Positions 1 through 64,000 of a stretch of 64,000 bases of DNA are shown piece by piece (position 1 is the first letter of the stretch; each line of letters starts with the position of its first letter). The notes beneath the pieces were generated by a model, which had not been told where the DNA came from, searched no databases, and saw nothing but the letters and a program-made list of their open reading frames with translations. Made by a program: the position numbers and the translations under genes. This stretch comes from a virus (lineage: Duplodnaviria > Caudoviricetes), in the IMG/VR virus record IMGVR_UViG_2974513674_000001, positions 32,001 through 96,000 of that record; one strand, written 5' to 3'.

Positions 1-2001
1 GAGAACGACAAGAACGGCAAGGTGATCGAGAAGCAGGTGACCATCGTCAAGGAGATTATCGGAGACGACTGCATCTGCACCGACGAGCCGGACTACACCT
101 TCGAGCCGACCTACCCTAACTCCGAGTTCCCTGACGACTGGACGACCGGTACGACTATCTCGATCAGCGTCTACTCGGCCATGACTGGCGACATCAAGAA
201 CACCGACGTGATTCCTGTTGTAGACACAGCCGGCTTCTTCCCGGGTGACCTGGTGTACATCAGCGATGCCCGTACCGAGCGGGACGTAATGAACACCACG
301 CCGCCGGCGAACCTGCTGTCTGCTGCGGTCATGGAAATCTGCCGTATCGCCGCCATCGAAGGCAACAACATCCGCCTTGAGCGCGCAGTCCGTCGTGAGT
401 ACCTGACTGCCTGGTCTGCTGGTGTGACCAAGATGGACGCCATCAAGAACAGCCACATCAAGCTGCGCGGTGTGACCTGGAACGCACCACAGCCAGATCG
501 GAAAGCGCACGGCGCCGCGATCAACTACGGCTGGGGCTGCACCGTCAAGGTCGACGAAATGCAAGGTCGCGGTGGCCGGAAAGGTATCGGTGTGCGTGTT
601 GCCTACGCCTACGACTGCCACGTTCTGGAGTCCAAGATTTACGACGCCTTCAGCTTTGGTTCGGCCGAAGGCTACGGCATCAGCTTGTACTACTCGACCA
701 TGTGCTCGATTCGCTTCTGCAACGCCAGCGGCAACCGTCACAACTACCTGCTTCAGACCTCGACTTCGTGTGAAATCCTCGACAACCACTCGAACGATGA
801 CTACATCAGCGGGATCGACTTGCACGGTGCCGGCTCTGTTGACTGCCGTGTGATGCGCAACCGTTGCTCGCGCTCGAAGTCGTATGCGGACGGTGTGACC
901 AACGGCGGCGCGATTCGTAACGGCAACACCTCGCACACCATCGGCGACCACCGCACTGTGATTGCGGACAACTACATCGAAGGCTACCTGGACACCAAGT
1001 GTGCAGCCATCGACGTGTCCCCGTCCTCGCAAGACGTGATCGTCCGCAACAACGATGTCGTGGACTGCCGCGTAGGCTTCCGTCACTACAAGATCAACAG
1101 CGGCATCAGCCCTGTTCAGCGAGCCAACCGTGTGACCCTGGAAGGGAACAACTTCACTCGGGTCGAGCAGATTCTGGACGTGAACAACTACGCCAACTCG
1201 GTCTTCGACGAGGTGATCCTGATCGGCAACAAGTCCATCGAGAACAAGCAGCACTTCGTGGTGAAGAACATCCCGAAAGTCCTGGCGATGGAGAACAAGA
1301 TCATCCGCCCAGTACCGACGGCCGGCGCGCACGCATTCGAGTTCGACGGCTGCGGTAACGTGAAGGCTTACAGCAACTACGCCGGTGAAGCTGCGCGTGC
1401 GTTCAAGATCACCGGCACCGCCTATGCGAAGCTGGTCCGCAACATGCTGGATGACTGCACCGAATCGACCGGTATCACTGACGGTGGCGGTAACGGAACT
1501 GTGATCAGCCTTCAGAACACCGACGTGCCAGCAGGTGGCGGTGGTACTGCGGCGCCGGTGAAGATGACTCGCATCGACGGCACCCTGGCTGTTAACGCAA
1601 CCAGCACCGACCCGGTGAACATCAACACCGACGTGCCGAGCATCGCAAACGGCCTGACAGCCGTTCAGGGGCAGGTAAGTGTCGCAGTCGGGAGTTTGAT
1701 CGAGGTCTACGCAATCGCCCCGTATGTGAGCATGGGCGGAACTACAGGCCCGGTGACTGCGCATCTGTGGGCAGATGGGGTTCGGGTAGCAACTTCGGTT
1801 GACCGCATCACTGCATCCGGCGGCGCAGAGAACACCGGTGGTAAAGACTTCGTCCTGGTCGGGGTGTTCTACGCCACTGAGGAAATTCTGGACCTGGTGA
1901 TGAAGATCGGCCCGAACAGCAACGCCAACACCATCATGATGAACAGCAAGTGGGGCGGCGCGAGCCAGCCATACATCATCGTTAAGGAGTACCCGCAATG
2001 A
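1..2001 (+). CDS. Tailspike/depolymerase, right-handed parallel beta-helix (pectate-lyase-like); 5' end lies before the window
   Basis: Frame open from position 1; repeated beta-helix rungs (GIxLH, VIADNYI, IVRNNDV, LEGNNF); next to other tail and lysis genes. Confidence 0.75.
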   Translation, partial: ENDKNGKVIEKQVTIVKEIIGDDCICTDEPDYTFEPTYPNSEFPDDWTTGTTISISVYSAMTGDIKNTDVIPVVDTAGFFPGDLVYISDARTERDVMNTTPPANLLSAAVMEICRIAAIEGNNIRLERAVRREYLTAWSAGVTKMDAIKNSHIKLRGVTWNAPQPDRKAHGAAINYGWGCTVKVDEMQGRGGRKGIGVRVAYAYDCHVLESKIYDAFSFGSAEGYGISLYYSTMCSIRFCNASGNRHNYLLQTSTSCEILDNHSNDDYISGIDLHGAGSVDCRVMRNRCSRSKSYADGVTNGGAIRNGNTSHTIGDHRTVIADNYIEGYLDTKCAAIDVSPSSQDVIVRNNDVVDCRVGFRHYKINSGISPVQRANRVTLEGNNFTRVEQILDVNNYANSVFDEVILIGNKSIENKQHFVVKNIPKVLAMENKIIRPVPTAGAHAFEFDGCGNVKAYSNYAGEAARAFKITGTAYAKLVRNMLDDCTESTGITDGGGNGTVISLQNTDVPAGGGGTAAPVKMTRIDGTLAVNATSTDPVNINTDVPSIANGLTAVQGQVSVAVGSLIEVYAIAPYVSMGGTTGPVTAHLWADGVRVATSVDRITASGGAENTGGKDFVLVGVFYATEEILDLVMKIGPNSNANTIMMNSKWGGASQPYIIVKEYPQ

Positions 2002-2411
2002 GTGGTAGTAAATTTCTGACCAAGTTCACCGCCACTCAGCTTGAGCGGCGGAAGTGGGAGCTGACAGCAAAGCTCCGCCTGGTTGACGAGAAGCATGGCC
2101 CGATCACCGCAAGCCCGGGGTTCATCACGAACCTCGCGTCAATCGACGCGCTGCGCTATGTCGCACCCCTGATCTATGCGCTTCTGGTCGGCTACGGGAA
2201 CGCTAGCTGCACGATTCACGACATGCTGTATCAAGACGGGACTATCACCCGAAAAGAGTCTGACGACGTGCTGTATCGCGCCCTGCGGGCAGAGGGTGTA
2301 GCGCGCTGGCGTGCAGCCCTCTTCTGGGCAGGCGTGCGACTGTTCGGAGGGCGGTTCTACAACGACCAAGGGGCGAAACCTTTGGGTTCAGTTCAGATGG
2401 TTCAGTTGTAG
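1998..2411 (+). CDS. DUF1353-like phage protein
   Basis: PGFITNLASI...IHDMLY...RKESDDVLYRAL...WAGVRLFGG pattern. Confidence 0.7.
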   Translation: MSGSKFLTKFTATQLERRKWELTAKLRLVDEKHGPITASPGFITNLASIDALRYVAPLIYALLVGYGNASCTIHDMLYQDGTITRKESDDVLYRALRAEGVARWRAALFWAGVRLFGGRFYNDQGAKPLGSVQMVQL

Positions 2412-2465
2412 GCGCCTGCTGTATGATACGACTCTGCCACTTTTAAACGCTGATGGAGCCCCGAA

Positions 2466-2732
2466 ATGGCTGACATGATTGAAGATACGAGTGTTCCTAC
2501 CACCTGGGTTAACGCCCACACTATCAGTGGCATCGCCCCTGGTACGCCTATCACCATGCAGCCGGTCGGGGCATACCCAGTCCGTGCGATGATCAAGAAC
2601 GAGATTCCTGGCGAGGGTGTAGTCGCCGGCAATCGAATGCTGCCGAACACCATCTGGACCAGCTCGCTGGGCGATACGGTTTGGCTCAAAGCAGAAGGCG
2701 GGACCACCACCATCTGCATTCAGGAGGCGTAA
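2466..2732 (+). CDS. Small tail-associated protein, paralog 1
   Basis: 88 aa, clearly similar to 5200..5466 (MADMIxDT, WVNAHT, GIA, GDTVW, CIQEA); GGAG SD. Confidence 0.7.
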   Translation: MADMIEDTSVPTTWVNAHTISGIAPGTPITMQPVGAYPVRAMIKNEIPGEGVVAGNRMLPNTIWTSSLGDTVWLKAEGGTTTICIQEA

Positions 2733-2735
2733 AAA

Positions 2736-5099
2736 ATGGGACTGAAACAACTTCTTCCGGGCGGTGGCTCGGGCGGTGGTGGCGGTGGTGAAGGCCCAAC
2801 CGATGAACAACTGGAGCTGATCGGCGGCATTGCCAACGACGCGAAGACTATCGCTCAGGGCGCCAAGACTGAGTCTGCTGCTGCCGCTGCGAAAGCAGAC
2901 GCTGCGAAGACTGCTGCCGACGGCTACTCCGGCCAGATCACCGCGGCGAACACCAAGTCGGACGAAGCGAAGGCTGACGCACTTGCTGCTGCCGGTAAGG
3001 CTGACACTGCTGCTGCCAAAGCTGACGCTGTAACCGCGACCGCTGACGCTGCTGCGCTCGCTGCAAGCCAGGCCGGCACCAAAGCTGATACTGCGAAGTC
3101 GACCGCCGATACCGCCAAAGCTACTGCCGACGGTCTGTCTGCCGCGGTGACTGCTGCTGGCACCAAAGCTGACGAAGCGAAGACCACTGCCGACGGCGCC
3201 GCAACCGCGGTAGCTGGTGCGGTGACCAAAGCTGACGCCGCCAAAGCCGCTGCTGACGCAGCGAGCGCTGCCGCCGGTGATCATGAGGCTCGCCTCGACT
3301 CAATCGAAGGCACCGCTGCGTCCTGGATGGTCACGATTTCCCAGGCCAGCGCTGAAGCTGCCGCGGCAAACCTGGCCGCTCAGAGCGCAAAGGACCAGGT
3401 CACCAACATGGACACCGCTCTCGTTGCGGTGGGGACCAAAGCCGACAACGCGAAGACCAGCGCTGATGCTGCGACCACCGCGGCTGCTACCGCCGGCACC
3501 AAAGCGCAGACTGCTTTGGACGCAACTGACGGCCTGGCTACTGACATCGTCGCCGCACAGGGTGTAGCTGACGCCGCACAGGCCGCTGCCGACAGCGCTC
3601 TGGTTGCTGCGAACGCTGCGAACGCCAACCTGACCGATCTGCAAAACGACGTTGTGGCTGCGCAGGACAGTATCGAGGTGAACACCTTCGACATCACCGC
3701 CCTGACTACCCGCGTGACTACCGCAGAGGCAGACATCGCAGCTCTGGAGGCTGGTGGTGGAGGTGGTGGCGGTACTGCTGGTCCGCGAGCTTTCAAGACC
3801 CTCGCTCTTTACGGCGACTCCCTGTCGGGCAACAACAGCGACCTGTCGAAGCTGTACACCCGCGGCTTCCTGACGTTCGCTCTGCAAATGTCCGATCACC
3901 GCGTCTACTTCGACTCCAGCATGAACTTCGGTGTTGGCGGCGAAGACTCGGCAGCGATCCTGGCCCGTGTGAACACCGTCATCGCCAAGAAGCCTGACAT
4001 CGTTCTGCTGGAGACTGGCGGCAACGACACCAACCGCAGCATCGCGACCGACACCACTATCGCGAACGTGAAGGCGACCGTTGAAGCCCTGGTGAACGCC
4101 GGCATCCGGGTAATCCTCTGCACGATCTACCCAACGGCCGGCACCACCAACCCGGTTCACCTGACCGCGGTAGCAAAACTGAACCAGTGGATTCTGGACG
4201 CCAAGACCCGTTACAACCTGGTCGAAGTGCTGGATGCCTACGACGTGATGTTCAACAACACCACCGGTCTGGTGAAAGTCGGCTACACCTACGACACCAC
4301 TCACCCGGCAGCCTTCGGTAGCTGGCACCTGGGGCGTAAGCTGGCCGAAATCATCAAGCAGATGGTGCCGATCAACCGTCACTTGAAGCTGACCAGCCCA
4401 TATGATGCGTTCCATGCCACTGACTTCAAGCAGGGCAACCACTTCGTCAACCCACGACTGACGGGCACCGGCGGCACCAGTACGGGCACCGGCGCAAGCG
4501 GCACGATCCCAAACAACTGGATCGTTCGGATGGATGAAGCCCGGGGTGCGACCGTATCCTGCGCAGTGGTGGCAGATGACAACGGGTTCAACGTGCTGGA
4601 AATCACCCTGGGTGGCACCATCACTGCGGGCGCGCTGAACAACTGGGCCAACTACGGTCACATCTACATCGGCGAAGTGATGGGCAGCGATGCCAACACC
4701 ACCTGGAACAGCACGCCGCAGGGTTCGTACCTGCGCAACACTGCTACGTTCAAGTCGGTGACTCTGGAAGCAGAGGTCGAGAACCTGGTCGGTGTCGTTG
4801 CGGTAGGTTCGGAGATTTTCCACCTGTCTAACGGTGGCACCAGCAAGCCGATGCACGGTGACGGCCTGCTGACCCAGAACGTGTCCACTCCGAACACCAT
4901 CCCTGGCTCTCTGGCGTACCCAACTGAAGCGACTCCGCAGAAGTTGACCCTGCACAACGAGCCAGAGACTCACACCGGTGTGGCCAACGGCTACCGCTTC
5001 GGTCTGCACATCAGCCTGCTCCCAGGTACTGCTGTCAGCGGCAAGATTCGCATCCAACGGCCTGCCATGCGGGCATACGAAGCGAAGTTGGTCGTATAA
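2736..5099 (+). CDS. Tail fibre-like protein: Ala-rich coiled-coil stalk plus SGNH/GDSL esterase domain
   Basis: AKADAA-type repeats, Gly linkers, SGNH blocks YGDSLS / NFGVGG / GGND / DTTHP. Confidence 0.75.
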   Translation: MGLKQLLPGGGSGGGGGGEGPTDEQLELIGGIANDAKTIAQGAKTESAAAAAKADAAKTAADGYSGQITAANTKSDEAKADALAAAGKADTAAAKADAVTATADAAALAASQAGTKADTAKSTADTAKATADGLSAAVTAAGTKADEAKTTADGAATAVAGAVTKADAAKAAADAASAAAGDHEARLDSIEGTAASWMVTISQASAEAAAANLAAQSAKDQVTNMDTALVAVGTKADNAKTSADAATTAAATAGTKAQTALDATDGLATDIVAAQGVADAAQAAADSALVAANAANANLTDLQNDVVAAQDSIEVNTFDITALTTRVTTAEADIAALEAGGGGGGGTAGPRAFKTLALYGDSLSGNNSDLSKLYTRGFLTFALQMSDHRVYFDSSMNFGVGGEDSAAILARVNTVIAKKPDIVLLETGGNDTNRSIATDTTIANVKATVEALVNAGIRVILCTIYPTAGTTNPVHLTAVAKLNQWILDAKTRYNLVEVLDAYDVMFNNTTGLVKVGYTYDTTHPAAFGSWHLGRKLAEIIKQMVPINRHLKLTSPYDAFHATDFKQGNHFVNPRLTGTGGTSTGTGASGTIPNNWIVRMDEARGATVSCAVVADDNGFNVLEITLGGTITAGALNNWANYGHIYIGEVMGSDANTTWNSTPQGSYLRNTATFKSVTLEAEVENLVGVVAVGSEIFHLSNGGTSKPMHGDGLLTQNVSTPNTIPGSLAYPTEATPQKLTLHNEPETHTGVANGYRFGLHISLLPGTAVSGKIRIQRPAMRAYEAKLVV

Positions 5100-5113
5100 C
5101 CGACGAGAAGTAG

Positions 5114-5141
5114 AGAAAGGGCCAAATGGCCCTTTTTCTTT
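5114..5141 (+). terminator. Rho-independent terminator
   Basis: AAAGGGCCA-aa-TGGCCCTTT followed by T tract. Confidence 0.8.
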
Positions 5142-5154
5142 GGCGTCAGCGAAT

Positions 5155-5163
5155 TGCTATACT
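5155..5163 (+). promoter_or_regulatory. Extended -10 promoter (TGcTATACT)
   Basis: TGn + TATACT 37 nt upstream of the 5200 start. Confidence 0.5.
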
Positions 5164-5199
5164 GAGCCACATATTTCGTAACCCAATTGAGGAACAGAA

Positions 5200-5466
5200 A
5201 TGGCTGACATGATTGACGACACGGTAGTCACTGAAGTTTGGGTTAACGCCCACACCGCCACCGGCATTGCTGCTGGCAAACCATTGCTGCTCCAGAACAA
5301 AGGCCCGTTCAACGCGCTCATGTTCATCGGCGCAGTTCAACCCGGTGCCGGCTCCCTCAAGGGCTTCCGCGTGACCAATGACCGTGAGTGGGTTTCTGAC
5401 GAGGGCGATACCGTCTGGGTCAGGTCTGAGAACGATCAGTCCACCATGTGCATCCAGGAGGCTTAA
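5200..5466 (+). CDS. Small tail-associated protein, paralog 2
   Basis: 88 aa paralog of 2466..2732; GAGG SD. Confidence 0.7.
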   Translation: MADMIDDTVVTEVWVNAHTATGIAAGKPLLLQNKGPFNALMFIGAVQPGAGSLKGFRVTNDREWVSDEGDTVWVRSENDQSTMCIQEA

Positions 5467-5468
5467 TT

Positions 5469-6836
5469 ATGGGCGCTCGTCCTTTCAACCCAGGTGCAGG
5501 TGCATCTGGAGGCGGTGGCGGAAGCTCTTCGCCAGCCAAGCTCGGGGAATACCTGTCGGTCTGGGGTGACAGCCGTACCGCCCAGAACTGGACCACCAGT
5601 GTGAACCCGACCGTTCCCGGCCCGCTGTCTCGTAGTTGGGCCTGGTGGTCTGAAGCCCTGTCCGGTCGTGTTCGCATGACACACCGCTACAACTTCGGTG
5701 TCTCGGGTGACAGCACTGCTCAGCTCCTGGCGCGCATGACCGGCGACGTAGCGAATGGTGCGGGCGTGAAGCCAAGCGAAGTGCCAGCAGGTCCAGCAGT
5801 TCTGTTCATCGGCACCAACAGCGTCAACGCCGGCGTATCTGTTGCCGATTTGATGACCCAACTGAACGCCTGTATCGACTGGCTCCAGGGCAAGGGTCAC
5901 ATGGTGTTCGTCGTTGCTGAATGGCCACGCGGTACTGGTACGACTGAAGGCAGCAACGGCTTGTTGAGCGCGGCGAACCAGAAAACTCTGTACGCCTACG
6001 CCAGCGAGATTCGCCGCCTGAACGTGACCAAGAAAGGTGTGCATGTGGTCGATCCTTGGCCCTGGCTCGCTGACCCAACCAGCTCGAAAGCGTCGGTGAT
6101 CCCGAAAGCCTACAACGTGGACGGTCTGCACAACGCCCCAGGCAACGCTTTCATCGTGGGCGAGCTGTTGGCAAAAGCCTACGAGAAAGCAGGCTTGCCG
6201 AAGCAGGTGTTCCCCGTTGGCAGCCAAGACCTGTGGGATGTGACCAACCCATACGGCTGTCAGAACAAGAACCCGATGCTGACCCTGGGCGCCGGCGGCA
6301 ACAAGAGCACCAACGCCGACCCAGCCAGTGTCGTGCCCGAGAACTACACTCTGACCGCAACCACCGGTCTGACGGTGCTGGGCAGCTTCGTGACCGTGAC
6401 GATGCCGGACGGCAGCAAGCGCCCTGCATACCGGATGGTCGTGAGCGGTATCGCCGATGGGGCCGTGAACAACCCGAACATGATGCTTCGCCAGTCCTCG
6501 ATGTACGACGCCGAGAAGCAGAAGGTCGGTGACATCCTGGAAGCCGGGTACGAAGTGATCGTCGCCGACGGCCACAAGAACCTGTCGTCTGTGGGTATCT
6601 CGCTCACCAACGGCGTAACTGCGAACACCGCATACGGCGGCCTGCAACTGACTGGCGATCAGACCATGCCGGAAAGCTGCGTGAAGGGCTTCTACGCTAC
6701 TCCACGCACCAACGAGTTCACCGTTACATCGGCTGCTCAGTTGAACTTCGAGCTGCGGTTCTACTGCTCCGAAGCCGGCGCTCAGACCAACGTAACGGTG
6801 GATATTCTCGGGGCCTGGGTTCGCAAGAAGCAGTAA
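5469..6836 (+). CDS. SGNH/GDSL esterase tail protein without the long stalk
   Basis: WGDSRT / NFGVSG / GTNS / DGLHN blocks; N-terminus MGxxxxxPG + Gly linker as in 2736; start chosen from the GGAGG SD. Confidence 0.75.
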   Translation: MGARPFNPGAGASGGGGGSSSPAKLGEYLSVWGDSRTAQNWTTSVNPTVPGPLSRSWAWWSEALSGRVRMTHRYNFGVSGDSTAQLLARMTGDVANGAGVKPSEVPAGPAVLFIGTNSVNAGVSVADLMTQLNACIDWLQGKGHMVFVVAEWPRGTGTTEGSNGLLSAANQKTLYAYASEIRRLNVTKKGVHVVDPWPWLADPTSSKASVIPKAYNVDGLHNAPGNAFIVGELLAKAYEKAGLPKQVFPVGSQDLWDVTNPYGCQNKNPMLTLGAGGNKSTNADPASVVPENYTLTATTGLTVLGSFVTVTMPDGSKRPAYRMVVSGIADGAVNNPNMMLRQSSMYDAEKQKVGDILEAGYEVIVADGHKNLSSVGISLTNGVTANTAYGGLQLTGDQTMPESCVKGFYATPRTNEFTVTSAAQLNFELRFYCSEAGAQTNVTVDILGAWVRKKQ

Positions 6837-6854
6837 CCGTCCGTCGCGCACCAA

Positions 6855-6883
6855 AGAAAGCCACTCATTGAGTGGCTTTTTCT
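6855..6883 (+). terminator. Rho-independent terminator
   Basis: AAAGCCACTCA-t-TGAGTGGCTTT followed by T tract. Confidence 0.8.
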
Positions 6884-6903
6884 ATGTCGTCAATAAGTTC
6901 GCC

Positions 6904-6912
6904 TGTTAGAAT
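6904..6912 (+). promoter_or_regulatory. Extended -10 promoter for the lysis cassette (TGtTAGAAT)
   Basis: TGn + TAGAAT in the AT-rich gap before the holin. Confidence 0.45.
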
Positions 6913-6985
6913 ATTGCCAAATTGTCACTTGGACCTGAATGAATAGGTCCAAATCCCTTCAAACGAACAAATTGGGTGCCAAGAA

Positions 6986-7231
6986 TTGGATACTTCCGAC
7001 ATCACTTTGGAGGGATTGGCAGTGAAGATTGCACCGCCCGCAGCAGTAAGCGGCGCCGTGGTCTTGGGAATGACCCCAGCACAGTGGATCACCATCCTGA
7101 CCCTGGTCTATCTTCTGATGTCCATCGGTCTGTTGATCCCCAAGTATTGGGTGCAACTGAGAGAGTGGCGCGAAGCATGGAAAGCCGCTCGCAAAGCGAA
7201 GAAAGAGGGCAATGGGAATGGATCTGAATAA
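6986..7231 (+). CDS. Holin (T7 gp17.5-like, class II)
   Basis: APPxxV...GMTxxQW...VY...IG pattern, hydrophobic segments, basic C-tail; directly upstream of endolysin; TTG start uncertain. Confidence 0.75.
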   Translation: MDTSDITLEGLAVKIAPPAAVSGAVVLGMTPAQWITILTLVYLLMSIGLLIPKYWVQLREWREAWKAARKAKKEGNGNGSE

Positions 7232-7721
7232 GAAGCTGGTTGCGACCGGGTTCGCTGGAGCGCTTGCAGCCGCGGCGACCTTCATCGGCCCGGAAGAAGG
7301 GCTTGAACTCAAGCCGTACCAGGACATCGGTAAGGTGTGGACCGTGTGCTACGGTCACACCGGCAAAGACGTTATCCCGAACAAGTATTACACCCAGGCT
7401 GCCTGCGATGCGCTGTTCAAATCAGACTTGTGGGTTTCGATGTCGGGCGTGCTGCGTCATACACAGGGTGTAACGCTCCCTGAGCCCGTTCTGGTTAGTT
7501 TTACGAGCTTCGTCTACAACGTGGGCGAGAACAAGTTCAAAACGTCTACAGCGCGCTCCCTGCTCGTCCAGGGTAAATTCGTGGAAGCGTGTCACCAACT
7601 GCCGCGGTGGAAGTTCGCCGCCGGCTTGGACTGTTCGGTTCGAGCCAACGGGTGCCACGGCGTGTGGTCTCGCCGTCTGCGCGAAGAAGCCTACTGCATG
7701 ACAGGAGCGACCTCGAAATGA
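7212..7721 (+). CDS. SAR endolysin, GH24 lysozyme
   Basis: N-terminal Gly/Ala-rich SAR segment; E-x8-D-x5-T triad (EEGLELKPYQDIGKVWTVCYGHTG); FVYNVG. Confidence 0.9.
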   Translation: MGMDLNKKLVATGFAGALAAAATFIGPEEGLELKPYQDIGKVWTVCYGHTGKDVIPNKYYTQAACDALFKSDLWVSMSGVLRHTQGVTLPEPVLVSFTSFVYNVGENKFKTSTARSLLVQGKFVEACHQLPRWKFAAGLDCSVRANGCHGVWSRRLREEAYCMTGATSK

Positions 7722-8167
7722 TGCGAGTCACCGTAGTTCTACTGATCGCAGCAATCGGCCTGGGCAGCGCCTGGCAACTGGAGCGATCCAGAAGCCGGGT
7801 CAAGCTGCAAGACCAGACGATCACCACTCTGCAAGACCAGGTCAAGCGTGACGCGGCCACCATCGAGCAGGAGCGCGCATGGGCCTCCAATCGGGAAGAC
7901 GTCATCAAGGCGCTTTTAGAGATTGGCAAAGACGTCCAAAACATGCAGGATGAAATCAGGCAGCAAGACAGGGCGAGGGCCAAGACCCTCCAGGAGCTGA
8001 TCAAGAATGACAAGGCTATCCGCGACTACATGGCTCTTGCTGTCCCTGTTAATCTCGGGTTGCAGTACGAACGTCGAGCCACAACCGACCCGACCAACTA
8101 CGGGCCAAGTGGAAGCGTGTCCCCTAACGCCGTGCCTGCTGCCGGGAAGGGGAGCGCCGCAAAGTAA
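7718..8167 (+). CDS. Rz-like i-spanin
   Basis: N-terminal TM plus coiled coil, follows the endolysin. Confidence 0.8.
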   Translation: MMRVTVVLLIAAIGLGSAWQLERSRSRVKLQDQTITTLQDQVKRDAATIEQERAWASNREDVIKALLEIGKDVQNMQDEIRQQDRARAKTLQELIKNDKAIRDYMALAVPVNLGLQYERRATTDPTNYGPSGSVSPNAVPAAGKGSAAK

Positions 8168-8270
8168 CGAGGACTGGACCGCCGCGGTAGACGCCCTTGA
8201 AAGCGAACTGAAGGCGTGTGCGATCCAGGTCTTGAGCTGCATCAGGATTCAAAACATCCCCACGAAGTAA
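8007..8270 (+). CDS. Rz1-like o-spanin lipoprotein
   Basis: Lipobox LLISGC, Pro/Cys-rich, overlaps the i-spanin in another frame. Confidence 0.8.
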   Translation: MTRLSATTWLLLSLLISGCSTNVEPQPTRPTTGQVEACPLTPCLLPGRGAPQSNEDWTAAVDALESELKACAIQVLSCIRIQNIPTK

Positions 8271-8280
8271 GGAATAAGCC

Positions 8281-9051
8281 ATGTCTGGGAATCAAAGCCG
8301 TCAAAATCGTCGTGAACGCCGGGCCGAAGCACGCCGCGAGCGTAAACATGGTGAGAAATTCCCCGAGCTGACCGCCTCTCAACGAGAGACGGACGCCAAG
8401 CTCGAACGTGAAGCCAACCGCATTCGTTTTGGCGAGCTGGAACCTCGCAACGAAGCCCAGGCGCGCTGCATCCAAGTGATCGAAGACACCCGTCTCGCCT
8501 TCATCACCGGCCCGGCCGGCACCGGCAAGACCTTCCTGGCCATCAGCATTGCCTGTGAAATGCTGGAGCGCGGTGAAATCGAACGGATCGTCATCACCCG
8601 TCCGATGGTAGGCTGCGACGAAGACATGGGCTTCCTGCCTGGCACCGAGTGGGAGAAGTTCAAAGCCTGGATCGGCCCGGCACTCGAAGTTCTGGAGGGC
8701 AAGCTGGGCTCCAAGAAGGTCGAGAGCTACGTCGCCTACAAGAAGATCGTCGGCGCCCCGCTCATGATGATGCGTGGTTCGACCTTCCGTAACAGCTTCG
8801 TGCTGCTCGACGAGGCGCAGAACTCCACCAAGGGCCAGATGCAGATGTTCCTGACTCGTCTGGGCGAAGGCAGCCAGGTCATCGTAGCCGGCGACCTGCG
8901 TCAATCTGACCGCGCCGGTGACGACAACGGCCTGGCTGACGCAACCCACCGCTTCCGCAACAGCAAGGTGATGGGCCGGTTCGAGTTCGACGAAGACGAC
9001 ATCACCCGCGATCCACTGGTCCGGGAAGTCGTGAAGGCGTACCGGAACTGA
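8281..9051 (+). CDS. phoH: PhoH-family ATPase
   Basis: GPAGTGKT, ITRP, MGFLPG, MRGSTF, LDEAQN, LTRLGEGS, GDLRQSD. Confidence 0.95.
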   Translation: MSGNQSRQNRRERRAEARRERKHGEKFPELTASQRETDAKLEREANRIRFGELEPRNEAQARCIQVIEDTRLAFITGPAGTGKTFLAISIACEMLERGEIERIVITRPMVGCDEDMGFLPGTEWEKFKAWIGPALEVLEGKLGSKKVESYVAYKKIVGAPLMMMRGSTFRNSFVLLDEAQNSTKGQMQMFLTRLGEGSQVIVAGDLRQSDRAGDDNGLADATHRFRNSKVMGRFEFDEDDITRDPLVREVVKAYRN

Positions 9052-9057
9052 TAAACG

Positions 9058-9134
9058 CCGCGTCCACTCTTTCCCTATTCTTAACTACTGCTTACAAGAA
9101 GAGTTGTTATTAAATAGGGAAGAGTTGGACGCGG
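9058..9134. repeat. Long inverted repeat with AT-rich centre
   Basis: CCGCGTCCA-CTCTT(T)CCCTATT ... AATAGGGAAGAG(T)TGGACGCGG, about 21 bp of pairing with two bulges. Confidence 0.8.
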
Positions 9135-9212
9135 ACACCTCGCAAGTCCTCGTTGCAAACCCAGCTCGTTTCTCTCATCATCGTCGCTCGAATCACGCAG
9201 AGCACTCCCACG

Positions 9213-9938
9213 ATGAACCCTCAGAATCCCGGTAGCGAATGGTCCAACCTCGAATGTGATGCGCTTGCACTCCGGTTCATTCCGATCAAGCTGCTCGCGG
9301 AAGAGGCTGAGCTGAACGAGACCAAGTTCTGGGACTACCGGTTCATGCACCCTACCCAAGCCACCCAACTGTACGCCCAGTGCTATGCAGCCGCCCTCAA
9401 GCGTGCGGTCAGCCGGCGCACAGACCTGTGGATGGGTCTGAACATGAAGGGGCTCAAGAAGGCGTGTATCTTCGAGCTGGATGCTCGCTCGATCACCGGG
9501 TTCTGGAAGGGTCGTCAAATGGCAGACCGCATCGGGTGCCCTTACGACTTCTATTGTGAGCACGCGATGCTCTTCGCCGACAAAGCTCGCATGACTTTCC
9601 TCCCGAGCAGCTCGCAGATGTACACCAGAACCGTCCCAGAACGTCTTGAGGGGCTTCCAAGCCTGGTTGAGTATGTCGTAGAGCGGTGGGTCGCTCGCAT
9701 CGCTCACAGCACGTTCTACGCGACCCACGAAGCCTACCACTCCGACAACTACCAGGGTGGCCAGGAGCAGAACGCCTATCTGAACTTCCTCTTCACCAAG
9801 ATTCGTCGCTCGAACCTGCCGGAAGGTGTGTTGGCCACGATCATGGAGAAGAATCAGATCACCCGCGAGCAGGTCATGTTCGCGTTCCCCAAGTCCGGTG
9901 AATCTCTGCTTCGCCGGGCGGCAGTTCTGTCCCAGTAG
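9213..9938 (+). CDS. Hypothetical protein upstream of dnaB (possible initiator/loader)
   Basis: Good phage codon usage; function suggested by position only. Confidence 0.6.
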   Translation: MNPQNPGSEWSNLECDALALRFIPIKLLAEEAELNETKFWDYRFMHPTQATQLYAQCYAAALKRAVSRRTDLWMGLNMKGLKKACIFELDARSITGFWKGRQMADRIGCPYDFYCEHAMLFADKARMTFLPSSSQMYTRTVPERLEGLPSLVEYVVERWVARIAHSTFYATHEAYHSDNYQGGQEQNAYLNFLFTKIRRSNLPEGVLATIMEKNQITREQVMFAFPKSGESLLRRAAVLSQ

Positions 9939-9944
9939 TTTTTA

Positions 9945-9973
9945 CCCAGCCCACAGCGCGTATACTCGCGCTG
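9945..9973 (+). promoter_or_regulatory. Phage promoter, -10 TATACT in hairpin loop
   Basis: CCC-N13-TATACT(9961); CAGCGCG-TATACT-CGCGCTG. Confidence 0.7.
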
Positions 9974-10005
9974 CAACATTCAAACACTCACATAGAAGGT
10001 TAACC

Positions 10006-10275
10006 ATGAACGCTGTCGTCGATATTCATTCTCAGAAGAAGCCCCAGGATTTCAAGAACGGGCACCAGACAATTCTCAAGACCTTCATTCGCGACAAGAC
10101 CCTGATCGAACTCGAATTTGAAAACGGCACCACTCAGAAGGGCCGGGTCACTCAGTTCGACAACTACACCATCACCATCATGCGCATTGCCGGCGACATG
10201 CACCTGAAGGAATTCGGCCACCGCACCTACTTCAAGTCCTCCATCAAAGGGTTTGGAGCGGCCAACAATGTCTGA
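10006..10275 (+). CDS. Hfq/Sm-like RNA-binding protein
   Basis: Aligns by eye to the Hfq core: HQTILKTF / ENGTTQKGRVTQFDNYTI / YFKSSI versus LQDPFLNAL / VNGIKLQGQIESFDQFVI / VYKHAI. Confidence 0.75.
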   Translation: MNAVVDIHSQKKPQDFKNGHQTILKTFIRDKTLIELEFENGTTQKGRVTQFDNYTITIMRIAGDMHLKEFGHRTYFKSSIKGFGAANNV

Positions 10276-11737
10276 AGAAGCCATCAAGGATAGTCTCGCT
10301 GAGCAGATGGCTCGGCAGATGGGTATCGTCGAAGAAGAGGTAGACCTGGACCTGGACGACGAGCTTGAGAACGTCATGCAGGCCGCCAAGCGCATCACCC
10401 CGCTGCCGACCCTTGAAGAAGGGGCCAAAGCGTTCGAGTTCGAGGCTGACTTCCAGCAGAAGATCGCTGCGCTGATGCTGCGCGACGAGGCTTTCTACCG
10501 TCGCACTGACGGCCTGGTGAAAGCCGAATACTTCGAGAGCCGCAGCCTGTCAGCCCTCGTCCACATCTGCTCGACCTATCATGAGAAGTACCGCCGTCTG
10601 CCCGAGCGCAGTGAGTGGGCTGAGCTGATCAAGGACGCGAAGGCAGAGAAAGCGATCCGCGATGATGACGTCCCGGATATGGTCGCTGATCTGAAGAAAA
10701 TCCTGGTCGGCGCCCTGCCAGCCCGGGACTACGCCGTAGACAAGGTTGCTGAGTTCGCCAAGAAACAAGCCATCAGCGCGGCTTATATGATGACAATCCC
10801 GCTGGTAGAAAAGGGCGAACATGCGAAAGCTGAAAAGATCATGCAGAAGGCATTCGCTACAGGCGCGCAGGCTGTGGTTGAGGACAACGACTACTGGAAC
10901 AGTATCGAGTCCCGGACGCAGTATCGTCGCGACGTGGAAGCGGGTCTGATTCAGAAAGACGGCATCACCTCGGGTCTACCAAAACTCGACAAGATGCTCT
11001 ATCACAATGGCTGGGGCCGCAAAGAGCTGTCCGTAGTCATGGGTGGTGCCAAGAAGGGTAAGTCCACTGGCTTGCTTCACTGGGCACTGGCGGGCTCGCA
11101 GAAAGGCTTCAACGTCCTGTACGTGACCCTTGAGGTTGCGGCGAAGATCATCATGGAACGTATGGACGCGAACGTGTCCGGCGTTGATATGGCAGACCTC
11201 AACGCCAGGGGCAACGATGTCGAGAAGGGCGTGAAAGACCGCGCCGGACTCCGCAAGCCGGGTCACCTGAAGGTGGTCGAGTACCCGTCGGGCCAGATGA
11301 CCTGTTCCGATCTGCGCAAGGTGATCGAGTTCTACCGTGCCGAAGGCATCATCTTCGACATGATCGTGGTCGACTACGCCGACATCATGGCAGCCGAAAT
11401 CAAGTCGGGTAACGACATCAACGAGTCCAAGCAGGTCTGGTTGGGTCTGCGTGCAATCGCCCACGAAGAGAACGCCGCAGTTCTGACAGCGACCCAGACG
11501 AACCGGGCGGGCTTCACGGCCGACGTTGCGAAAGCAGAACACGCCGCAGAAGACTTCAACAAAATCCGTATCGCCGACTTGGTGTTGACCATCAACCGCA
11601 CGGACGAAGAGAAGGCCAAAGGAGAAGCCCGGATTTACTTCGCAGCCTCTCGTAACCAGGCCGGTGAGTTCACCCTGAAGATCAGCCAAGAGCTGAGCAA
11701 GATGCGCTTCATGACTGGCATCCTCGAAATCACCTGA
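10268..11737 (+). CDS. dnaB: DnaB-like replicative helicase (SF4)
   Basis: GITSG, Walker A GGAKKGKS, YVTLE, IVVDYAD, TATQTNR. Confidence 0.9.
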   Translation: MSEEAIKDSLAEQMARQMGIVEEEVDLDLDDELENVMQAAKRITPLPTLEEGAKAFEFEADFQQKIAALMLRDEAFYRRTDGLVKAEYFESRSLSALVHICSTYHEKYRRLPERSEWAELIKDAKAEKAIRDDDVPDMVADLKKILVGALPARDYAVDKVAEFAKKQAISAAYMMTIPLVEKGEHAKAEKIMQKAFATGAQAVVEDNDYWNSIESRTQYRRDVEAGLIQKDGITSGLPKLDKMLYHNGWGRKELSVVMGGAKKGKSTGLLHWALAGSQKGFNVLYVTLEVAAKIIMERMDANVSGVDMADLNARGNDVEKGVKDRAGLRKPGHLKVVEYPSGQMTCSDLRKVIEFYRAEGIIFDMIVVDYADIMAAEIKSGNDINESKQVWLGLRAIAHEENAAVLTATQTNRAGFTADVAKAEHAAEDFNKIRIADLVLTINRTDEEKAKGEARIYFAASRNQAGEFTLKISQELSKMRFMTGILEIT

Positions 11738-11743
11738 TCAAAG

Positions 11744-11789
11744 CCCGCAACACCCCAGACTCAAGCACGCATAATCGCTGCTTGAGTCT
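11744..11789 (+). promoter_or_regulatory. Phage promoter overlapping a terminator-like hairpin
   Basis: CCC-N7-CCC-N13-CATAAT(11770); stem AGACTCAAGCA/TGCTTGAGTCT followed by a T-rich tract. Confidence 0.65.
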
Positions 11790-11816
11790 TTTCGTTTTCA
11801 AACAGAGGAAATAAAG

Positions 11817-12116
11817 ATGGACGACGCTCCGAAGGTAGAACCAACCGTAGTGAACAACATCACCAACGTGGACAAGCGAGCCTTTGAGGTTGACTGGGAA
11901 CAGGTGACCTGGATCGCAGGCGTGCTGGGCGTATGTGGTGTAATCGTGGCAATCGCCCTGGCAATCGCCCAGTTCAACACCCACCGCAACGACAAGATGG
12001 CTGAAGCCATCAAGAATGGCTCTCACCCGATGGACGCTTACTGCGCATTCGATGGCAGCAGCGAGAACAAGGTGTGCCTGGTTCGTGCAGCGCTGACAGG
12101 GAAGGAAGTCAAGTGA
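11817..12116 (+). CDS. Single-pass membrane hypothetical protein
   Basis: TM segment, GAGG SD. Confidence 0.65.
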   Translation: MDDAPKVEPTVVNNITNVDKRAFEVDWEQVTWIAGVLGVCGVIVAIALAIAQFNTHRNDKMAEAIKNGSHPMDAYCAFDGSSENKVCLVRAALTGKEVK

Positions 12117-12403
12117 TCAAGCCATTCGCCAAGCTGTTCCAGTTCGACGACATCGGCCAGGTTCTGGTCAAGCTGGACGAGGCCGAAGACCCGGATACCT
12201 CCGGCCCTGAAATCGTAATCTCCTTCAAGCCCGAGAACCTGGGTGTCTGTGCGGTGAAGCTGTCGAAGTTCGGCCCAGATGGTGACGAAGCCTGGGACAA
12301 AGCTGATAAGGCGTTCGAGACCATCGACGAGGCGTTCGCGTACAAGACCGCCAAGAAGGTGATCGACGAGTTCAACGATATGTTCGCGGGAGACAAGGCA
12401 TGA
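12113..12403 (+). CDS. Hypothetical protein
   Basis: GTGA-coupled start, phage codon usage. Confidence 0.6.
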   Translation: MIKPFAKLFQFDDIGQVLVKLDEAEDPDTSGPEIVISFKPENLGVCAVKLSKFGPDGDEAWDKADKAFETIDEAFAYKTAKKVIDEFNDMFAGDKA

Positions 12404-12741
12404 AGCTGTCACTGGACAAGATGATCAACCGACTGACCGGCCGCCGCTGGCAGTATCAGGTCGAGTTCACCTACACTCTGCAACCCGGCGTTCCGAACAG
12501 CGGCACCGTTTCTCGGGGCATGACGCTTAGCGTCAACGACCGTAACATCCTTGCTGACCATCGCCACATCAAAAAGGCTCTGATCCCTGACTTCGTCAAA
12601 GAGCTGCCGCCGCACCTGCGTACCAACGGCGCCCTGATGATCAGCAAGATCAGCTATATCGGCTGGTTCCGCGACCGCGATGTCAGACCACCACAGACCG
12701 GTAAGCTGGGTCACCGCAAACCTTTCGGCGCGCTGGTATGA
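12400..12741 (+). CDS. Hypothetical protein
   Basis: ATGA-coupled. Confidence 0.6.
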   Translation: MKLSLDKMINRLTGRRWQYQVEFTYTLQPGVPNSGTVSRGMTLSVNDRNILADHRHIKKALIPDFVKELPPHLRTNGALMISKISYIGWFRDRDVRPPQTGKLGHRKPFGALV

Positions 12742-13154
12742 AGCAGTGCAAGACGCCGTGCGCCGAGTGCGCCTTTCGTCGAGACATCACACCCGGCGCT
12801 CTCGGTGGTAGTCCAGCAGAGGTGTATGTAGGGCAGACCAATGGTCCGTTCTACATCCCCTGTCACTCGCACTACAAGAGCGACACGCCCGATTGGAAGG
12901 ATCGAGCAATGCAGGCGCCCCAGTGCGCAGGCAGTCGAGTGTTCAGGGCTAACCTGGGTGACACCAGGCTGCCCGAGCAACTGAAAGGCATGAACCCGGA
13001 TCACGCGCTGATCTTCAGCTCGCACGCCGAGTTCGTTGCACACCACAGAGGCATCACGCTTGCAGAAGCTGAGGCCGAACTAGCCCGCCGCACGCCAGAT
13101 GAACTGACGTGGGCGGAAATGAACAAGATGGAAGTCAGGAGAAAAGCACTATGA
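12738..13154 (+). CDS. Cys/His metal-binding protein, paralogous to 62576..62947
   Basis: PCxxCxF...CH...CAG motif. Confidence 0.6.
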   Translation: MKQCKTPCAECAFRRDITPGALGGSPAEVYVGQTNGPFYIPCHSHYKSDTPDWKDRAMQAPQCAGSRVFRANLGDTRLPEQLKGMNPDHALIFSSHAEFVAHHRGITLAEAEAELARRTPDELTWAEMNKMEVRRKAL

Positions 13155-13354
13155 GCCAAAAAGTTTATCTGTTCACCGCAGACCTGGGTGACGGCAGCAG
13201 CACCGTTCGTTTCACCCGTGACTACGATCTTCTGGACAAGCTCTGCGAGGAAGACCCGGAGCAGTACGGGATGAACGAAGGCTACTCTCGCACCCTGACC
13301 TTCCCGGATGATGTCAACCTGTCCGAGTGCGGCTTCAACTTCTACGAAGATTAG
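13151..13354 (+). CDS. Small acidic hypothetical protein
   Basis: ATGA-coupled. Confidence 0.55.
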   Translation: MSQKVYLFTADLGDGSSTVRFTRDYDLLDKLCEEDPEQYGMNEGYSRTLTFPDDVNLSECGFNFYED

Positions 13355-13370
13355 TGATACCGCTCGTATT

Positions 13371-13402
13371 CCCATAACAGCCCGCTTCAGGGCTGTTATG
13401 CT
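13371..13402 (+). promoter_or_regulatory. Phage promoter within a hairpin
   Basis: CCC-N7-CCC-N13-TATGCT(13397); CATAACAGCCC/GGGCTGTTATG inverted repeat. Confidence 0.6.
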
Positions 13403-13432
13403 TTCAACTTCAACAACTTACAGAGGTGCAGC

Positions 13433-13642
13433 ATGAAGAAACTTTGGAGCGGTGACGATTCGACCCTGGAAGCGTGGCGTGAAATCGCCCGCCTGGCTTT
13501 CGGTGAGGACTCTGCCGCAGTCAAGTACATCGACCGCAAGATCGAGGTCGAAGGCCCACAAGCCGAAGTCCTCGATGACATGAGCGGGATGAACCTGCTG
13601 CTTGCGACCATCCACGACCACCCTGAACTGCTGGACAAGTAA
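13433..13642 (+). CDS. Hypothetical protein
   Basis: GAGGT SD; abuts the primase. Confidence 0.6.
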   Translation: MKKLWSGDDSTLEAWREIARLAFGEDSAAVKYIDRKIEVEGPQAEVLDDMSGMNLLLATIHDHPELLDK

Positions 13643-14749
13643 ATGGCCGGCGCAAAGGATGACTCCGAGATTGAAGACCTGCTGGACATGGTTGACATGG
13701 AGGACTTCCTGAGCGTCGAAAGCATTGATTACCGGGTCACTCGCGGGCGATCCGGTACTCAGCTCAACCTGAAGGAGTGCCCTCGCTGCGGGGGTCGCGA
13801 CTGGAAGGTCTACCTGAACGCCGATACAGGGCTGGGCAGTTGCTTTCATGGCTCATGCTCAGGAGAGCCTGGCTTCAACAAGTACAGCTTCATCCATCAC
13901 CTCAACGACAAGTCACACCGGGAAACCATCAACGCTCTCAAGCGTTACGCGAAGACCCTGGGCTGGTCGTCAACCCGCAAGCGCGCCCCGCGCCCCGCAG
14001 ACGAGAACCCCGATGAAATCAGCATCCCAGAAAGCTACCCTCTTCCCATTAACGGGAAGACCCTCAAGTATCTGTCGGCTCGCGGATTTGGTAGTGAGCT
14101 TGCCGAATACTTCGGCTGGCGATACAGCAAGCACGGGGTCTACAGCTACACTCTGGGTGGTGAAGAGAAGACCCAGGACTGGGCAAACCGAGTCGTCATT
14201 CCGGTTTATGGAATCGACGGCAATCTTGTAACCTTCCAGGGCCGCTCGACCGAAGCGAACCCGTTTCAGAAGTACCTGTTCCCACCTGGCCTCGCAGGCG
14301 CCGGTCGGTTCATCTACAACGCCCACAATGCACTCGGCAAGAAGGAGGTCGTGTTGGGCGAAGGTGCGTTCGACGTGGCTGCAATCAAGAAGGCGTTCGA
14401 CGAAGACATCACATTCCGGGACGTGGGTATCTGCGGGACTTTCGGTATGCACCTGTCGATGGCTGAGTCCGGCGCAGAGAACGATCAGCTCTCAGACCTC
14501 AAACGCATGAAGGCTGCCGGCCTGGAAGAAATCACGATGATGTGGGACGGATCGCCCAGCGCGATCATCAACGCATGTAAGACGGGCACGAAGCTGCGCA
14601 CATACGGCTTCAAGGTCAAGCTGGCCATCCTTCCAGTGGACTGCGACCCCAACGAAGTAGAGACGGAGGTTGTTCGCCAGGCGTTCGTCAAGGCGAAAGA
14701 ACTGTCGCCGCTCTATGCCGCGTCGATCATGTCAAAATTCACGCTATAG
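13643..14749 (+). CDS. DNA primase (zinc finger + TOPRIM)
   Basis: CPRC...CFHGSC, YLSARG, RVVIP, FQGR, KY, EGAFD, MWDG, DPNE. Confidence 0.85.
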   Translation: MAGAKDDSEIEDLLDMVDMEDFLSVESIDYRVTRGRSGTQLNLKECPRCGGRDWKVYLNADTGLGSCFHGSCSGEPGFNKYSFIHHLNDKSHRETINALKRYAKTLGWSSTRKRAPRPADENPDEISIPESYPLPINGKTLKYLSARGFGSELAEYFGWRYSKHGVYSYTLGGEEKTQDWANRVVIPVYGIDGNLVTFQGRSTEANPFQKYLFPPGLAGAGRFIYNAHNALGKKEVVLGEGAFDVAAIKKAFDEDITFRDVGICGTFGMHLSMAESGAENDQLSDLKRMKAAGLEEITMMWDGSPSAIINACKTGTKLRTYGFKVKLAILPVDCDPNEVETEVVRQAFVKAKELSPLYAASIMSKFTL

Positions 14750-14772
14750 AAAGACATCAGACAGGATCAGCT

Positions 14773-15546
14773 ATGCCACTTATTACCCCATACAGCCCAT
14801 CGGACCTGGGCCAGAAATGTGAAGTCATCAACGTGGCCTGGAAACTCGCAGGCGTTCGTACAGGGACTTCCGAGCAGGTCGCCAGGCATTCGACTGCCAA
14901 TACGCAGAACAATCTTTGGTCAACCTCGATGATCGAGTGCCGCCACCCGGAAGGTAAGCTGTGGCGTTCGATGTTCATCCCGATCACCGCATCAGGTGGG
15001 TCCGGGATGTCCATCACCTGGTGGGGTAAAGACGACCAGGTCAAGGGCCAGGCTCAGTGCAAGATTGTCAGCGAGACGGAATGGTACTCGGTGGTCAAGT
15101 CGAAGGCGGTCGCCAAAGGCTACGATGTCGAGACCTACATTGGCCGGTCAATCCCTCTGCAAGTTGGGCACAACTTCGTCAAGGAGCTGTCTGAGAACTC
15201 TTCTCTGCCGCAGCTACCTCAACTGGCATTCACCCCTGACCAAGCCTCGAACCTGTTCGCCCAGGGTCAGGGTGACAAGATCGGCGCGACCATCGGCAAG
15301 GCTCTATCCAACATCCTGCCAACCAACAACTTCTTCACCAACATCAACGGCAAAGGTCACAGCCTGGGAGCCCTGATGAGCGAAGGGCTGTCCAACGCGA
15401 TGACCACTTCCGAGAAGGATGTGATCGCCGGCCTGATGCGCGAGCTGACCGGTGACTTGAAGCCCATCGAAGGCATCAAGAAGGCCCCTGAGCCGCAGAT
15501 CGACCGCGAAGAGGTCTACGGTAGCGGTTGGGGCGCATTCGGCTGA
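14773..15546 (+). CDS. WGR-like domain protein with C-terminal tag (WGAFG)
   Basis: WWGK...GQ...KSK..KGY resembles the WGR domain. Confidence 0.55.
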   Translation: MPLITPYSPSDLGQKCEVINVAWKLAGVRTGTSEQVARHSTANTQNNLWSTSMIECRHPEGKLWRSMFIPITASGGSGMSITWWGKDDQVKGQAQCKIVSETEWYSVVKSKAVAKGYDVETYIGRSIPLQVGHNFVKELSENSSLPQLPQLAFTPDQASNLFAQGQGDKIGATIGKALSNILPTNNFFTNINGKGHSLGALMSEGLSNAMTTSEKDVIAGLMRELTGDLKPIEGIKKAPEPQIDREEVYGSGWGAFG

Positions 15547-15553
15547 CAGCAAG

Positions 15554-15594
15554 CCCGCACGCCCCCTCAAGCGCGCTTGTACAATGCAAGCGCG
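15554..15594 (+). promoter_or_regulatory. Phage promoter, -10 in hairpin loop
   Basis: CCC-N7-CCC-N13-TACAAT(15580); CGCGCTTG/CAAGCGCG. Confidence 0.7.
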
Positions 15595-15617
15595 ACAATC
15601 AAACGAGAGAACAACCC

Positions 15618-16313
15618 ATGTCCGAAGTCAAAGAAGACCCGGAGCTGATCGCTCTCATGCCCATCGAAGCGAGCATGAGTGGCCGGAACTCCGTGTACAA
15701 CTTCTGCGAGCGACGCGGTCAGTCCGTCAGCTACGCAGTGTGCCTGCACACCATCCGCCGCATCGAGAACAACGACCTGCCCGCAGAGATTGCGGTCGAG
15801 TGTCAGCGTGGCTACTGCCACAACAACTGCATCGCCAAGAAGCACAAGGCTGAAGAGGTCGCGGCCGGGCACGCTCTGTACTTCAGGCCGCGCCCTCGTC
15901 ACATCACCGACCCGGTTGCAGTCAGCACCGAGAACAAGAGCGCCGGCGCAGTCAGCAGCGGCAAATACGATATGTCCAACGCGAGCTACGCACGCGGATG
16001 GGCAATTGGTGGCGGCGCTGGTGAAGTTCGTGACAAGCCGAAAGCGAAAGCGCGCCCCGCTCCACCACCGCCGAAGAAGAAAGACGGCTTCGTTCAAGAA
16101 GGCATGTCCGACGTCGTGAACGTGCTCATGAAAGAGCACGAAGTGAAGAAGGCAGCGCCCGCCCCGAAACCAGCAGCACCCAAGCCAGCACCCGAAGCAC
16201 CCAAGCCGACGGCAGCAGCACCCGCAGCCGATCTGACATCCACCCGCCCGCTGCCAGGTGAGTCCACTGCGGACTTCATCAAGCGCCGGGCAGCACTGAA
16301 GGTAGCAAAATGA
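15618..16313 (+). CDS. Hypothetical protein, Cys-rich N-domain and Pro/Ala/Lys-rich tail
   Basis: ORF follows a promoter and is coupled to the ligase. Confidence 0.65.
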   Translation: MSEVKEDPELIALMPIEASMSGRNSVYNFCERRGQSVSYAVCLHTIRRIENNDLPAEIAVECQRGYCHNNCIAKKHKAEEVAAGHALYFRPRPRHITDPVAVSTENKSAGAVSSGKYDMSNASYARGWAIGGGAGEVRDKPKAKARPAPPPPKKKDGFVQEGMSDVVNVLMKEHEVKKAAPAPKPAAPKPAPEAPKPTAAAPAADLTSTRPLPGESTADFIKRRAALKVAK

Positions 16314-17701
16314 ACTCGCACAACATCATGCACGCGATCAACGAGATTGCCGGCGCGTCCGGTAAGAACGACAAGATCGAACTGCTCCAGCGTCACATGG
16401 TCAACCCGGAGTTCCTCGAAGTCCTGAACCTGGCCCTGAACCCGTTCATCACGTTCGGTCAGCGCCCTGGTCGTTACACCGGCTTCGCTGGCACGTTCAT
16501 GTGGGACGAGAACACCGTCGCCATGCTGATGTCGATGGCATCCCGTGACCTCACCGGCAACGCTGCGCAAGCTGCAATGCAAGCAGAGTTCAGCCGGCTT
16601 GAAGAGCAGTCGGCCGAGCTGTTGTGGCGCGTGATCAACAAAGACCTGAAAGCAGGCTTCGGTGAGAACAGCGTGAACAAGGTCAAGAAGGACTTCATCC
16701 CGTCCTTCTCCTACATGCGCTGCTCGCTGCCGAAAGACGCGAAGCTCGACACCTGGCCCTGGAACACCGGTGCAATCAGCCAGATCAAGGCCGACGGCAT
16801 GTTCTTCAACGCCGACATCGACGCCTCGTTCGTCAACTTCACCAGCCGCCAGGGTCAACCGTTCCCAGGTGAAGGCTTCGAGGCCCTGGCCCAGAACTTC
16901 AAGGACGCATTTGCGCACCTGCTGGTCGATGATCATCGCGAAGGCATCCAGACTCACGGTGAGCTGCTGGTCGAAGACGAACATGGCCAGGTGCTACCGC
17001 GTGAAGTCGGCAACGGCATGATCAACAAGCTGATCCAGGGTAGCGCGCTGCCACCCGGTCACAACCTCACGGCGCTGCTGTGGGACGTCGTGCCGAAAGA
17101 GAACACCGGCAAGAAGGGCAAGTACGAAGTTCCCTATCTGCAACGTCTGCGCTTGCTCAATAGCGCTGTGGGTATGCTGCAAGCGAAGCGGGAACATCGT
17201 CTGATCAGCGTCATCGAAACTCGCGTGGTTCGCAGCTACGAAGAAGCGATGGCCCACTACATGGATGCCCGCCGCCGCAAGCTCGAAGGCACCATCGTCA
17301 AGAAGCCCACCATGATCTGGAAGGACGGCACGTCCAAAGACCAGGTGAAGCTGAAGCAGGAAGTTCCTGTTGAGCTTGAGGTCTACGGCTTTGAAGAAGG
17401 CAAGCCAGGCGCGAAGACCTGTCTGACGTTTGGCGCTCTGAAGACCCGGACCAAGTGCGGTCTGCTGAAGGTTGACGTGGGCACCGGGTTCAGCGACGAG
17501 CTGCGCCGCGAAATCAACGAGGCTCGCGAAGAGTGGATCGGGGCCATCATCACTGTGAAGGGCAACGAAATCATGGTGAGCAAGGACGGCAAGAAAGAGC
17601 ACAGCATCTTCCTACCAGTCTACGTCGAGCGCCGCCTGGACAAGAACGAAGCCGACACCTATGAGCAGGTCGTCGCCCAATTCGAGGCAGCGGTGAAATG
17701 A
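16310..17701 (+). CDS. lig: ATP-dependent DNA ligase
   Basis: Motif I KADG, HGEL, WDVV, EGTIVK, KLK, VGTGFSD, FLPVY..RR.DK. Confidence 0.92.
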   Translation: MNSHNIMHAINEIAGASGKNDKIELLQRHMVNPEFLEVLNLALNPFITFGQRPGRYTGFAGTFMWDENTVAMLMSMASRDLTGNAAQAAMQAEFSRLEEQSAELLWRVINKDLKAGFGENSVNKVKKDFIPSFSYMRCSLPKDAKLDTWPWNTGAISQIKADGMFFNADIDASFVNFTSRQGQPFPGEGFEALAQNFKDAFAHLLVDDHREGIQTHGELLVEDEHGQVLPREVGNGMINKLIQGSALPPGHNLTALLWDVVPKENTGKKGKYEVPYLQRLRLLNSAVGMLQAKREHRLISVIETRVVRSYEEAMAHYMDARRRKLEGTIVKKPTMIWKDGTSKDQVKLKQEVPVELEVYGFEEGKPGAKTCLTFGALKTRTKCGLLKVDVGTGFSDELRREINEAREEWIGAIITVKGNEIMVSKDGKKEHSIFLPVYVERRLDKNEADTYEQVVAQFEAAVK

Positions 17702-17883
17702 GCCGATCTAACTTCATGATCGAAATCGCCAACAGCGAGCGCACCGAACCACGATTCATCACGGTGTTCGCCGAAGACGAAGACCACGCCCGCAGCATGG
17801 GTGAAGTCGCCGCCGACTCGATGCGCGAGGACTTCCACAACGGCCGGGAGTTCTATGTGGAGCTGGTGACAGCGCTCGAATAA
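17698..17883 (+). CDS. Small hypothetical protein
   Basis: ATGA-coupled. Confidence 0.55.
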   Translation: MSRSNFMIEIANSERTEPRFITVFAEDEDHARSMGEVAADSMREDFHNGREFYVELVTALE

Positions 17884-17890
17884 CTACCTC

Positions 17891-17929
17891 ACTGGGAGCC
17901 GCGTGCTCCCAGTTCTATTCGCGCATAAT
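17891..17929 (+). promoter_or_regulatory. Hairpin plus phage promoter
   Basis: ACTGGGAGC/GCTCCCAGT stem; GCC-N7-CCC-N13-CATAAT(17924). Confidence 0.6.
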
Positions 17930-17980
17930 TCAACTCGTATTCAGACGCAATTAAACGCTAATTCAAACAGGTCGAAATCA

Positions 17981-20065
17981 ATGGATCGCACCCAACGCAT
18001 CGTCATCATGCGAGAGGCAATCACGAAGATTGCCCAAATCTTGACGGACAGCAAAGTCCTCGTCACCCAAGCGGGTGTGAAGGCATTCGTCAAGTACGAC
18101 GACCGCACGCACAAGGCAACTCGGGTGAACATCCCGATGATCCCGGACGACGCCAGCGACGAGCTGATCGAAGGGATTCAGGGCTTCCTTGACAGCGAAA
18201 TCTCCAAAGTCCTGTACGCAGACGGCAAGTCGAACCTGCGCGCAGCTCATGAGAACATGAGCGGCCTGTACAACCCGCTTGAGTCCTTCTTCTGCGAGAA
18301 GGAAATGGTCAAGAACTTCGCGGGTTCGCGCCACAACCTGGCGAACATGCACCAGACCTTCGTGGACAAGTTCATCGAGCCGAAGCTGAAAGAAGCCCTC
18401 GCGAACGGTGCCGAAGAGCAAGAGCTGTTCCAAGTCCTCGCGATCCCAGCACTGCGTGCCTGGGGCGGCCAGAAGTTCTTCATCGACTACATGAGCGACA
18501 AGTGGTCGCTGATCGCCGGCATTCAGAAGCAGCTCGACCCAGTCGCCAAGAAGATGCAGGGTATGACCAAAGCGTCTGACTGCTACGACATGGCGAAAGA
18601 GATTCGCAACGTCGTGATGGGCGAACCCCCTGAAGGCGACGGCGATAACCCGTTCGGTGACGAAGACCCGAGCAAGTCCGGTAAGGGCGGCGGAGGTGGA
18701 GGCGCAGGTGGTCGCGGTGGCAAGTCAGGCGCGAAGGGCAAGCAGCCTCCGAAAGCAAACAAGGGTGCCGGCGCAGGCGAACTCGGTGACGAAGAAGACG
18801 AAGACCCAAGCGCTGCCGGCGGTGGTGGCAAGCCCGAACTCGAAGACGACGAGAAAGAAGAGGGTGAGGACGGCGAAGAGGATGATGATGACCTCGACGA
18901 CGATGAAGAGGACGAAGGCGATGACGAAGGTGATAAGCCTGAGCGTCGTGAAGAAGAGTCCGGTGAGGGTGGTGACGGCATCAGCTCTCAGCAAGAGAAC
19001 CAGGGTCCGAAAGAGGACACTGAGTCCGCTCAGTCTGAATACGGTGGCGCCAACTACCTGAAAGACTTCGACTGGAACAAGACCCAGGACATCGGCACTG
19101 AGTTTGGCCAGTACGTCAGCGACCTGTGCTCCACTGAAATGGCTGAAGAGGACTACACCGTCTTCACCCGTGAGTGGGACCAACTCGAAGCTCCAAAAAT
19201 CCCATCGTCGTACAGCCCAAAATGGCTCGAAGACATGGAGAGCGCAATCGCGGGCATGGTCGGCCCAGTGTCTCGCAACCTTGAGCGTGCGTTTGCAGCC
19301 CGGAACAAGTCGCTCACCCAGCAGGGTCTGCGCAAAGGCAAGATGTCGTCGAACAACCTGTATCGACTCGTCGCCGGCGACGACCATATCTACAAGAGCA
19401 AGATCGAGCACAAGACCCGGGAGATTGCCGTGTCGCTGGTGATCGACTGTTCGGGCTCGATGGGTGGCTCCAAGATCCACACTGCCATGTGCAGCGCCTG
19501 GGTACTTGCTGACGTCCTGGGTCGCCTGGGTGTCGAGTGCGAAATCATGGGCTTCACCACCGGTGACCTGTACGCACAGCGGTCGAAAGACCTCTACAAA
19601 GAAATGTGCGACGAGCACGCCGCCGGCAGGGAATGGGACCGCTGCGAGCCACTGCGACTGCCGATGTTCAAGACCTTCAAAGAGAAGTTCTCCATCGAAG
19701 TCAAGAAGCGGATGGCCAGCTATGCGCACGTCCAGTCTTCGATGGCATCGAACATCGACGGCGAGTCGATCCAGTATGCCTACGAGTCTCTGAACCGACA
19801 CGCCAATCGGGGTAAGAAGAAAGGCAAGATGATGATCGTCTTCAGCGATGGTCAGCCAGCAGGTGGTGTATCCAGTGCCAAGCTGAACGCCCACTTGAAA
19901 GCAGTGGTCAAGCGGATCGAGAAAGACGGTACGAATATCGTCGGCGTCGGCATCATGTCCAACGCTGTGCAGCACTTCTACCGTAAGAACGTGAAACTGG
20001 ACAACGTCGCCGACTTGCCGGGCATCGTCCTGAATCAGTTGCGGGACGCGCTGCTTGCCAGCTAA
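17981..20065 (+). CDS. CobT-like VWA (MIDAS) protein with acidic linker
   Basis: VSLVIDCSGSM MIDAS, EIMGFTT, NIDGE, IVFSDGQP, VGVGI; long D/E/G-rich linker. Confidence 0.85.
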   Translation: MDRTQRIVIMREAITKIAQILTDSKVLVTQAGVKAFVKYDDRTHKATRVNIPMIPDDASDELIEGIQGFLDSEISKVLYADGKSNLRAAHENMSGLYNPLESFFCEKEMVKNFAGSRHNLANMHQTFVDKFIEPKLKEALANGAEEQELFQVLAIPALRAWGGQKFFIDYMSDKWSLIAGIQKQLDPVAKKMQGMTKASDCYDMAKEIRNVVMGEPPEGDGDNPFGDEDPSKSGKGGGGGGAGGRGGKSGAKGKQPPKANKGAGAGELGDEEDEDPSAAGGGGKPELEDDEKEEGEDGEEDDDDLDDDEEDEGDDEGDKPERREEESGEGGDGISSQQENQGPKEDTESAQSEYGGANYLKDFDWNKTQDIGTEFGQYVSDLCSTEMAEEDYTVFTREWDQLEAPKIPSSYSPKWLEDMESAIAGMVGPVSRNLERAFAARNKSLTQQGLRKGKMSSNNLYRLVAGDDHIYKSKIEHKTREIAVSLVIDCSGSMGGSKIHTAMCSAWVLADVLGRLGVECEIMGFTTGDLYAQRSKDLYKEMCDEHAAGREWDRCEPLRLPMFKTFKEKFSIEVKKRMASYAHVQSSMASNIDGESIQYAYESLNRHANRGKKKGKMMIVFSDGQPAGGVSSAKLNAHLKAVVKRIEKDGTNIVGVGIMSNAVQHFYRKNVKLDNVADLPGIVLNQLRDALLAS

Positions 20066-20066
20066 A

Positions 20067-20108
20067 CCCCATAGCTTCCCCAAACGTGCGCTCTTACAAT
20101 GAGCGCAC
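20067..20108 (+). promoter_or_regulatory. Phage promoter, -10 in hairpin loop
   Basis: CCCC...CCCC-N13-TACAAT(20095); GTGCGCTC/GAGCGCAC. Confidence 0.7.
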
Positions 20109-20155
20109 TCAAACGAAACAAGCAATTTCAATTTTAAACAAACGAGGATTCACCA

Positions 20156-21382
20156 GTGAGCGATAAAATCAAGTGCGAAATCTGCGGCGAAGAAGTTCAC
20201 AGCATCGCCAACCACCTGAAGACTGCGCACAACGAGGACTCGGCCAAGCCGATGGACCTCGAAACTTATCGCGCTACCTATCCGGGCGCTGAAATCTTGT
20301 CCGAGCTGGGCAAGAAGAAAATGGCCGAAATGAAAGCCAAGCGTGAAGCTGAAGAAGCCAAGACCGCTGCTGCGAACCCTGAAGCTGGCGCCAAGCCTGC
20401 TGCATCGACCAACCCGGACATCGCGAAGGTCTTCTTCCACGAAGTCTTCAAGTTCCCGAAGAGCCCCAAGTCGGCCTTCACCAAAGCCGGCACCGGCATC
20501 CCTTGCACTGCTGACGCCCGTGATAGCAGCGTCGATGGTCACATGATCCCGGCCTGGTCCGACAACTACATCCTGAACCCAGACCTGACGAAGACCGTCA
20601 TGATGGCGTTCGAGATTCGCACCCCGATCTTCCTGTATGGTCACTCGGGTGTGGGCAAGTCGTCGATCTTCAAGCAAATGTGTGCCGGCCTGAACCGCCG
20701 TCTGTTCCGCTTCCAGCACACCGTTGACACCGAAGAGTCGCACATCGTTGGTCAGTGGGTCGTCAAGCCTCACATCAACCCGGATGGCTCTGCTGTATCG
20801 GTCACTGAGTTCGAGCTGGGTCCATTGCCAATGGCCATGCTCAACGGCTGGACCTACCTGGCTGACGAAATCGACCGTTCGTCTCCGACTGTTCTGTCCG
20901 CGTATCAAGCGATTCTCGAAGGCGAGCCGCTGATCATCAAGAACGCCCCTGCTCACCTTCGTGTGATCAAGCCGCACCCGCTGTTCGCGTTCGCTGCAAC
21001 TGGTAACACCAACGGCACCGGTGACCAATCCGGTCTGTACCAAGCAACTCTGACCCAAGACGCCGCGACCATCGAGCGTTTCGGTGTTGTAGCGATGGTG
21101 GACTACCCACCAGAGAAGCAAGAAATCGCCATGATCGCAGCAGCGACTGGTCTGTCCGAAGCTGACGCGAAGCGTATTCGCCAGTTCGCTGACGAGATTC
21201 GCACCAAGTCGTTCCCGAACATCGTGTCGCTCACCATCGGCCCGCGTGTTGCGATCAACATCGCTCGCATCGGCATGATGAAGGCTGACTTCGTAGAAGG
21301 CGCGCTGTATGCCTACTGCAACCGTCTGCCTGAAGCTGAGAAAGAAGCAGCACTGGGTGTCGCGAAGCGTATCCTGGCGTAA
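20156..21382 (+). CDS. CobS/MoxR-like AAA+ ATPase with N-terminal C2H2 finger
   Basis: CEIC...H...H; GHSGVGKS; LADEID; ATGNT; ATIERF. Confidence 0.88.
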   Translation: MSDKIKCEICGEEVHSIANHLKTAHNEDSAKPMDLETYRATYPGAEILSELGKKKMAEMKAKREAEEAKTAAANPEAGAKPAASTNPDIAKVFFHEVFKFPKSPKSAFTKAGTGIPCTADARDSSVDGHMIPAWSDNYILNPDLTKTVMMAFEIRTPIFLYGHSGVGKSSIFKQMCAGLNRRLFRFQHTVDTEESHIVGQWVVKPHINPDGSAVSVTEFELGPLPMAMLNGWTYLADEIDRSSPTVLSAYQAILEGEPLIIKNAPAHLRVIKPHPLFAFAATGNTNGTGDQSGLYQATLTQDAATIERFGVVAMVDYPPEKQEIAMIAAATGLSEADAKRIRQFADEIRTKSFPNIVSLTIGPRVAINIARIGMMKADFVEGALYAYCNRLPEAEKEAALGVAKRILA

Positions 21383-21399
21383 CATCGGCAGTAACTGAG

Positions 21400-21427
21400 A
21401 AAGCAGGTCTTCGTGACCTGCTTTTTT
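21400..21427 (+). terminator. Rho-independent terminator
   Basis: AAAGCAGGTC-ttcgt-GACCTGCTTTTTT. Confidence 0.85.
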
Positions 21428-21451
21428 GTCTTCATCGTAGGAGTTCGGCGG

Positions 21452-21994
21452 ATGCAATTCGATAAACCCGGATGTTTCGGGAACGCAATCACCTACAGCG
21501 TCAAGTCCAAGTCATGCCAGGAGTGCGAAGAGAGCCACTCATGCGCTCTGGCAGCCCGTCAGCGGATCGAAGAGCTTCGATCCCTCATCAGCGTAGAGGC
21601 GATCCTCAAAATGTCCCACAAGAGCCCGGAGAAGCCTGTAGAGAAGACCAGGTTCGACGCTGACTTGCCTGAGACAGCCCAGAAACTAATCGCTATGCTT
21701 CCTGACAACGCGCAGCGCACAGCAGCGCAGTTACTCAGGCTGAAGGTGAACTTCAGAAAGCACCTGATCGAAGGCATCAACCCGATCAAGAACCAGAAGC
21801 CGCTCGCGGTAGCCGTTCTGTTCGACCTGCTTCTGAAAGGGCCAGTAGAACGCATCACCTATCTGTTGGAGCTGAAGAATGTTCTCGGACACAGCCCGGC
21901 AGTAGCAGCAAGTCAAGCCGCAATTGGGGTCGCTGTCGTCGTGGGGCTGGGTATTGCCAAACGCGAAGGCGAGAATCTGATTATCAGGAGATAG
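21452..21994 (+). CDS. Hypothetical protein, Cys cluster plus possible winged helix
   Basis: CFG...CxxC...C; C-terminus similar to that of 51841..52677. Confidence 0.6.
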   Translation: MQFDKPGCFGNAITYSVKSKSCQECEESHSCALAARQRIEELRSLISVEAILKMSHKSPEKPVEKTRFDADLPETAQKLIAMLPDNAQRTAAQLLRLKVNFRKHLIEGINPIKNQKPLAVAVLFDLLLKGPVERITYLLELKNVLGHSPAVAASQAAIGVAVVVGLGIAKREGENLIIRR

Positions 21995-21995
21995 A

Positions 21996-24900
21996 ATGAA
22001 CAACCTCTTAGGGGCCAAGACCCACTTTAGTCTCGGCGAATCCATCTACGACCCGGAAGCCCTCGTCAAAAAGGCAGAGCTTGCCGGGTACGATGGCATT
22101 GTCGTGACCGATGTCGAATCAATCGACTCGATGCCAATCCTGGCGGGCAAGGCGAAGGGCCTGCAAGTAGGACTGGGCGTGCAAATCTCAGTCGTCCAAG
22201 ACCTGACCTGGGTCGCAGCCAAACGGGGCGAGCCCAAGCGCGCGCCAAACCCGTTCTTCATGCCCACTCTGTTTGTTCGGAACGATGCCGGCTTCGCGGA
22301 CTTGTGCGAGCTGTTGACCCTCGCCCAGAGCGAAGATCACTTCTGCACGAAGCCAAGCCGTATGCAGATCGACCTGAGCGAGCTGCTGGCGTTCGTGCAG
22401 CGGGGCAACCTAACGATGACGCTGGGAAGCGCTTATAGCGCGCTACAGCACAAGCAACGCGAAGCGCTGCTAGATGCGTGCTGCGATGTCTTGGACGTCT
22501 CACAGATGCTCTGTGAGCTGATCCCAGTTAGCAGCGCATTCTATGATCGACACAACTTCAACACGCTGAAGCTGATGCAGGAACGGGGCATCGAAGGCAT
22601 CGTTACCAGGCCGACCCTCAATCAGAAAGACGAGGTCAGCTTCCGCAACACGATGAACTCGATCCTGTCGCACGACAAGGTCGACAGCACCTGGCGCCGC
22701 GAGCCGCCCGAAGACCTGCACATCATCGAAGCAACCGAAGTGGTCACACACGTCGGCACCCTGATCGAACGCATGGTCAAAATGGGGTTCGATGATGACG
22801 CGGCAACGGACATGATCAATCAGGCTTGGTGCAAGAACCAGGCGTACTTCACTGACCACCCGTACAAGTGGTCGAAGATGACCCCGAGCCTGCCCGTCAT
22901 GTCTGCCAACCCAATGGCTGACATCGTCGCGATCTGCAAGCAAGGCTGGAAAGAGCGCCTGGGCAAAGAGGTGTTCGGGTACAAGCCTGACGCAAGCCTG
23001 CTGCCCAAGTACCAGGAGCGCCTGAAGTATGAGCTGTCGATTCTCCAGAAGATGGAGTTCGAGCCGTACTTCCAGCTCGTTCACTACATCGTCAACTGGT
23101 CGAAGAACGACGGCATCATGGTTGGCCCGGGTCGGGGTTCGGTAGGTGGTTCGCTCGTTGCGTACCTGATGGGGATCACCGACGTGGACCCGATCCGCTT
23201 CGACCTGATCTTCGAGCGCTTCATCAACCCGGAACGTATCGACTTGCCCGACGTCGACCTCGACTTCATGTCCAGTCGCCGTCAAGACATCGTCGACCAC
23301 CTGGTGAGCAAGTTCGGCGACGAGCGTGTCGTCCAGATCGCCAACTACAACACCATCGCCGGTGCTGGTGCGATCCAAGCGGTGGGCAAGGCTCACGGCC
23401 TGCATGAGAGCCAGTACGAGTGCTCGAAGCTGGTTCCGAAAGAGTCGGGCGTGCCAATCCCTCTTGAGAAAGCGGTCGCGTTCGTGCCCGAACTTGAGAA
23501 GCTGGCTCTGAACCACCCTGAAGTCTGGGCAGCGTCCGTCGGCCTGCAAGGCACCTTCAAGAACTTCGCCAAGCACGCAGCCGGTGTCGTCGTAGCCGGT
23601 ACTGACATCGTGGGTCGCGGCGTAGTGAACCGGCGCCAGGGTGTGGGTATCGTGAACTGGGACAAGCGGGTCGTCGAAGACTTCGGCTTGATCAAGCTCG
23701 ACGTGCTGGGTCTGTCCAACTTGGATATTCTCCGTCTCGCACGGGACTACATCCGCGAAGCGCACGCAATCGAGGTCGACTTCACCACGCTTCCGCTCGA
23801 CGACAAGAAAGTCCTGGACAGCTTCGCAGCGGGCAAGACCTATGGCGTGTTCCAGTTCGAGTCTGGGGGTATGCGCAAGCTGCTCAAGGAACTCGGCAGC
23901 GGGGGCAATCTGACCTTTGAAGACTGTGTCGCCGCAACAGCACTGTTCCGACCCGGCCCAATCCAAGCTGGCCTGATGGACCTGTACGTGTCGATCAAGA
24001 AGGAATTCACCGAGCCGGAGTATCTGCACCCGAACATGAAAGCCGCACTGGAGCCCACGATGTCTGTGATGGTCTACCAGGAGCAGGTCATGCAAATCTC
24101 CCGTGACCTCGCCGGCTACACGTTCCCAGAGGCAGACGGCCTGCGGAAGATCATGGGTAAGAAAGACCCGGTCAAGATGGCCGAGCAGCGCGACAAGTTC
24201 GTCGATGGCTGTATCGCTACGTCTGGATTGGATCACGCAACCGCAACCTTCATCTTTGAGCAGATCGAGAAGTTCGCTGGCTACGGCTTCAACAAATCCC
24301 ACTCCGTCGCGTACACCCTCATTTCCTACATGACCATGTGGGTGAAGGTCTACTACCCAGAGGCGTTCTACGCCGCGTGCTTGTCGATCTTGGACGAGCA
24401 GAAGCTCTCAGGGCTAGCCAAAGACGCGCAAGCGAACGACATCTACATTGTCCCGCCTGACATCAACCACAGCTCAGGGCGGTACGAGGTGGGCTTTGAT
24501 GCGGCACGGGGTCAGAAGATTCTGTACGCACCGTTCCAGTCGATCAAAGGCATGAGCGACAAGTCGGCCGCTGCGATTGTGGCAGCACGTCAGAAGCTGG
24601 GTCGCGGCTTCAAGAATAAAGCGGAGCTGATCCTCGAAGTGGACCGGCGCGCTTGCAACAAGCGTCACCAGGAAATGCTGGACAAGATCGGGGCATTCGC
24701 CAAGATCGAACCTGGCCAACTGGACGCCCGACACCCGGATCGGTTGCGTGACCAGAAGGAGCTGCTGCCGGGCATCGTCGTCAGCAACGTGAAGGCGGAG
24801 AGGGTGATCGAAATCACTGGCGATGTCAGCGCAGAGCTGATCCAGATCGTCGACGACTTCCAAGCACACAAAGGCTGCGACGGCTGTCCGTTCATTGGTC

Positions 24901-25388
24901 GACCGCACCCTATGCCAGTCCTGGGCAAGAAGCCGAAGATCATGATCGTCCTCGATGGCCCATCGTACAAAGAGGAAGAGAAGGGTCAGATGATGGTCGG
25001 TGACACCGGCGCATTCATCAAGGCTGCGATGACGAAGGCTGGGCTCAAGATGTCTGAGGTCTACGTGACCAGCTACATCAAAGCCCGCAAGCTGAAGGAC
25101 GAGGAAATCGAGAACACGACCGCGAACGGCTGCGGCCGCTATCTCAACCGTGAAATCGACCTTCTGAAGCCGCCGGTGATCGTCGCCCTGGGCAGCAAGT
25201 CCGTGCGGCAACTGGTGCCGGACATCAAGGGCGGGTGGGAAGAGAACTGCGGCAAGTCGTTCTTCGATCCAAAGGCCGACTGCACAGTGGTCAGCGGTTT
25301 CAACCCGGCGATGATCTGCTTCGACGGCGCGAAACAGGCTCTGCTCGACCAGGTGTTCCAACAGGTAGCTGACATCTTCAGCGTATAA
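21996..25388 (+). CDS. dnaE: DNA polymerase III alpha (DnaE) with C-terminal family-4 UDG-like domain
   Basis: GPGRGSVGGSLVAY, FERFINPER, PDVDLDF, KHAAG, KLDVLGL, FQFES, FAGYGFNKSH; C-terminal CxxC...IVLDGP..E...REIDLLKP.VIVALG...NPA. Confidence 0.95.
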   Translation: MNNLLGAKTHFSLGESIYDPEALVKKAELAGYDGIVVTDVESIDSMPILAGKAKGLQVGLGVQISVVQDLTWVAAKRGEPKRAPNPFFMPTLFVRNDAGFADLCELLTLAQSEDHFCTKPSRMQIDLSELLAFVQRGNLTMTLGSAYSALQHKQREALLDACCDVLDVSQMLCELIPVSSAFYDRHNFNTLKLMQERGIEGIVTRPTLNQKDEVSFRNTMNSILSHDKVDSTWRREPPEDLHIIEATEVVTHVGTLIERMVKMGFDDDAATDMINQAWCKNQAYFTDHPYKWSKMTPSLPVMSANPMADIVAICKQGWKERLGKEVFGYKPDASLLPKYQERLKYELSILQKMEFEPYFQLVHYIVNWSKNDGIMVGPGRGSVGGSLVAYLMGITDVDPIRFDLIFERFINPERIDLPDVDLDFMSSRRQDIVDHLVSKFGDERVVQIANYNTIAGAGAIQAVGKAHGLHESQYECSKLVPKESGVPIPLEKAVAFVPELEKLALNHPEVWAASVGLQGTFKNFAKHAAGVVVAGTDIVGRGVVNRRQGVGIVNWDKRVVEDFGLIKLDVLGLSNLDILRLARDYIREAHAIEVDFTTLPLDDKKVLDSFAAGKTYGVFQFESGGMRKLLKELGSGGNLTFEDCVAATALFRPGPIQAGLMDLYVSIKKEFTEPEYLHPNMKAALEPTMSVMVYQEQVMQISRDLAGYTFPEADGLRKIMGKKDPVKMAEQRDKFVDGCIATSGLDHATATFIFEQIEKFAGYGFNKSHSVAYTLISYMTMWVKVYYPEAFYAACLSILDEQKLSGLAKDAQANDIYIVPPDINHSSGRYEVGFDAARGQKILYAPFQSIKGMSDKSAAAIVAARQKLGRGFKNKAELILEVDRRACNKRHQEMLDKIGAFAKIEPGQLDARHPDRLRDQKELLPGIVVSNVKAERVIEITGDVSAELIQIVDDFQAHKGCDGCPFIGRPHPMPVLGKKPKIMIVLDGPSYKEEEKGQMMVGDTGAFIKAAMTKAGLKMSEVYVTSYIKARKLKDEEIENTTANGCGRYLNREIDLLKPPVIVALGSKSVRQLVPDIKGGWEENCGKSFFDPKADCTVVSGFNPAMICFDGAKQALLDQVFQQVADIFSV

Positions 25389-25433
25389 CCCATAGAAACC
25401 CCAGCGTCAGCGCGCTTTAATAGCGTCTGACGC
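25389..25433 (+). promoter_or_regulatory. Phage promoter, -10 in hairpin loop
   Basis: CCC...CCCC-N13-TTTAAT(25416); GCGTCAG/CTGACGC outer stem. Confidence 0.6.
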
Positions 25434-25460
25434 ATTCACACAAACAGCGAGACTCAACCG

Positions 25461-26741
25461 ATGAAAGAAGCAAACGACATCGACGAGCTGGAAGCCCTGC
25501 TTTCTGGTCTTAACGAAGACGAACTGAACCAGCTCGAAGAGTTGGATACGCCTGTGGCCAAGCCAGCGCCTGTCACCGACGACGATGTCACCGACGCAGA
25601 ACTGATCGGCGAAATCGAAGACGAGCCAGCCGCAGCACCTGCAAAGCCTGTGAAGCGTGTGAAACGTCTCAAGCCTCTGCCGGAAGAAACCCCGAAGCCG
25701 ACTGCTGAAGCGTCTGACGAAGACGCAGAGCTGGCCGCCCTGGCAGAACTCGACACTCAACCTGTGATCGAGAAGGCCCCAGAGCCTGAACCTGAGCCCG
25801 AACCCGAGCCTGAAGTAGAAGCCGGCAACCCAGGCACCGGCGCAAGCGCTGCTGAAATCGTAGCCGAGCAAGTGATCGACCTGCTGACCACCCTGCCGCC
25901 GCAGTACGGCCTGGCTGAAGACGAAGACCTGTCTGAAATCTTCGACCCGATCCTGAACCGCATCACCGAGAACTCGAAGATCCACTTGATCGAGAAGGCG
26001 TTGCGCAAGGCTCTGATCAAGAAGACTGGCCTGGACCCGACCGGCATTGTCACCCCACTCGAAGAACAGCCTGCGAAGACTGTAACCACCGAAGAAGTGA
26101 CCGTGCATGTAGAGCCTGTCGTCGAGAAGACGCCTGAACCCGAACCCGAGCAAGCCGGCGACAGCGATGCTGAACTCGAAGCCTTGCTGGCAGCAGTCCC
26201 TGAAGTAGCCCCAGCTCCGAAGGCAACTGTCACCTCCCCGTCGAAGCCGGTAGCAGTAACCCCGACTCGCAAGGCCGGTGGTCTGAACACCTTCATCGAC
26301 GCTGACCAGTTGCAGAAAGACCTGCACTTCACCGAGTTGACCATCAACGATGGCATGACCCGGCAAGCAGCGCTGTTCGCTCACTACGCCCGGTTGTCTG
26401 CTGACGCCACGTATCAGTCTGACCGTGCGAAGCAGCAAGTGGACCTCCTGGAAGCGCAGCTCAACCAGAAGTTCCGTGATTCGCTGGTCACAGCCGGCAC
26501 CAAGTTCACTGAAAAATCCATCGACTCGATGGTCATCCAGGACAGCAGCTACCAGGCCGCCCAGGAACGCGCTCACGAAGCGAAGGCTATCGCGTCGATG
26601 GTTGCATCTGCGGCGGACAGCTTCCGTCACCGCAAAGACATGCTGATCCAAGTTGGTGCAGACCTGCGCCTGGAGAAGCAGGGTGAACTTCGCATGAAGG
26701 CGCACCCGGGTCAGAGCGCCCTTGATCAACTGGAGAAATAA
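25461..26741 (+). CDS. Acidic low-complexity N-terminus plus UvsY-like helical C-domain (putative recombination mediator)
   Basis: C-terminal ~130 aa follows the T4 UvsY pattern by eye; lies in the SSB/RecA cluster. Confidence 0.5.
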   Translation: MKEANDIDELEALLSGLNEDELNQLEELDTPVAKPAPVTDDDVTDAELIGEIEDEPAAAPAKPVKRVKRLKPLPEETPKPTAEASDEDAELAALAELDTQPVIEKAPEPEPEPEPEPEVEAGNPGTGASAAEIVAEQVIDLLTTLPPQYGLAEDEDLSEIFDPILNRITENSKIHLIEKALRKALIKKTGLDPTGIVTPLEEQPAKTVTTEEVTVHVEPVVEKTPEPEPEQAGDSDAELEALLAAVPEVAPAPKATVTSPSKPVAVTPTRKAGGLNTFIDADQLQKDLHFTELTINDGMTRQAALFAHYARLSADATYQSDRAKQQVDLLEAQLNQKFRDSLVTAGTKFTEKSIDSMVIQDSSYQAAQERAHEAKAIASMVASAADSFRHRKDMLIQVGADLRLEKQGELRMKAHPGQSALDQLEK

Positions 26742-26744
26742 CGA

Positions 26745-27269
26745 ATGGATCTACTGACTGTTGGCTGCATTGCGACCGTTGTCGCAGTAGCAGCCGGCGT
26801 CACGGTTTATGTGAACCGTAAACGCCGCCGTGCAATCGCTGCAATGGAACGTCGTCGTGCTGAGCGCCGCGATCCACCCATAACCGAGCCGAATCGCTAC
26901 TCCGGTCCTCCAAGTAGCCTGGTTCAAAAGGTCAATGGCAACAAAATTCACGACGCCGGTCCGAAAGACATCGCCCTGATGCCGGATCGTCGCCGAGCAC
27001 CAACGCCGGATCGTCGTGTGACCCCGCGCCCAGCAGCAACCGGTGCAGGTCGTCGTGCAGATGACGAGGCAGAGCGCCGCCGTCGTGACAATGACCGCCG
27101 TGATGACAGCGACTACATCGCTCCGCAATGTTCCCCGTCTTATCACGACACCAGCTCCAGCCATCGTAGCAGCAGCTCCTGCGGTGGTTCTTCCTGGGGT
27201 GGTTCGTCGAGCAGTTCCGACAGCTCGTCGTCCTCCAGTTCTGATTCCGGTTCGTCTTCGTGCGACTGA
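26745..27269 (+). CDS. Membrane-anchored protein with Arg-rich middle and Ser-rich tail
   Basis: N-terminal TM; tail SSSSSDSSSSSSSDSGSSSCD. Confidence 0.6.
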   Translation: MDLLTVGCIATVVAVAAGVTVYVNRKRRRAIAAMERRRAERRDPPITEPNRYSGPPSSLVQKVNGNKIHDAGPKDIALMPDRRRAPTPDRRVTPRPAATGAGRRADDEAERRRRDNDRRDDSDYIAPQCSPSYHDTSSSHRSSSSCGGSSWGGSSSSSDSSSSSSSDSGSSSCD

Positions 27270-27313
27270 AATCAGCCTCAGATGTACCTGTAGCACAGTG
27301 TCAAAAACAGCAG

Positions 27314-27442
27314 TAGAATGATCGACATCAGAAGGGCAGCAGCTAAGGTGAAAGCCCAAGTGGTCCGCCCTTCTGATGAAAATCTCGACAGATAAACCTT
27401 CTCGACATATCGACAATTCGACAGATCGACATAAAAACGGAG
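27314..27442 (+). promoter_or_regulatory. Structured and repetitive leader of the SSB gene (candidate translational operator)
   Basis: TAGAAT at 27314; 12-bp stem CATCAGAAGGGC/GCCCTTCTGATG; TCGACA repeats at 8-nt period before the SD. Confidence 0.55.
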
Positions 27443-27451
27443 TAACACAAG

Positions 27452-28291
27452 ATGGGCATGTCCATTCAAGACCTGATCGCTGGCAAACAGAAAGACATGG
27501 CCGCGAAGAAATCGCGCCAAAACACTCTGAAGCCGCTCCCAGGCACTCACACCTACCGTGTTCTGCCGTCCTGGCGTGGTGGTGACGAGAAGCAGTTCTG
27601 GCACGACTTTGCCATGCACTTCATCAAAACCCCTGACAGCGCTGGCAAACCTGCTGCGGTGTATGTCTGCACCGAGAAGACCTTCGGCAAGCCTTGCGAA
27701 GTCTGCGATGCAGCGAAGAAGCTGATGGCTGTATCGACTTCGGACGATCAGACCAAGATGCTGAAAGAAGCTCTGTCCGCTCAGCGCTACCTGCTGAACG
27801 TGCTGCACCTGACTGGCACCGAGCCAGAAAAAGTGCAGATCATGGAAGTCGGCCAGGGTGTGTTTGAAGCAGTGTGCGGTCTGATCGGCGAGTACGGTGA
27901 CATCACCGACCTCAACGAAGGCACCGACCTGAAGATCACTCGTACCGGTACTGGTCTCGACACCAAGTACACCGTCATGCCGGCGGCGAAGTCGAAGCCT
28001 GTTCCTGCGAAGATCGTTGCAAACCTGCCTAACCTCGACGAGTTCGTAGCTCAAGAGAACCCGGCCGGTGAAACGAAGGCTCTGACTTCGGTTGGTGCAA
28101 TCGTCGGCATCCTGCCAAGCAACAGCGCTGCTCCTGCACGACGTGGTAGCCATCCAGCTTTGGCTGACCTGTCCGCGGACGCAGATGACGCAGAGTTTGA
28201 AACGGTCAGTCCGACTGCCAAAGCCTCTGCAACCCCCGCTGGCGATGACCTCGACGGCCTGGATGAACTCGACGATCTTCTCGAAGACTGA
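27452..28291 (+). CDS. gp32-like single-stranded DNA-binding protein
   Basis: YRVLP, HF, C...CEVC, RYLLNV, D...GTDLKITRTGTGLDTKY, acidic C-tail. Confidence 0.8.
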   Translation: MGMSIQDLIAGKQKDMAAKKSRQNTLKPLPGTHTYRVLPSWRGGDEKQFWHDFAMHFIKTPDSAGKPAAVYVCTEKTFGKPCEVCDAAKKLMAVSTSDDQTKMLKEALSAQRYLLNVLHLTGTEPEKVQIMEVGQGVFEAVCGLIGEYGDITDLNEGTDLKITRTGTGLDTKYTVMPAAKSKPVPAKIVANLPNLDEFVAQENPAGETKALTSVGAIVGILPSNSAAPARRGSHPALADLSADADDAEFETVSPTAKASATPAGDDLDGLDELDDLLED

Positions 28292-28309
28292 TCGAATCCA
28301 TCCGGTTTA

Positions 28310-28338
28310 GAAAAGGGGCTGAAAAGCCCCTTCTCTCC
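28310..28338 (+). terminator. Rho-independent terminator
   Basis: AAGGGGCT-GAAA-AGCCCCTT. Confidence 0.7.
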
Positions 28339-28354
28339 CTCTGAGGTATCCGCT

Positions 28355-29311
28355 ATGTCCAAAGAATACGATCTGATCCTCATCGACGGTAACAGCCTGG
28401 GTCACGCCGCGCACAACGCCCGCGTACTCAAGCACCGCACCGGTGAGGTTCAAGCCATCTTCTTCGGTTTGAAGATGATGAAGAAGGCAGTTGAAACCTT
28501 CAGCAGCGCCAGCACCCGAGTGATCTGCCTCTGGGACGACAAAGCCCAATGGCGCTACGACATTCACCCGGAGTACAAAGGCAAGCGCGACAACACTCCC
28601 GAAAAAGCAGTCTCGCGCCGTGAGTACAAGCGCCAGGTTCCAATCTTCCGCCAAGCGCTCTCGCTGATCGGTATGGAACAGCGCTTCGCAAAGGGCGACG
28701 AAGCTGACGACCTCGCTTCCGCACTCGTTCACAATCGCACCCCGAACCAGAAGATTATGCTGGTGTCCGGCGATCACGACTGGCTTCAGCTCGTCAGTGA
28801 CGACGTTGACTGGTTCGATCCTCGCACTGAGGGGCTGTTCGTGGACATGAGCAACTTCGAGGAAGTCACCGGCTACCCGAACGTGATCCAGTTCAGCCAG
28901 TCCAAAGCCCTGATCGGTGATGGCAGCGACAACATCAAAGGCGTCGAGGGTATCGGGGACAAAGCCGTCCCGCTGATCTTCAAAGAGTGGGGCAGCATCG
29001 CCAAGATGTTCGCTTGGGCAGATGCACTGCCGAAGCAGGAAGTTCTGAAGTCGGACATCCCGGCTGAGCTGAGCTTCTGGCGCAAGAAGATCGAGACCTT
29101 CATGTTCGGTGGCGGTCGTGACATCTTCAAGCGCAACATGCGGCTGATGAACCTGCTCAGCAAGCGTCACCGCAGCACCGAAATCCTGGCCAACCAGGTC
29201 GTTCTGAAGTCCAAGTTTGACGAGAACGGGTTCATTGATCTGTGCCACGAATACGCTTTCATGAGCATCGTGACCAACATGAACCAATGGCGTAAAACTT
29301 TCGCATCGTAA
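28355..29311 (+). CDS. 5'-3' exonuclease / flap endonuclease (Pol I N-terminal or T4 RNase H-like)
   Basis: LIDGNS, YKGKR, EADD, SGDHDWLQL, GDGSDNIKGVEGIGDK. Confidence 0.92.
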   Translation: MSKEYDLILIDGNSLGHAAHNARVLKHRTGEVQAIFFGLKMMKKAVETFSSASTRVICLWDDKAQWRYDIHPEYKGKRDNTPEKAVSRREYKRQVPIFRQALSLIGMEQRFAKGDEADDLASALVHNRTPNQKIMLVSGDHDWLQLVSDDVDWFDPRTEGLFVDMSNFEEVTGYPNVIQFSQSKALIGDGSDNIKGVEGIGDKAVPLIFKEWGSIAKMFAWADALPKQEVLKSDIPAELSFWRKKIETFMFGGGRDIFKRNMRLMNLLSKRHRSTEILANQVVLKSKFDENGFIDLCHEYAFMSIVTNMNQWRKTFAS

Positions 29312-29322
29312 GGATCAAACAA

Positions 29323-30441
29323 ATGGCAGCTTCCGCACTCGCAAAAGCGCTTCAAGGCGCAATCGGTAAGAACGCAACCCGTACTGGCATCAAGAACTGG
29401 ATGACCACTGGTATCCCTGAGCTTGACGCTGCACTGTCCGGTCTGTTCGAGAAGGGCGGTGTTCCGGGCGGCCGCATGATCGAGATTTTCGGCCCAGCGT
29501 CCTCTGGTAAAACCTTCCTGGCCACTATGATCATGGTCGCAGCGCAGCAGATGGGCGGCATCGCCGGCTTCTCTGACCACGAACGCTCGTTCGAGCCTGG
29601 TCTTGCTGAGAGCCTGGGTCTGTGCATCGACGAAGACACCGGCACCTGGGTCTACAAGAAGCCTGAGACCTTTGAAGAGTCGATCCAGACCGCAATGGCG
29701 TTCTGTGAATTCGTCCGCAAGAACAAGCTGATCCCTGAAGAAGCGCCGCTGGTTTGGGTGTTCGACTCCGTAGCGTCGATGGTGCCTTACGACAAGCTGT
29801 ACGACGACAAGGGCAAGCGTCGGGTCGACCGCATCAACATGAAGGACAAGCTGGCTCTGGCAACTGCGACCTCGCAGAACTACCCGCAGCTCGCTCAGTT
29901 CGCCGAAGACTACAACATGACCGTGATCCTGCTGAACCAGGTTCGCATGAAGCCGGGTGTCATGTACGGCGACCCGACCACTACCCCAGGTGGCCAGGCA
30001 GCCGAGTTCTACGCTTCGATCCGCATCAGCCTGGGTCGCAAGATGATCACCAACGGCAAGGCCGGCGACGACAAAGAGACGCTGGGTCAGGAAATCACTG
30101 CCAACGTGATCAAGAACAAGGTCACTCGACCGTTCCAGAAAGCGAAGTGGCGCGTCATGTACAACATGACCGGCAAAGGCGCAACTGTTGACGTCGTCGG
30201 CTCGACCATTGATTATCTGGTTCGCAAGTCGCTGCTCCCACGCGACGGCAACTACCTTGTCTGGGAAGGCAAGAAGTTGTACCAGTCGGCGCTTGAGAAG
30301 AAGCTGGCCGATGATCCAGATGCAATGAAGAAACTCCGTGCCTTCCTGCCTGACAGCGTGGAATCACTGAGCAAAGAGGACGCCCCGTCCGAAACCCTGC
30401 CGACCGAAGGCGGCGAAACTGAAGTAGGTGAAGCAGAATGA
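29323..30441 (+). CDS. recA: RecA/UvsX recombinase
   Basis: GRMIEIFGPASSGKT, DSVA, NQVRMKPGVMYGDPTTTPGG, KNKV. Confidence 0.95.
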   Translation: MAASALAKALQGAIGKNATRTGIKNWMTTGIPELDAALSGLFEKGGVPGGRMIEIFGPASSGKTFLATMIMVAAQQMGGIAGFSDHERSFEPGLAESLGLCIDEDTGTWVYKKPETFEESIQTAMAFCEFVRKNKLIPEEAPLVWVFDSVASMVPYDKLYDDKGKRRVDRINMKDKLALATATSQNYPQLAQFAEDYNMTVILLNQVRMKPGVMYGDPTTTPGGQAAEFYASIRISLGRKMITNGKAGDDKETLGQEITANVIKNKVTRPFQKAKWRVMYNMTGKGATVDVVGSTIDYLVRKSLLPRDGNYLVWEGKKLYQSALEKKLADDPDAMKKLRAFLPDSVESLSKEDAPSETLPTEGGETEVGEAE

Positions 30442-30821
30442 AAGAGTTCCTGAAAAGCAAGTGGCAGATCATCGAGGCGCTGTTCAAGAAGCACGTCGCC
30501 CCGCGCATCGAGAAGGCAGGCCCAGTCGTATCGTTCCTGCTGGTCGCCCTGACCGTCGTTGTTGGTCTCGCCATCGCAGTAGCGTTCGTCGCCGGTGTGA
30601 TCACTGTGACCATCCTGGCGCCGGGCATGATCGTCGGGTTCTTCGCATGGACCTACCTGGAACTTGGTGCGACCTACTTCCCGACGCTGTCGCCGGTCTA
30701 CTTGACCATCCCGTACTGGCACTTCGCGTGGGGCTTCGCAGCACTGATCCTGATCTGGCGCTGCTTTCGCAAGGGTGTCTACGGTAAGAGCGCGACGGCC
30801 GGCGTGAAGACGACCAAGTAA
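30438..30821 (+). CDS. Membrane protein
   Basis: Two to three hydrophobic segments. Confidence 0.6.
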   Translation: MKEFLKSKWQIIEALFKKHVAPRIEKAGPVVSFLLVALTVVVGLAIAVAFVAGVITVTILAPGMIVGFFAWTYLELGATYFPTLSPVYLTIPYWHFAWGFAALILIWRCFRKGVYGKSATAGVKTTK

Positions 30822-30838
30822 GTCGAGCAGCAAACAAG

Positions 30839-30863
30839 AGGACAGCTTAGGCTGTCCTTTTTT
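30839..30863 (+). terminator. Rho-independent terminator
   Basis: AGGACAGC-ttag-GCTGTCCT followed by T tract. Confidence 0.85.
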
Positions 30864-30876
30864 ATTGGAGGCGAAA

Positions 30877-31353
30877 ATGATCGACGCAAACCTGCGAACG
30901 CTAAAGGTTCACGAAGAGCACGGCTACACGATGAAGAACGGCATGTGCAGCCGGTGTGGCTACAACGAGCTGTGCCGCTCTCAGAGCGACGAAGTCAGCG
31001 CGTGCAAGGCGTATGAGCCCGTACTGGCGTTTCAATCTCTGGCGGGCTGTGAGCTGTCTTTCAACACGGTTCGGCTGGGCAGCGCATGGAGCAAACGTGT
31101 GAAACCCGGATCGACCGTTGCACTGGTCAACAAAGCAGGTGAGAAACTGGCATCAGCCATTGTCGAAGCAGTGCGAGTGGGTCCGCGGATCGAAATGATC
31201 GCAGAGCACGCCGCAGCCAATCACCTGATGGTCGCTCGCAAGGCTCAGCAGCCGAACGCAGAGTTGACCAGGGTATTGCGCAATCTCTACGGCCCCAACT
31301 ATCTAGCGCGGGCAGAAACGATGACTGTGATCTACCTGCGAATAAACGAGTAA
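30877..31353 (+). CDS. Hypothetical protein, Cys cluster plus possible ASCH/PUA-like domain
   Basis: CxxC; FNTVRLG...VKPGSTVALV; GGAGG SD. Confidence 0.5.
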   Translation: MIDANLRTLKVHEEHGYTMKNGMCSRCGYNELCRSQSDEVSACKAYEPVLAFQSLAGCELSFNTVRLGSAWSKRVKPGSTVALVNKAGEKLASAIVEAVRVGPRIEMIAEHAAANHLMVARKAQQPNAELTRVLRNLYGPNYLARAETMTVIYLRINE

Positions 31354-31376
31354 TGCCACTGGGGATAACATTTCAA

Positions 31377-31406
31377 CCCCAGTCTTTAGCGCTCATAATC
31401 AACGCT
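31377..31406 (+). promoter_or_regulatory. Phage promoter
   Basis: CCCC-N13-CATAAT(31394). Confidence 0.6.
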
Positions 31407-31428
31407 CAATCAAACAGCGAGTAGCCCA

Positions 31429-32517
31429 ATGAAACCATATGGAGTTATCTCTGATGTCCACTGTCATTCGTGGTCTCAGTTCAGCCGCCCTCTGCCAAGC
31501 GGTGTCAACAGCCGACTGCAAGACATCCTCGACGCCTTTGAAATGGCAGCGAAGCACGTCCTGAACTCTGACGGCGACACCCTGTTCATCACCGGCGATC
31601 TGTTCCATGTTCGCGGTTCTGTCAGCCCGAAGGTTCTGAACCCGGTCAAAGACGCCTTCGCCAAGCAGACGAAGAAGGGCCTGAAGATCGTTGTCCTCAC
31701 CGGCAACCACGACCTCGAAAGCCGTGACAGCGAAGCCCTGAGCAACGCCTGTGAAGCTCTGAGCCCAATCGAAGGCGTGACCATCGTCAGCAAGCCTCGC
31801 ATCTTCCACGATGACTTCGTGGTGATGATCCCCTGGTACGACAGCCTGGACACCGTGCGCAAGCACATCGCCGACTGCATCGAAGAAATCGAAGACCTGG
31901 GTGACGAAGCAGCCAACTACACGCTGATGCTGCACGTACCTGTGAACGGCGTTCTGTTCGGCATCCCTGATCACGGCTTCTACGCCAAAGAGCTTGAGAA
32001 GTTCGGCTTCCAGCGCGTGTTCTCGGGTCACTTCCACAACCACAAGAAGTTCGAGGGTGAGGTCTACAGCGTAGGCGCCCTGACGCATCAGACCTGGGGC
32101 GACGTGAAGAGCCTGGCTGGCCACATCATCGTGGACGACACCGGCGTGCGTCACTTCAAGAACAACAGCCCGGAGTTCAAGGACTTCGATCTGGCCTGGG
32201 ACGATGACACCGCTGCCGACGAGTGCAAAGGCTCGTTCGTTCGTGTTCGCCTGGGTGAAGCTGACAGCGACGAAATTGAAATGATCCGGGACCACATCCT
32301 GGGCCTGGGCGCACTCGGCTGCAACGTCGATGCGATCCCTGTTCCGAAGGGCACTGCAACTGCCCGCCCAGCGCCGGGTACTGCTGCGCCGGCCGCTCCA
32401 ACTGTTCGCCAGTCCATCGTTGATTGGATTCGTGCGAACTCTGCCGCCAGCACTTCGACCGACGTCGAGAAGCTGTGCATGGACATCATGACCGAAGTGG
32501 AGAGCATCACCGTATGA
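31429..32517 (+). CDS. sbcD: SbcD/Mre11-like nuclease
   Basis: SDVH, GDLFH, GNHD, SGHFH. Confidence 0.9.
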   Translation: MKPYGVISDVHCHSWSQFSRPLPSGVNSRLQDILDAFEMAAKHVLNSDGDTLFITGDLFHVRGSVSPKVLNPVKDAFAKQTKKGLKIVVLTGNHDLESRDSEALSNACEALSPIEGVTIVSKPRIFHDDFVVMIPWYDSLDTVRKHIADCIEEIEDLGDEAANYTLMLHVPVNGVLFGIPDHGFYAKELEKFGFQRVFSGHFHNHKKFEGEVYSVGALTHQTWGDVKSLAGHIIVDDTGVRHFKNNSPEFKDFDLAWDDDTAADECKGSFVRVRLGEADSDEIEMIRDHILGLGALGCNVDAIPVPKGTATARPAPGTAAPAAPTVRQSIVDWIRANSAASTSTDVEKLCMDIMTEVESITV

Positions 32518-34451
32518 AAATCCTGAAGGCGATCATCGACAACTTCGCCGCCATTGGGCACATCGAGGTCGAGCTGAATGACAAGGGCTTGGTGCTGATC
32601 CAGGGCGACAACAAGGACGACACTTCCCAGGACTCGAACGGTTCGGGCAAGTCGACCCTGCCGGATGCGCTGTGCTGGGCCTTCTACGGCGAGACTGCCA
32701 AAGGTCAGTCCGGTGACAAGCTGGTCAACCGCACCGCCAAGAAAGACTGCGCCGTTGAAGTGCATGTGGTCGACGAAGACACCGACGACGTGTTCCGCAT
32801 CAGTCGTCACCGCAAGCACAAGACCTACAAGAACATGCTGCGCCTGGAAGTGCTTCAGGGCTCGAACTGGAAAGACCTCACCGGCGGCACCGACAAGCTG
32901 ACCCAGGCGCTGGTCGAGAAGGTGATCGGCTGCAACTACGAAGTCTTCAAGTCCGCGATCTACGCTGGCCAAGAAGCCATGCCCGATCTGCCAGGCATGA
33001 CCGACAAGCAACTGAAGGTGCTGATCGAAGAGAGCGCCGGCATTGCACAGCTTCAAGCAGCCTCTGACATCGCGAACCGCCACGTCAAAGACCGCAAGCT
33101 GATCGTTCAGGATCACCAGGGCAAGATCGACAAGCTCCAGTCCAACATCGAATTGCTGGACAGCAACATCGTGACCCTCAAAAGCCGTTCGGAAGCCTGG
33201 GAAATCACTCAAGAAGCCAATATTGGCATCGCTGAAGACAACGTGACCACGCTCGAAGCCTCGTTCGACGACGCCCTGGGCGACCGCATCACGAAGAAGA
33301 AGACCCAGCTCGCTGACAAGTCCTCTGAAATTCGCACGCAGATCGCCGGCAGTGATGCTGAGCGTCTGCAAGAGCGTGTGCTGGCTGATGCGAAGGCGAA
33401 GGCTGACGCAGGCGAGTCGAACGCTGCCCACGCTTATGACACGGCCAAGAACCGCGTCAGCCACGCAGAGCACGCCTTGTCGCACGCCGGTGAGTCCGGT
33501 CACTGTGACACCTGCGGTCACGAACTCGACGCCAGCAACGTCGAGACGGCTAAAGCCAACGCTCAAGCAACGCTCGACAGCGAGAAATCAGCGCTTGCAG
33601 CAGCGAAGAAGGCACTGTCTGTAGCGCACGACAGCGCTGATACAGCGACGAAAGCGCTAGCAGAGCATCGCGACAACATGACAGACGTTAGCGCGCTCAC
33701 AAGCGAGCTACAGACGATCAGCGAGAACAGCGCGAAGCTGGACGCTGCGCTGACCGCCTGGAATCGTCAGAAGACTGGTCTTGAAGCGGCGAAGGCCAAC
33801 GTCCAGGCTGAGCGCGACAAGAAGAACCCCTACGGTCAACAGATCACCGACGCCGAAGCGCAGATCGACACGATCAACGCCAAGATCGAGGAAGTCGAAG
33901 AGCGCCGGGTCGAAGCAGCCAAAGAGCTGTTCATCGCCGAAGAAGCGGCGCGAGTGTACAACCAGGCCGGCGTGCGAGCGCACATCCTGGACACCGTGAC
34001 GCCGCACCTGAACGCCCGCACGTCGCACTACCTGTCCACGCTGACTGACGGCAACGTCTCCGCTATCTGGTCGACCGTCAGCAAGACTGCCAAAGGCGAG
34101 CTGCGCGAGAAGTTCGTGATCGACGTGGAGTCCAAGACGGGCGGCGAGTCCTTCAAAGACCTGTCGGGCGGTGAGAAGCGCAAGGTTCGCCTGGCGTGTG
34201 CAATGGCTCTGCAAGACCTGGTTGCAAGCCGGGCCAACAAGCCGATCAAGCTGTTCATCGCGGACGAAATCGACACCGCACTCGACGCAGCCGGCCTGGA
34301 ACGCCTGATGGCAATCCTCGATGCGAAGTCGCGAGACAAGGGCACCGTTCTGGTAGTCTCCCACTCCGACCTCCGCGACTTCATCCGTAACAGCGTGACG
34401 GTCGTCAAGCAGGGCGGCAAAGCTACCCTGGAAGCCAACACTATCCTGTGA
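32514..34451 (+). CDS. sbcC: SbcC/Rad50-like ATPase
   Basis: NGSGKST, coiled coil with CDTC zinc hook, LSGGE, IADE, VSH. Confidence 0.92.
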   Translation: MKILKAIIDNFAAIGHIEVELNDKGLVLIQGDNKDDTSQDSNGSGKSTLPDALCWAFYGETAKGQSGDKLVNRTAKKDCAVEVHVVDEDTDDVFRISRHRKHKTYKNMLRLEVLQGSNWKDLTGGTDKLTQALVEKVIGCNYEVFKSAIYAGQEAMPDLPGMTDKQLKVLIEESAGIAQLQAASDIANRHVKDRKLIVQDHQGKIDKLQSNIELLDSNIVTLKSRSEAWEITQEANIGIAEDNVTTLEASFDDALGDRITKKKTQLADKSSEIRTQIAGSDAERLQERVLADAKAKADAGESNAAHAYDTAKNRVSHAEHALSHAGESGHCDTCGHELDASNVETAKANAQATLDSEKSALAAAKKALSVAHDSADTATKALAEHRDNMTDVSALTSELQTISENSAKLDAALTAWNRQKTGLEAAKANVQAERDKKNPYGQQITDAEAQIDTINAKIEEVEERRVEAAKELFIAEEAARVYNQAGVRAHILDTVTPHLNARTSHYLSTLTDGNVSAIWSTVSKTAKGELREKFVIDVESKTGGESFKDLSGGEKRKVRLACAMALQDLVASRANKPIKLFIADEIDTALDAAGLERLMAILDAKSRDKGTVLVVSHSDLRDFIRNSVTVVKQGGKATLEANTIL

Positions 34452-34458
34452 GGGAAAC

Positions 34459-35154
34459 ATGCCTCTAGTTAAGAACCTGGAGGTGGACCCGGACCTCTGC
34501 GGCGAGACTTTTCGTCGCAGAGAGTGGGCACTTCAGAAAGATTACATCCGCAGAATGGAGCTTGGAAAAGAAGTCTCCATTCGCGCAGTGACAATCAAGG
34601 GCGCGATGATCATCAAGGCTCTTCGTGAGGTCAGCGAAGACGAGGTGAACATCAACGATTCAGTCCTCGAAGTCTACGCAGACGCAGAAGACTGGCTCTG
34701 CCGCAAGATGAACACCCTGTTTCAAACTGTGCGCCACCTGGGTATGAACCCGGTGAGCATGAAGAAGCAGATCGCAGCCATGTATGAGAACGGCAGCAAC
34801 GTCGATCCACTGATTGCAAACGGCTGTGATCTTGTCTGGGTGCCGATGTGCGCCCACGTTGTTGGTGACGAGCGTGTGTATCTGTTCCGAGTAGCGGGCA
34901 AGAACGTCAAGAAGATCGACAAGACCAACTCCGGCGTAATTGGCTACACCCGCGAGTACCTCAACACTGTGACCCCTGAAGTCGCAGCGTACATCGCCAA
35001 GTTGGAAAGCAAGGCAATGGACGACGAAGAGGTTCGCAACGCCTTCACCCGGCTCGGGTCTGTTCTGCGACCCAAAGCCTACAAAGATGAAATGCTGGCT
35101 GAGCGAGCCAAGCAATACGAAAACAGCAAGACCGACTTTGGAGGTTGGGCATGA
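34459..35154 (+). CDS. Hypothetical protein with C-terminal tag (FGGWA)
   Basis: ORF with SD. Confidence 0.65.
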   Translation: MPLVKNLEVDPDLCGETFRRREWALQKDYIRRMELGKEVSIRAVTIKGAMIIKALREVSEDEVNINDSVLEVYADAEDWLCRKMNTLFQTVRHLGMNPVSMKKQIAAMYENGSNVDPLIANGCDLVWVPMCAHVVGDERVYLFRVAGKNVKKIDKTNSGVIGYTREYLNTVTPEVAAYIAKLESKAMDDEEVRNAFTRLGSVLRPKAYKDEMLAERAKQYENSKTDFGGWA

Positions 35155-36029
35155 TGCGTCAGTTTCTCAACCAGTGGCGAGGCGAGTCCTCGTCGGTCAA
35201 CACCTTCGTCGCATCCATGCAGAGCGAACGCTACGCTGATGGCGACGACCATACCCTACTGCCGGCACTCGAACTGTTTCACACCAGCCCGCGTGCCGTC
35301 GCTGAGTACCTGTTCACCTACATTGCAACCGCCCCGCGTGAGCTGACAGACCTGGCCAGCCAGGTTCTCGACGCCAGCAAAGGCGTCGTGCTGACTGAGG
35401 AAGAGCAGATCGACCTGAAGGCCCTGGCTATCTCCTGCAAGGAGCTGGGCGAGCAGATGGATCGCTTCACCAAGAACATGGCATCGGACAAAGCGTGGAG
35501 CGCAATCTACAACGCACCGATCAGTGTGACCCGGGTGTGGCGCACGAAGCGCGGCGAAGAGGTGGTGGGCACCCCTGAAGTGCGCAACGTGCCAATCGAC
35601 CAGGTTCCCAATCGCTTGTCGAGCCTGGTACTGGTCGAGGAAGAGTCGAGCAAGGGTGTCACACGTCGCCCAATGCTCAGTGTGTCCGACGGTCGCTATC
35701 AGTTGGACGGGTCAATCGGTGAGGTGCGTGCCGATTTCCTGATCGACATCCCGGCGATGTTTGCACACGGAGCTGATGTCTCCCCACGCGGCCGCATGGG
35801 TCGCGGGTGTGGTCAAAAAGGCACCGAGAGGCTGTTCACCCGCACGATGACAGCAGCGCTCCCACTGTTAGAGGCAACTCTCGCAGTGGCTGAGCCGCTC
35901 GTTCGTCGGGGCGTGCTTGAGAGTGACCTGTACCAGTTCGACGAAGTGATCGACTACACGCCGGGAGCGAACCCTCTGAAAGCAGAGGACAATCCCAACG
36001 CCAAATATGACATTGGAGGATGGGCATGA
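35151..36029 (+). CDS. Hypothetical protein with C-terminal tag (IGGWA)
   Basis: ATGA-coupled. Confidence 0.65.
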   Translation: MMRQFLNQWRGESSSVNTFVASMQSERYADGDDHTLLPALELFHTSPRAVAEYLFTYIATAPRELTDLASQVLDASKGVVLTEEEQIDLKALAISCKELGEQMDRFTKNMASDKAWSAIYNAPISVTRVWRTKRGEEVVGTPEVRNVPIDQVPNRLSSLVLVEEESSKGVTRRPMLSVSDGRYQLDGSIGEVRADFLIDIPAMFAHGADVSPRGRMGRGCGQKGTERLFTRTMTAALPLLEATLAVAEPLVRRGVLESDLYQFDEVIDYTPGANPLKAEDNPNAKYDIGGWA

Positions 36030-36556
36030 AAGAAGAATGGCGATTCATCCCTGGCCACTCAAGCTACGAGGTCTCGAACATGGGCCGAGTCCGTTCTCAT
36101 AAACGGCTCGACAGCCGCGGACAGCCAAAGCTACTCTCCCTGTCGATGACGGTTGAGAAGCCTACCAAGCCTCGATACTGGAAGGTGGGCCTGAAGCCTG
36201 ACGTGGGGCAGCGCAGGACGATGGAAGTACATCGCCTTGTTCTGATCACCTTCGTCGGCCCGCCACCCACGATCAAGCACCAGGGCGCGCACAACGACGG
36301 CAACGGCCTCAACAACTGGCTGCCGAACCTGAAGTGGGCAACGCAAGCAGAGAACGAAGCCGACAAAATCCTGCATGGCACGGTCGCCCAGGGCGCGTCA
36401 CACGGCAAAGCGGTGCTGACGGAAGCCCAAGTGCGCCGGATCAAGAAGGTGAAGAAATGGAAGCACGGCATGGTCCGGGCTTTCGCAATCGAGTTCGGGG
36501 TCCAAGACTCCGCAATCTCCAAGATCAAACTTGGCCAAAGGTGGAATTCACTATGA
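36026..36556 (+). CDS. NUMOD4-HNH homing endonuclease
   Basis: EEWRFIPG..YEVSNMGRVRS; VHRLV; HNDGNGLNN..NLKW...EN. Confidence 0.9.
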   Translation: MKEEWRFIPGHSSYEVSNMGRVRSHKRLDSRGQPKLLSLSMTVEKPTKPRYWKVGLKPDVGQRRTMEVHRLVLITFVGPPPTIKHQGAHNDGNGLNNWLPNLKWATQAENEADKILHGTVAQGASHGKAVLTEAQVRRIKKVKKWKHGMVRAFAIEFGVQDSAISKIKLGQRWNSL

Positions 36557-37119
36557 GCAAAATCAGAATCATCGGGGTTGACCCGAGCATGAGCAACCTG
36601 GGTATCGCGAAGGGTTGGCTTGATCTTCAGACGCTCAAGTGGGTAGTGGAAGAAGTCGAGCTGACCAAGACCGAGAAGGGCAAGTCCAAGACTGTCCGCA
36701 AGTCGAGCGACGACTACGACCGCGCCCGGTTGCTGTACGAGGCTCTGAGCGAGTCTGAGAAGGGCGCCGAGATTGCGTTCGTCGAAATGCCAATCGGCTC
36801 TCAGAGCGCGGCGGCAATGAAGTCCTACGGCATGTGCATCCAACTGATCGCATCGCTCGACATCCCGGTGATCCAGGTCAGCCCGAACCAGGTCAAGATT
36901 CACGCGACCGGCGACCGCATGGCCACGAAGGAAGAAATGATCGCGTGGGCATTCAAGAAGTTCCCAGACATCAACTGGTTGCAGCGCGGCGGCAAGCTGA
37001 CCCTGAACAACGAGCACTTGGCTGACGCCATCGGTGCGATCAACGCGGGTGTGGAAGAAGACGACTTCAAGGCTCTGATCGCCATGCTTCGCAAAATGAC
37101 AGCTAGCTTTACCAAGTAG
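36553..37119 (+). CDS. ruvC: RuvC-like Holliday junction resolvase
   Basis: IIGVDPS, FVE, VK...G..ATKEEMI, HLADA. Confidence 0.85.
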   Translation: MSKIRIIGVDPSMSNLGIAKGWLDLQTLKWVVEEVELTKTEKGKSKTVRKSSDDYDRARLLYEALSESEKGAEIAFVEMPIGSQSAAAMKSYGMCIQLIASLDIPVIQVSPNQVKIHATGDRMATKEEMIAWAFKKFPDINWLQRGGKLTLNNEHLADAIGAINAGVEEDDFKALIAMLRKMTASFTK

Positions 37120-37207
37120 CTGCCGGGTACACTTTCGACCCCTCGATATACAATGGGTTGCGTAGAGCAGCCCATCTAACCACTACATCATGTGTAAGGA
37201 CTTAAAC

Positions 37208-39469
37208 ATGCAGGTCACGAAATCCAACGGCTCCAAGCAAGACTTCGACATCGCCAAGATCATGGCGCATAGCGAATGGGCTTGCCGGGGGCTGAACGTA
37301 TGCCAGAGCGAACTCGACGCCTCTCTTCAGATTCAGTTCTACGAAGGCATGTCCACTAGCGAAATTGCCCAAGCCCAGATTCAAACCGCCAGCTCGCTGA
37401 TCAGCCTGGCCCAGCCGGAGTTCGACAAAGTCACCGCACGCTTTGTCCTTCAGCGCATCTACAAGCAAGTCACCGGCGGCGACATCAAGTACCCTTCCAT
37501 CCGTGCAATGCTGAGCCAGGGCACCCTGTTCCAACAGCTCGACAATCGCCTGCTCGACGGCCGCTTCGACCTGGAAGCCCTCGACGCTGCGATCCAGCCC
37601 GAGCGTGACGACCTGTTCGCCTACCTGGGCATTCAGACCATCGCCGACCGCTACCTGCTGACTCGTCCGCTGACGGCGAACGGCAGCAAAGCGATCTACG
37701 AAATGCCTCAGCACTTCTGGATGCGCGTAGCAATGGGCCTGAGCCTGCTCGAAGCTGACCCAACTGCCAGCGCCATCGAGTTCTACAACGTGTTCAGCCA
37801 GATGGACTACGTGCCATCGACCCCGACGCTGTTCAACTCCGGCACCCGCCACGCTCAGATGTCCTCCTGCTACCTGTCCTACGTGCCGGATGACCTGGAA
37901 CTGATCTTCGACCTGGGCATCACCCAGTCCGCACTGCTGAGCAAGTTCGCCGGCGGCGTCGGTACTGACTGGACCGAAGTTCGTGCGAACAAGTCCGTGA
38001 TCAAGTCGACCAACGGCAAGTCGAACGGCATCGTTCCGTTCCTGAAGATTTACAACCAGACCGCAGTCGCTGTGAACCAGGGCGGCAAGCGCAAGGGCGC
38101 GTTCTCCCCGTACCTCGAAATCTGGCACGACGACTTCACCGACTACTGTGACCTGCGCCTGCAAACCGGTGACGACAACCTGCGTACCCACGACATTCAC
38201 CCCGCCGCATGGGTGCCTGATCTGTTCATGGAACGCAAAGAAGCCGGCGGCATGTGGTCGTTCTTCTGCCCATCGGACGTCCCGGGCCTGCACGATCTGT
38301 ACGGCGACGACTTCAAGAAGGCATACGAAGCAGCAGAGGCAGCCGGCCTGGCTCGTCGTCAGCTCCCAGCAATGGACGTGTGGAAGAACCACCTCGACAA
38401 GCTCGTTCGTACCGGCTACCCCTGGATCACCTTCAAGGACGCCTGCAACCGTCGCAACCCGCAAGCCCACGCCGGTGTGGTTCACAACTCGAACCTCTGC
38501 ACCGAAATCACCTTGATCAACAGCAAGGACGAGACCGCTGTCTGCAACCTGGGCTCTATCGTCCTGGGCAACCACGTCCGCAACGGTCAGATCGACACTG
38601 ACAAGCTGCAACGTACCGTCAAGACCGCCGTGCGCGCTCTGGACAACGTGATCGACCTGAACTTCTACCCAACGCCGGAAACCGAGCGCAGCAACCTGCG
38701 TCACCGTCCAATCGGCCTGGGTGTGATGGGCTACGCCGAAGCCATGCTGCAATGCGGTATCGACTGGGAATCCCAGGATCACCTGCAATGGGCGGACGAG
38801 ACCTTCGAGCAGATCAACTTCTACTCGATCAAGGCTTCGATGGAGCTGGCCAAAGAGCGCGGCGCGTACCCAACCTTCCCGGGTTCCACCTGGAGCCAGG
38901 GCAAGCTGACCATCGACACCGCCAAAGATCAGAAGGTCAACTTCTTCAGCCCGGTAGAGTGGCAACTGCTGCGTGAGGACGTCGTGAAGTACGGCATCCG
39001 TAACAGCAACATCATGGCCATCGCACCGACCGCGACCATCGCCAACATCGTGGGCACCACCGAGTGCATCCAGTTGATCAACGAGCGCGAGCTGACCAAA
39101 GACAACTTGTCCGGCCGCTTCTTGCAGATCAACCCGCTGCACAAGTACAACCGCCCTGAGCTGGTGAAGACCGTATGGGAAGTTGACCAACTGTGGACCA
39201 TCAAGGCGGCAGCCCGTCGTCAGAAGTGGATCTGCCAGTCGCAGTCGCTGAACCTGTACAAGACCAAAGACGTCAAGGGCCGTACTCTCGACCTCTGGTA
39301 CACCACTGCGTGGAAGCTGGACGTGAAGACCACCTACTACCTCCGCAACCAGGGTGCAACTGACGGCGCCGGCCGCATCGAAGACAAGGCTGAAGTGACC
39401 GCCGCCCCGGAAGTTGTAGTGGCCCCAGAGGTGATCACTGAATACTTCCAGTGCGAGGCGTGCCAATGA
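37208..39469 (+). CDS. nrdA: Ribonucleotide reductase class I alpha subunit with ATP cone
   Basis: VTKSNG cone, TPTLFNSG, SSCY, SNLCTEI, CNLGS, APTAT, KTTYY, C-terminal CEAC. Confidence 0.95.
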   Translation: MQVTKSNGSKQDFDIAKIMAHSEWACRGLNVCQSELDASLQIQFYEGMSTSEIAQAQIQTASSLISLAQPEFDKVTARFVLQRIYKQVTGGDIKYPSIRAMLSQGTLFQQLDNRLLDGRFDLEALDAAIQPERDDLFAYLGIQTIADRYLLTRPLTANGSKAIYEMPQHFWMRVAMGLSLLEADPTASAIEFYNVFSQMDYVPSTPTLFNSGTRHAQMSSCYLSYVPDDLELIFDLGITQSALLSKFAGGVGTDWTEVRANKSVIKSTNGKSNGIVPFLKIYNQTAVAVNQGGKRKGAFSPYLEIWHDDFTDYCDLRLQTGDDNLRTHDIHPAAWVPDLFMERKEAGGMWSFFCPSDVPGLHDLYGDDFKKAYEAAEAAGLARRQLPAMDVWKNHLDKLVRTGYPWITFKDACNRRNPQAHAGVVHNSNLCTEITLINSKDETAVCNLGSIVLGNHVRNGQIDTDKLQRTVKTAVRALDNVIDLNFYPTPETERSNLRHRPIGLGVMGYAEAMLQCGIDWESQDHLQWADETFEQINFYSIKASMELAKERGAYPTFPGSTWSQGKLTIDTAKDQKVNFFSPVEWQLLREDVVKYGIRNSNIMAIAPTATIANIVGTTECIQLINERELTKDNLSGRFLQINPLHKYNRPELVKTVWEVDQLWTIKAAARRQKWICQSQSLNLYKTKDVKGRTLDLWYTTAWKLDVKTTYYLRNQGATDGAGRIEDKAEVTAAPEVVVAPEVITEYFQCEACQ

Positions 39470-39521
39470 TCGACGTGCGACCTGACATCTGAACAGGTAG
39501 CAGCTCAGGGACGAGCTGATC

Positions 39522-39563
39522 CCCACGTAACCCCAACAATCGAGCGCTATCATTAGCGCTCGA
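39522..39563 (+). promoter_or_regulatory. Phage promoter, -10 in hairpin
   Basis: CCC-N7-CCC-N13-TATCAT(39548); TCGAGCGCTA/TAGCGCTCGA. Confidence 0.7.
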
Positions 39564-39591
39564 ATCGTTTAAACAGCATGAGACTCAAAGA

Positions 39592-40500
39592 ATGATCAGC
39601 ATGTCCGAGAAACTTGTAGAAATCGAACCGATGTCCGAAGAGCAGTGCTGGGCATCCATCGACCGTGTTGCTGAAGTCATGACCGTACCCGGCATGATGC
39701 AGTCCGAGCTGAAAGCTGATTCAGACCTGGGCAAGCCGTTCACTGATAACGCCAAGCAAATCCTGCACATCATCGTGGATCACTTCGACGCCGGTGAATC
39801 GCCGGATGACGACAAGCTGATCGACGGCTTGAACGACCTGTTCATCCAGAACCAGGCGCTGCAAACCAAGTACACCATCAAGCTGCTGACCCAGGCGTCG
39901 ATTGCGATGCAGCAATTGCCGCTCGCTGCGATGATCACCAGCATTCAAGACGTCGAATCGAAGGACGGCCTGACCCAAGAAGGTCTGGAAGAACTGAAGG
40001 CGATGGAAACCGAAGACAAGAAGTCCGGCATGGCCAGGATCGAACCTCGTCTGATGAAGATCATGGGCCTGGGTATCGACGCAGCCGGCGGTCAGCTTGA
40101 GTTCGCACGCCTTCAGAAGATCGTCAGCGACAAGATGCCGGAGCACTTCAAGGCCAGCCCTGAAATCGCCTTCACCTCGCAGATGATCGGCGCAATCATG
40201 ACCGCTGTCACCGCCCGCGCCGAGTCTCGCGAGTTCACCTTGTCGCAGATTCGTGCGACCATCGAAATGGTGATCGGCGCCAAGCAGGCTCTGACACTGG
40301 CCAACATGACTGCGTACCACATGGGGTCGAAGGAAGTGGTCGGCATCCTGGTTCGCAGCGCAGAGCACCACATCAATATCTCTGTGGATGAAACTGTCGT
40401 TGAAGTGCCTGAGAAGCAGAAGGTTGAGATTGAAGCGACCCACGTTGCCGATCACAAGCCTACTTCGACCCACGTTGCCGGCAACCGGACTGTCAACTGA
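39592..40500 (+). CDS. Hypothetical helical protein
   Basis: Long ORF with phage codon usage; start may be 39601. Confidence 0.65.
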   Translation: MISMSEKLVEIEPMSEEQCWASIDRVAEVMTVPGMMQSELKADSDLGKPFTDNAKQILHIIVDHFDAGESPDDDKLIDGLNDLFIQNQALQTKYTIKLLTQASIAMQQLPLAAMITSIQDVESKDGLTQEGLEELKAMETEDKKSGMARIEPRLMKIMGLGIDAAGGQLEFARLQKIVSDKMPEHFKASPEIAFTSQMIGAIMTAVTARAESREFTLSQIRATIEMVIGAKQALTLANMTAYHMGSKEVVGILVRSAEHHINISVDETVVEVPEKQKVEIEATHVADHKPTSTHVAGNRTVN

Positions 40501-40865
40501 TGAACGCCAAGCAGCGACGTATCGCTGATAAGGTTCGTCAGCGCGCCTCACTTGACGCTGACGCGAAAGTCCGCGAGCTGGAAGAGAAGCGCCGGCTGTT
40601 CGTAGAGGAATGCAGGGCTCAGACTGCTCAGATCGAAGCGAGCCGTCAGCGCCTTGTTCGTGATCAAGAAGAGAACAAGGAAAGCGCGGTACGCTTCCAG
40701 GCTGAAATGGAAGAGGCTCGACTGAACTTCGTTCGCCAGTCCATAAGCCTCAAAGATGCGAACGTGGTACGGGAAGTGCTCCTGCTGCTTGAGCTGGATG
40801 AAGACCCGGCTGCAATCGCCCTGAAAATCCGCCAGCAGTTTGGCTTACTGATCCCGGAGTGGTGA
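40500..40865 (+). CDS. Coiled-coil protein, paralog A
   Basis: Ends EVLLLLELDEDPAAIALKIRQ...W. Confidence 0.6.
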   Translation: MNAKQRRIADKVRQRASLDADAKVRELEEKRRLFVEECRAQTAQIEASRQRLVRDQEENKESAVRFQAEMEEARLNFVRQSISLKDANVVREVLLLLELDEDPAAIALKIRQQFGLLIPEW

Positions 40866-40868
40866 CAG

Positions 40869-41264
40869 ATGGCCTCAATCGACTTTACGACGGTTGAGCA
40901 GTACGAAGAGGCTCGCGAGCAAATCGAGGCTCTTCTGCTGGAGAACCACAGAACCATGAAGCGTGCCGAGCATCTGACGAGCGAGCTGGAGCAGAAAGCA
41001 GGCGACCTCAAGGAGTGGCAAGATGCTCTGGACAAGGAGCAAGATCACTTCTCCATCGAGAAGGAGCGGTTCGAGGCCGATCAACACAAGGTTCTTGAGC
41101 TTCAGATGGTGATTCAAAGAGCCGTTGAGCGTGTGAACGCTGCGAACCAAGACCCGATTGAGGTCATCAACGAGGCACTTCTGCTGCTGGAGCTTGACGA
41201 GAGCCCGGAAGAGATTGCCAAACTGCTTCGCGAGAAGCGTGAAGCCCTAGACGTCAAATGGTGA
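40869..41264 (+). CDS. Coiled-coil protein, paralog B
   Basis: Ends EALLLLELDESPEEIAKLLRE...W. Confidence 0.6.
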   Translation: MASIDFTTVEQYEEAREQIEALLLENHRTMKRAEHLTSELEQKAGDLKEWQDALDKEQDHFSIEKERFEADQHKVLELQMVIQRAVERVNAANQDPIEVINEALLLLELDESPEEIAKLLREKREALDVKW

Positions 41265-41267
41265 ATC

Positions 41268-41834
41268 ATGAGAATTGAAGCCCCGCATCAAAAACTGACC
41301 CTGCAAAGCAGCGACCCGTCCAGCGACGGGCGCCTTGAGGTCTACTACGACAATCGCGGTGAACCCTATCGCCAGGGCATCAGCCTGAGCCTCGAACGCC
41401 GCGACCTCGATGTCTCGGCCAACGTGTTCCTGGAAACCTGGGAATCGCGTGCGCTGCGTGACCTGCTGCTGAAACTGTATCCACTTCAGATGCCACCTGT
41501 AGCGCCGGACGGTCTGCTGACCACCGTAGCCGACAAGATCGCCGCTGGTGAGGTCGTAGACGCCACTGAGAGCGCCGGAGAGACTGCGCAGTACATTCGT
41601 GACCTCGTCAGCGCATCGTCGCTCCAGGACGCTTACACGGGCTCCCAGGAAGAGAAGCAGGAATGGAAGAAGCGTGCGCTCGAAGCTGAAGCCGAACTGC
41701 GCGATCTGCCGACGATTGAAATGGTACTTTTGCAGGCGCAACGCTATGCTAAGGCCACAACCGACGAAGAGCGCACCCATGAGCTGGGTGACCTTCGCAA
41801 CATGATCATCCATCTTCCAAGCGACTCGAAATAA
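41268..41834 (+). CDS. Hypothetical protein
   Basis: ORF in operon. Confidence 0.6.
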   Translation: MRIEAPHQKLTLQSSDPSSDGRLEVYYDNRGEPYRQGISLSLERRDLDVSANVFLETWESRALRDLLLKLYPLQMPPVAPDGLLTTVADKIAAGEVVDATESAGETAQYIRDLVSASSLQDAYTGSQEEKQEWKKRALEAEAELRDLPTIEMVLLQAQRYAKATTDEERTHELGDLRNMIIHLPSDSK

Positions 41835-41845
41835 AGGTTCATTCC

Positions 41846-42862
41846 ATGTCCGTTATCATTACCCCGCAAGAGCGGGCGCTGAAAGTCATCAACAACCGCC
41901 GCGTCATCCTGGGCGAAATGGACGAGCTGATGGCTCCGTCCCCGAAGAAATACTCCCTCCCTCTCGAAATCATGGAGAAGGGCCTGCGCGACGACTGGAA
42001 ACACTGGCACGTCAACCTCGTCGACGACCTGGCTCACTTCCGTGAGTTCGACAAGAAGACCCAGCGCTCTGTTCAGATGAACCTGGGCTTCCTGTCCAAC
42101 CTCGACGGCATCCAGCTCGGCACCCTCGCTAACAACATCCAGGCGCACATCACCTGCCCGGAATACCGGATGGCGATCACTCGTCAGGCGATGGAAGAGC
42201 TGACCCACGTTCTGACCTACGACCGCATGATCACCAGCCTCGATATGGACCCTATCGAGACCTACAACCTGTTCATGACGGACGAAGTCCTCGAAATCAA
42301 GAACAAGCACATCATCAAGATGGCCAACCTGTTGGGCAACGACTTCACCGGCGAGAACTTCGTCCGTGCAATCGTCGCCAACCAGGCGCTCGAAGGCGTC
42401 TACTTCCAGATCGGCTTCAAGCGGTTCTACATCCTTCACAAGCGCGGGAAGATGGGTGGCTGCGCCCAGAACATCCGCTACATCCAACGGGACGAAGCGA
42501 GCCACCTTCGCCTGTTCAACGCAATGTGGCATGACGTCCGTCGTGAGAACCCGGAGTTGTTCACCCCTGAAGTCCTGAAGGACTGCGGTGAGATTCTCCG
42601 CGTGGCTGGTGAAATGGAAATGACCTGGAACCGCCATGTGAACCAGGGCGGTCAGTTGGGCATCACCGACGAAATCAGTGACGGCAGCATCATGTTTGGC
42701 ACCAACGGCGTTGCCCGAGCAGTGGGCCTCCCAACGCCATTCCCTCATGTGACCAAAGACCCTCTCGCCTGGACCGACGCCTACCTCAATGAGCACGGCA
42801 TCGAAACCAACTTCTTCGAGCAACGTGTGGTTGAATACGAAGACAAGGGCCTTGAGTGGTAA
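41846..42862 (+). CDS. nrdB: Ribonucleotide reductase class I beta subunit
   Basis: D..., EELTH...Y, EGVYF, RDEASH, NFFE. Confidence 0.92.
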   Translation: MSVIITPQERALKVINNRRVILGEMDELMAPSPKKYSLPLEIMEKGLRDDWKHWHVNLVDDLAHFREFDKKTQRSVQMNLGFLSNLDGIQLGTLANNIQAHITCPEYRMAITRQAMEELTHVLTYDRMITSLDMDPIETYNLFMTDEVLEIKNKHIIKMANLLGNDFTGENFVRAIVANQALEGVYFQIGFKRFYILHKRGKMGGCAQNIRYIQRDEASHLRLFNAMWHDVRRENPELFTPEVLKDCGEILRVAGEMEMTWNRHVNQGGQLGITDEISDGSIMFGTNGVARAVGLPTPFPHVTKDPLAWTDAYLNEHGIETNFFEQRVVEYEDKGLEW

Positions 42863-42878
42863 CGTAAAGCGATGAAGG

Positions 42879-42909
42879 AGCCCGGGTCAGCAATGATTCC
42901 GGGCTTTGT
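42879..42909 (+). terminator. Probable terminator
   Basis: AGCCCGG...CCGGGCT followed by TTGTT. Confidence 0.55.
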
Positions 42910-42939
42910 TGTGTACGACCTACTTAAATCCAAGAGGAT

Positions 42940-43089
42940 ATGCAAATGTTCAACTGGCACAGCCACACCCTGGATGCAATCAACATGGCAGTGATTTTGG
43001 TGACCGCCCTGTTGGTCATCAAAGATGTCCGCTTGTTGAGTCGCCGTTGTCACCGCAAGACCTTCGCCGGCTGTGTGAGAGGTTCGTAA
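42940..43089 (+). CDS. Small membrane peptide (49 aa, not in the ORF track)
   Basis: AAGAGG SD; MQMFNWHSHTLDAINMAVILVTALLVIKDVRLLSRRCHRKTFAGCVRGS. Confidence 0.45.
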   Translation: MQMFNWHSHTLDAINMAVILVTALLVIKDVRLLSRRCHRKTFAGCVRGS

Positions 43090-43138
43090 AATCGCGGCGA
43101 AAAATTAGACGATTTTTGCCACGTACCTTACACAAAGC

Positions 43139-43199
43139 CCCATCAAGTCCCTCGTTCTGTGTGACATAGTGATCATGACTATTGAACGCAGAACGAGGG
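43139..43199 (+). promoter_or_regulatory. Phage promoter within a long hairpin
   Basis: CCC-N7-CCC-N13-CATAGT(43165); CCCTCGTTCTG...CAGAACGAGGG stem covers the SD. Confidence 0.6.
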
Positions 43200-43206
43200 A
43201 TTTTTC

Positions 43207-43512
43207 ATGCGAGCGAATATGAGAGCGATACAGACGTCCTCCGCGTTAGTTGTGCTCATTGCTGCAAGTGTTCTAGTTGTCGTCGCTGCACACGCTACAG
43301 AGCGTCACAGCGACACGCACAGCGAGCACAGACATAGCAGACACGAAACGCGACACATACACGCAGAACGCGAGCGCTACGAGCACCCGCCGCTGCACAG
43401 CGAAGGCACTCGGGAAGATGCCGACGCCTATCCCTCGTTCGATGATCCGGCTGACTACCGTGAAACCAATCGCTACAACCCATACTCCGATGAAACCTAC
43501 GACGAAGAGTGA
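43207..43512 (+). CDS. Signal-peptide/TM, His-rich hypothetical protein
   Basis: Hydrophobic N-terminus, H/R/E-rich middle; overlaps a CC/GG-free island. Confidence 0.45.
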   Translation: MRANMRAIQTSSALVVLIAASVLVVVAAHATERHSDTHSEHRHSRHETRHIHAERERYEHPPLHSEGTREDADAYPSFDDPADYRETNRYNPYSDETYDEE

Positions 43513-43515
43513 CCA

Positions 43516-44493
43516 ATGAACCAACACGACAGCTTGTACCTTCAAACTTGCCAGGGCCTTCTGGAATACGGGCGCCCGAGCAGTGACCGCACTGGCACCG
43601 GCACGACGAAAGCGCCGGGTCTGAACATGCGGTTCTTCATGCAGGACGGCTTCCCTCTGCTGACCAGCAAATTCACCGGGATGCGTCTGATCGAGCTGGA
43701 ACTGCGCGCATTCCTGAACGGCATCACCGACAACAACTTCCTGAGCAGCCAGAACGTCCACATCTGGGATGCGTTCGCCAACGAGAAGGGCGAGCTGGGT
43801 CCGATCTATGGCGCAATGTGGCGCAACTGGCCTGTCATGTGTCAGAGCGGCGAAAGCTATGAGGTCGATCAGATCGCCGAGCTGATGAAAGGCTTGCGTG
43901 AGAAGCCAATGAGCCGTCGTCACATCGTCACTGGCTGGAACCCGGCTCTTCTGCCTGTCGAGGGGCGCAGTCACGCTGAAAACGTCAACGCCGGCCTCCA
44001 GGCGCTGCCACCGTGTCACACCATGTGGCAGGTCCACTGCCATGAACTGACAGTGGAAGAGCGGGAAGAGCAGCACAAGCTCCGCAACGGCAGCGTTTTG
44101 CTGGGCAGCAAGACCGAGAGCTTCCGGCACCAGGTTCTGGATCGCCTCGAAGTGCCTAAGTACGGTGTCAGCCTGCAACTGTTCCAGCGCAGCGCCGATA
44201 TGTTCCTGGGCGTGCCGTTCAACATCGCGTCGTACAGCCTGCTGTTGCACTACATCGCCCACAGCCTGAACATGGTGCCGCACAGCTTCATCTGGAACGG
44301 CGGCGACTGCCACATCTACAACAACCACGTCGAGCAGATGAACCTTCAGATCAGCCGTGAGAAGGATGCGCCGCCGAGCCCGCAAATCCGCTTCAAGTGC
44401 GCACCCAAAGACATCTGGGACTACACGGCAGACGACTTTGAAATCGTCGGCTACGAACACATGGGCAAAATCCAGGGGGATGTGGCTGTATGA
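43516..44493 (+). CDS. thyA: Thymidylate synthase
   Basis: DRTGTGT, LGPIYG, SRR, ALPPCH, QRSADMFLGVPFN, GDCHIY. Confidence 0.96.
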   Translation: MNQHDSLYLQTCQGLLEYGRPSSDRTGTGTTKAPGLNMRFFMQDGFPLLTSKFTGMRLIELELRAFLNGITDNNFLSSQNVHIWDAFANEKGELGPIYGAMWRNWPVMCQSGESYEVDQIAELMKGLREKPMSRRHIVTGWNPALLPVEGRSHAENVNAGLQALPPCHTMWQVHCHELTVEEREEQHKLRNGSVLLGSKTESFRHQVLDRLEVPKYGVSLQLFQRSADMFLGVPFNIASYSLLLHYIAHSLNMVPHSFIWNGGDCHIYNNHVEQMNLQISREKDAPPSPQIRFKCAPKDIWDYTADDFEIVGYEHMGKIQGDVAV

Positions 44494-45332
44494 GCATTCG
44501 CAAGCGGCAAATCGCAATCTCGTTGAACCACAACGGCGTCATTGGCGTAGACGACAAGCTCCTGTTCTCCGCGCCCGCTGACCTGTCCAAGTTCGCCAAG
44601 TTCACCGACGGCACGTCGATCATCGCCGGCCGCGTCACCGCCCAGCAGATGGTCAACTGCGGTATGCGGATCAAGAACCGGCGCCCTCTGATCGTCATCA
44701 CCGAGACGGGTATCATCGAAGGCACCTGTGATCAGGACGACAAGTGGATCTACTACGTCAAAAACCTGCAAGATGCGCTGATCCAAGCAGAAGTGCTGTG
44801 CCTGGACCTGAGACTGAACGGCTACACCGTCGCCGGCGGCAAGCGGGTATACGACGACTACCTGAATCTGGTCGACTCGGGGAAAGTGCGCCCCAACGCT
44901 GCGTACCTGTTCTCGCACAAAATGGACCCGATGGTCCCGGCAGTGGCCCTGAGCCGTGACTTTGCGCAGGTGAGAAAGCTGCTCGAAGTCCGCATGGCGC
45001 AGCCAAGATACGTGTGGCACGAAGCAGACGTGGTCGGCACAGACTTCAACGGCAAGCGGGTGCGCGCAATCGAGGGCAATTTCGGCTACCTCTACGACAA
45101 CCGTGAGGTCGATCCGTATGAAGTGAAGATGGTCGAAAGCCATGCCCGAGTAGAAACCGACGGTGGCGAGGTCAGCATCGACCTCTTCAGAATCACTGGC
45201 TGGGCTCGCAAAACGGAAATCAAGTCTGTCGAGATTCACACTCTCGGCGGGAAGACAATTACCGTGCGTCCACGCAGTGCTGCCGGGTTGAATTCCCTAC
45301 TTTTCGCGCTCAACATGACAGCGTTCGCTTAA
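44490..45332 (+). CDS. Divergent dihydrofolate reductase with C-terminal extension
   Basis: NGVIG..., DLSKF...T, IIAGRVT, NR..IVIT, VAGG..VY; follows thyA. Confidence 0.7.
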   Translation: MSIRKRQIAISLNHNGVIGVDDKLLFSAPADLSKFAKFTDGTSIIAGRVTAQQMVNCGMRIKNRRPLIVITETGIIEGTCDQDDKWIYYVKNLQDALIQAEVLCLDLRLNGYTVAGGKRVYDDYLNLVDSGKVRPNAAYLFSHKMDPMVPAVALSRDFAQVRKLLEVRMAQPRYVWHEADVVGTDFNGKRVRAIEGNFGYLYDNREVDPYEVKMVESHARVETDGGEVSIDLFRITGWARKTEIKSVEIHTLGGKTITVRPRSAAGLNSLLFALNMTAFA

Positions 45333-45378
45333 TCAATAGCCCGGTGTAACAGCCGGGCATCACCCTGAAGGAAAAACC

Positions 45379-46035
45379 ATGAAGCCTCAATTCATCATCG
45401 GCGTTAAGACCAAGACCATTCGCGAAGACATTGGTCTGAAAAACGGCTTGAGCCCGGTAGACATCCAGCAGATCGTCCACCTGGTACAGCCTGGCGTCGT
45501 GATTGGCCAGCGTGACGCTCTCGAAAGCGACGAAAGCGTATTGCAGATCATCCCGGGCCTGGTTCTGTCGCAGTTCGATTCGTCCGCGGGCGTCATGAAG
45601 TACGTTCCCTTTCGGCGCACCAAGCTGGTAGGTGAAAGCCGTCTTGCAGGTGCTGTCAGCGTCATGTTCGGGGGTCACATTGACCTGGCCGACGTGATCC
45701 ATCACGAAAGCGTGATCAACCTGGTTCCAACTATCGGCCAAGCCATCGGCCGTGAAGTTCAGGAAGAGGTCGTCTTCTCTGGCATGGCCGGCGCAGACCT
45801 GAGCATGTTCTCTGTGGGCGTGCTGCTCGACGACAGCGACAGCGTTGGTCGCGTCCACATGGGCGTCATCATGAATGCCCAGCTCCCAGAAGGCGCGACC
45901 GCAATGTGTGCTGAAGCAGAACTGGAGTCGATGGCTCCGATGTCCGCCCGCGAGCTGCTTGATTCCGGCCTGCCGCTGGAAAACTGGACCCGCATCATTC
46001 TGGAATTCATGCACGAAGTGGAGAACATGGCATGA
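45379..46035 (+). CDS. Nudix-fold phosphoesterase (COG4112/YmaB-like)
   Basis: E.D....QIIP, GESRL, FGGHID, REVQEE, VGRVHMG, LENW. Confidence 0.75.
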   Translation: MKPQFIIGVKTKTIREDIGLKNGLSPVDIQQIVHLVQPGVVIGQRDALESDESVLQIIPGLVLSQFDSSAGVMKYVPFRRTKLVGESRLAGAVSVMFGGHIDLADVIHHESVINLVPTIGQAIGREVQEEVVFSGMAGADLSMFSVGVLLDDSDSVGRVHMGVIMNAQLPEGATAMCAEAELESMAPMSARELLDSGLPLENWTRIILEFMHEVENMA

Positions 46036-46640
46036 AGTTCTTGGGACTGGCCGGTACTCACGGCAGCGGCAAGACCTCCCTGTGCGAAGCCTACGTGGCC
46101 AAGAACCCAGGCAGCTCGTTCATCAAGACCGGCATCAGCGACATCTACAAGGCGCTGAACCTGGACCCGAAAGTGCGCATGACCCTGGAGCAGCGCATGG
46201 AAGTCCAGGAGAAGGTGCTGAACGTCCTGTGCGATCAGTGGGAGCAGGGCCTGCTTGCTCACAAGGGTGACGGCAACTGCATCAGCGACCGGACTCCTTA
46301 CGACCTGATCGCCTACACCCTGGCTGAAGTCAGTGGTTACGACGACATCAGCGACGAACTGAGTACCCGGATCGTCAGCTACATCACCTTGTGCCGCCTG
46401 GCTGCCCAGGCTTTCGACGGATTCGTTCATGTTCCAATCGCTCTACCGATGGTTGCTGATCCCACTGGCAAAGTTCGTGCTGCAAGTAGTCTTGCTTATC
46501 GGGTTCACCTCGACATGCTTATGACCAAAGCAATCGAGGACGGGGGTCACACCCCATATCGCATTCACGGTATCGACATGGCTGAGCGCGTGAAGTCGGT
46601 CGAGCGGATTTTCGAGGGTGTCGAGTCGATCCCCATCTGA
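46032..46640 (+). CDS. P-loop nucleotide (dNMP-like) kinase
   Basis: GTHGSGKT, ISDRTPYD. Confidence 0.7.
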   Translation: MKFLGLAGTHGSGKTSLCEAYVAKNPGSSFIKTGISDIYKALNLDPKVRMTLEQRMEVQEKVLNVLCDQWEQGLLAHKGDGNCISDRTPYDLIAYTLAEVSGYDDISDELSTRIVSYITLCRLAAQAFDGFVHVPIALPMVADPTGKVRAASSLAYRVHLDMLMTKAIEDGGHTPYRIHGIDMAERVKSVERIFEGVESIPI

Positions 46641-46668
46641 TAGCCGTCTAAGCCCAGAGTAAAACTGA

Positions 46669-46701
46669 CAGACTGTCTCTTAACAGAGCAGTCTGTTTTT
46701 T
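46669..46701 (+). terminator. Probable terminator
   Basis: CAGACTG..CTCT/AGAG-CAGTCTG followed by T tract. Confidence 0.6.
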
Positions 46702-46723
46702 ATTGTCAAGAGAAAAGTGGGAA

Positions 46724-47239
46724 ATGAGCCGAGAAGACAAGAAGTACAGCCGTGAAGCGTGGATCAAAGCGGTGCAGGGCGGCTCAGTCCTGGCCAGTTA
46801 CGAAGTCTGGGTGCGCAAATCCAAAGCAGCCGACGAACAGAAAGCCCTTGAACTCAAACAAAGCGAGAAGAACACCATGACCGACAAGACCAACACCGCC
46901 GCTGAAGCCCGTCAACGCGCTCGCCAGGTGAGCCCTGAAACCAAAGCCCGGATCGAGCGCATGGTCGCTGCCGAATTCTCGAAAGAAGAAATCGCCGACA
47001 TCCTCAAGATCAACGTGGAATCCATCGACCGCGCTCTCCGCACCGTTCTGGAGCCGTTCACCAGGGCCGATGTCGAGTTGATCACCCTGGCGATGGGTAT
47101 GCTGCGCGGTCGCAAGGATCGTGACTTCCACGAAGACCGTGAGTTCGATCAGCTCCTGCTGCAAGCCAATAATGCCGACGCGGGAAAGGTTGAAGCCCTG
47201 CACAAGCGCCTGCAAGCCAACGGCCTGCTTGTTGACTGA
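46724..47239 (+). CDS. HTH-containing hypothetical protein
   Basis: FSKEEIADILKINVESIDRAL HTH-like segment; start could be 46877. Confidence 0.55.
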   Translation: MSREDKKYSREAWIKAVQGGSVLASYEVWVRKSKAADEQKALELKQSEKNTMTDKTNTAAEARQRARQVSPETKARIERMVAAEFSKEEIADILKINVESIDRALRTVLEPFTRADVELITLAMGMLRGRKDRDFHEDREFDQLLLQANNADAGKVEALHKRLQANGLLVD

Positions 47240-47250
47240 GGACTGACTCA

Positions 47251-47658
47251 ATGAGCGCCAAGAAATCTCTGGTCGAATACTGCGGCCGCAAAGGCATCAA
47301 CCCGGATGGTCAATTCATCCAGGAAGATGGATACCTCTTCACCGATGGCTATCTGATCGGTGAGCGTGCGGCCAACCGCCGGGCGAGCAAGTTCATGCGC
47401 CTGTCGAAAGAAGCAACCCGCCAGCAGAACGAGCGCATCAAGGAACTGGAGATTGACCTCCAGTTCAAGGTCTCTGAGGCGCACGTCGCAACGATGGGTC
47501 GTCTGATGGGTCTCCAGGAGGCCGTACAAGCCCTTCTGGACGACGAACTCGCCGGTGTTCAGTGTCACCCTTGCGACCAGCACAACAACGACGTAAAGGC
47601 TCGCAACCTGCCGCCGCTGTTGCGTCAACTGTATGAGGTGTTTCATGGCCAAAAGTAA
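47251..47658 (+). CDS. Hypothetical protein
   Basis: GAGGA SD. Confidence 0.55.
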   Translation: MSAKKSLVEYCGRKGINPDGQFIQEDGYLFTDGYLIGERAANRRASKFMRLSKEATRQQNERIKELEIDLQFKVSEAHVATMGRLMGLQEAVQALLDDELAGVQCHPCDQHNNDVKARNLPPLLRQLYEVFHGQK

Positions 47659-47827
47659 GAACCCAGGCTATCTCAAGAAGGGCACAATCCTGTGCCCTAA
47701 TGACAAAGAGCCACTGCACTGGGAGCAAATGGGCGGTATGCGGGTCATCAAGGTGCAAGACGGCATCGAACTGCTGCAAGCCAAGTGCGTCAAGTGCGGG
47801 TGGTATTTCGGAGTACACGCCAAATGA
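47645..47827 (+). CDS. Small zinc-ribbon protein
   Basis: CPND...CVKCG; GAGGT SD. Confidence 0.5.
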   Translation: MAKSKNPGYLKKGTILCPNDKEPLHWEQMGGMRVIKVQDGIELLQAKCVKCGWYFGVHAK

Positions 47828-48027
47828 AGAAGAAACAAGCTCGCATCCTGAAGAAGAAGGTCGGTCCAAAGGCTCAGCTTGCCGAGAGCATGTATATCGG
47901 CACCCGGCGTCACTTCTGGGTGATCATGAGCGGCTTCTCAATCAGCATCGAGCACAGCCCAAAGAAAGCGAAGGCAACCTGGCGAGCGTGGAATGCAAGC
48001 GCTTGGCAGAAGAAGGTGACTCAATGA
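47824..48027 (+). CDS. Small basic hypothetical protein
   Basis: ATGA-coupled. Confidence 0.5.
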   Translation: MKKKQARILKKKVGPKAQLAESMYIGTRRHFWVIMSGFSISIEHSPKKAKATWRAWNASAWQKKVTQ

Positions 48028-48224
48028 TCACGTTCCTCACAGCAATCGTCGCCTTCATGATCGGTCACGGTATCGGCTGGAGCCGGGCTCACTTGACGGT
48101 AGCGACAGAGTGCCAGCGCCTGGGCAAGTTCTTCGTCAAGAAGGACGTTTATCACTGCACGAAGGTGGAGTGGGCTCACCCGGAACCTGAGAAAGAAAAG
48201 GAAGAGCGCACCTATGGCAATTGA
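48024..48224 (+). CDS. Small membrane hypothetical protein
   Basis: N-terminal TM, ECQRLGKFFV. Confidence 0.55.
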   Translation: MITFLTAIVAFMIGHGIGWSRAHLTVATECQRLGKFFVKKDVYHCTKVEWAHPEPEKEKEERTYGN

Positions 48225-48630
48225 AATCAAGATCGACGATGCGGTCATCCAGAAGCTGGCCGACGACGCTGTTCAGCGCGCAGTGAAGTCCACCGTCGAG
48301 AACTCGTCCGTGATCAAGCAGGCTGTCGAGAAGGCAATCGCCGGCGTCAAGATCGACACCAAGCAGATCGAGGACGCAGTGGTTCAGTCCATCAAGAACG
48401 TCACCAGCAGCCCGGCGTTCCTCGACGATCTGATCCGTCAAGCGATCATGAAAGGCGCACCCAAGCTCACCGGGTCGTTCGATGCGTCCCTCAGAGCGGC
48501 TGGGAAGCGCATGGCGCTCGATCCCGAAACCCTGGAGCAACTGATCGAGGGTGTGAAGCACAAACTGACCGCCGAAGCTGAAGAGCGTCGTGCGGAAATG
48601 GAAATCAAAGGTATGGGGGCATTCGCATGA
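48214..48630 (+). CDS. Helical hypothetical protein with C-terminal tag (MGAFA)
   Basis: ORF in operon. Confidence 0.6.
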   Translation: MAIEIKIDDAVIQKLADDAVQRAVKSTVENSSVIKQAVEKAIAGVKIDTKQIEDAVVQSIKNVTSSPAFLDDLIRQAIMKGAPKLTGSFDASLRAAGKRMALDPETLEQLIEGVKHKLTAEAEERRAEMEIKGMGAFA

Positions 48631-48896
48631 ATCTGCCCAACGCCAAATGGCTTGACCCGAAGGACGCGCCCAAAGACGGCACGATCCTCGTTCTGCTGGT
48701 TCGCTTCAAAGAGAACAGCACCGCCGACGCAACGACCGCTGTAACGATTGGCTCGAATCACTTCAACGACAACGAGCAAGACGAGTGGCTGTTCGCTGGC
48801 TGGGACTGGAACTACGACGAGTGGACTGCGGGCCTGGGTGAAGTGATCGGCTGGTGGCCTCTTGTGACGCCGGAGGTTCCCGTTGAGCCAGAGTAA
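48627..48896 (+). CDS. DUF551-like small phage protein
   Basis: W...APKDGT...GWWPL. Confidence 0.5.
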   Translation: MNLPNAKWLDPKDAPKDGTILVLLVRFKENSTADATTAVTIGSNHFNDNEQDEWLFAGWDWNYDEWTAGLGEVIGWWPLVTPEVPVEPE

Positions 48897-49095
48897 ACGC
48901 CAGTCGCTGATCGAAATCTGTACCGGGACAGCAATCGGGTATGTGGGTAGCTGGATGATCGCGCTCGCGTGTGTTCACTACTTCACCGGCCCGGTCGCTA
49001 TCACAACTGCAATCACAACCATCTGCACCGTCTGGAGCCTCGTTCGCGGGTACTTCTTGCGGCGCTACTTCAACAACAGGAAGGCACGACCATGA
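48883..49095 (+). CDS. Small two-TM protein
   Basis: QSKRQSLIE...SLVRGYFLRRYFN; GGAGG SD with TTG start. Confidence 0.6.
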   Translation: MSQSKRQSLIEICTGTAIGYVGSWMIALACVHYFTGPVAITTAITTICTVWSLVRGYFLRRYFNNRKARP

Positions 49096-49487
49096 AAAAG
49101 CTCACCGACAAGGTCAAGATCCACGAATCGAAGGCGCTGCGCACCCTGTCACGTCGCCAGGCCAGGAAGCTCGCTGCCCAGGCCGCCAAGCATCGCTGTG
49201 ACGCCATGAAGCACGGTGCAAATGCGACCGTCGCCGGTGGCAAGATTTACACCAAGCATCACCCGATCTACGAAGAGTTGATCCTGCCCCTGCTGGAAGA
49301 GGCTACCCGAATCGCCTCCAACGCCGGGTTCGACATTCTGCTTCAGGTTCGCACGCCGCTGATCAGCGAGCCGAACTTCACGCACGCCATTGGCGGCTTC
49401 CAGGATGAGAAGAACCTGACGCCAACCATGAAGGGTTGCATTGACCTGATCCGCAAGCGCCCATCGCTGGGTGGGCGCTTCATTTAA
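49092..49487 (+). CDS. Hypothetical protein
   Basis: ATGA-coupled. Confidence 0.55.
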   Translation: MKKLTDKVKIHESKALRTLSRRQARKLAAQAAKHRCDAMKHGANATVAGGKIYTKHHPIYEELILPLLEEATRIASNAGFDILLQVRTPLISEPNFTHAIGGFQDEKNLTPTMKGCIDLIRKRPSLGGRFI

Positions 49488-49499
49488 CGAAATGCAGAG

Positions 49500-49538
49500 C
49501 CCTCCAGAAACCACTGAAAAGCTGTGATAATTGCAGCT
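49500..49538 (+). promoter_or_regulatory. Phage promoter, -10 in hairpin loop
   Basis: CCC-N7-ACC-N13-GATAAT(49526); AGCTG/CAGCT. Confidence 0.55.
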
Positions 49539-49559
49539 CATTCAGAAGCGAGGTAGCCA

Positions 49560-50003
49560 ATGACCGACGAATACTCCCTCGACGACGAGCTGACCCGGAA
49601 ATCCGGGGAGGCTGCGTTGTGGCTCGACAATGAGCTGAGACGTGGGGGCGTCACCCGACTTGAGGCGTACACTGCGCTGATGGTGTTCGACATGATCACC
49701 CTGGGATTGATCGACCCCAAGTTCAACGACTGGTCACGCGAAGAGCGAGACAAGGCGATGTACCAACGTCCTGACAAGGTCGTGATGCACCGCTTTGAGC
49801 CTGATGGTCGTGAGACTGTGATCAGCGTGAGCCTCAACCGTCGGGCGGGCACGGTAGACGTGACCCAACTGACAAGAAACCCGACCCATGAATCGAAGAC
49901 CCACACCTTCGACGAAGAGACGGACCCTGTAACCGCCGCTTGTGCTGGGTATCTCAAGATCATTGAGCGACTACAGAGCAAGGGCCTGGTAGTGGTGGCA
50001 TAA
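49560..50003 (+). CDS. Hypothetical protein
   Basis: GAGGT SD. Confidence 0.6.
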   Translation: MTDEYSLDDELTRKSGEAALWLDNELRRGGVTRLEAYTALMVFDMITLGLIDPKFNDWSREERDKAMYQRPDKVVMHRFEPDGRETVISVSLNRRAGTVDVTQLTRNPTHESKTHTFDEETDPVTAACAGYLKIIERLQSKGLVVVA

Positions 50004-50570
50004 ATGGTATGGAAAGTGGCAACAATCGGCGACATCGAGACCACCGGCCTGAAGCAAGAAGACGGGCACCGGATCATCGAAGTCGCCTTGTCCGTTTGGG
50101 CTTTCAACACCGTCACTGGTGACAAGCGCAAGCTGGGCAAGCCGTACATTCAGCGCATCAACCCGGAACGACCTATCGACCCAGGAGCTGAAGCAGTCCA
50201 CAAGATCAGCCTGGCTGACTTGCGTGGCAAGCCGAAGTGGGACAAGGTCGCCCCAACTGTTTCGGGAATCCTCTCTCGCACCGACGTGTTCATCGCTCAC
50301 AACGCAGCCTTCGACGCCCCGTTCCTCGCGCTCGAACTGATCCGTGTGAAGATGCCGATGCCGACCTTCGACGTGTACTGCACGATGGAGCAAGGGCGCA
50401 AAGCTACTGGCTTCGGCAAAGTCCCCAACCTGGGCGAACTCGCCTACGCTTGCGGCTATGACTACGACACCGACGCAGCCCACTCGGCTCTCTACGACAC
50501 CCAGTTGTTGGAGAACTGCTATTGGTACGGTGTTGAAAACGGCCTCTTCAAGAGCCCGGCTGACATCTAA
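50004..50570 (+). CDS. dnaQ: DnaQ-like DEDDh 3'-5' exonuclease (epsilon)
   Basis: DIETTGL...RIIE, HNAAFD, HSALYD. Confidence 0.9.
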   Translation: MVWKVATIGDIETTGLKQEDGHRIIEVALSVWAFNTVTGDKRKLGKPYIQRINPERPIDPGAEAVHKISLADLRGKPKWDKVAPTVSGILSRTDVFIAHNAAFDAPFLALELIRVKMPMPTFDVYCTMEQGRKATGFGKVPNLGELAYACGYDYDTDAAHSALYDTQLLENCYWYGVENGLFKSPADI

Positions 50571-50572
50571 AC

Positions 50573-50604
50573 GCCACGCTATGCCTGAGAAATCAGCGCA
50601 TAGT
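50573..50604 (+). promoter_or_regulatory. Phage promoter
   Basis: GCCACGCTATGCC-N13-CATAGT(50599). Confidence 0.65.
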
Positions 50605-50644
50605 GTGCATCTATCGAAACAGCACATAGCAAGAGAACAATCAC

Positions 50645-51136
50645 ATGGCTGATATTTATCAGAACATCGACGGGACCAGCATCGGGTCGAAGACCTGGGC
50701 CGAGAAGAAGGACTCGCCGGAGTGGACTCTGAAGGAGTACCGCAACGACAAAATCTGGGTGCGCCTGCACTGGATCGGCCGCTATCGCAAAGACCTGCCG
50801 GCTGAGTACCGTCATTCGCACGGCATCCAGGTCTACAACCGCTTGATCGTCAAGAAGACCGAGTGGGAAGAAGAGACCCTGGAAGATAAAGGCTGGGTGC
50901 TCGATCCGGCTGCGACCCAGACCTTCCGCACCAAGTCTGCTGCTGAAGCTGCATACGAAGACATGCTCCTGCGCTACACCGCATCGAGCCTGGAAATGGA
51001 TGAAGACGGTGAAATGACCTTCGTCGAAGTGGACAACCAGCTCGCACCGGTGGTGCCAGGTTCGTCGCTGATCCTCGATGAAGAACAGGTCGCACGCGCT
51101 GCTGAGAAAGGCATCGACGCCGGGGGCTGGTCTTGA
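50645..51136 (+). CDS. Hypothetical protein with C-terminal tag (AGGWS)
   Basis: ORF follows a promoter. Confidence 0.6.
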   Translation: MADIYQNIDGTSIGSKTWAEKKDSPEWTLKEYRNDKIWVRLHWIGRYRKDLPAEYRHSHGIQVYNRLIVKKTEWEEETLEDKGWVLDPAATQTFRTKSAAEAAYEDMLLRYTASSLEMDEDGEMTFVEVDNQLAPVVPGSSLILDEEQVARAAEKGIDAGGWS

Positions 51137-51735
51137 GCCACAACTTTGAACTAGAGGACGTGCCAGATTACCTGGCACAGTTCCCTGTATTGAAAGGGAA
51201 AACTCAACTCGGTCGAGGCGAGTTTTCCGTAGTCTTCGAGGGCAGTTGCCCTAATACCGTGCTGAAGCTGACCGCTGACTACACCACCGTCAACTTGCTG
51301 TTGCTGGGGCGTGTCAAAGGCTGCGAAGGCATCGTGGAGTTCATCGAGTATCACGGCTTCATGGATTCACCAGAGCACCCGGATGGCGTGCATCTTATCG
51401 AGCTGAAGCGCTTGCGGGACATTTGTCCGTGTGATGACCGCTCGCTGTATTACGAGCGCGAATCGCTCATAGCGACCGTCAGACACCGCATCATGGAAAG
51501 CGACCGCTACGAGGGGATTCTGCCAGCGCAAGAGCGTCACGCGGGCGCATTGCAGGAGCTTGCAATGTCGAACCTCTTCAGTGCGCATATCTCCAGAGCG
51601 CTTGAGTGGATCGCCAACTTCATGCGCGCCAGCACGCTCGATCTGCTGCATGACTTGTGCAACCCGGCGAACTACATGACAGACGGCAAGCGCCTGATCA
51701 TCACCGACCCGCTGGTGACTGTTCCGGCAGGTTGA
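51133..51735 (+). CDS. Protein-kinase-like fold protein
   Basis: LGRGEFSVVF, VLKL, HDLCNPANYM, IITDP. Confidence 0.6.
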   Translation: MSHNFELEDVPDYLAQFPVLKGKTQLGRGEFSVVFEGSCPNTVLKLTADYTTVNLLLLGRVKGCEGIVEFIEYHGFMDSPEHPDGVHLIELKRLRDICPCDDRSLYYERESLIATVRHRIMESDRYEGILPAQERHAGALQELAMSNLFSAHISRALEWIANFMRASTLDLLHDLCNPANYMTDGKRLIITDPLVTVPAG

Positions 51736-51751
51736 CAGAGCCCAGGATTTC

Positions 51752-51783
51752 GCCACGCACTGCCTATTCCTGCTCTGTATAGT
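51752..51783 (+). promoter_or_regulatory. Phage promoter
   Basis: GCCACGCACTGCC-N13-TATAGT(51778); 14-mer identical to the one at 63361. Confidence 0.7.
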
Positions 51784-51840
51784 TCACTTACTGAAACGCG
51801 ACACACATTAAACAACTCAGCTTAAACAGGTACTTACAGC

Positions 51841-52677
51841 ATGGCCAAGAACGCACTGCAACAGATCGAAGACGCGCCTCAAGAGAACGCTGGCGTTGAA
51901 GAAGTAGTCATCGGTGGGGCTTCCAGCTCTGTCGAAGAACTCGACGCCATGTTCGACGACCTCGAACTGAACCTCGATGGTCCGTCGACCTCTTCCATCG
52001 TCGTCAATGGTCTGCCTGAGCAGCCAGAAGTCCACGACGAGGCTCAACTGATCGCAGCCGGCCGTGCTGCAACCAATGAAGAGCTGCAAAAGCTCGCCAT
52101 TGAAGAAATGAACGAGAACTCCGAGCACCACCCGGAAGATGCTCAGACCCCAGCCGCCCAGACCAAGAAGAAGGCTCCGGTCACCAAGCGCATCAGCACC
52201 GCCGGCATGGCGAAGTCTGAAGCTCTGGCGACTGCACTGGGTGACAAGCTCGACACGCTCCTGATGGTCGACAGCGACGACCTGGCTCTGCCCGCTGACG
52301 AGCAGTTCGACAAGCGCATCGCCTTGCTCGAACGCATCGACGGTCTGCCGAAGAAGATCGGTGAGAAAGCCACCAACCTCTTCGCACACGTCAGCAAGGG
52401 TGCCCAGCTCTCGAACTACACCAAGATCGCCATCAACCTGCTCGCTGCGAATGGTGAAATGACCAGCAAGCAGCTCAAAGACACGTACCTCGCCCGCCCG
52501 TACAGCGAAGGCACCGCGTCGAGTCAGACGACCCAGCTCATGAATCTGCTGCCAGCGCTGGGCATCGCGAAGAAGGAAGCTGGCAAGCTGGTCGTCAACC
52601 CGACCTCGACCCTGTTCCCGGTGCTCACTGCCGCAGCAGAAGCAGCGCCTGAGAGCCTGGAAGACGACGCGGAGTAA
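51841..52677 (+). CDS. Acidic N-terminus plus probable winged-helix C-domain
   Basis: LAANGEMTSKQL...YSEGTASSQ...LGIAKKE. Confidence 0.6.
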   Translation: MAKNALQQIEDAPQENAGVEEVVIGGASSSVEELDAMFDDLELNLDGPSTSSIVVNGLPEQPEVHDEAQLIAAGRAATNEELQKLAIEEMNENSEHHPEDAQTPAAQTKKKAPVTKRISTAGMAKSEALATALGDKLDTLLMVDSDDLALPADEQFDKRIALLERIDGLPKKIGEKATNLFAHVSKGAQLSNYTKIAINLLAANGEMTSKQLKDTYLARPYSEGTASSQTTQLMNLLPALGIAKKEAGKLVVNPTSTLFPVLTAAAEAAPESLEDDAE

Positions 52678-52697
52678 TCCACCACCACCTGGTTAAC

Positions 52698-52719
52698 GCC
52701 CTCTTCGGAGGGCTTTTTT
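52698..52719 (+). terminator. Rho-independent terminator with UUCG loop
   Basis: GCCCTC-TTCG-GAGGGC-TTTTTT. Confidence 0.9.
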
Positions 52720-52733
52720 ATGGGAGATAGGAA

Positions 52734-52946
52734 ATGGGCAAGCTGGATGCGTGCAATCTGGATGTGTACAAGCACGGCGAGAGCATGGGCCTGTACGACA
52801 TGCCAAAAGACGAAGCCGAAAAGCTCTGTGAGCGGCTGACCAAAGAAACTGGCCGTCTTCACGACTGGCACTACATCGGCGGCCGGGTGCATGTGAAAGC
52901 TCTGCCAAAAGACTTCAAGCCTGAAACAGTGAGTGACTGGGCATGA
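52734..52946 (+). CDS. Small hypothetical protein (ends SDWA)
   Basis: GGAG SD. Confidence 0.55.
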   Translation: MGKLDACNLDVYKHGESMGLYDMPKDEAEKLCERLTKETGRLHDWHYIGGRVHVKALPKDFKPETVSDWA

Positions 52947-53131
52947 ACTGCACCATTTGCAACCTGCCTATCGTTCTGGTCCCCAGCGCCGCTGAGCGGG
53001 CCAAGCGCTACGGCGGGAAACCGTCTGACTACACCAAGCTGTTCACCACTCATGCCAAATGCGCTGTCGATAAGCGTGAGGCTGAAACCATCGCTCTGAT
53101 TCGGAGGAAAAATGCCCAAGCTAACCTGTGA
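52943..53131 (+). CDS. Small zinc-finger-like protein
   Basis: CTIC...HAKC. Confidence 0.55.
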   Translation: MNCTICNLPIVLVPSAAERAKRYGGKPSDYTKLFTTHAKCAVDKREAETIALIRRKNAQANL

Positions 53132-53648
53132 ACTGGTTCCATCCAACCAGTGGGGCACGAACCTGCGCAGCGTCCTGGCTCCGAAAGTCTGGGACTCGCT
53201 CCGCAAAGCCTGCTACGAACGTGCCGGCCACCGCTGCGAGATTTGCAATGGCGTCGGTCGCACCCACCCGGTCGAGTGCCATGAAACCTGGGAGTACACC
53301 GATGGCCCCGTGTGGATTCAGAAGCTCACCGGGTTGATCGCGCTGTGCCCAAGCTGCCACAAGGTGAAGCACATTGGCTTCGCGCTGACGCAGGGTGATC
53401 GCGCTTTCATGGCTGCGCTGAACCACCTGGCCAAAGTCAACGGCTGGTCGCCCACGCGGACGTATGACTACGTGAACAACCAGTTCGAGATTCACCGGGT
53501 TCGCAGTCAGATGCACTGGGTCATGGACCTCGACTGGCTCGACAACATGCAAAGCTACATCGACGAGACAGCAACCGCAGCACGGCAAGCTCGCTCTGAG
53601 CGCGCTGCTGCGACGATAGCGAATATGACTCGCAAGCGTGACGCTTAG
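53112..53648 (+). CDS. HNH-like (His-Me finger) protein
   Basis: RCEICNG...ECHE...LCPSCHKVKH. Confidence 0.7.
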   Translation: MPKLTCELVPSNQWGTNLRSVLAPKVWDSLRKACYERAGHRCEICNGVGRTHPVECHETWEYTDGPVWIQKLTGLIALCPSCHKVKHIGFALTQGDRAFMAALNHLAKVNGWSPTRTYDYVNNQFEIHRVRSQMHWVMDLDWLDNMQSYIDETATAARQARSERAAATIANMTRKRDA

Positions 53649-53700
53649 AGCGAATCGCTCTTAAACGAGCGCACAGAGCGTCCAACAGAGCTGAGTGGGC

Positions 53701-53740
53701 GCCAAGTAGTGCCACTCAGCAGTCTGTAGAATTGCAGACT
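53701..53740 (+). promoter_or_regulatory. Phage promoter, -10 in hairpin loop
   Basis: GCC-N7-GCC-N13-TAGAAT(53727); AGTCTG/CAGACT. Confidence 0.7.
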
Positions 53741-53754
53741 TGAAGGAGAGTTTT

Positions 53755-54036
53755 ATGCGGAAGAGCAGACAACCCGGCTTCGACAAGATGCTCGAAGCCA
53801 AGCGTGAAAACGCCAAGAACATCATGAGCCAGTTCACCCAGAACTGCGACGGGTGCAGCGTCGTCAGCAGCAAGGCGAAGCTGTTCGACCTGGAAGAAGG
53901 CCGCTTCTGCCTGAAGTGCCTCCCGGATGGCATGACTGGCATCGAAGCGCTCGAAGCCCACACTGAGCGTCAGGCTCGCTTGCAAGAGCAGCGCGACAAC
54001 CCGGTGCGGCCGGAAGACTTCGGTGGCTGGTCATGA
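53755..54036 (+). CDS. Small zinc-finger protein with C-terminal tag (RPEDFGGWS)
   Basis: CDGC...CLKC; AAGGAG SD. Confidence 0.6.
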   Translation: MRKSRQPGFDKMLEAKRENAKNIMSQFTQNCDGCSVVSSKAKLFDLEEGRFCLKCLPDGMTGIEALEAHTERQARLQEQRDNPVRPEDFGGWS

Positions 54037-54317
54037 ACCAGAACATGAAGGACTTCTTCTACGGGATTCCCGTCTACAAGCAGCACCGAATGGACGACGA
54101 GGATGACCTCGAAGCCGAGACCATCAAGGCCGAGAACAGCGCCATCAAGCGCGCCCTGGCTATGGCTATCGAGCAGCGAACTCGTCACCGTGACGGGAAA
54201 GTTGAATCTGTTCGCCGTCAGATCGAGCAGGCTGAACTTGACGCCATCGCTGCCGACTTCGAGGCCGAAGAGCGCAAGAAGAGGCTTGAGAAGATGGGCG
54301 CCGGGAGCTGGGCATGA
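54033..54317 (+). CDS. Coiled-coil protein with C-terminal tag (AGSWA)
   Basis: ATGA-coupled. Confidence 0.6.
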   Translation: MNQNMKDFFYGIPVYKQHRMDDEDDLEAETIKAENSAIKRALAMAIEQRTRHRDGKVESVRRQIEQAELDAIAADFEAEERKKRLEKMGAGSWA

Positions 54318-54712
54318 AGTACACCGCAGAATCTGAAAACCTAGCTATCGAACTGGCCAGGCTCGACATGGAGCAGCGAGCCATCGAGAAGAAGAAGGCT
54401 GCTGAAATCAAGGCTGCGGCCGACATGGTGAAGCTGGAGAAAATCCGCATCGAGCGTGAGGCGGCAGCGATCAAGGAGGCTCAGGAGGCAGCAGCGGCCG
54501 AAGCCTACACCTGGATGAAGGTGTTCAGCGCGCTCGATGATAGAGGCTTAGAGGCTGACAAGATCATGACGGCCATCAAGCAGATGCAGGAACAAGGGCA
54601 CACCGCTGAAATGTGCCTGGAAATGATCGAGAAGACGGCTATCAAGCCCAAAGCTCCACCCGCACCAAAGAAAGAACCACCCCGCCCGGCTGCATTCGGC
54701 ACATGGGCATAA
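54314..54712 (+). CDS. Coiled-coil protein with C-terminal tag (RPAAFGTWA)
   Basis: ATGA-coupled. Confidence 0.6.
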   Translation: MKYTAESENLAIELARLDMEQRAIEKKKAAEIKAAADMVKLEKIRIEREAAAIKEAQEAAAAEAYTWMKVFSALDDRGLEADKIMTAIKQMQEQGHTAEMCLEMIEKTAIKPKAPPAPKKEPPRPAAFGTWA

Positions 54713-54728
54713 CTGAAGAGGCAACACA

Positions 54729-55415
54729 ATGAAGACGTTTGCAAAGGAAATGTGGCACCTGCTGGTGTTTACCGGCGCGCTGGTATGTTTCAACATCGGC
54801 CTGAAGGCTGCGATTATGTCGTTCGTCGATGCGCTGGACGGCGACATCAAGTGGGTGACGTTCCTGTACATGGTGCTGGTCGCCATTGCCCTGGGTATGC
54901 TGACGCTCAAGACCTTTGAGTGGCTGCACAAGCAAATCGCCGAGACGCGCGGCATGAAATACTTCAAGGCCGCTATCGAAAAGCATACCGCCGAGCTGAA
55001 TAAGCACCAGAAGGAAATCGAGGACAAGATCCTTGAATACTCCAAGAACAACAAGGAGCTGCACAACGCCAATCTGATGCTGGCTGACGAACTCAGAAAG
55101 GTGAAAGCCGAGTTGTACGCAGAGCGGAAGCCAGTCATGGTCGAGCAGCACTTCGACGATTGGGCTCTGAACCAGTTCGTGACTCAACTGCGCGCCAAAC
55201 TCAAGCGCAAGCGTGGAATGGGTCGCGCCGGCTGGAATGACTGTCAGATCACCATCCTGCACGACCTGCTCGTCGAAGAGGTCGAGAGCCTCAACGTGGA
55301 GAAGATGGACATGGTCGACATCGGCAACTACGCCATGATGTGCTGGATGCGGGATGCGTTCCCGGTCGAGTGCGAGAGCGCAGCCCTGAAGTCGGTGCGC
55401 CAGATCGAGGCGTAA
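54729..55415 (+). CDS. Two-TM plus coiled-coil hypothetical protein
   Basis: TM segments; C-terminal KLxxKR..G..GW...VDIGNYAMM domain. Confidence 0.6.
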   Translation: MKTFAKEMWHLLVFTGALVCFNIGLKAAIMSFVDALDGDIKWVTFLYMVLVAIALGMLTLKTFEWLHKQIAETRGMKYFKAAIEKHTAELNKHQKEIEDKILEYSKNNKELHNANLMLADELRKVKAELYAERKPVMVEQHFDDWALNQFVTQLRAKLKRKRGMGRAGWNDCQITILHDLLVEEVESLNVEKMDMVDIGNYAMMCWMRDAFPVECESAALKSVRQIEA

Positions 55416-55423
55416 AGCTGGCA

Positions 55424-55463
55424 CCCACACAAGCCCAACGTGCGCTCTATAAACTGAGCGCAC
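55424..55463 (+). promoter_or_regulatory. Phage promoter, -10 in hairpin loop
   Basis: CCC-N7-CCC-N13-TAAACT(55450); GTGCGCTC/GAGCGCAC, the same stem as at 20086. Confidence 0.7.
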
Positions 55464-55488
55464 TCACAGCGAAACGATGAGGCAACCC

Positions 55489-56100
55489 ATGAAGATTGTA
55501 GGCAAAGCAAAGGGCAAGGCTCCGAAAGCCTGGTCACTGATGAAAGACACCGTCACCGGTCACTACTACGTCGGCTGGGACGGGCACTGGCCTCTCAACG
55601 GCCCCGCTGATTCGGTCAACGCTTCAGCAGCAGCCGCTCGCGCTGCCCTGGGTCCAGAACCTGATCTTGGCGTAGACGTAGCATGGCCCGGGTTCCACAT
55701 TCATGGCCGCCCAGCTCACGCCACCCCTCTGACCCAGCAGCAGCTCGACGACTGGGCCGCGTATGAAGCGTCCAACAAGCGCAAGTACGCCCACAACGAA
55801 TGGCGCAAGCAGAAGAACATCAGCCAGGTTGAAGCGCTGGACTACGTGCCGATCTTTGAAGACGTGCTGGAGTTCCAGAACTACTCACGCGGCCGCAGCT
55901 CTGTGACGCTTGTGTTCAAGGCCAGCAACGGTCAATTCATCGAATTCGGCCCAAGCGGCATCGACGGGCTGATTCGGGGCATCATCGACGGCGTAGCTGC
56001 ACCGCAGTTCATTGCCGGCTCGCTGGAAAAGGGCATCAAGGCTCGCTTCAAGTTCGTGAAGAAAGGCGCGAACACCTACGCAGAACTGACTGAGGAATAA
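55489..56100 (+). CDS. Hypothetical protein
   Basis: GAGG SD. Confidence 0.6.
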   Translation: MKIVGKAKGKAPKAWSLMKDTVTGHYYVGWDGHWPLNGPADSVNASAAAARAALGPEPDLGVDVAWPGFHIHGRPAHATPLTQQQLDDWAAYEASNKRKYAHNEWRKQKNISQVEALDYVPIFEDVLEFQNYSRGRSSVTLVFKASNGQFIEFGPSGIDGLIRGIIDGVAAPQFIAGSLEKGIKARFKFVKKGANTYAELTEE

Positions 56101-56103
56101 GCA

Positions 56104-56313
56104 ATGTCCGGACTCGCCGTTATCGGATGGATCGTCATCGCAGCCATCGCAGTCTATTGCGTGGTCGTAGCAATCCAGATTTTCCGCTTCAGCCTGGGAT
56201 TCGCCGGAAAGGTCGCCGGCGAGTTCTACTTCCTGGCCGTAGTAGCCGTTATCTTCATCTGGCTCAGCTACTACACCTTCCCGTTCCATATCTCGATGGT
56301 GGTCGCGCAATGA
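56104..56313 (+). CDS. Small two-TM protein
   Basis: Hydrophobic, GAGGA SD. Confidence 0.55.
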   Translation: MSGLAVIGWIVIAAIAVYCVVVAIQIFRFSLGFAGKVAGEFYFLAVVAVIFIWLSYYTFPFHISMVVAQ

Positions 56314-56537
56314 TCTGGCTCCATCGACTGCGCAATCTGCCGATGCTCCTGGTCCTGCACCTGAAGCACAGCAACCAGTTCATGAAAGTGGAGGACGCCC
56401 AGCTCGATCTGTATGCAGCCTGCACGTCGATGCCGGGTGAAATCGAGATTCATGCTCAACTGACCCGGACTCTCGAAGCGGAACTTGAAACGATGGCTGA
56501 CATCGACGAGCGGATCGAGAAGCTATGGCACCGTTGA
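56310..56537 (+). CDS. Small hypothetical protein
   Basis: ATGA-coupled. Confidence 0.5.
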   Translation: MIWLHRLRNLPMLLVLHLKHSNQFMKVEDAQLDLYAACTSMPGEIEIHAQLTRTLEAELETMADIDERIEKLWHR

Positions 56538-56716
56538 AGTTTGAAGAAAGGCTCAAGCAGGTCTGCATCGCCGAAATGATGCAGCTCCTGGTTGTGCGAG
56601 CAGACCAGCTTCGTCGCGCTGACGAGATTCGCCAGCGTGAGGAAGATGAACTTGAAGAAGCCATACAAACTGAATGGCAAATCGAAACTCAAAAACTGAT
56701 GGGAGGTTGGGCATGA
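56525..56716 (+). CDS. Small coiled-coil protein with C-terminal tag (MGGWA)
   Basis: ORF in operon. Confidence 0.55.
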   Translation: MAPLKFEERLKQVCIAEMMQLLVVRADQLRRADEIRQREEDELEEAIQTEWQIETQKLMGGWA

Positions 56717-57336
56717 TCTGGCCGTTTACCGAATTGAAGAAGCTGCGTGACGCACTGGCTATGGCCAACGAGACCAACAAGCAAGCGGTCGAGAACTTCA
56801 CGTCGTTGCACCAGACCAGCGTCAAGCAGGGCAAGCTGATCGACAAGTTGAGCCAAGAACTCGAAAGAAAGCGTATGCGCCTGGTCGCTTGTGGTGTGGG
56901 TGCAATGGCGAACACCCGGGAGTCGGCAGCACAGCAGCGTGTGAAGCCGGATAGCCCGTACTACTGCGCCAGCGTCGGTGACGTCTACAGCGCGGTCGAC
57001 CGGGAAATGAAGCATCGCGAAGACCTTGAGTCAGCGCTGGATCGCATCGCTGACATGGTGAAAGGTGACGACGGGCAAGCCTGGAAAGAGGCTGAGAAGT
57101 TCCTCAGCCTACATCGCAGCACCAAGATTTGCGTCAAGTGCGGCAGCGACATGATCCCGATGCACAGCGAAGACAAGAAGCTGTGCAGCAACGGCGCCTG
57201 TGGTCATGAGGTGCTATGGACCTTAGCTGAAGGCCAGCACTATCAGTACAAGCGGAACGTCGAGCCCTTTGTCGAAGACCGGTCGAATCAGCAAGCAGAG
57301 CTTGAGCCTCCACGCGCCACCCTTGAGCGCTTATAA
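56713..57336 (+). CDS. Coiled-coil plus zinc-ribbon hypothetical protein
   Basis: CVKCG...CSNGAC. Confidence 0.6.
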   Translation: MIWPFTELKKLRDALAMANETNKQAVENFTSLHQTSVKQGKLIDKLSQELERKRMRLVACGVGAMANTRESAAQQRVKPDSPYYCASVGDVYSAVDREMKHREDLESALDRIADMVKGDDGQAWKEAEKFLSLHRSTKICVKCGSDMIPMHSEDKKLCSNGACGHEVLWTLAEGQHYQYKRNVEPFVEDRSNQQAELEPPRATLERL

Positions 57337-57337
57337 T
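57306..57337 (+). promoter_or_regulatory. Phage promoter overlapping the upstream gene end
   Basis: GCC-N7-GCC-N13-TATAAT(57332). Confidence 0.6.
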
Positions 57338-57364
57338 CAAATCTGTTAGCAAGAGGAAATCGTT

Positions 57365-57583
57365 ATGCCTTCAATCGCAATTTGCCCGAACGCTGACATC
57401 CCGGTGGACATCGTCAAGAACCTCAAGGGGTTCGAGACACCACTCGAAGGTGCCAAGTTCCTGATCGAAATGCACCTGAACGCTGCAAAGGGCCGGCTTG
57501 AAGCGTCCCGTCTGTTGGCTGAAGTCGACGACATGGTTCGCAAAGCCAAATCTGACTGTATCGACGAACACTTCGGTGACTGA
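57365..57583 (+). CDS. Small hypothetical protein
   Basis: GAGG SD. Confidence 0.55.
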   Translation: MPSIAICPNADIPVDIVKNLKGFETPLEGAKFLIEMHLNAAKGRLEASRLLAEVDDMVRKAKSDCIDEHFGD

Positions 57584-57685
57584 ATGAGCCGCATCAAGGC
57601 TTTTGTTGAAGAAGATCCAGAGCTGATCGTGATCATGGGCATTTTGTCCGTGATCACCGGCATCACCATTCTCGTATTGAGGTAG
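57584..57685 (+). CDS. 33-aa membrane peptide (not in the ORF track)
   Basis: Fills the gap exactly; single TM. Confidence 0.4.
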   Translation: MSRIKAFVEEDPELIVIMGILSVITGITILVLR

Positions 57686-57690
57686 ACATC

Positions 57691-58032
57691 ATGGCACTGC
57701 ACGTCAAAACCAACCTGCAAACCTCGCTGGTCAACAAGGCCACCAACCCGGACTACTTCTACAGCGAAGACGCTGAAGATGGCGATGCTGGCATGACTCT
57801 GCCGGCAATGCAGAAGCTGGTCGGTGGCTTCATCCAAGTCGTCAATCTGCGCAAGCCCCTGGTCGTCGAGGGTATCTCCTACGTCCACCTGGTCTGCAAC
57901 GAAGAAGGCAAGCTGAGCGGCCTGGCGTTCAACGCAATCGCCACCCGGCTGGCCAAGCTCGACAACTCGATCAGCGTCGGTGATGTGATCGTTGGCGACG
58001 TGCTGCTGCTTGAGCGCGGGGAAATCAACTGA
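57691..58032 (+). CDS. DUF3846-like protein
   Basis: MQKLVGGFIQVV...CNEEGKL..L..N..AT...IVGDVLL. Confidence 0.7.
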   Translation: MALHVKTNLQTSLVNKATNPDYFYSEDAEDGDAGMTLPAMQKLVGGFIQVVNLRKPLVVEGISYVHLVCNEEGKLSGLAFNAIATRLAKLDNSISVGDVIVGDVLLLERGEIN

Positions 58033-58286
58033 TGGCCGTGCGCAACTTCGTCTCGATCCAGGTTCAGCCCACAATCCTCACCGGGCGCGGCGCTGAACTG
58101 GTCTCGATCAAGAACGGTGACTCTACTCACTGGTCGATCTACCTCCGCAAGCCGGAAGGGACCGTAGAGTGGCTCGAAGACATCGCCATCAACAAGGGCA
58201 ACCCGGGCACTGCCTTCAGCAAGGCTCACATTCGTGCCGCCGAGCTGTCGATGCAGTATCAGCTCCCAATCGAGAAGGTGTTCTGA
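58032..58286 (+). CDS. Hypothetical protein
   Basis: TGATG-coupled. Confidence 0.55.
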   Translation: MAVRNFVSIQVQPTILTGRGAELVSIKNGDSTHWSIYLRKPEGTVEWLEDIAINKGNPGTAFSKAHIRAAELSMQYQLPIEKVF

Positions 58287-58450
58287 TGGCCCGCCTGATA
58301 ACCGAAGAGCAACTGGCTGAAATCATCAACGACCTGCGTCAGCAGCCAGGGTGCATTCAGAGCGATAGATACCGGTTCGCCAACGATCACGCCTCCGAAA
58401 TGATCATCAGCAAGCTCAAAACTCTGCCGAAGACCGAAGAGACTGAATAA
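58286..58450 (+). CDS. Small hypothetical protein
   Basis: TGATG-coupled. Confidence 0.45.
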   Translation: MARLITEEQLAEIINDLRQQPGCIQSDRYRFANDHASEMIISKLKTLPKTEETE

Positions 58451-58884
58451 TGGTCAAGTCCGTCGCTCACAAGATCGACGAGCGGGCTCTGCTGCCAGAG
58501 CCCAAGACTTGCCCGTACTGCAAGTCACCCGTCAAATACACCAGTCACGCCGAAATCTACGGTGGTCGCACCTTCAGTGATTGGCCATTCATCTACCTCT
58601 GCACCAACAAGCCATGCAGCGCGAGCGTCGGTGTACACGCCGGCACCAACCACCCGCTGGGCACCCTGGCTGATACAGCCACCAAGAACGCACGCAAAGC
58701 AGCTCATGCTGCCTTCGACCCCATCTGGAAGTCTCAGAAGAACAAGGGCAAGGCCCGGGTTGAAGCCTATCAGTGGCTCGCTGACCAGCTCGACATCGAG
58801 CGCTGGCGCTGTCACATCAGTTGGTTCGACATCAGCTACTGCCAGGCCGTCATCAAGGCTGTAGCAGCCCGCGACACCAAGTAA
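58450..58884 (+). CDS. DUF3268-like zinc-finger protein
   Basis: CPYC...YLC..C.A.VGVH.GT..PLGTLA...AH..FDPIW...AY.WLA. Confidence 0.75.
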   Translation: MVKSVAHKIDERALLPEPKTCPYCKSPVKYTSHAEIYGGRTFSDWPFIYLCTNKPCSASVGVHAGTNHPLGTLADTATKNARKAAHAAFDPIWKSQKNKGKARVEAYQWLADQLDIERWRCHISWFDISYCQAVIKAVAARDTK

Positions 58885-58906
58885 GTCTCCTGGGCTTCAC
58901 TCGAAG

Positions 58907-58942
58907 CCCAGCCTCCCCCTCTCTCACAGCTCGTATAATCGA
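58907..58942 (+). promoter_or_regulatory. Phage promoter
   Basis: CCC-N7-CCC-N14-TATAAT(58934). Confidence 0.65.
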
Positions 58943-58994
58943 CGTCACAGACAAAGCGCAGTCGTTGCGCAGTCACAGTGAGGGAACGTCGCAT

Positions 58995-59213
58995 ATGAGC
59001 TTACAAGAGCTTTTCCGCAATGCTCGACAGCTTGAGCAATTCGAGCAATCAGCACGCGATCAGGGTTTCACGAACTTCGGCAAGCGTGGCGGGTTCTACA
59101 ACCTGTCCGACCTGAACATCTTCGCATCCGGCTACCTGGCCTGCCTGAAGTCGCTGCCAAAACCTGAGAAGGCGCACGTCATCGACGTTGAGCGAGTGGC
59201 ATCGTGCATCTGA
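58995..59213 (+). CDS. Small hypothetical protein
   Basis: GAGGG SD. Confidence 0.5.
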   Translation: MSLQELFRNARQLEQFEQSARDQGFTNFGKRGGFYNLSDLNIFASGYLACLKSLPKPEKAHVIDVERVASCI

Positions 59214-59749
59214 GTCCTGAGTACAACCTGGTCAAGTCCTACTACGGTGATCAGCGCGCCAAGCGTTCCGGTGTCCTCAAGATGAACCACATCGACGAAG
59301 GCATCGAAATGCTGCGTGTGATGGGTGCAAGTGAGCTGGCCATCAAAGCCTACTGCCTGCACCCTCTGGCCCAGGGTGGTGACTTCGGCTGGGAAATGGT
59401 TCTGACCACGCCCGGCCTGAACCCGAAAGCCGTGATCCTCTCGACCCAGTATCGTGACAAGGCAAACGCCTACCTGTGCCGGCCCAACACCGATCACTAC
59501 ACGGTCGAGAGCCTGAACGACGTCATTGGCCCTCTGAGCCAAGACCTGATCCACATGCTGGTGGCTGACAAGATCCAGAACGAGAAAGACTTCGATCTGT
59601 ATCACAAGGGCACCCACGCTCGCAGCGCCGAACTCTCCCGGTACTTCTGCATCTGGCTCGACTACCTTGAGGTGGCTGAAGCCAACCTGAAGAAAGAATC
59701 CGGCCGTCTGAAGTACCGCCATAAATACCGCGACCACAAGAAGAAGTGA
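59204..59749 (+). CDS. Degenerate HD-domain (SpoT/Mesh1-like) protein
   Basis: RAKRSGVLKMNH / AYCLHP / LVADKIQN resemble RKSGEPYIxH / AALLHD / VKLADRLHN. Confidence 0.45.
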   Translation: MHLSPEYNLVKSYYGDQRAKRSGVLKMNHIDEGIEMLRVMGASELAIKAYCLHPLAQGGDFGWEMVLTTPGLNPKAVILSTQYRDKANAYLCRPNTDHYTVESLNDVIGPLSQDLIHMLVADKIQNEKDFDLYHKGTHARSAELSRYFCIWLDYLEVAEANLKKESGRLKYRHKYRDHKKK

Positions 59750-61116
59750 CCATGACAACTATCCACCGCGTTTTCCTCTACAGCAGCGACGTCGGCCGTC
59801 TGACACACGAAGACGACTTCAACACCCCCGAAGAAGCGAAAGCCTGCGTCGAGCAGTGGATCGATGACCGTGATTGGGATGAAGAGCTGGAACGTGGCAT
59901 GTTCCGCATCGACGTGCGCAAGAACGGCCACCTGAAGGGCAACTACGGCGCCTACGCTCACGCCTATCCGATCCTGAAGAAGCCTGTGAGCGTCGAAGGC
60001 GAGAGCATCGAAGCCTTCAACGAGAAGAACCGCAAGTACCAGACCGACATCCAGGTCAAGTCGCGCCAGATCCTGGGTCATGTGCCGTATCCGACCCGTG
60101 AATGTGCTGAGCTGGCCATCGACCGAGCTGTTGACGAGCTGGCTCAAGAGCTGGACATCAGGCTGTACGGCCGCATTCAGCGTGAGCAGCGCGCTGCCGG
60201 CATTCATGAGCGCTTCATCACCGACCTCACGCCATTCGGCTTCAAGGTCTATCGCGGTGATGGTCCGAAGTTCCAGTACGACGAATCGGTGACCATCGAA
60301 GACCTGAAAAACCTGAAGTTCCCAGAGCCGAGCACCATCCTCTCGAAAAGACAGGGTTTCGACGTCAAGTCCGGCGCTCTGCGAGTCACCGACCCTTGCT
60401 ACAGCCTGGACACCTGGTGTGCCGGCACCACCAGCAACGTCATGAATGGCCGCTGGCTCGCACAAGTTGGCCAGCACCGTGAAGCGATGGACAAGTGGAC
60501 GAAAGAACGCTTCGAGAAAGAAATCGCCGAGCTTGAGAACCCGGAAGAGCAGATTCGGGTCAAGCAACTGCAAGAAGCCATCAAGAACCTGGATGGCCTT
60601 GAGCTTGAAGAGGCTCAGAAGAACCTCAAGGGCCTGATTGGCTTCTACGAGAGCCACGCACTGCGCGAGTTCGGCCGCTGCTGGGGCAACCCTGACGACT
60701 GGAGCGGTCGAGTAGCCTTCCTGCACATCCGGCATGAGTCTGTAGCGAACGAGCCGATTGACCCGCTCTCCTTCGTGCCGAACGATGACTTCCAGGTTGG
60801 TGTGGACAGTGGACAGGCCGGGTTCTTTGACCTCGCACCGTTCGAGCTGGTCGCAGCCCAGAAGGAACATAAGGGCGACACGCCAGAACATGAAGCCTTC
60901 TACGAGGCGTGCGGCGAGAACACCCTGGGATCGGAAATGTGGGGCATCGTCCAGGGTATGGGTTGCGTCAGCAGCAGCGGTTATGGCGACGGCGGCTACA
61001 AGCTGTGCGAACGTCGCAACGAAGCCGGCGAGCTGATCGAGGCTCGCATCGTCTACATGCTCGAAGGCAGCGAAATGTTCCCGGGCATTGGCGGTGACGA
61101 AGAAGACGAGGAATAA
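59746..61116 (+). CDS. Multi-domain protein with DUF4241-like C-domain
   Basis: SGALRVTDPCY, GVDSGQAGFFD, SGYGDGGY. Confidence 0.6.
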   Translation: MTMTTIHRVFLYSSDVGRLTHEDDFNTPEEAKACVEQWIDDRDWDEELERGMFRIDVRKNGHLKGNYGAYAHAYPILKKPVSVEGESIEAFNEKNRKYQTDIQVKSRQILGHVPYPTRECAELAIDRAVDELAQELDIRLYGRIQREQRAAGIHERFITDLTPFGFKVYRGDGPKFQYDESVTIEDLKNLKFPEPSTILSKRQGFDVKSGALRVTDPCYSLDTWCAGTTSNVMNGRWLAQVGQHREAMDKWTKERFEKEIAELENPEEQIRVKQLQEAIKNLDGLELEEAQKNLKGLIGFYESHALREFGRCWGNPDDWSGRVAFLHIRHESVANEPIDPLSFVPNDDFQVGVDSGQAGFFDLAPFELVAAQKEHKGDTPEHEAFYEACGENTLGSEMWGIVQGMGCVSSSGYGDGGYKLCERRNEAGELIEARIVYMLEGSEMFPGIGGDEEDEE

Positions 61117-61120
61117 GTAG

Positions 61121-61513
61121 ATGGCCACATTGACCGGCAAGCTGATCGCAAAAGCCCAACGTGCAATCGTGGCCTACTACCACCTCTGCACCGATCATGA
61201 CGACTGGGGCACCCTGGATGAGCACTGGCTTCAGGTTCTCGCTGAGAGCCCGGCACCAGGCTACTTGAACAGGTACTTCGTCCGAGTCAAGAACACCAGA
61301 CGCTTCGAGCACCAGAAGAACGCTCTGAGCGACATCGACCGCAGCAGAGGCATCATGTGCGTCACCTTTCTGCATGGGTCGATCACACCTGACACCGGGT
61401 GGTACATCAAGCCGAGTGGTCGCCATGCAAACCCACTCGAAAACTATCAACATAGAGACGCGCAAGAAGAGATTGCGACCAACAGACCAGAGAATTTCGG
61501 GAGCTGGGCATGA
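61121..61513 (+). CDS. Hypothetical protein with C-terminal tag (RPENFGSWA)
   Basis: GAGGA SD. Confidence 0.6.
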   Translation: MATLTGKLIAKAQRAIVAYYHLCTDHDDWGTLDEHWLQVLAESPAPGYLNRYFVRVKNTRRFEHQKNALSDIDRSRGIMCVTFLHGSITPDTGWYIKPSGRHANPLENYQHRDAQEEIATNRPENFGSWA

Positions 61514-61926
61514 GTGGTATGAACACCGAGCAGTGCAAAGAGCTGATCATGAAGGTGATGAACGAGCTGATCACCAAAGTTGGTCTGAACGCAATGGCCG
61601 TCTACCGCCAGGAGACTGGCAGCTCGCTTCAAGATGTGCTCGACACCAAGAAGTGGAAACGCACGCGCAAGTGGGGATCGGCCGGCAACGTCAGCCGTGA
61701 GTTCTCGCACATGGGCTTCAGGGCCACCGTCGTGCTGCGTGAGGTGATAAACACAGACGGCACGCTCAGTGTCGAGATTGAAATGGGTGAGCTGCCGAAA
61801 CCTCTGCAAGAGGCAACGAAAGACCTGAAAGACCTTGACCTGCCGGGCGATCAGACCGCGCGGCGCGTAGACAAACCATCAATGACAGAGGGGCCGAAGC
61901 CAGAAGGTTTCGGGGCATTCGCATGA
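61510..61926 (+). CDS. Hypothetical protein with C-terminal tag (KPEGFGAFA)
   Basis: ATGA-coupled. Confidence 0.6.
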   Translation: MSGMNTEQCKELIMKVMNELITKVGLNAMAVYRQETGSSLQDVLDTKKWKRTRKWGSAGNVSREFSHMGFRATVVLREVINTDGTLSVEIEMGELPKPLQEATKDLKDLDLPGDQTARRVDKPSMTEGPKPEGFGAFA

Positions 61927-62231
61927 GCATCTTGACCCGCAAGGTTACTATCAAAGAGGACGAGCTGGGCCTGTTCGTGCTGTACAAGCCCAGGTTTCCT
62001 CAGAAGAACATGGGTGACAAGTTCGTCATCCGGCTGCCGGCCAAGCGAAATATGTTCGACAGCGACAAGATCGACCCGCCGTTCGAGGCAGGTCAGAAGG
62101 TGCTGGTGCAGGAATTCAACCCGAACATGGGCTGGTTCAAGGTACGGCGTCAGGGTGATGGGCAGTATGGGCTGTGGGATGGCCCACGCTGGGTAACTAA
62201 CGGATTCACGGCATGTTGGGTGGAGCAATGA
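61923..62231 (+). CDS. Hypothetical protein
   Basis: ATGA-coupled. Confidence 0.55.
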   Translation: MSILTRKVTIKEDELGLFVLYKPRFPQKNMGDKFVIRLPAKRNMFDSDKIDPPFEAGQKVLVQEFNPNMGWFKVRRQGDGQYGLWDGPRWVTNGFTACWVEQ

Positions 62232-62413
62232 ACCACGAAATCTTCCGCAAAGAGTACGGCGGCGAAGACATCAACGACATCGAACGGGATATGTCTGAAG
62301 CCTTCGATCCAGATTACAACCCGAAAGCGGCCATCGTGACCACTGACGAGCATGGCTTCGTCAACGGCAAGGTTGTCGTCACCATGACCTGGGTGCCCGA
62401 CGATGAATCTTGA
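62228..62413 (+). CDS. Small acidic hypothetical protein
   Basis: GGAG SD, ATGA-coupled. Confidence 0.5.
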   Translation: MNHEIFRKEYGGEDINDIERDMSEAFDPDYNPKAAIVTTDEHGFVNGKVVVTMTWVPDDES

Positions 62414-62579
62414 AACCCCCTGCACTGACGAGCCAACAAATTCTGCCGTATTCAACATCGACAAAGATGAAGGCTTTCTCAGCATTGAGCTTGAGCTGAA
62501 TGATGGCGACACCCACATGACTCTCATGAGCCTGAAAGACGCCGAAGTTTTGCGTCAGTGGCTGTGTGACAACCTGTGA
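62403..62579 (+). CDS. Small acidic hypothetical protein (not in the ORF track)
   Basis: 58-aa ORF filling the gap, GTGA-coupled to the next gene. Confidence 0.45.
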   Translation: MNLETPCTDEPTNSAVFNIDKDEGFLSIELELNDGDTHMTLMSLKDAEVLRQWLCDNL

Positions 62580-62947
62580 GTAAGTTCAACCCATACGCGC
62601 TGAACAAGCCGTGCGAGAACTGCCCGTTCCTGAAAGACGAGAGCAAGGCCATCAGGCTGCAACGAGGCCGGCGTGACGGGATCATCGAAGACCTGCTCGA
62701 CGGCTCAGTAACCGGCTTCTCATGTCACAAGACAGTCCACAGCAAGACGGGCGGCGAGTGGGATGAAGATGGGGACGGCAGCTACATCCCGTCAGGCCGT
62801 GAGCTTGAGTGCGCCGGTGCTATCGCCGTACTTGAGAAGCTGAATCGTCCCACTCAGCTCATGCGCATCATGGAACGCATGGGTGCATATGACCGCAACA
62901 AGTACATCCCTCTCTTCGATCTGGTCATCGACTACGATCCCACCTGA
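62576..62947 (+). CDS. Cys/His metal-binding protein, paralogous to 12738..13154
   Basis: PCENCPF...FSCHK...CAG. Confidence 0.6.
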   Translation: MSKFNPYALNKPCENCPFLKDESKAIRLQRGRRDGIIEDLLDGSVTGFSCHKTVHSKTGGEWDEDGDGSYIPSGRELECAGAIAVLEKLNRPTQLMRIMERMGAYDRNKYIPLFDLVIDYDPT

Positions 62948-62958
62948 TCTGCTAAGGT

Positions 62959-62982
62959 AAAGCCCTCACTTCAGAGGGCTTT
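62959..62982 (+). terminator. Hairpin (terminator or SD-sequestering)
   Basis: AAAGCCCTC-acttca-GAGGGCTTT overlapping the SD of 62986. Confidence 0.5.
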
Positions 62983-62985
62983 ATC

Positions 62986-63330
62986 ATGAGCAAGACCGAA
63001 TTCACCTTCAAAGTTTCCGGCGACACCACCATCGGTAAGCTGGTCACCTCCCAGAAACACCCGGCCGCCACACTTGAGCTGAAAGATGGCACTGTCACGC
63101 TGAACAGCCGTGAGTACCTCAGTTCTGAACCTGTCAGCCAGGTCATCGTGCAGGGTGTGAAGCGCGGCGCCATCCTCAATATCACCGTCGAGCGCACTGA
63201 ACGTCAGGTGCTGACCGTTACAGTCGATGAACACAAGGTGGTCAGCCATTTGAACTGGCCGTCGTACCGCGGCGAGCCAATGAGCTTCACCTTCAAGCGC
63301 GGCCAGAAGCCGTCAGAGCTGGCTGAGTAA
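62986..63330 (+). CDS. Hypothetical beta-rich protein
   Basis: ORF with phage codon usage. Confidence 0.55.
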   Translation: MSKTEFTFKVSGDTTIGKLVTSQKHPAATLELKDGTVTLNSREYLSSEPVSQVIVQGVKRGAILNITVERTERQVLTVTVDEHKVVSHLNWPSYRGEPMSFTFKRGQKPSELAE

Positions 63331-63360
63331 CCAAAGTGCGCTGCTGGTCGCCGACTGGCA

Positions 63361-63392
63361 GCCACGCACTGCCTTGATCTGTCTCGTAAAAT
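63361..63392 (+). promoter_or_regulatory. Phage promoter
   Basis: GCCACGCACTGCC-N13-TAAAAT(63387). Confidence 0.7.
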
Positions 63393-63425
63393 GCTTGCAC
63401 ACGTCACAAACGAGAGTGCAAGAAA

Positions 63426-63977
63426 ATGACAGATAAGAAGAACGGCCATGACCACGACCCAGCTCATGAGTGCGCACACTGCGCAGCACTCGCTTCAGGC
63501 ATGTCTGAAGAAGAGGCTCTTGTCGCCGGCCTGCTGACCACTCAGCAGATGATCCAGGCTCACGGCATCGCAGTCATGGGTGTCGGTCCTGACCCTGAGA
63601 CTGGCATCCCCTCGTTCTGCTACACCACTGGGTTCACCAGCATTGGCTTCCCAGAAGTCATCTGCTTCGGCGTAGACCCTCGCGTTCTCACCCACGTCTT
63701 CAACATCTACCACGCTGAGCTGCTTGCGGGCAGCAAACAGCCGGGTGCCGGGTTGATCGACTACTTCGAGCTGCCGATTCATGCCATCGAGTGCGACTTC
63801 GACAACGCCAAAGAGTTCGCGACCCAGGCTGTCGCCTACTACGAGATTGTCGAAGACGACAAGGTCACACCGAATTTCGTTCAATGGGTGCTGGCTGACA
63901 TGAACGGCAAGATGCCCTGGGAACCCGGCTTCAACCCGGCGTTCACTCAACCGCTGCTGGGAGCAACACCGGAATGA
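63426..63977 (+). CDS. DUF4262-like protein
   Basis: FCYTTG....GFPEVICFG...Q.V..D.NG..PW. Confidence 0.7.
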   Translation: MTDKKNGHDHDPAHECAHCAALASGMSEEEALVAGLLTTQQMIQAHGIAVMGVGPDPETGIPSFCYTTGFTSIGFPEVICFGVDPRVLTHVFNIYHAELLAGSKQPGAGLIDYFELPIHAIECDFDNAKEFATQAVAYYEIVEDDKVTPNFVQWVLADMNGKMPWEPGFNPAFTQPLLGATPE

Positions 63978-64000
63978 ACATCGAAAACCTGAGCGTGGCT

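Follow-up and report, generated by a model that had tools for sequence, protein, structure and literature searches.

A shared C-terminal peptide on unrelated proteins of a Pseudomonas syringae siphophage: a candidate docking tag

About one twelfth of the proteins of a Nickievirus, a siphophage of Pseudomonas syringae, share a C-terminal five-residue peptide (aromatic-Gly-x-Trp/Phe-small) and are otherwise unrelated. Its 112-kb genome is the source of the 64,000-nucleotide stretch of DNA analysed here (the window). From its sequence and conservation, this tag is likely to be a portable docking peptide for one common, conserved partner.

Occurrence of the tag and its carriers

ORFs ending in G-x-[WF]-[ASG]-stop numbered 13 in the genome, 11 of them within the window, 15 in Nican01 and 14 in hairong. 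For the three Nickievirus genomes 0.10-0.17 tagged ORFs were expected each (P about 1e-22). Among the plus-strand ORFs of this genome, 13 of 159 matched G.[WF][ASG]$, whereas the frequency of the pattern inside the same ORFs predicts 0.10 (binomial P 1.5e-23). Shuffling the last 30 residues of each protein 2000 times gave a mean of 0.10 matches and a maximum of 3, and no match was found in these ORFs when the pattern was slid 1-30 residues upstream of the C-terminus. Of 165 ORFs, 14 had tryptophan at position -2, compared with a background rate of 1.3%. The observation is stronger than in the preliminary description of the window, whose 11 strong endings were all recovered as given, together with its count of nine window ORFs with penultimate Trp. 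Comparing the tagged proteins within a genome gave no cross-matches at E 1e-3, and the carriers are therefore unrelated families, not paralogs. A Pfam and PHROGs scan of 14 tagged ORFs assigned no function and revealed no family in common.

The carriers in the window lie on the plus strand. The ORF following the primase gene (14773..15546, 257 aa) ends in YGSGWGAFG (tag codons 15529-15543); it is one of two ancient carriers and is not coupled to the following gene. Its orthologs, at 43-71% identity, had a nearly identical tail before a TGA or TAA stop, and its positional counterpart in the E. coli phage CMS-2020a ends in WGSW. The most conserved carrier family follows SbcC. Its member here (34459..35154, 231 aa), which overlaps the end of sbcC, ends in DFGGWA (tag codons 35137-35151). 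An [FY]-G-x-W-[AGS] end was present in 16 of 16 representatives of this family, at 22-51% identity, with F227, G228 and W230 invariant or nearly so. In the AlphaFold2 model of this ORF (pLDDT 89 overall) the tag lies on a low-pLDDT tail after a helix (205-223). This tail, the sole low-confidence stretch of the model, is probably flexible.

The next ORF (35145..36029, 294 aa) ends in DIGGWA (tag codons 36012-36026), and its hairong ortholog, at 27% identity, in EIGSWS. A 138-aa ORF (48214..48630) ends in MGAFA (48613-48627), with orthologs ending in MGKFA and MGNFS, while the 163-aa ORF after the epsilon exonuclease gene (50645..51136) ends in DAGGWS (51119-51133) and matches PHROG 5241, a family without an assigned function. 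Three ORFs follow closely on one another. The first (53740..54036, 98 aa) ends in RPEDFGGWS (54019-54033) and has a hairong ortholog, at 28% identity, ending in KPDKYGEWA; the second (54033..54317, 94 aa) ends in GAGSWA (54300-54314). The third (54314..54712, 132 aa) ends in RPAAFGTWA and then TAA (54695-54709), and is uncoupled, since the following start lies 17 nt downstream; its Nican01 ortholog, ending in RPEAFGTWA, is likewise uncoupled in the gene table. A 63-aa ORF (56525..56716) ends in LMGGWA (56699-56713). Of the last two carriers in the window, one (61121..61513, 130 aa) ends in RPENFGSWA (61496-61510), with orthologs ending in KPEGYGTWA and KPAGYGAWE, and the other (61510..61926, 138 aa) in KPEGFGAFA (61909-61923), with orthologs ending in KPEGFGAFA and KPGNWGSFA in differing codons. 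Outside the window, tagged ORFs end in YGLFG (genome positions 98569-99081) and FGHFS (107855-108187).

A 70-aa ORF (52734..52946) ends in SDWA, retaining W-A. Proposed earlier as a weak case, it is a degenerate carrier that has lost its Gly, as its orthologs end in GHGEWA (Nican01) and ESPWA (hairong). Two endings previously listed as borderline, FGALV at 12741 and GGRFI at 49487, are not tags; their orthologs end in KKPWYRV and SDTDAT.

Selection on the peptide and translational coupling

Codons were compared in 13 ortholog sets at the four fixed tag positions, the free position and the 10 codons upstream (the linker). At the fixed positions 13% of comparisons were nonsynonymous and 19% synonymous, against 40% and 23% in the linker, and the free position was nonsynonymous in 39%. 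Amino-acid change at the fixed codons was three times below that of the linker with synonymous change normal, which indicates selection on the peptide. The changes that did occur in the tag were conservative (F/Y/W, A/S/G). Orthologs diverged to 23-45% identity retained the tag, and ORFs unique to hairong among the compared genomes carried it too. Four tagged families were not coupled to the downstream gene (4 of 96 uncoupled ORFs, P 1.6e-6), and the orthologs of uncoupled carriers were also uncoupled in the Nican01 and hairong gene tables. Homologs without the ATGA overlap, in which the preliminary description had considered that the motif might be lost, kept it, an outcome that favours a tag. 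The codon ratios, diverged orthologs and uncoupled genes thus support the earlier proposal of selection at the protein level: purifying selection acts on the amino acids of the tag, not on the DNA, and carriers are conserved without coupling.

Coupled genes nevertheless carried the tag 3.8-fold more often than uncoupled ones (Fisher P 0.036), and tagged junctions matched GGAGG at 4.2 of 5 positions compared with 3.2 for other NTGA ends, so selection at the nucleotide level contributes. Where genes are coupled, the Gly codons have a second role as the Shine-Dalgarno sequence, or ribosome-binding site, of the downstream gene, and this coupling was under-weighted in the preliminary description. 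Tag codons of the form GGN GGN or GGG AGC supply this sequence, which shapes the free position and codon choice without creating the tag. Taken to its extreme, the ending would be an in-frame Shine-Dalgarno sequence, a spacer and an ATGA overlap (GGA GGN TGG GCA TGA) encoding a functionless peptide. The better GGAGG match agrees with this, as does the overlap of 9 of the 13 tagged ORFs with the following start; the 9-mer TGGGCATGA occurs seven times in the genome, six of them at called gene ends, and when the last codon ahead of TGA has the form NNA, GCA or TCA is favoured, which makes the final residue Ala or Ser. However, the four uncoupled families end in the codons GGC, TCG, and GCA followed by TAA, and synonymous sites vary freely (the fixed Gly being GGA, GGG, GGT or GGC) where amino acids are constant. 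Trp is exchanged with Phe (TGG, TTC), and at -5 Phe with Tyr or Trp; these are conservative replacements in a protein, but at the RNA level they are arbitrary. The free position in hairong is mostly K, E, R or T, of weak Shine-Dalgarno character, RHph_X66 couples its genes by TGATG and keeps the motif minus its last residue, and about 54 coupled ORFs in the genome lack the tag. As the sole explanation, coupling is largely refuted by the uncoupled carriers and the codon pattern, and we regard it as highly improbable.

Syntenic phages of Rhizobium, Stenotrophomonas, E. coli and Acinetobacter showed the dialects [FY]-G-x-F, Y-G-x-W and W-G-x-W. Six ORFs ended in [FY]-G-x-F in RHph_X66; endings in ANB28 were YGGW, YGDW and YGGW, with weaker cases in addition. 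In CMS-2020a the ORF after the primase gene ended in WGSW and the one after SbcC in WGTW, an Acinetobacter phage-plasmid had LGSW and IESW, and metagenomic relatives had WGTFA and WGAF. The number of tags ranged widely, from 2 in the E. coli phage to about 14 in this phage, and the expansion in Nickievirus may have a purpose other than that of the ancient system with two clients.

This sequence comparison shows the oldest carriers to be the ORFs after the primase and SbcC genes, neither of which is an accessory effector. The earlier picture of interchangeable effectors on one hub was overstated, as these two are conserved core proteins of replication and recombination.

Candidate readers and competing functions

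The motif begins with a polar residue; next come an aromatic or hydrophobic one, Gly, a free position and Trp or Phe, and in this genus the chain closes with a single small residue. In the docking model a charged helix or a Pro-rich linker would precede the motif, which would sit on a flexible tail and tether about 14 unrelated early- and middle-region proteins to one pocket. The pocket would read two hydrophobic side chains, i and i+3 across the Gly, plus the nearby free carboxylate. A single reader probably binds all tagged C-termini, given the codon ratios, the retention in diverged and uncoupled genes, the position on a low-confidence tail that follows charged or Pro-rich linkers, and the lineage dialects. 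The reader would be conserved across the clade and is probably phage-encoded, since the C-terminal register and the choice of Trp or Phe vary by lineage, which a near-invariant host pocket fits poorly. It would belong to the replication-recombination module. All conserved phage proteins occur in every tagged lineage, and co-occurrence therefore cannot single it out.

One possible reader is the CobT-like VWA protein (17984-20065, plus strand; Pfam CobT_C/VWA), with the CobS-like AAA+ ATPase (20156-21382, plus strand; Pfam AAA_5) as its motor. CobT was present in the Nickievirus, X66, ANB28 and CMS-2020a genomes. An alignment of four phage groups showed its MIDAS motif DxSGS to be conserved, and across 59 homologs the motif did not vary. 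The state of HExxH in the CobT N-domain did not track the tag dialect, which speaks against CobT. The MoxR/VWA receptor put forward in the preliminary description is consistent with the conservation of the pair in four relatives' genomes examined whole or aligned, but Vibrio phage ICP2, which has both CobT and CobS and in which no shared tag was found, counts against it. An AAA+ motor with a MIDAS adaptor is also seen in CobS-CobT-CobN, CbbQ-CbbO and NorQ-NorD, as in the tagged lineages examined; to our knowledge no client tag is known for such systems, and the tag-CobT contact is hypothetical. The cobaltochelatase structure, in which the client CobN has its C-terminal helices beside the CobT MIDAS (bioRxiv 10.64898/2026.07.21.739949), speaks for CobT as a candidate. 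At least as plausible a reader is one of the other conserved phage proteins, for instance the gp32-like SSB or PolIII-alpha (through its PHP or its dead UDG-like domain). The Hfq-like ring, also suggested earlier, is an unlikely one, because homologs were not detectable in the tagged Rhizobium, Stenotrophomonas and E. coli relatives. The HslV-like protein is unlikely as well, its gene being absent from the tagged phage ANB28.

The tag could instead be a non-canonical clamp-binding tail by which the carriers attach to the host beta sliding clamp, the one used by the phage PolIII-alpha, at its hydrophobic cleft; we consider this unlikely. PolIII-alpha must use the host clamp on this account because the phage encodes none of its own. 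No phage clamp was found; among the conserved ORFs without an assignment, the two whose size would suit have consensus sequences that look mainly helical. PolIII-alpha has a canonical-looking internal Q-K-E-L-L-P-G, the short epsilon subunit has [NLYW]-G-[LF]-[FY] at the place of the E. coli epsilon clamp motif, and the carriers cluster in the replication/recombination region. In general form the tag also resembles clamp-binding peptides, which close a flexible tail with the order polar, hydrophobic, small, x, aromatic; the tail of E. coli Pol II, for example, is QLGLF. As in bacterial QL[SD]LF tails and those of T4 gp43, gp33 and gp55 for gp45, unrelated replication proteins would share a hydrophobic or aromatic tail-end peptide for one hub. 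Unlike those tails, the phage tag does not meet the canonical definition: it has no Gln at position 1 and no Leu or Met at position 4, which is free (G, S, A, T, K, E, H), and Trp is preferred. It lies at a fixed 0 or 1 residue from the free C-terminus, depending on lineage; in the post-SbcC family the Trp is invariant and always followed by exactly one small residue. Such a fixed register counts against the clamp cleft, because the cleft accepts internal motifs. The host cleft is nearly invariant, whereas the dialects vary by phage lineage. A phage protein that does bind the host clamp is MuC of phage Mu, in which Leu-to-Ala at motif position 4 abolishes binding (PMC12867686).

Improbable too is a C-terminal degron, an apolar tail through which a host protease (ClpXP, ClpAP, FtsH, Lon) or a phage one would remove early proteins at a set time; any other host machine as reader is similarly doubtful. 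Apolar C-terminal pentapeptides destabilise proteins in E. coli, as Parsell, Silber and Sauer reportedly found in 1990, and the ssrA tag is a C-terminal destabilising tag there. The majority of carriers are small early-region proteins, and the phage encodes an HslV-like peptidase. However, ANB28 is tagged without that gene, the oldest carriers lie beside the primase and SbcC genes as conserved core proteins rather than transient effectors, and the tag ends differently from LAA-COOH. The invariant Gly and fixed spacing point to a specific pocket and not to general apolarity.

A cargo-loading peptide, directing proteins into the procapsid for injection with the DNA as encapsulin cargo is directed to an HK97-fold shell, is very unlikely. 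The architecture is similar, encapsulin targeting peptides being short Gly-containing hydrophobic C-terminal motifs behind a flexible linker; all tagged lineages have kept an HK97-type capsid gene, and one carrier, a host nuclease inhibitor by its hairong annotation, is a plausible injected protein. Against this, every carrier maps to the early, replication and nucleotide-metabolism genes and none is encoded close to the head genes; the core carriers show coupling to primase and sbcC; no virion proteome of the group was found; and the consensus is unlike LGIGSL-type peptides.

Likeness to other docking peptides

The docking reading has further partial parallels. FGDF of alphavirus nsP3 and of USP10, which binds the NTF2-like domain of G3BP, is likewise an aromatic-Gly-x-aromatic viral docking motif; no NTF2-like reader was identified in this phage, and in that eukaryotic system the motif is internal and repeated. 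The HbYX tail of proteasome activators (hydrophobic-Tyr-X-COOH) shares with the tag of this genus a penultimate aromatic, one undemanding last residue and a free carboxylate. However, the phage carriers are not AAA+ activators, the aromatic is Trp or Phe and not Tyr, other lineages lack the last residue, and one tagged relative does not have the sole proteasome-like gene (HslV-like). The SSB tip (DDDIPF-COOH) and the tails of T7 gp2.5 and gp4 also place a C-terminal aromatic and a free carboxylate on a disordered tail for docking at the replisome, and the acidic Phe-ending tails of the two T7 proteins are interchangeable and read by T7 DNA polymerase. The phage tag differs in being carried by many proteins and not by one hub, in lacking an acidic run and in its invariant Gly. 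The phage's own gp32-like SSB has an acidic, Leu-rich tail, distinct from the tag.

The C-terminal tag in Nickievirus genomes

The source genome is that of a 112,225-bp phage, of which the window covers bases 32001-96000; within the window, G+C was about 58% and almost all genes were on the plus strand. The DNA polymerase III alpha (PolIII-alpha) gene shared 87% DNA identity with the P. syringae phages Nican01, phiK7B1 and ZY21, and 74% with phage hairong. Taxonomically, hairong and Nican01 are assigned to the genus Nickievirus; their genomes were compared in full, together with the remainder of the window's own genome (coordinates are those of the window unless marked "genome").

Otherwise dissimilar ORFs had been reported in the preliminary description to share a C-terminal tag, formed by a hydrophobic or aromatic residue, Gly, a free residue, Trp or Phe, and a small residue (positions -5 to -1). 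The endings of its strong cases were all verified on the ORF translations. As for the motif enrichment that it had proposed to check, the genome has 13 ORFs with the strict pattern G-x-[WF]-[ASG]-stop, 11 of them within the window. Nican01 has 15 and hairong 14 such ORFs, and several ORFs present only in hairong were also tagged. Since this four-residue pattern seldom occurs within proteins, only 0.10-0.17 C-terminal matches were expected per genome, giving binomial P values of 1e-22 to 1e-25 for the three Nickievirus genomes. Shuffling the last 30 residues of each protein 2000 times never produced more than three matches, and moving the test window 1-30 residues upstream produced none to two. 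In 14 of 165 ORFs the penultimate residue was Trp, whose background frequency was 1.3%. A tRNA-Trp gene is annotated in Nican01 and in Rhizobium phage RHph_X66; in parts 1-4000 and 96001-112225 of the genome, ARAGORN detected no tRNA-Trp and only tRNA-Met, Asn and Arg.

The tagged ORFs (carriers, named by their end coordinate) were mutually unrelated, as previously claimed. When all tagged proteins were compared by BLASTP with the complete ORF sets of the three genomes, the matches were orthologs only, and no tagged protein matched another from the same genome. The tag was retained in orthologs that had diverged to 23-45% identity elsewhere. Carrier 52946, proposed as a weak case, does belong to the tagged set, but as a degenerate member, because its orthologs end in GHGEWA and ESPWA. 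The borderline ORFs 12741 and 49487 were ruled out because their orthologs end differently. All carriers lay in the region of replication, nucleotide-metabolism and small-ORF genes and none among head, tail or lysis genes, which agrees with the reported absence of the tag from structural and lysis genes. Searches of Pfam and PHROGs assigned no function to the 14 tagged ORFs scanned. The original observation is thus confirmed and extended, and we found no description of the motif in the literature searched. About 8% of the phage's proteins carry this five-residue signal, which would put a dozen proteins without known function at one physical address.

The carrier encoded directly after sbcC (34459-35154, ending FGGWA) was examined as a family. 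HMMER found 18 cluster representatives, and all 16 that were retrieved (about 230-240 residues, 22-51% identity) ended in [FY]-G-x-W-[AGS], and Phe227, Gly228 and Trp230 belonged to the small number of columns with little or no variation. One close relative was found in an IMG/VR scan with this protein alone. The AlphaFold2 model of the post-SbcC protein had a pLDDT of 89 and a pTM of 0.82. After a long helix, the last eight or so residues dropped to a pLDDT of 48-63, as would be expected of a free docking peptide. In general, the tag of a carrier stood behind a charged helix or a Pro-rich linker ([KR]-P-[ED]-x). The tag is short, probably disordered, kept while its flanks diverge and present on unrelated proteins, as are short linear motifs (SLiMs). 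Foldseek gave no match to the post-SbcC fold at an E value of 0.001 or better. The best, weak structural matches were Rad50/SbcC head domains (Z 4.1-4.6), and the Rad50 heads were rejected as fold relatives since their best VIA-align Z of 4.6 was within noise. In all relatives seen, the post-SbcC gene overlaps the sbcC end, so that its product may belong to the nuclease as a third subunit.

Peptide signal and translational coupling

The key alternative was that the shared ending is purely an artefact of translational coupling, because nine of the 13 carriers share bases with the following start codon and ends of the type GGA GGT TGG GCA TGA include a good Shine-Dalgarno sequence. The tag was 3.8 times commoner on coupled genes, and the match to GGAGG averaged 4.2 of 5 positions at tagged junctions versus 3.2 of 5 at other junctions. 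However, carriers 15546 and 54712 were verified to lack coupling to a downstream start, as originally noted, and two further uncoupled families were found (genome 99081 and 108187). According to the published gene tables of Nican01 and hairong, the orthologs of all four are likewise uncoupled. Among uncoupled ORFs, 4 of 96 were tagged (P 1.6e-6).

Codon differences in 13 ortholog sets also argued against coupling as the cause. At the fixed positions (-5, -4, -2 and -1), 19% of codon comparisons showed a synonymous and only 13% a nonsynonymous difference, while the ten codons upstream of the tag showed 40% nonsynonymous and 23% synonymous differences, in agreement with the earlier claim that selection acts on the protein. 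The free position -3 changed its amino acid at the rate of the linker (39% nonsynonymous). The fixed Gly used GGA, GGG, GGT and GGC, and the amino-acid changes seen within the tag were swaps among F, Y and W or among A, S and G. Relatives with a different style of gene coupling retained the motif. Given the uncoupled families, the codon differences and these relatives, the peptide and not the nucleic acid is therefore the signal, and a pure coupling artefact is essentially excluded. The GGAGG match and the coupling bias indicate that the tag and the downstream ribosome-binding site share the same bases, which probably explains the frequent Gly, Ser (AGC) and Ala (GCA) at the free position in the window's phage. 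A single DNA stretch here encodes a protein signal and the ribosome-binding site of the next gene together.

Dialects of the tag in other phages

Among cultured phages, homologs of the carriers were found in no genome outside Nickievirus, but the motif itself spreads wider. RHph_X66, which has a backbone in common with the window's phage (PhoH, DnaB, primase, ligase, CobT, CobS, PolIII-alpha, gp32-like SSB, exonuclease, RecA, SbcCD and RNR), had six ORFs ending in [FY]-G-x-F-stop, including a WGR-domain protein, the ORF after PolIII-alpha and an ORF near SbcC. Stenotrophomonas phage ANB28 had the endings YGGW, YGDW and again YGGW, with some weaker cases. Only two tags, WGSW and WGTW, were found in the SSU5-like E. 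coli phage CMS-2020a, exactly after primase and after SbcC, the positions of the post-primase carrier (14773-15546, ending WGAFG) and the post-SbcC carrier (34459-35154). An Acinetobacter phage-plasmid had LGSW and IESW, with IESW again after SbcC, and two divergent metagenomic relatives had WGTFA (after SbcC) and WGAF.

In some of these lineage-specific forms, or dialects, the aromatic residue comes last, and in others a single small residue stands behind it; the use of Trp or Phe also varies. Such dialects point to a reader, a single partner that would bind the tag, co-evolving with the phage. Judged by its spread, the system is an old one with two core clients, and it has grown to about 14 clients in Nickievirus. 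The dialects extend from Rhizobium and Stenotrophomonas phages to SSU5-type phage-plasmids of E. coli, Klebsiella, Salmonella and Acinetobacter, so that findings on the tag would apply widely. The tag may also offer a ready-made means of tethering proteins in these phages.

Known motif classes and candidate readers

A docking or addressing tag with a putative receptor was the best-supported explanation, and we consider it likely; a degron, a cargo signal and a non-canonical clamp tail were minor rivals. The ssrA degron read by ClpX ends in Leu-Ala-Ala-COOH, whereas the tags end in WA, WS, FA, FS or FG, and in W or F in other lineages. The tag consensus differs from the LGIGSL-like consensus of encapsulin cargo peptides, whose carriers lie inside an HK97-fold shell; the phage has an HK97-type capsid gene. 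Unlike SSB-Ct, an acidic run followed by Ile-Pro-Phe-COOH on SSB, the tails never contain more than one or two acidic residues and do not end in Pro-Phe; the phage's own gp32-like SSB (27452-28291, Pfam gp32) ends in DDLLED. The HbYX motif of proteasome-type peptidase activators is hydrophobic-Tyr-X-COOH, while the penultimate residue of the strict set was W or F and never Y.

The tag resembles the beta-clamp motif (QL[SD]LF or Qx[DE][LM]F) in its aromatic or hydrophobic final residue on a flexible terminus, having Trp or Phe in all cases on a low-pLDDT tail. The genome search found no phage sliding clamp, and PolIII-alpha (21996-25388) contains a canonical-looking internal Q-K-E-L-L-P-G, so that the phage probably replicates with the host clamp. 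Two ORFs considered as a hidden clamp, 51841-52677 (PHROG 3932) and 9213-9938 (PHROG 2500), were rejected since their consensus appeared mainly helical by eye; Atlas look-ups for a hidden clamp were uninformative. The clamp motif requires Gln at position 1 and Leu or Met at position 4, where replacing Leu by Ala in the MuC motif abolishes binding (PMC12867686). In the tails and the 16 post-SbcC sequences, the residue before the hydrophobic position was D, N, E, G, S or T and in none was it Gln, and tag position -3 was free (G, S, A, T, H, K, E, R or L). The tag therefore falls outside the definition of the clamp motif. Moreover, the clamp cleft takes internal motifs and would leave both the fixed register of the tag and its invariant Trp unexplained. 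An internal I-G-A-F-A of PolIII-alpha resembles the tag but was set aside, its counterpart being the conserved 'GAFD' structural motif of DnaE.

Returning to a docking tag, two candidate readers were lost on distribution. The Hfq-like protein (10000-10275), previously suggested as a receptor, had no homolog in RHph_X66, ANB28 or CMS-2020a, and none was found outside Nickievirus. An HslV-like peptidase was present in Nickievirus and RHph_X66 and had no tblastn match in the tagged phage ANB28. Neither can thus be the clade-wide reader. The HslV-like gene (genome 109507-110022) is only 31% identical to its Nican01 counterpart, in contrast to about 87% DNA identity between the two phages elsewhere.

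Among the conserved phage proteins, the CobT-like VWA protein (17984-20065) is an attractive candidate. Its MIDAS motif DxSGS was invariant in 59 homologs. MIDAS sites bind carboxylates. In the solved cobaltochelatase, the CobN C-terminal helices adjoin the CobT MIDAS (bioRxiv 10.64898/2026.07.21.739949). The VWA/MIDAS domain would capture the free C-terminal carboxylate and the Trp or Phe of the tag, and the AAA+ CobS ring (20156-21382) would then remodel, load or release the tagged replication and recombination proteins. That the tag is the client signal of such a CobS/CobT machine we regard as a long shot. The suggested co-occurrence with CobS and CobT did not hold throughout, as ICP2 has both genes and lacks the tag. 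If correct, this reading would assign a first role to the phage 'cobalt chelatase' genes, which are widespread and as yet unexplained. It would also define a system of protein addressing confined to one large clade of phages and phage-plasmids.

The CobT N-domain of 36 of the 59 homologs had HExxH, which is replaced by SExxK in Nickievirus and by RExxT in ANB28. Covariation of this motif with the tag register was rejected since ANB28, with a motif that is also degenerate, lacks the extra last residue. The peptidase-like site has been lost more than once, with the MIDAS invariant throughout. The Salmonella IncC plasmid NZ_CP009413.1 (8899-16892) carries a CobS-like ATPase, an ORF, ssb, bet, exo, DUF3150 and a VWA protein, and four non-SSB client proteins of this operon end in DHFF, GSYY, TFYW and DYFF. 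It was not accepted as support, as this is a different, SSB-tip-like motif of acidic residues and two aromatics.

Further candidates that could not be told apart are the gp32-like SSB, the PHP domain of PolIII-alpha and the catalytically degenerate uracil-DNA-glycosylase (UDG)-like domain at the C-terminus of PolIII-alpha. A pocket of the E. coli PHP domain holds C-terminal residues of epsilon (PMC3664792), and the phage epsilon lacks the segment held there. Identifying the reader would place all carriers in one pathway and expose an organising hub of infection, which probably sits at the replication-recombination factory.

Several neighbouring features were also recorded. The C-terminal part of PolIII-alpha (about 24840-25388) is a family-4 UDG-like domain that replaces the usual OB/tau-binding end, and its motifs look degenerate (LDGPS versus GEAPG, NP versus HP). 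In an Acinetobacter phage-plasmid, a NUMOD4 endonuclease gene splits the PolIII-alpha gene into dnaE and a 'UDG family' ORF. The epsilon exonuclease (50004-50570) has only 188 aa and is missing the C-terminal part by which E. coli epsilon is tethered to alpha; near its end, [NLYW]-G-[LF]-[FY]-x-x-P is conserved in four phage groups, approximately where E. coli epsilon has its clamp-binding motif. The 426-aa ORF after PolIII-alpha (25461-26741) is conserved in relatives only over about its last 140 residues, which form a small stand-alone ORF there. It gave a weak Atlas lead to UvsY and sits in a T4-like set with the gp32-like SSB, a 5'-3' exonuclease, RecA and SbcCD. The following 174-aa ORF (26745-27269) ends in a Ser-rich tail (SSSSSSDSGSSSCD), and the tail of its neighbour, the gp32-like SSB, is acidic and Leu-rich. 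Finally, the consecutive ORFs 40500-40865, 40869-41264 and 41846-42862 have Trp as last residue (IPEW, DVKW and, in NrdB, KGLEW), and the two small proteins may imitate the docking of the NrdB tail on NrdA.

Follow-up and report, generated by a model that had tools for sequence, protein, structure and literature searches.

CC/GG-free islands behind C-tracts, and an early unit devoid of CC/GG, in a Nickievirus genome

Middle promoters of phage T4 combine a sigma70 -10 element with a MotA box at -30, which is read by MotA/AsiA. To our knowledge, the word that forms this box is not purged from the DNA downstream. In phage T5, the first-step-transfer (pre-early) DNA, which enters the cell first, is reported to lack EcoRI sites. 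We know of no counterpart in T5 to the promoter islands described below.

The DNA studied here is a window of 64,000 nucleotides, bases 32001-96000 of the 112-kb genome of a Nickievirus, a siphovirus of Pseudomonas syringae. Positions refer to the window unless given as genome positions. As in motif avoidance by phages, a short word has been removed by selection: CC/GG is in deficit genome-wide and hexamer palindromes are close to zero. Unlike in motif avoidance, the purge is complete within restricted zones, which go with promoters, leaders and one transcription unit; it also has a strand direction, and it has reshaped protein composition (no Gly, Pro or Trp). Strand-symmetric avoidance independent of expression signals does not describe these islands, which lie between a C-tract and a start codon and are bounded by CC rather than GG (44:7). 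Like T4 middle promoters, the predicted promoters would use, next to a sigma70-like -10, an element specific to the phage near -30 instead of a -35, and putative factors would come from an early unit with a host-type promoter. Unlike in T4, the element is a C-tract, and Pfam and PHROG searches matched neither early protein (ORF A, ORF B) to MotA or AsiA or to any other family. The small early unit resembles T5 first-step-transfer DNA in being free of a word abundant elsewhere in the genome, although the word here is a dinucleotide and not a restriction site. The relative Nican01 is reported with long terminal repeats ("DTR (long)"; PMC11256456). T5 has ends of this kind as well. No terminal repeats are present in the assembly analysed here, in which repeats are collapsed.

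Ten strand-symmetric dinucleotide classes were compared for the length of stretches lacking them, with Markov-1 sequences as control. Outlier runs occur in the CC/GG class only. The longest CC/GG-free runs in the genome measure 1137, 145, 129, 98, 98 and 88 nt; in the Markov-1 sequences the longest run averages 78 nt and reaches 111 nt at most. Within-gene shuffling of synonymous codons gave no run of at least 120 nt in 300 shuffles, while two are observed (the 145- and 129-nt coding islands). Total CC/GG stands at 14748, versus 15914 +/- 39 in the shuffles (7% lower), and the genome-wide observed/expected ratio is 0.82 for CC and 0.78 for GG. CC-free and GG-free runs coincide, and the purge of CC is as complete as that of GG. 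Shorter islands of 45-70 nt number 51, close to the Markov-1 expectation of 46; they are distinguished by position, direction and conservation, not by excess number.

An initial annotation of the window had described several of these stretches, and on recount all of its island and promoter-stretch coordinates proved exact. CC and GG are both absent from 33612-33740, 43243-43385, 53586-53681, 63374-63443 and six stretches assigned to promoters; 22427-22580 holds one GG and one CCC, and 58920-59062 only GGG and one CC. That annotation had also held that base composition (AT content) was not the cause, which agrees with the restriction of outlier runs to one dinucleotide class and with the failure of the shuffles to reproduce them. 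Two checks it had proposed likewise came out in its favor: the long coding islands exceed all 300 codon shuffles, and islands stay CC/GG-free in the two relatives compared, Nican01 (21% diverged) and hairong (31% diverged). The islands in or next to coding sequence are as follows.

43242..43386, + strand: 145-nt CC/GG-free run inside the small membrane/His-rich ORF 43207-43512; reproduced by no codon shuffle
43151-43238: promoter-leader zone, continued by the 145-nt run
33557..33740, + strand: CC/GG-free runs of 55 and 129 nt, split by a single GG, within the SbcC-like gene 32424-34451
53585..53682, + strand: 98-nt run spanning the end of ORF 53112-53648 and the leader after it, with a hairpin and the leader motif TTAAACGAG
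22426..22580, + strand: two runs, 68 and 56 nt, inside dnaE (codons ~144-195)

Across orthologous stretches, CC/GG occurs at 0.008 per nt in Nican01 and 0.003 in hairong, compared with ~0.11 in controls. The Nican01 ortholog of 53585..53682 is 102 nt long and has accumulated 41 differences with no CC/GG. In dnaE, offset 430-497 is CC/GG-free in both relatives, with 23 differences and again no CC/GG in hairong. The sbcC island is matched in Nican01 by a 164-nt free run at the same place, though its first half is unalignable. These data support strong local purifying selection against CC/GG. Since relatives share the same gaps, something reads the CC/GG step.

The islands had further been proposed to recur about every 10 kb as regularly spaced loading or entry sites. 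This spacing did not hold up: when periods of 4-20 kb were scanned by Rayleigh test in three genomes, p was 0.47-1.0, and no regular array of such sites is supported. The five islands behind the proposal were selected from ~20 of similar size.

A different order emerged from the island boundaries. At the low-coordinate side, CC outnumbers GG by 44:7 over 51 islands (p = 3.5e-7), so that 44 of the 51 start at a C-tract on the coding strand. The same bias is seen in Nican01 (38:8) and hairong (41:21). Half of the CC-side boundaries are CCC or CCCC, versus ~21% genome-wide. The earlier remark that C-runs sit just upstream of CC/GG-free promoter stretches is thus borne out. The direction of the islands and their link to C-tract promoters are new in this analysis. 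An alignment of the form C-tract / N12-14 / TAnAAT takes in about 19 islands, which end at start codons. The C-tract (CC to CCCC) lies near -27/-30, ending ~13-14 nt before a sigma70-like -10 hexamer; a second C-tract often lies one helical turn further upstream, and a canonical -35 is absent. Between the C-tract and the start codon both dinucleotides are purged, and the ribosome site is often included (AACGAGAG instead of GGAG). Judged by sequence layout, these ~19 islands would make up one phage promoter family, in which a conserved element near -30 replaces the -35 and the -10 is sigma70-like. The layout is kept in relatives and in the phage RHEph10. The sites in the window are given below with the features on which each call was made.

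63373..63444, + strand: predicted C-tract promoter core and leader of gene 63426, reaching into its first codons (layout, relatives)
39534..39605, + strand: predicted C-tract promoter (CCCC-N6-CCCC) and leader of gene 39592; -10 within an inverted repeat; kept in Nican01 and hairong
20081..20146, + strand: predicted C-tract promoter core and leader, gene 20156 (layout, relatives)
25402..25458, + strand: predicted C-tract promoter core and leader, gene 25461 (layout, relatives)
17910..17970, + strand: C-tract promoter-like core and leader in the region of a CobT-like gene (layout, relatives)
15566..15615, + strand: predicted C-tract promoter core; -10 in a palindrome; leader AAACGAGAGAAC (relatives)
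50585..50647, + strand: predicted C-tract promoter core and leader, gene 50645 (layout, relatives)
51770..51829, + strand: predicted C-tract promoter core and leader, gene 51841 (layout, relatives)
58919..59063, + strand: predicted C-tract promoter with TATAAT, followed by the leader, a ribosome site reading GGG and the first codons; only the GGG and one CC present
46655..46719, + strand: CC/GG-free leader ahead of gene 46703, bounded by a C-tract and containing a hairpin (relatives)
31380..31425, + strand: predicted C-tract promoter core and leader, gene 31429 (layout)
55436..55481, + strand: predicted C-tract promoter core and leader, gene 55477 (layout)
11756..11807, + strand: predicted C-tract promoter core and leader, gene 11817 (layout)
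9952..9998, + strand: C-tract promoter-like core with TATACT (layout)

The second dnaE run (56 nt) also has a C-tract / -10-like layout; the first dnaE island and the sbcC island have no clear promoter layout. Promoter cores are therefore involved, as had been claimed, but the claim that most promoters are CC/GG-free was overstated: 6-10 of 45 upstream regions qualify. Six of the 45 have no CC/GG at all in -60..-1, against 0.07 expected. GG is absent from the Shine-Dalgarno window of 26 of 45 leader regions, compared with 39 of 135 for all + strand genes.

The 1137-nt run lies 7.9 kb beyond the window, at genome positions 103938-105074, and spans one transcription unit, terminator included, with zero CC/GG. 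This early unit encodes ORF A (184 aa) and the basic ORF B (107 aa), both without Gly, Pro and Trp. Given these amino-acid sequences, 54 CC/GG would be expected in ORF A and 31 in ORF B; none is observed. Its predicted promoter is sigma70-like (TTGCAC-16-TAGAAT). With its -35 matching at 3 of 6 positions only, the ORF A promoter was missed by a sigma70 promoter scan. Depletion extends to promoter DNA that is not transcribed: ~145 nt ahead of the ORF A start hold 1 CC/GG. The void is preserved in ZY21, Nican01 and hairong, and the unit with its peculiar proteins in about 60 relatives; Gly, Pro and Trp are absent in ~62 of 74 homologs, down to 46% identity. The void tracks the transcription unit, not ORF content, measuring 785 nt where ORF B is missing; in one lineage it is leaky, with ~10 CC/GG in 1.3 kb. 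The ORF A model (pLDDT 96) consists of a helical hairpin and a C-terminal winged helix. Residues 105-184 overlay winged-helix regulators, with TubR at Z 8.5 (rmsd 2.2 A over 74 residues) and the ArsR and MarR families at Z 7-8. For ORF B, modeled with medium confidence (pLDDT 72), a fold search gave no clear match. A tblastn search found no ORF A in isolated phages outside Nickievirus, and Rfam had no match in the early region.

We then compared more distant lineages. RHEph10 has both features: its void holds 5 CC/GG in 1149 nt, and its islands are bounded by C-tracts (31:4) and share the layout. Neither feature occurs in SSU5 (33:26) or BUCTxx99 (9:9), and no di- or trinucleotide class in these two has an outlier run that could serve as another banned word. 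Void and C-tract islands thus co-occur across lineages, four in all. The void proteins of Nickievirus show no detectable homology to those of RHEph10 (hhalign probability 0.6%), so no common reader protein is pinpointed. All four lineages share a candidate ParB-ParB-ABC-GNAT-like module, which in our genome lies outside the window at genome positions 3275-7184, directly before terS/terL, and is syntenic in RHEph10, SSU5 and BUCTxx99. ParB_N occurs in it twice, together with an ABC ATPase (phrog_293/11143) and phrog_886; the nearest Pfam-bearing ESM-Atlas clusters of the latter are GNAT acetyltransferases (score 0.97), an assignment based on ESM-Atlas features only. SSU5-type phage-plasmids have this module in the same place, upstream of the terminase, and some records annotate it as an ABC-type ATPase fused to an acyltransferase domain. 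In SSU5 and BUCTxx99, unlike here, the module comes without a void; with the module in 4/4 lineages and the void in 2/4, its presence does not track the void.

Selection strong enough to drop three amino acids implies a reader of CC/GG, of phage or host, on DNA or RNA. We tentatively propose, with a probability of roughly 0.35, that the transcription programme of the phage reads the C-tract as a word. The C-tract (the CC:GG step) would be read on DNA, by analogy with the -30 MotA box of T4 middle promoters. The word would be removed where reading it would mis-place or block RNA polymerase (core, initially transcribed region, leader), and also from the early unit, which unmodified host polymerase must keep transcribing and which may encode the reader. 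Selection, direction, promoter layout and co-occurrence across lineages are observed here, whereas the identity of a reader and the reason why one dinucleotide should matter are inferred. Against such a reader stands the fact that a sequence-specific binder does not normally need the removal of every CC. A wider form of the proposal, possible but doubtful, is a reserved-word code common to Nickievirus, RHEph10-type phages and possibly many others. C-tracts would mark promoters for a phage-directed polymerase, and CC:GG would be banned from cores, leaders and the immediate-early unit encoding the reader, hence the lack of Gly, Pro and Trp.

Other readings account for parts of the pattern. Type I-F CRISPR-Cas systems are rare in P. 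syringae. CC/GG could nonetheless be the recognition element of a host DNA-targeting system of this kind, purged where targeting hurts most, in promoters and in the first-expressed, possibly first-entering, unit. This lineage does live by motif avoidance, with more than 20 hexamer palindromes purged to ~zero, and both the low genome-wide CC/GG ratios and the 7% shortfall under shuffling fit such pressure, as does the leaky void, which suggests that the pressure is quantitative. CC is the type I-F PAM, and CC depletion is published for type I-F-targeted P. aeruginosa phages (PMC12174588); the long repeats reported for Nican01 (PMC11256456) would suit a first-entering unit like that of T5. However, a strand-symmetric target predicts neither coding-strand C-tract starts nor the link to start codons, and the loss of 1% of PAMs would give little protection if the DNA concerned were not specially exposed. 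We regard such evasion as unlikely. None of the 1222 type I-F spacers listed (120 loci) matches the three Nickievirus genomes, a result that speaks neither for nor against it. Rather more unlikely is a system in which the phage marks or coats CC/GG, with the ParB-ParB-ABC ATPase-GNAT-like module as candidate writer and unmarked windows kept for unmodified host polymerase. It would account for void and promoter windows alike, and the module does keep its place before the terminase; yet in SSU5 and BUCTxx99 it comes with no void in any di- or trinucleotide class. Sites containing CC/GG (GGGCCC, AGGCCT, CCATGG, GGATCC, TCCGGA, CCTAGG) are purged as strongly as restriction sites without it, which would be needless if CC/GG carried a protective mark and therefore counts against modification. 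A Pfam scan of ~120 ORFs found no other modification enzyme (methylase, TGT/DpdA or glycosyltransferase).

A reader of RNA would fit other features. Leaders and early mRNA could be kept free of GG (and CC) so that a repressor binding RNA, or an RNase, does not act on them; Rsm/CsrA, which binds GGA at ribosome sites, would be an example. The extent of islands from promoter to start codon, the scarcity of GG in Shine-Dalgarno windows and the coincidence of the void with one transcription unit are in line with this. It is nevertheless improbable, given that CC is purged as fully as GG, in coinciding runs, and that untranscribed DNA upstream of ORF A is depleted as well. That chance, base or amino-acid composition produced the islands, with the 10-kb spacing a real periodic feature, is scarcely credible. 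The number of 45-70-nt islands is indeed near the Markov-1 expectation and several islands are AT-richer, but the long islands and the conservation exceed Markov-1, shuffle and ortholog controls, and periodicity is not significant.

Returning to the C-tract as a word read in transcription, selection on two letters here removes three amino acids from proteins and shapes ~20 promoter regions. No description of a CC/GG reader was found in the literature searched. The promoter link makes the CC/GG question testable at the bench. Among the public read runs listed, there are only metagenome contigs (shares <=0.35) and no RNA run. The same link to C-tract promoters also offers an easy way of spotting immediate-early units and promoters from the genome sequence of a large, poorly annotated phage group, some members of which serve in biocontrol of kiwifruit and stone-fruit canker.

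Clusters of AGCGCT/GCGC were considered as a separate signal and rejected, AGCGCT being only mildly over-represented across the genome (73 observed versus 45 expected). Its density in the early-unit void arises because GC content there comes without CC/GG.

The window comes from a 112,225-bp genome with 57% GC, of which it forms bases 32001-96000. Its relatives, Pseudomonas syringae siphoviruses of the genus Nickievirus, show ~87% identity to it over dnaE (Nican01, phiK7B1 and ZY21) or 74% (hairong). In gene content the genome resembles SSU5 and RHEph10, carrying DnaE, ribonucleotide reductase, CobT/CobS-like genes and, ahead of the terminase, ParB-like genes. The initial annotation had described stretches of the window that lack CC and GG dinucleotides (islands), and every coordinate it gave was exact on recheck. 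CC/GG is alone among the ten strand-symmetric dinucleotide classes in having outlier free runs, which genome-wide measure 1137, 145, 129, 98, 98, and 88 nt. Under a first-order Markov model, the longest CC/GG-free run is 78 nt on average and 111 nt at most; the remaining dinucleotide classes all fit this null. The runs also exceed codon-shuffled expectation. When synonymous codons were shuffled within each gene 300 times, a run of at least 120 nt arose in 0/300 shuffles, and coding islands of 145 and 129 nt are observed. The genome as a whole contains 14,748 CC/GG, below the 15,914 +/- 39 of the synonymous shuffles, and therefore the step is avoided genome-wide too, at codon junctions.

The islands are conserved as CC/GG-free in relatives. 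Islands of at least 50 nt were mapped onto Nican01, where 29 of them (2005 nt) carry 423 differences (21%) and only 17 CC/GG, a density of 0.008 per nt versus 0.113 in matched controls. The five mapped in hairong (310 nt) hold a single CC/GG despite 31% differences. The dnaE island occupies offset 430-497 in this genome, Nican01 and hairong alike, and the sbcC island corresponds in Nican01 to 164 nt free of CC/GG, though half of it is unalignable. A spacing of about 10 kb, also proposed at the outset, did not hold. A Rayleigh scan over periods of 4-20 kb, four length thresholds and three genomes gave p = 0.47-1.0, and the five islands near 22.5, 33.6, 43.3, 53.6, and 63.4 kb are a selection from ~20 of similar size. 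Regularly spaced sites are thus not supported.

Shorter islands (45-70 nt) number 51, against a first-order Markov expectation of 46, so their number is unremarkable. They are distinguished by position, direction and conservation. In 45 upstream regions (-60 to -1) chosen independently of CC/GG content, six have zero CC/GG (0.07 expected) and ten have at most one (0.43 expected). The islands are directional: the low-coordinate boundary is CC in 44/51 and GG otherwise (p = 3.5e-7), and the CC:GG boundary ratio is 38:8 in Nican01 and 41:21 in hairong. Half of the CC-type boundaries are CCC or CCCC, a class that makes up ~21% of C-tracts (runs of CC to CCCC) genome-wide.

Aligned on the C-tract boundary, ~19 islands, 15 of them in the window, show one layout. 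The C-tract, frequently preceded by another 8-10 nt upstream of it, is followed by a 12-14-nt spacer that often starts with A or CAG and ends with GCGC. Next come a sigma70-like -10 (TAnAAT), often within a short inverted repeat, and an A-rich leader carrying, for example, TTAAACGAG or AACAGCGAG, before the start codon. These alignments and the 44 CC boundaries bear out the earlier remark that C-runs sit just upstream of the islands, and the C-runs mark a predicted promoter family that lacks a canonical -35. GG is absent from the Shine-Dalgarno window in 26/45 such regions, compared with 39/135 of all plus-strand genes. The layout is present in the second dnaE run; neither the first dnaE run nor the sbcC island shows it clearly. 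In the 145-nt island, such a promoter-leader zone reaches into the first 60 codons of the gene for a small membrane protein. The islands are thus genuine, under selection and conserved, and the majority form parts of predicted promoters.

Window 43207-43512: 101-aa protein with no family match; one transmembrane helix, then a His/Arg/Glu-rich tract (HATERHSDTHSEHRHSRHETRHIH)
Window 15576-15594, 20087-20109, 39543-39562, 55442-55464: -10 sites within inverted repeats (arm examples GTGCGCTC..GAGCGCAC and GAGCGCTA..TAGCGCTC)

At several C-tract promoters a short inverted repeat surrounds the -10 hexamer, placing it in the loop or at the centre, and the repeat arms vary from one promoter to another. 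These may be a hairpin/cruciform feature or dimer operators. Leaders of ~15 window genes have GG-less ribosome-binding regions (AAACGAGAG, AACAGCGAG), and operon-internal genes have GGAG-type sites.

The extreme case, the void, starts 7.9 kb beyond the window end.

Genome 103938-105074: void, 1137 nt, 46% GC, zero CC/GG

The preceding 82 nt are likewise CC/GG-free. The void is one predicted transcription unit, comprising a promoter, a ribosome site (GAGAG), ORF A, a hairpin with a run of T's behind it, and ORF B. Its promoter is sigma70-like (TTGCAC-16-TAGAAT) and was not called by a consensus sigma70 scan because the -35 matches at only 3/6 positions. ORF A encodes 184 aa (pI 8.5) and ORF B 107 aa (pI 10.4), the latter protein being kept in four phages; both proteins lack Gly, Pro and Trp. 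Given the amino-acid sequences, 54 CC/GG would be expected in ORF A (z = -9.7) and 31 in ORF B (z = -6.6), and no other gene has a comparable deficit. At 66-80% DNA identity, the void persists in ZY21 (1108 nt), Nican01 (1083 nt) and hairong (1125 nt, with adjoining stretches of 166 and 77 nt).

Gly, Pro and Trp are also absent from ~62/74 metagenomic ORF A homologs, down to 46% identity. Composition is normal in two distant homologs (31-35% identity), as is CC/GG density at the locus of one. In one homolog lineage ORF B is absent and the void spans 785 nt; another lineage is leaky, with ~10 CC/GG in 1.3 kb. Together these indicate that it is the transcription unit, rather than any one protein, that is constrained. 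ORF A is modelled (pLDDT 96) as a long helical hairpin followed by a winged helix at the C-terminus. The winged helix superposes on TubR (Z 8.5, rmsd 2.2 A over 74 residues) and, at Z 7-8, on regulators of the ArsR and MarR types, scores that are middling yet consistent and span the whole domain. A DNA mimic is unlikely, since ORF A at pI 8.5 is not acidic.

The islands had been read as the footprint of a CC/GG modification or coating system. A Pfam scan of ~120 ORFs found no DNA methylase, TGT/DpdA, queuosine-pathway enzyme or glycosyltransferase. A candidate writer is a ParB-ABC ATPase-GNAT-like module near the genome start.

Genome 3275-7184 (L002:3275-7184), outside the window: the module, directly upstream of terS-like/terL

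Its order is ParB_N, a small ORF, ParB_N, an ABC ATPase (phrog_293/11143), a 111-aa ORF, phrog_886 and phrog_900; the nearest Pfam-bearing ESM-Atlas clusters to phrog_886 are GNAT acetyltransferases. We compared the complete genomes of RHEph10, SSU5 and BUCTxx99, in all of which the module is syntenic. RHEph10 has a void (98834-99982, 5 CC/GG in 1149 nt), whereas in SSU5 and BUCTxx99 whole-genome searches of every di- and trinucleotide class found none. Module and void thus do not go together across these genomes, which weakens the module as a candidate writer. The void-bearing lineages have C-tract-bounded islands (44:7 here, 31:4 in RHEph10), and in RHEph10, too, a C-tract near -27/-30 accompanies a -10; the void-less lineages lack the boundary bias (SSU5 33:26, BUCTxx99 9:9). 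Across only four lineages, then, the void goes with the promoter family and not with the module. No homology is detectable between the void proteins of the Nickievirus and RHEph10 lineages, so they identify no common reader.

Avoidance of palindromes is typical of restriction-exposed DNA. Across the whole genome, more than 20 hexamer palindromes occur at 0-2 copies where 15-80 are expected. Those purged include CAGCTG, CTGCAG, GAGCTC, CTCGAG, CACGTG and ACGCGT, without CC/GG, and GGGCCC, AGGCCT, CCATGG, GGATCC, TCCGGA and CCTAGG, with it. CC/GG-containing palindromes are purged about as often as the rest, evidence against CC/GG carrying a protective mark. GGTACC occurs 0 times here, 0 times in Nican01 and 54 times in hairong; GGCGCC occurs 56 times here and once in Nican01. 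With no known modification enzyme in the scan, CC/GG sites purged and the module not tracking the void, the proposed footprint is not supported, and CC/GG-directed modification with unmarked windows appears rather unlikely.

We favor, at a probability of about 35%, a reading in which the C-tract is a DNA word read by the phage transcription programme, and propose it as an analogue of the T4 MotA box at -30. Such a word would be counter-selected where reading it would block or misplace polymerase, and also over an early unit transcribed by unmodified host polymerase. The void unit may itself encode the reader, ORF A being a winged-helix protein by model. That the phage is escaping a CC/GG-reading host system, for example one using the type I-F PAM, is possible but unlikely. 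This reading fits the lineage's own habit of site avoidance, the CC depletion published for P. aeruginosa phages (PMC12174588) and the long terminal repeats reported for Nican01 (PMC11256456), but the islands' strand direction counts against it. An RNA-level reader of CC/GG is very doubtful, as CC is purged as fully as GG, with identical boundaries. We found no published description of a CC/GG ban.

CCCCTTACACAACCA(G/C) occurs three times, at spacings of 37 and 41 nt, over the start of the ORF after the void (L001:9128-9221 = genome 105128-105221; L001 is the DNA past the window end). The related CCTTACACAAAGCCCC occurs in the promoter at window ~43125-43150, and this motif is possibly a regulator site. 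Located 0.5-3 kb upstream of the void, L001:4600-5250 and 6800-7430 (genome ~100.6-101.25 and 102.8-103.4 kb) are gene-poor, with several families of 24-53-nt direct repeats, and could be an origin, packaging site or repeat boundary. The early region also has repeated TTTGCAAGCGTTTA(Y) / AAACGCTTGCAA motifs (L001:1826, 5395, 5422, 6126, 7639, 9888 and others), probably host-type early promoters or operators.
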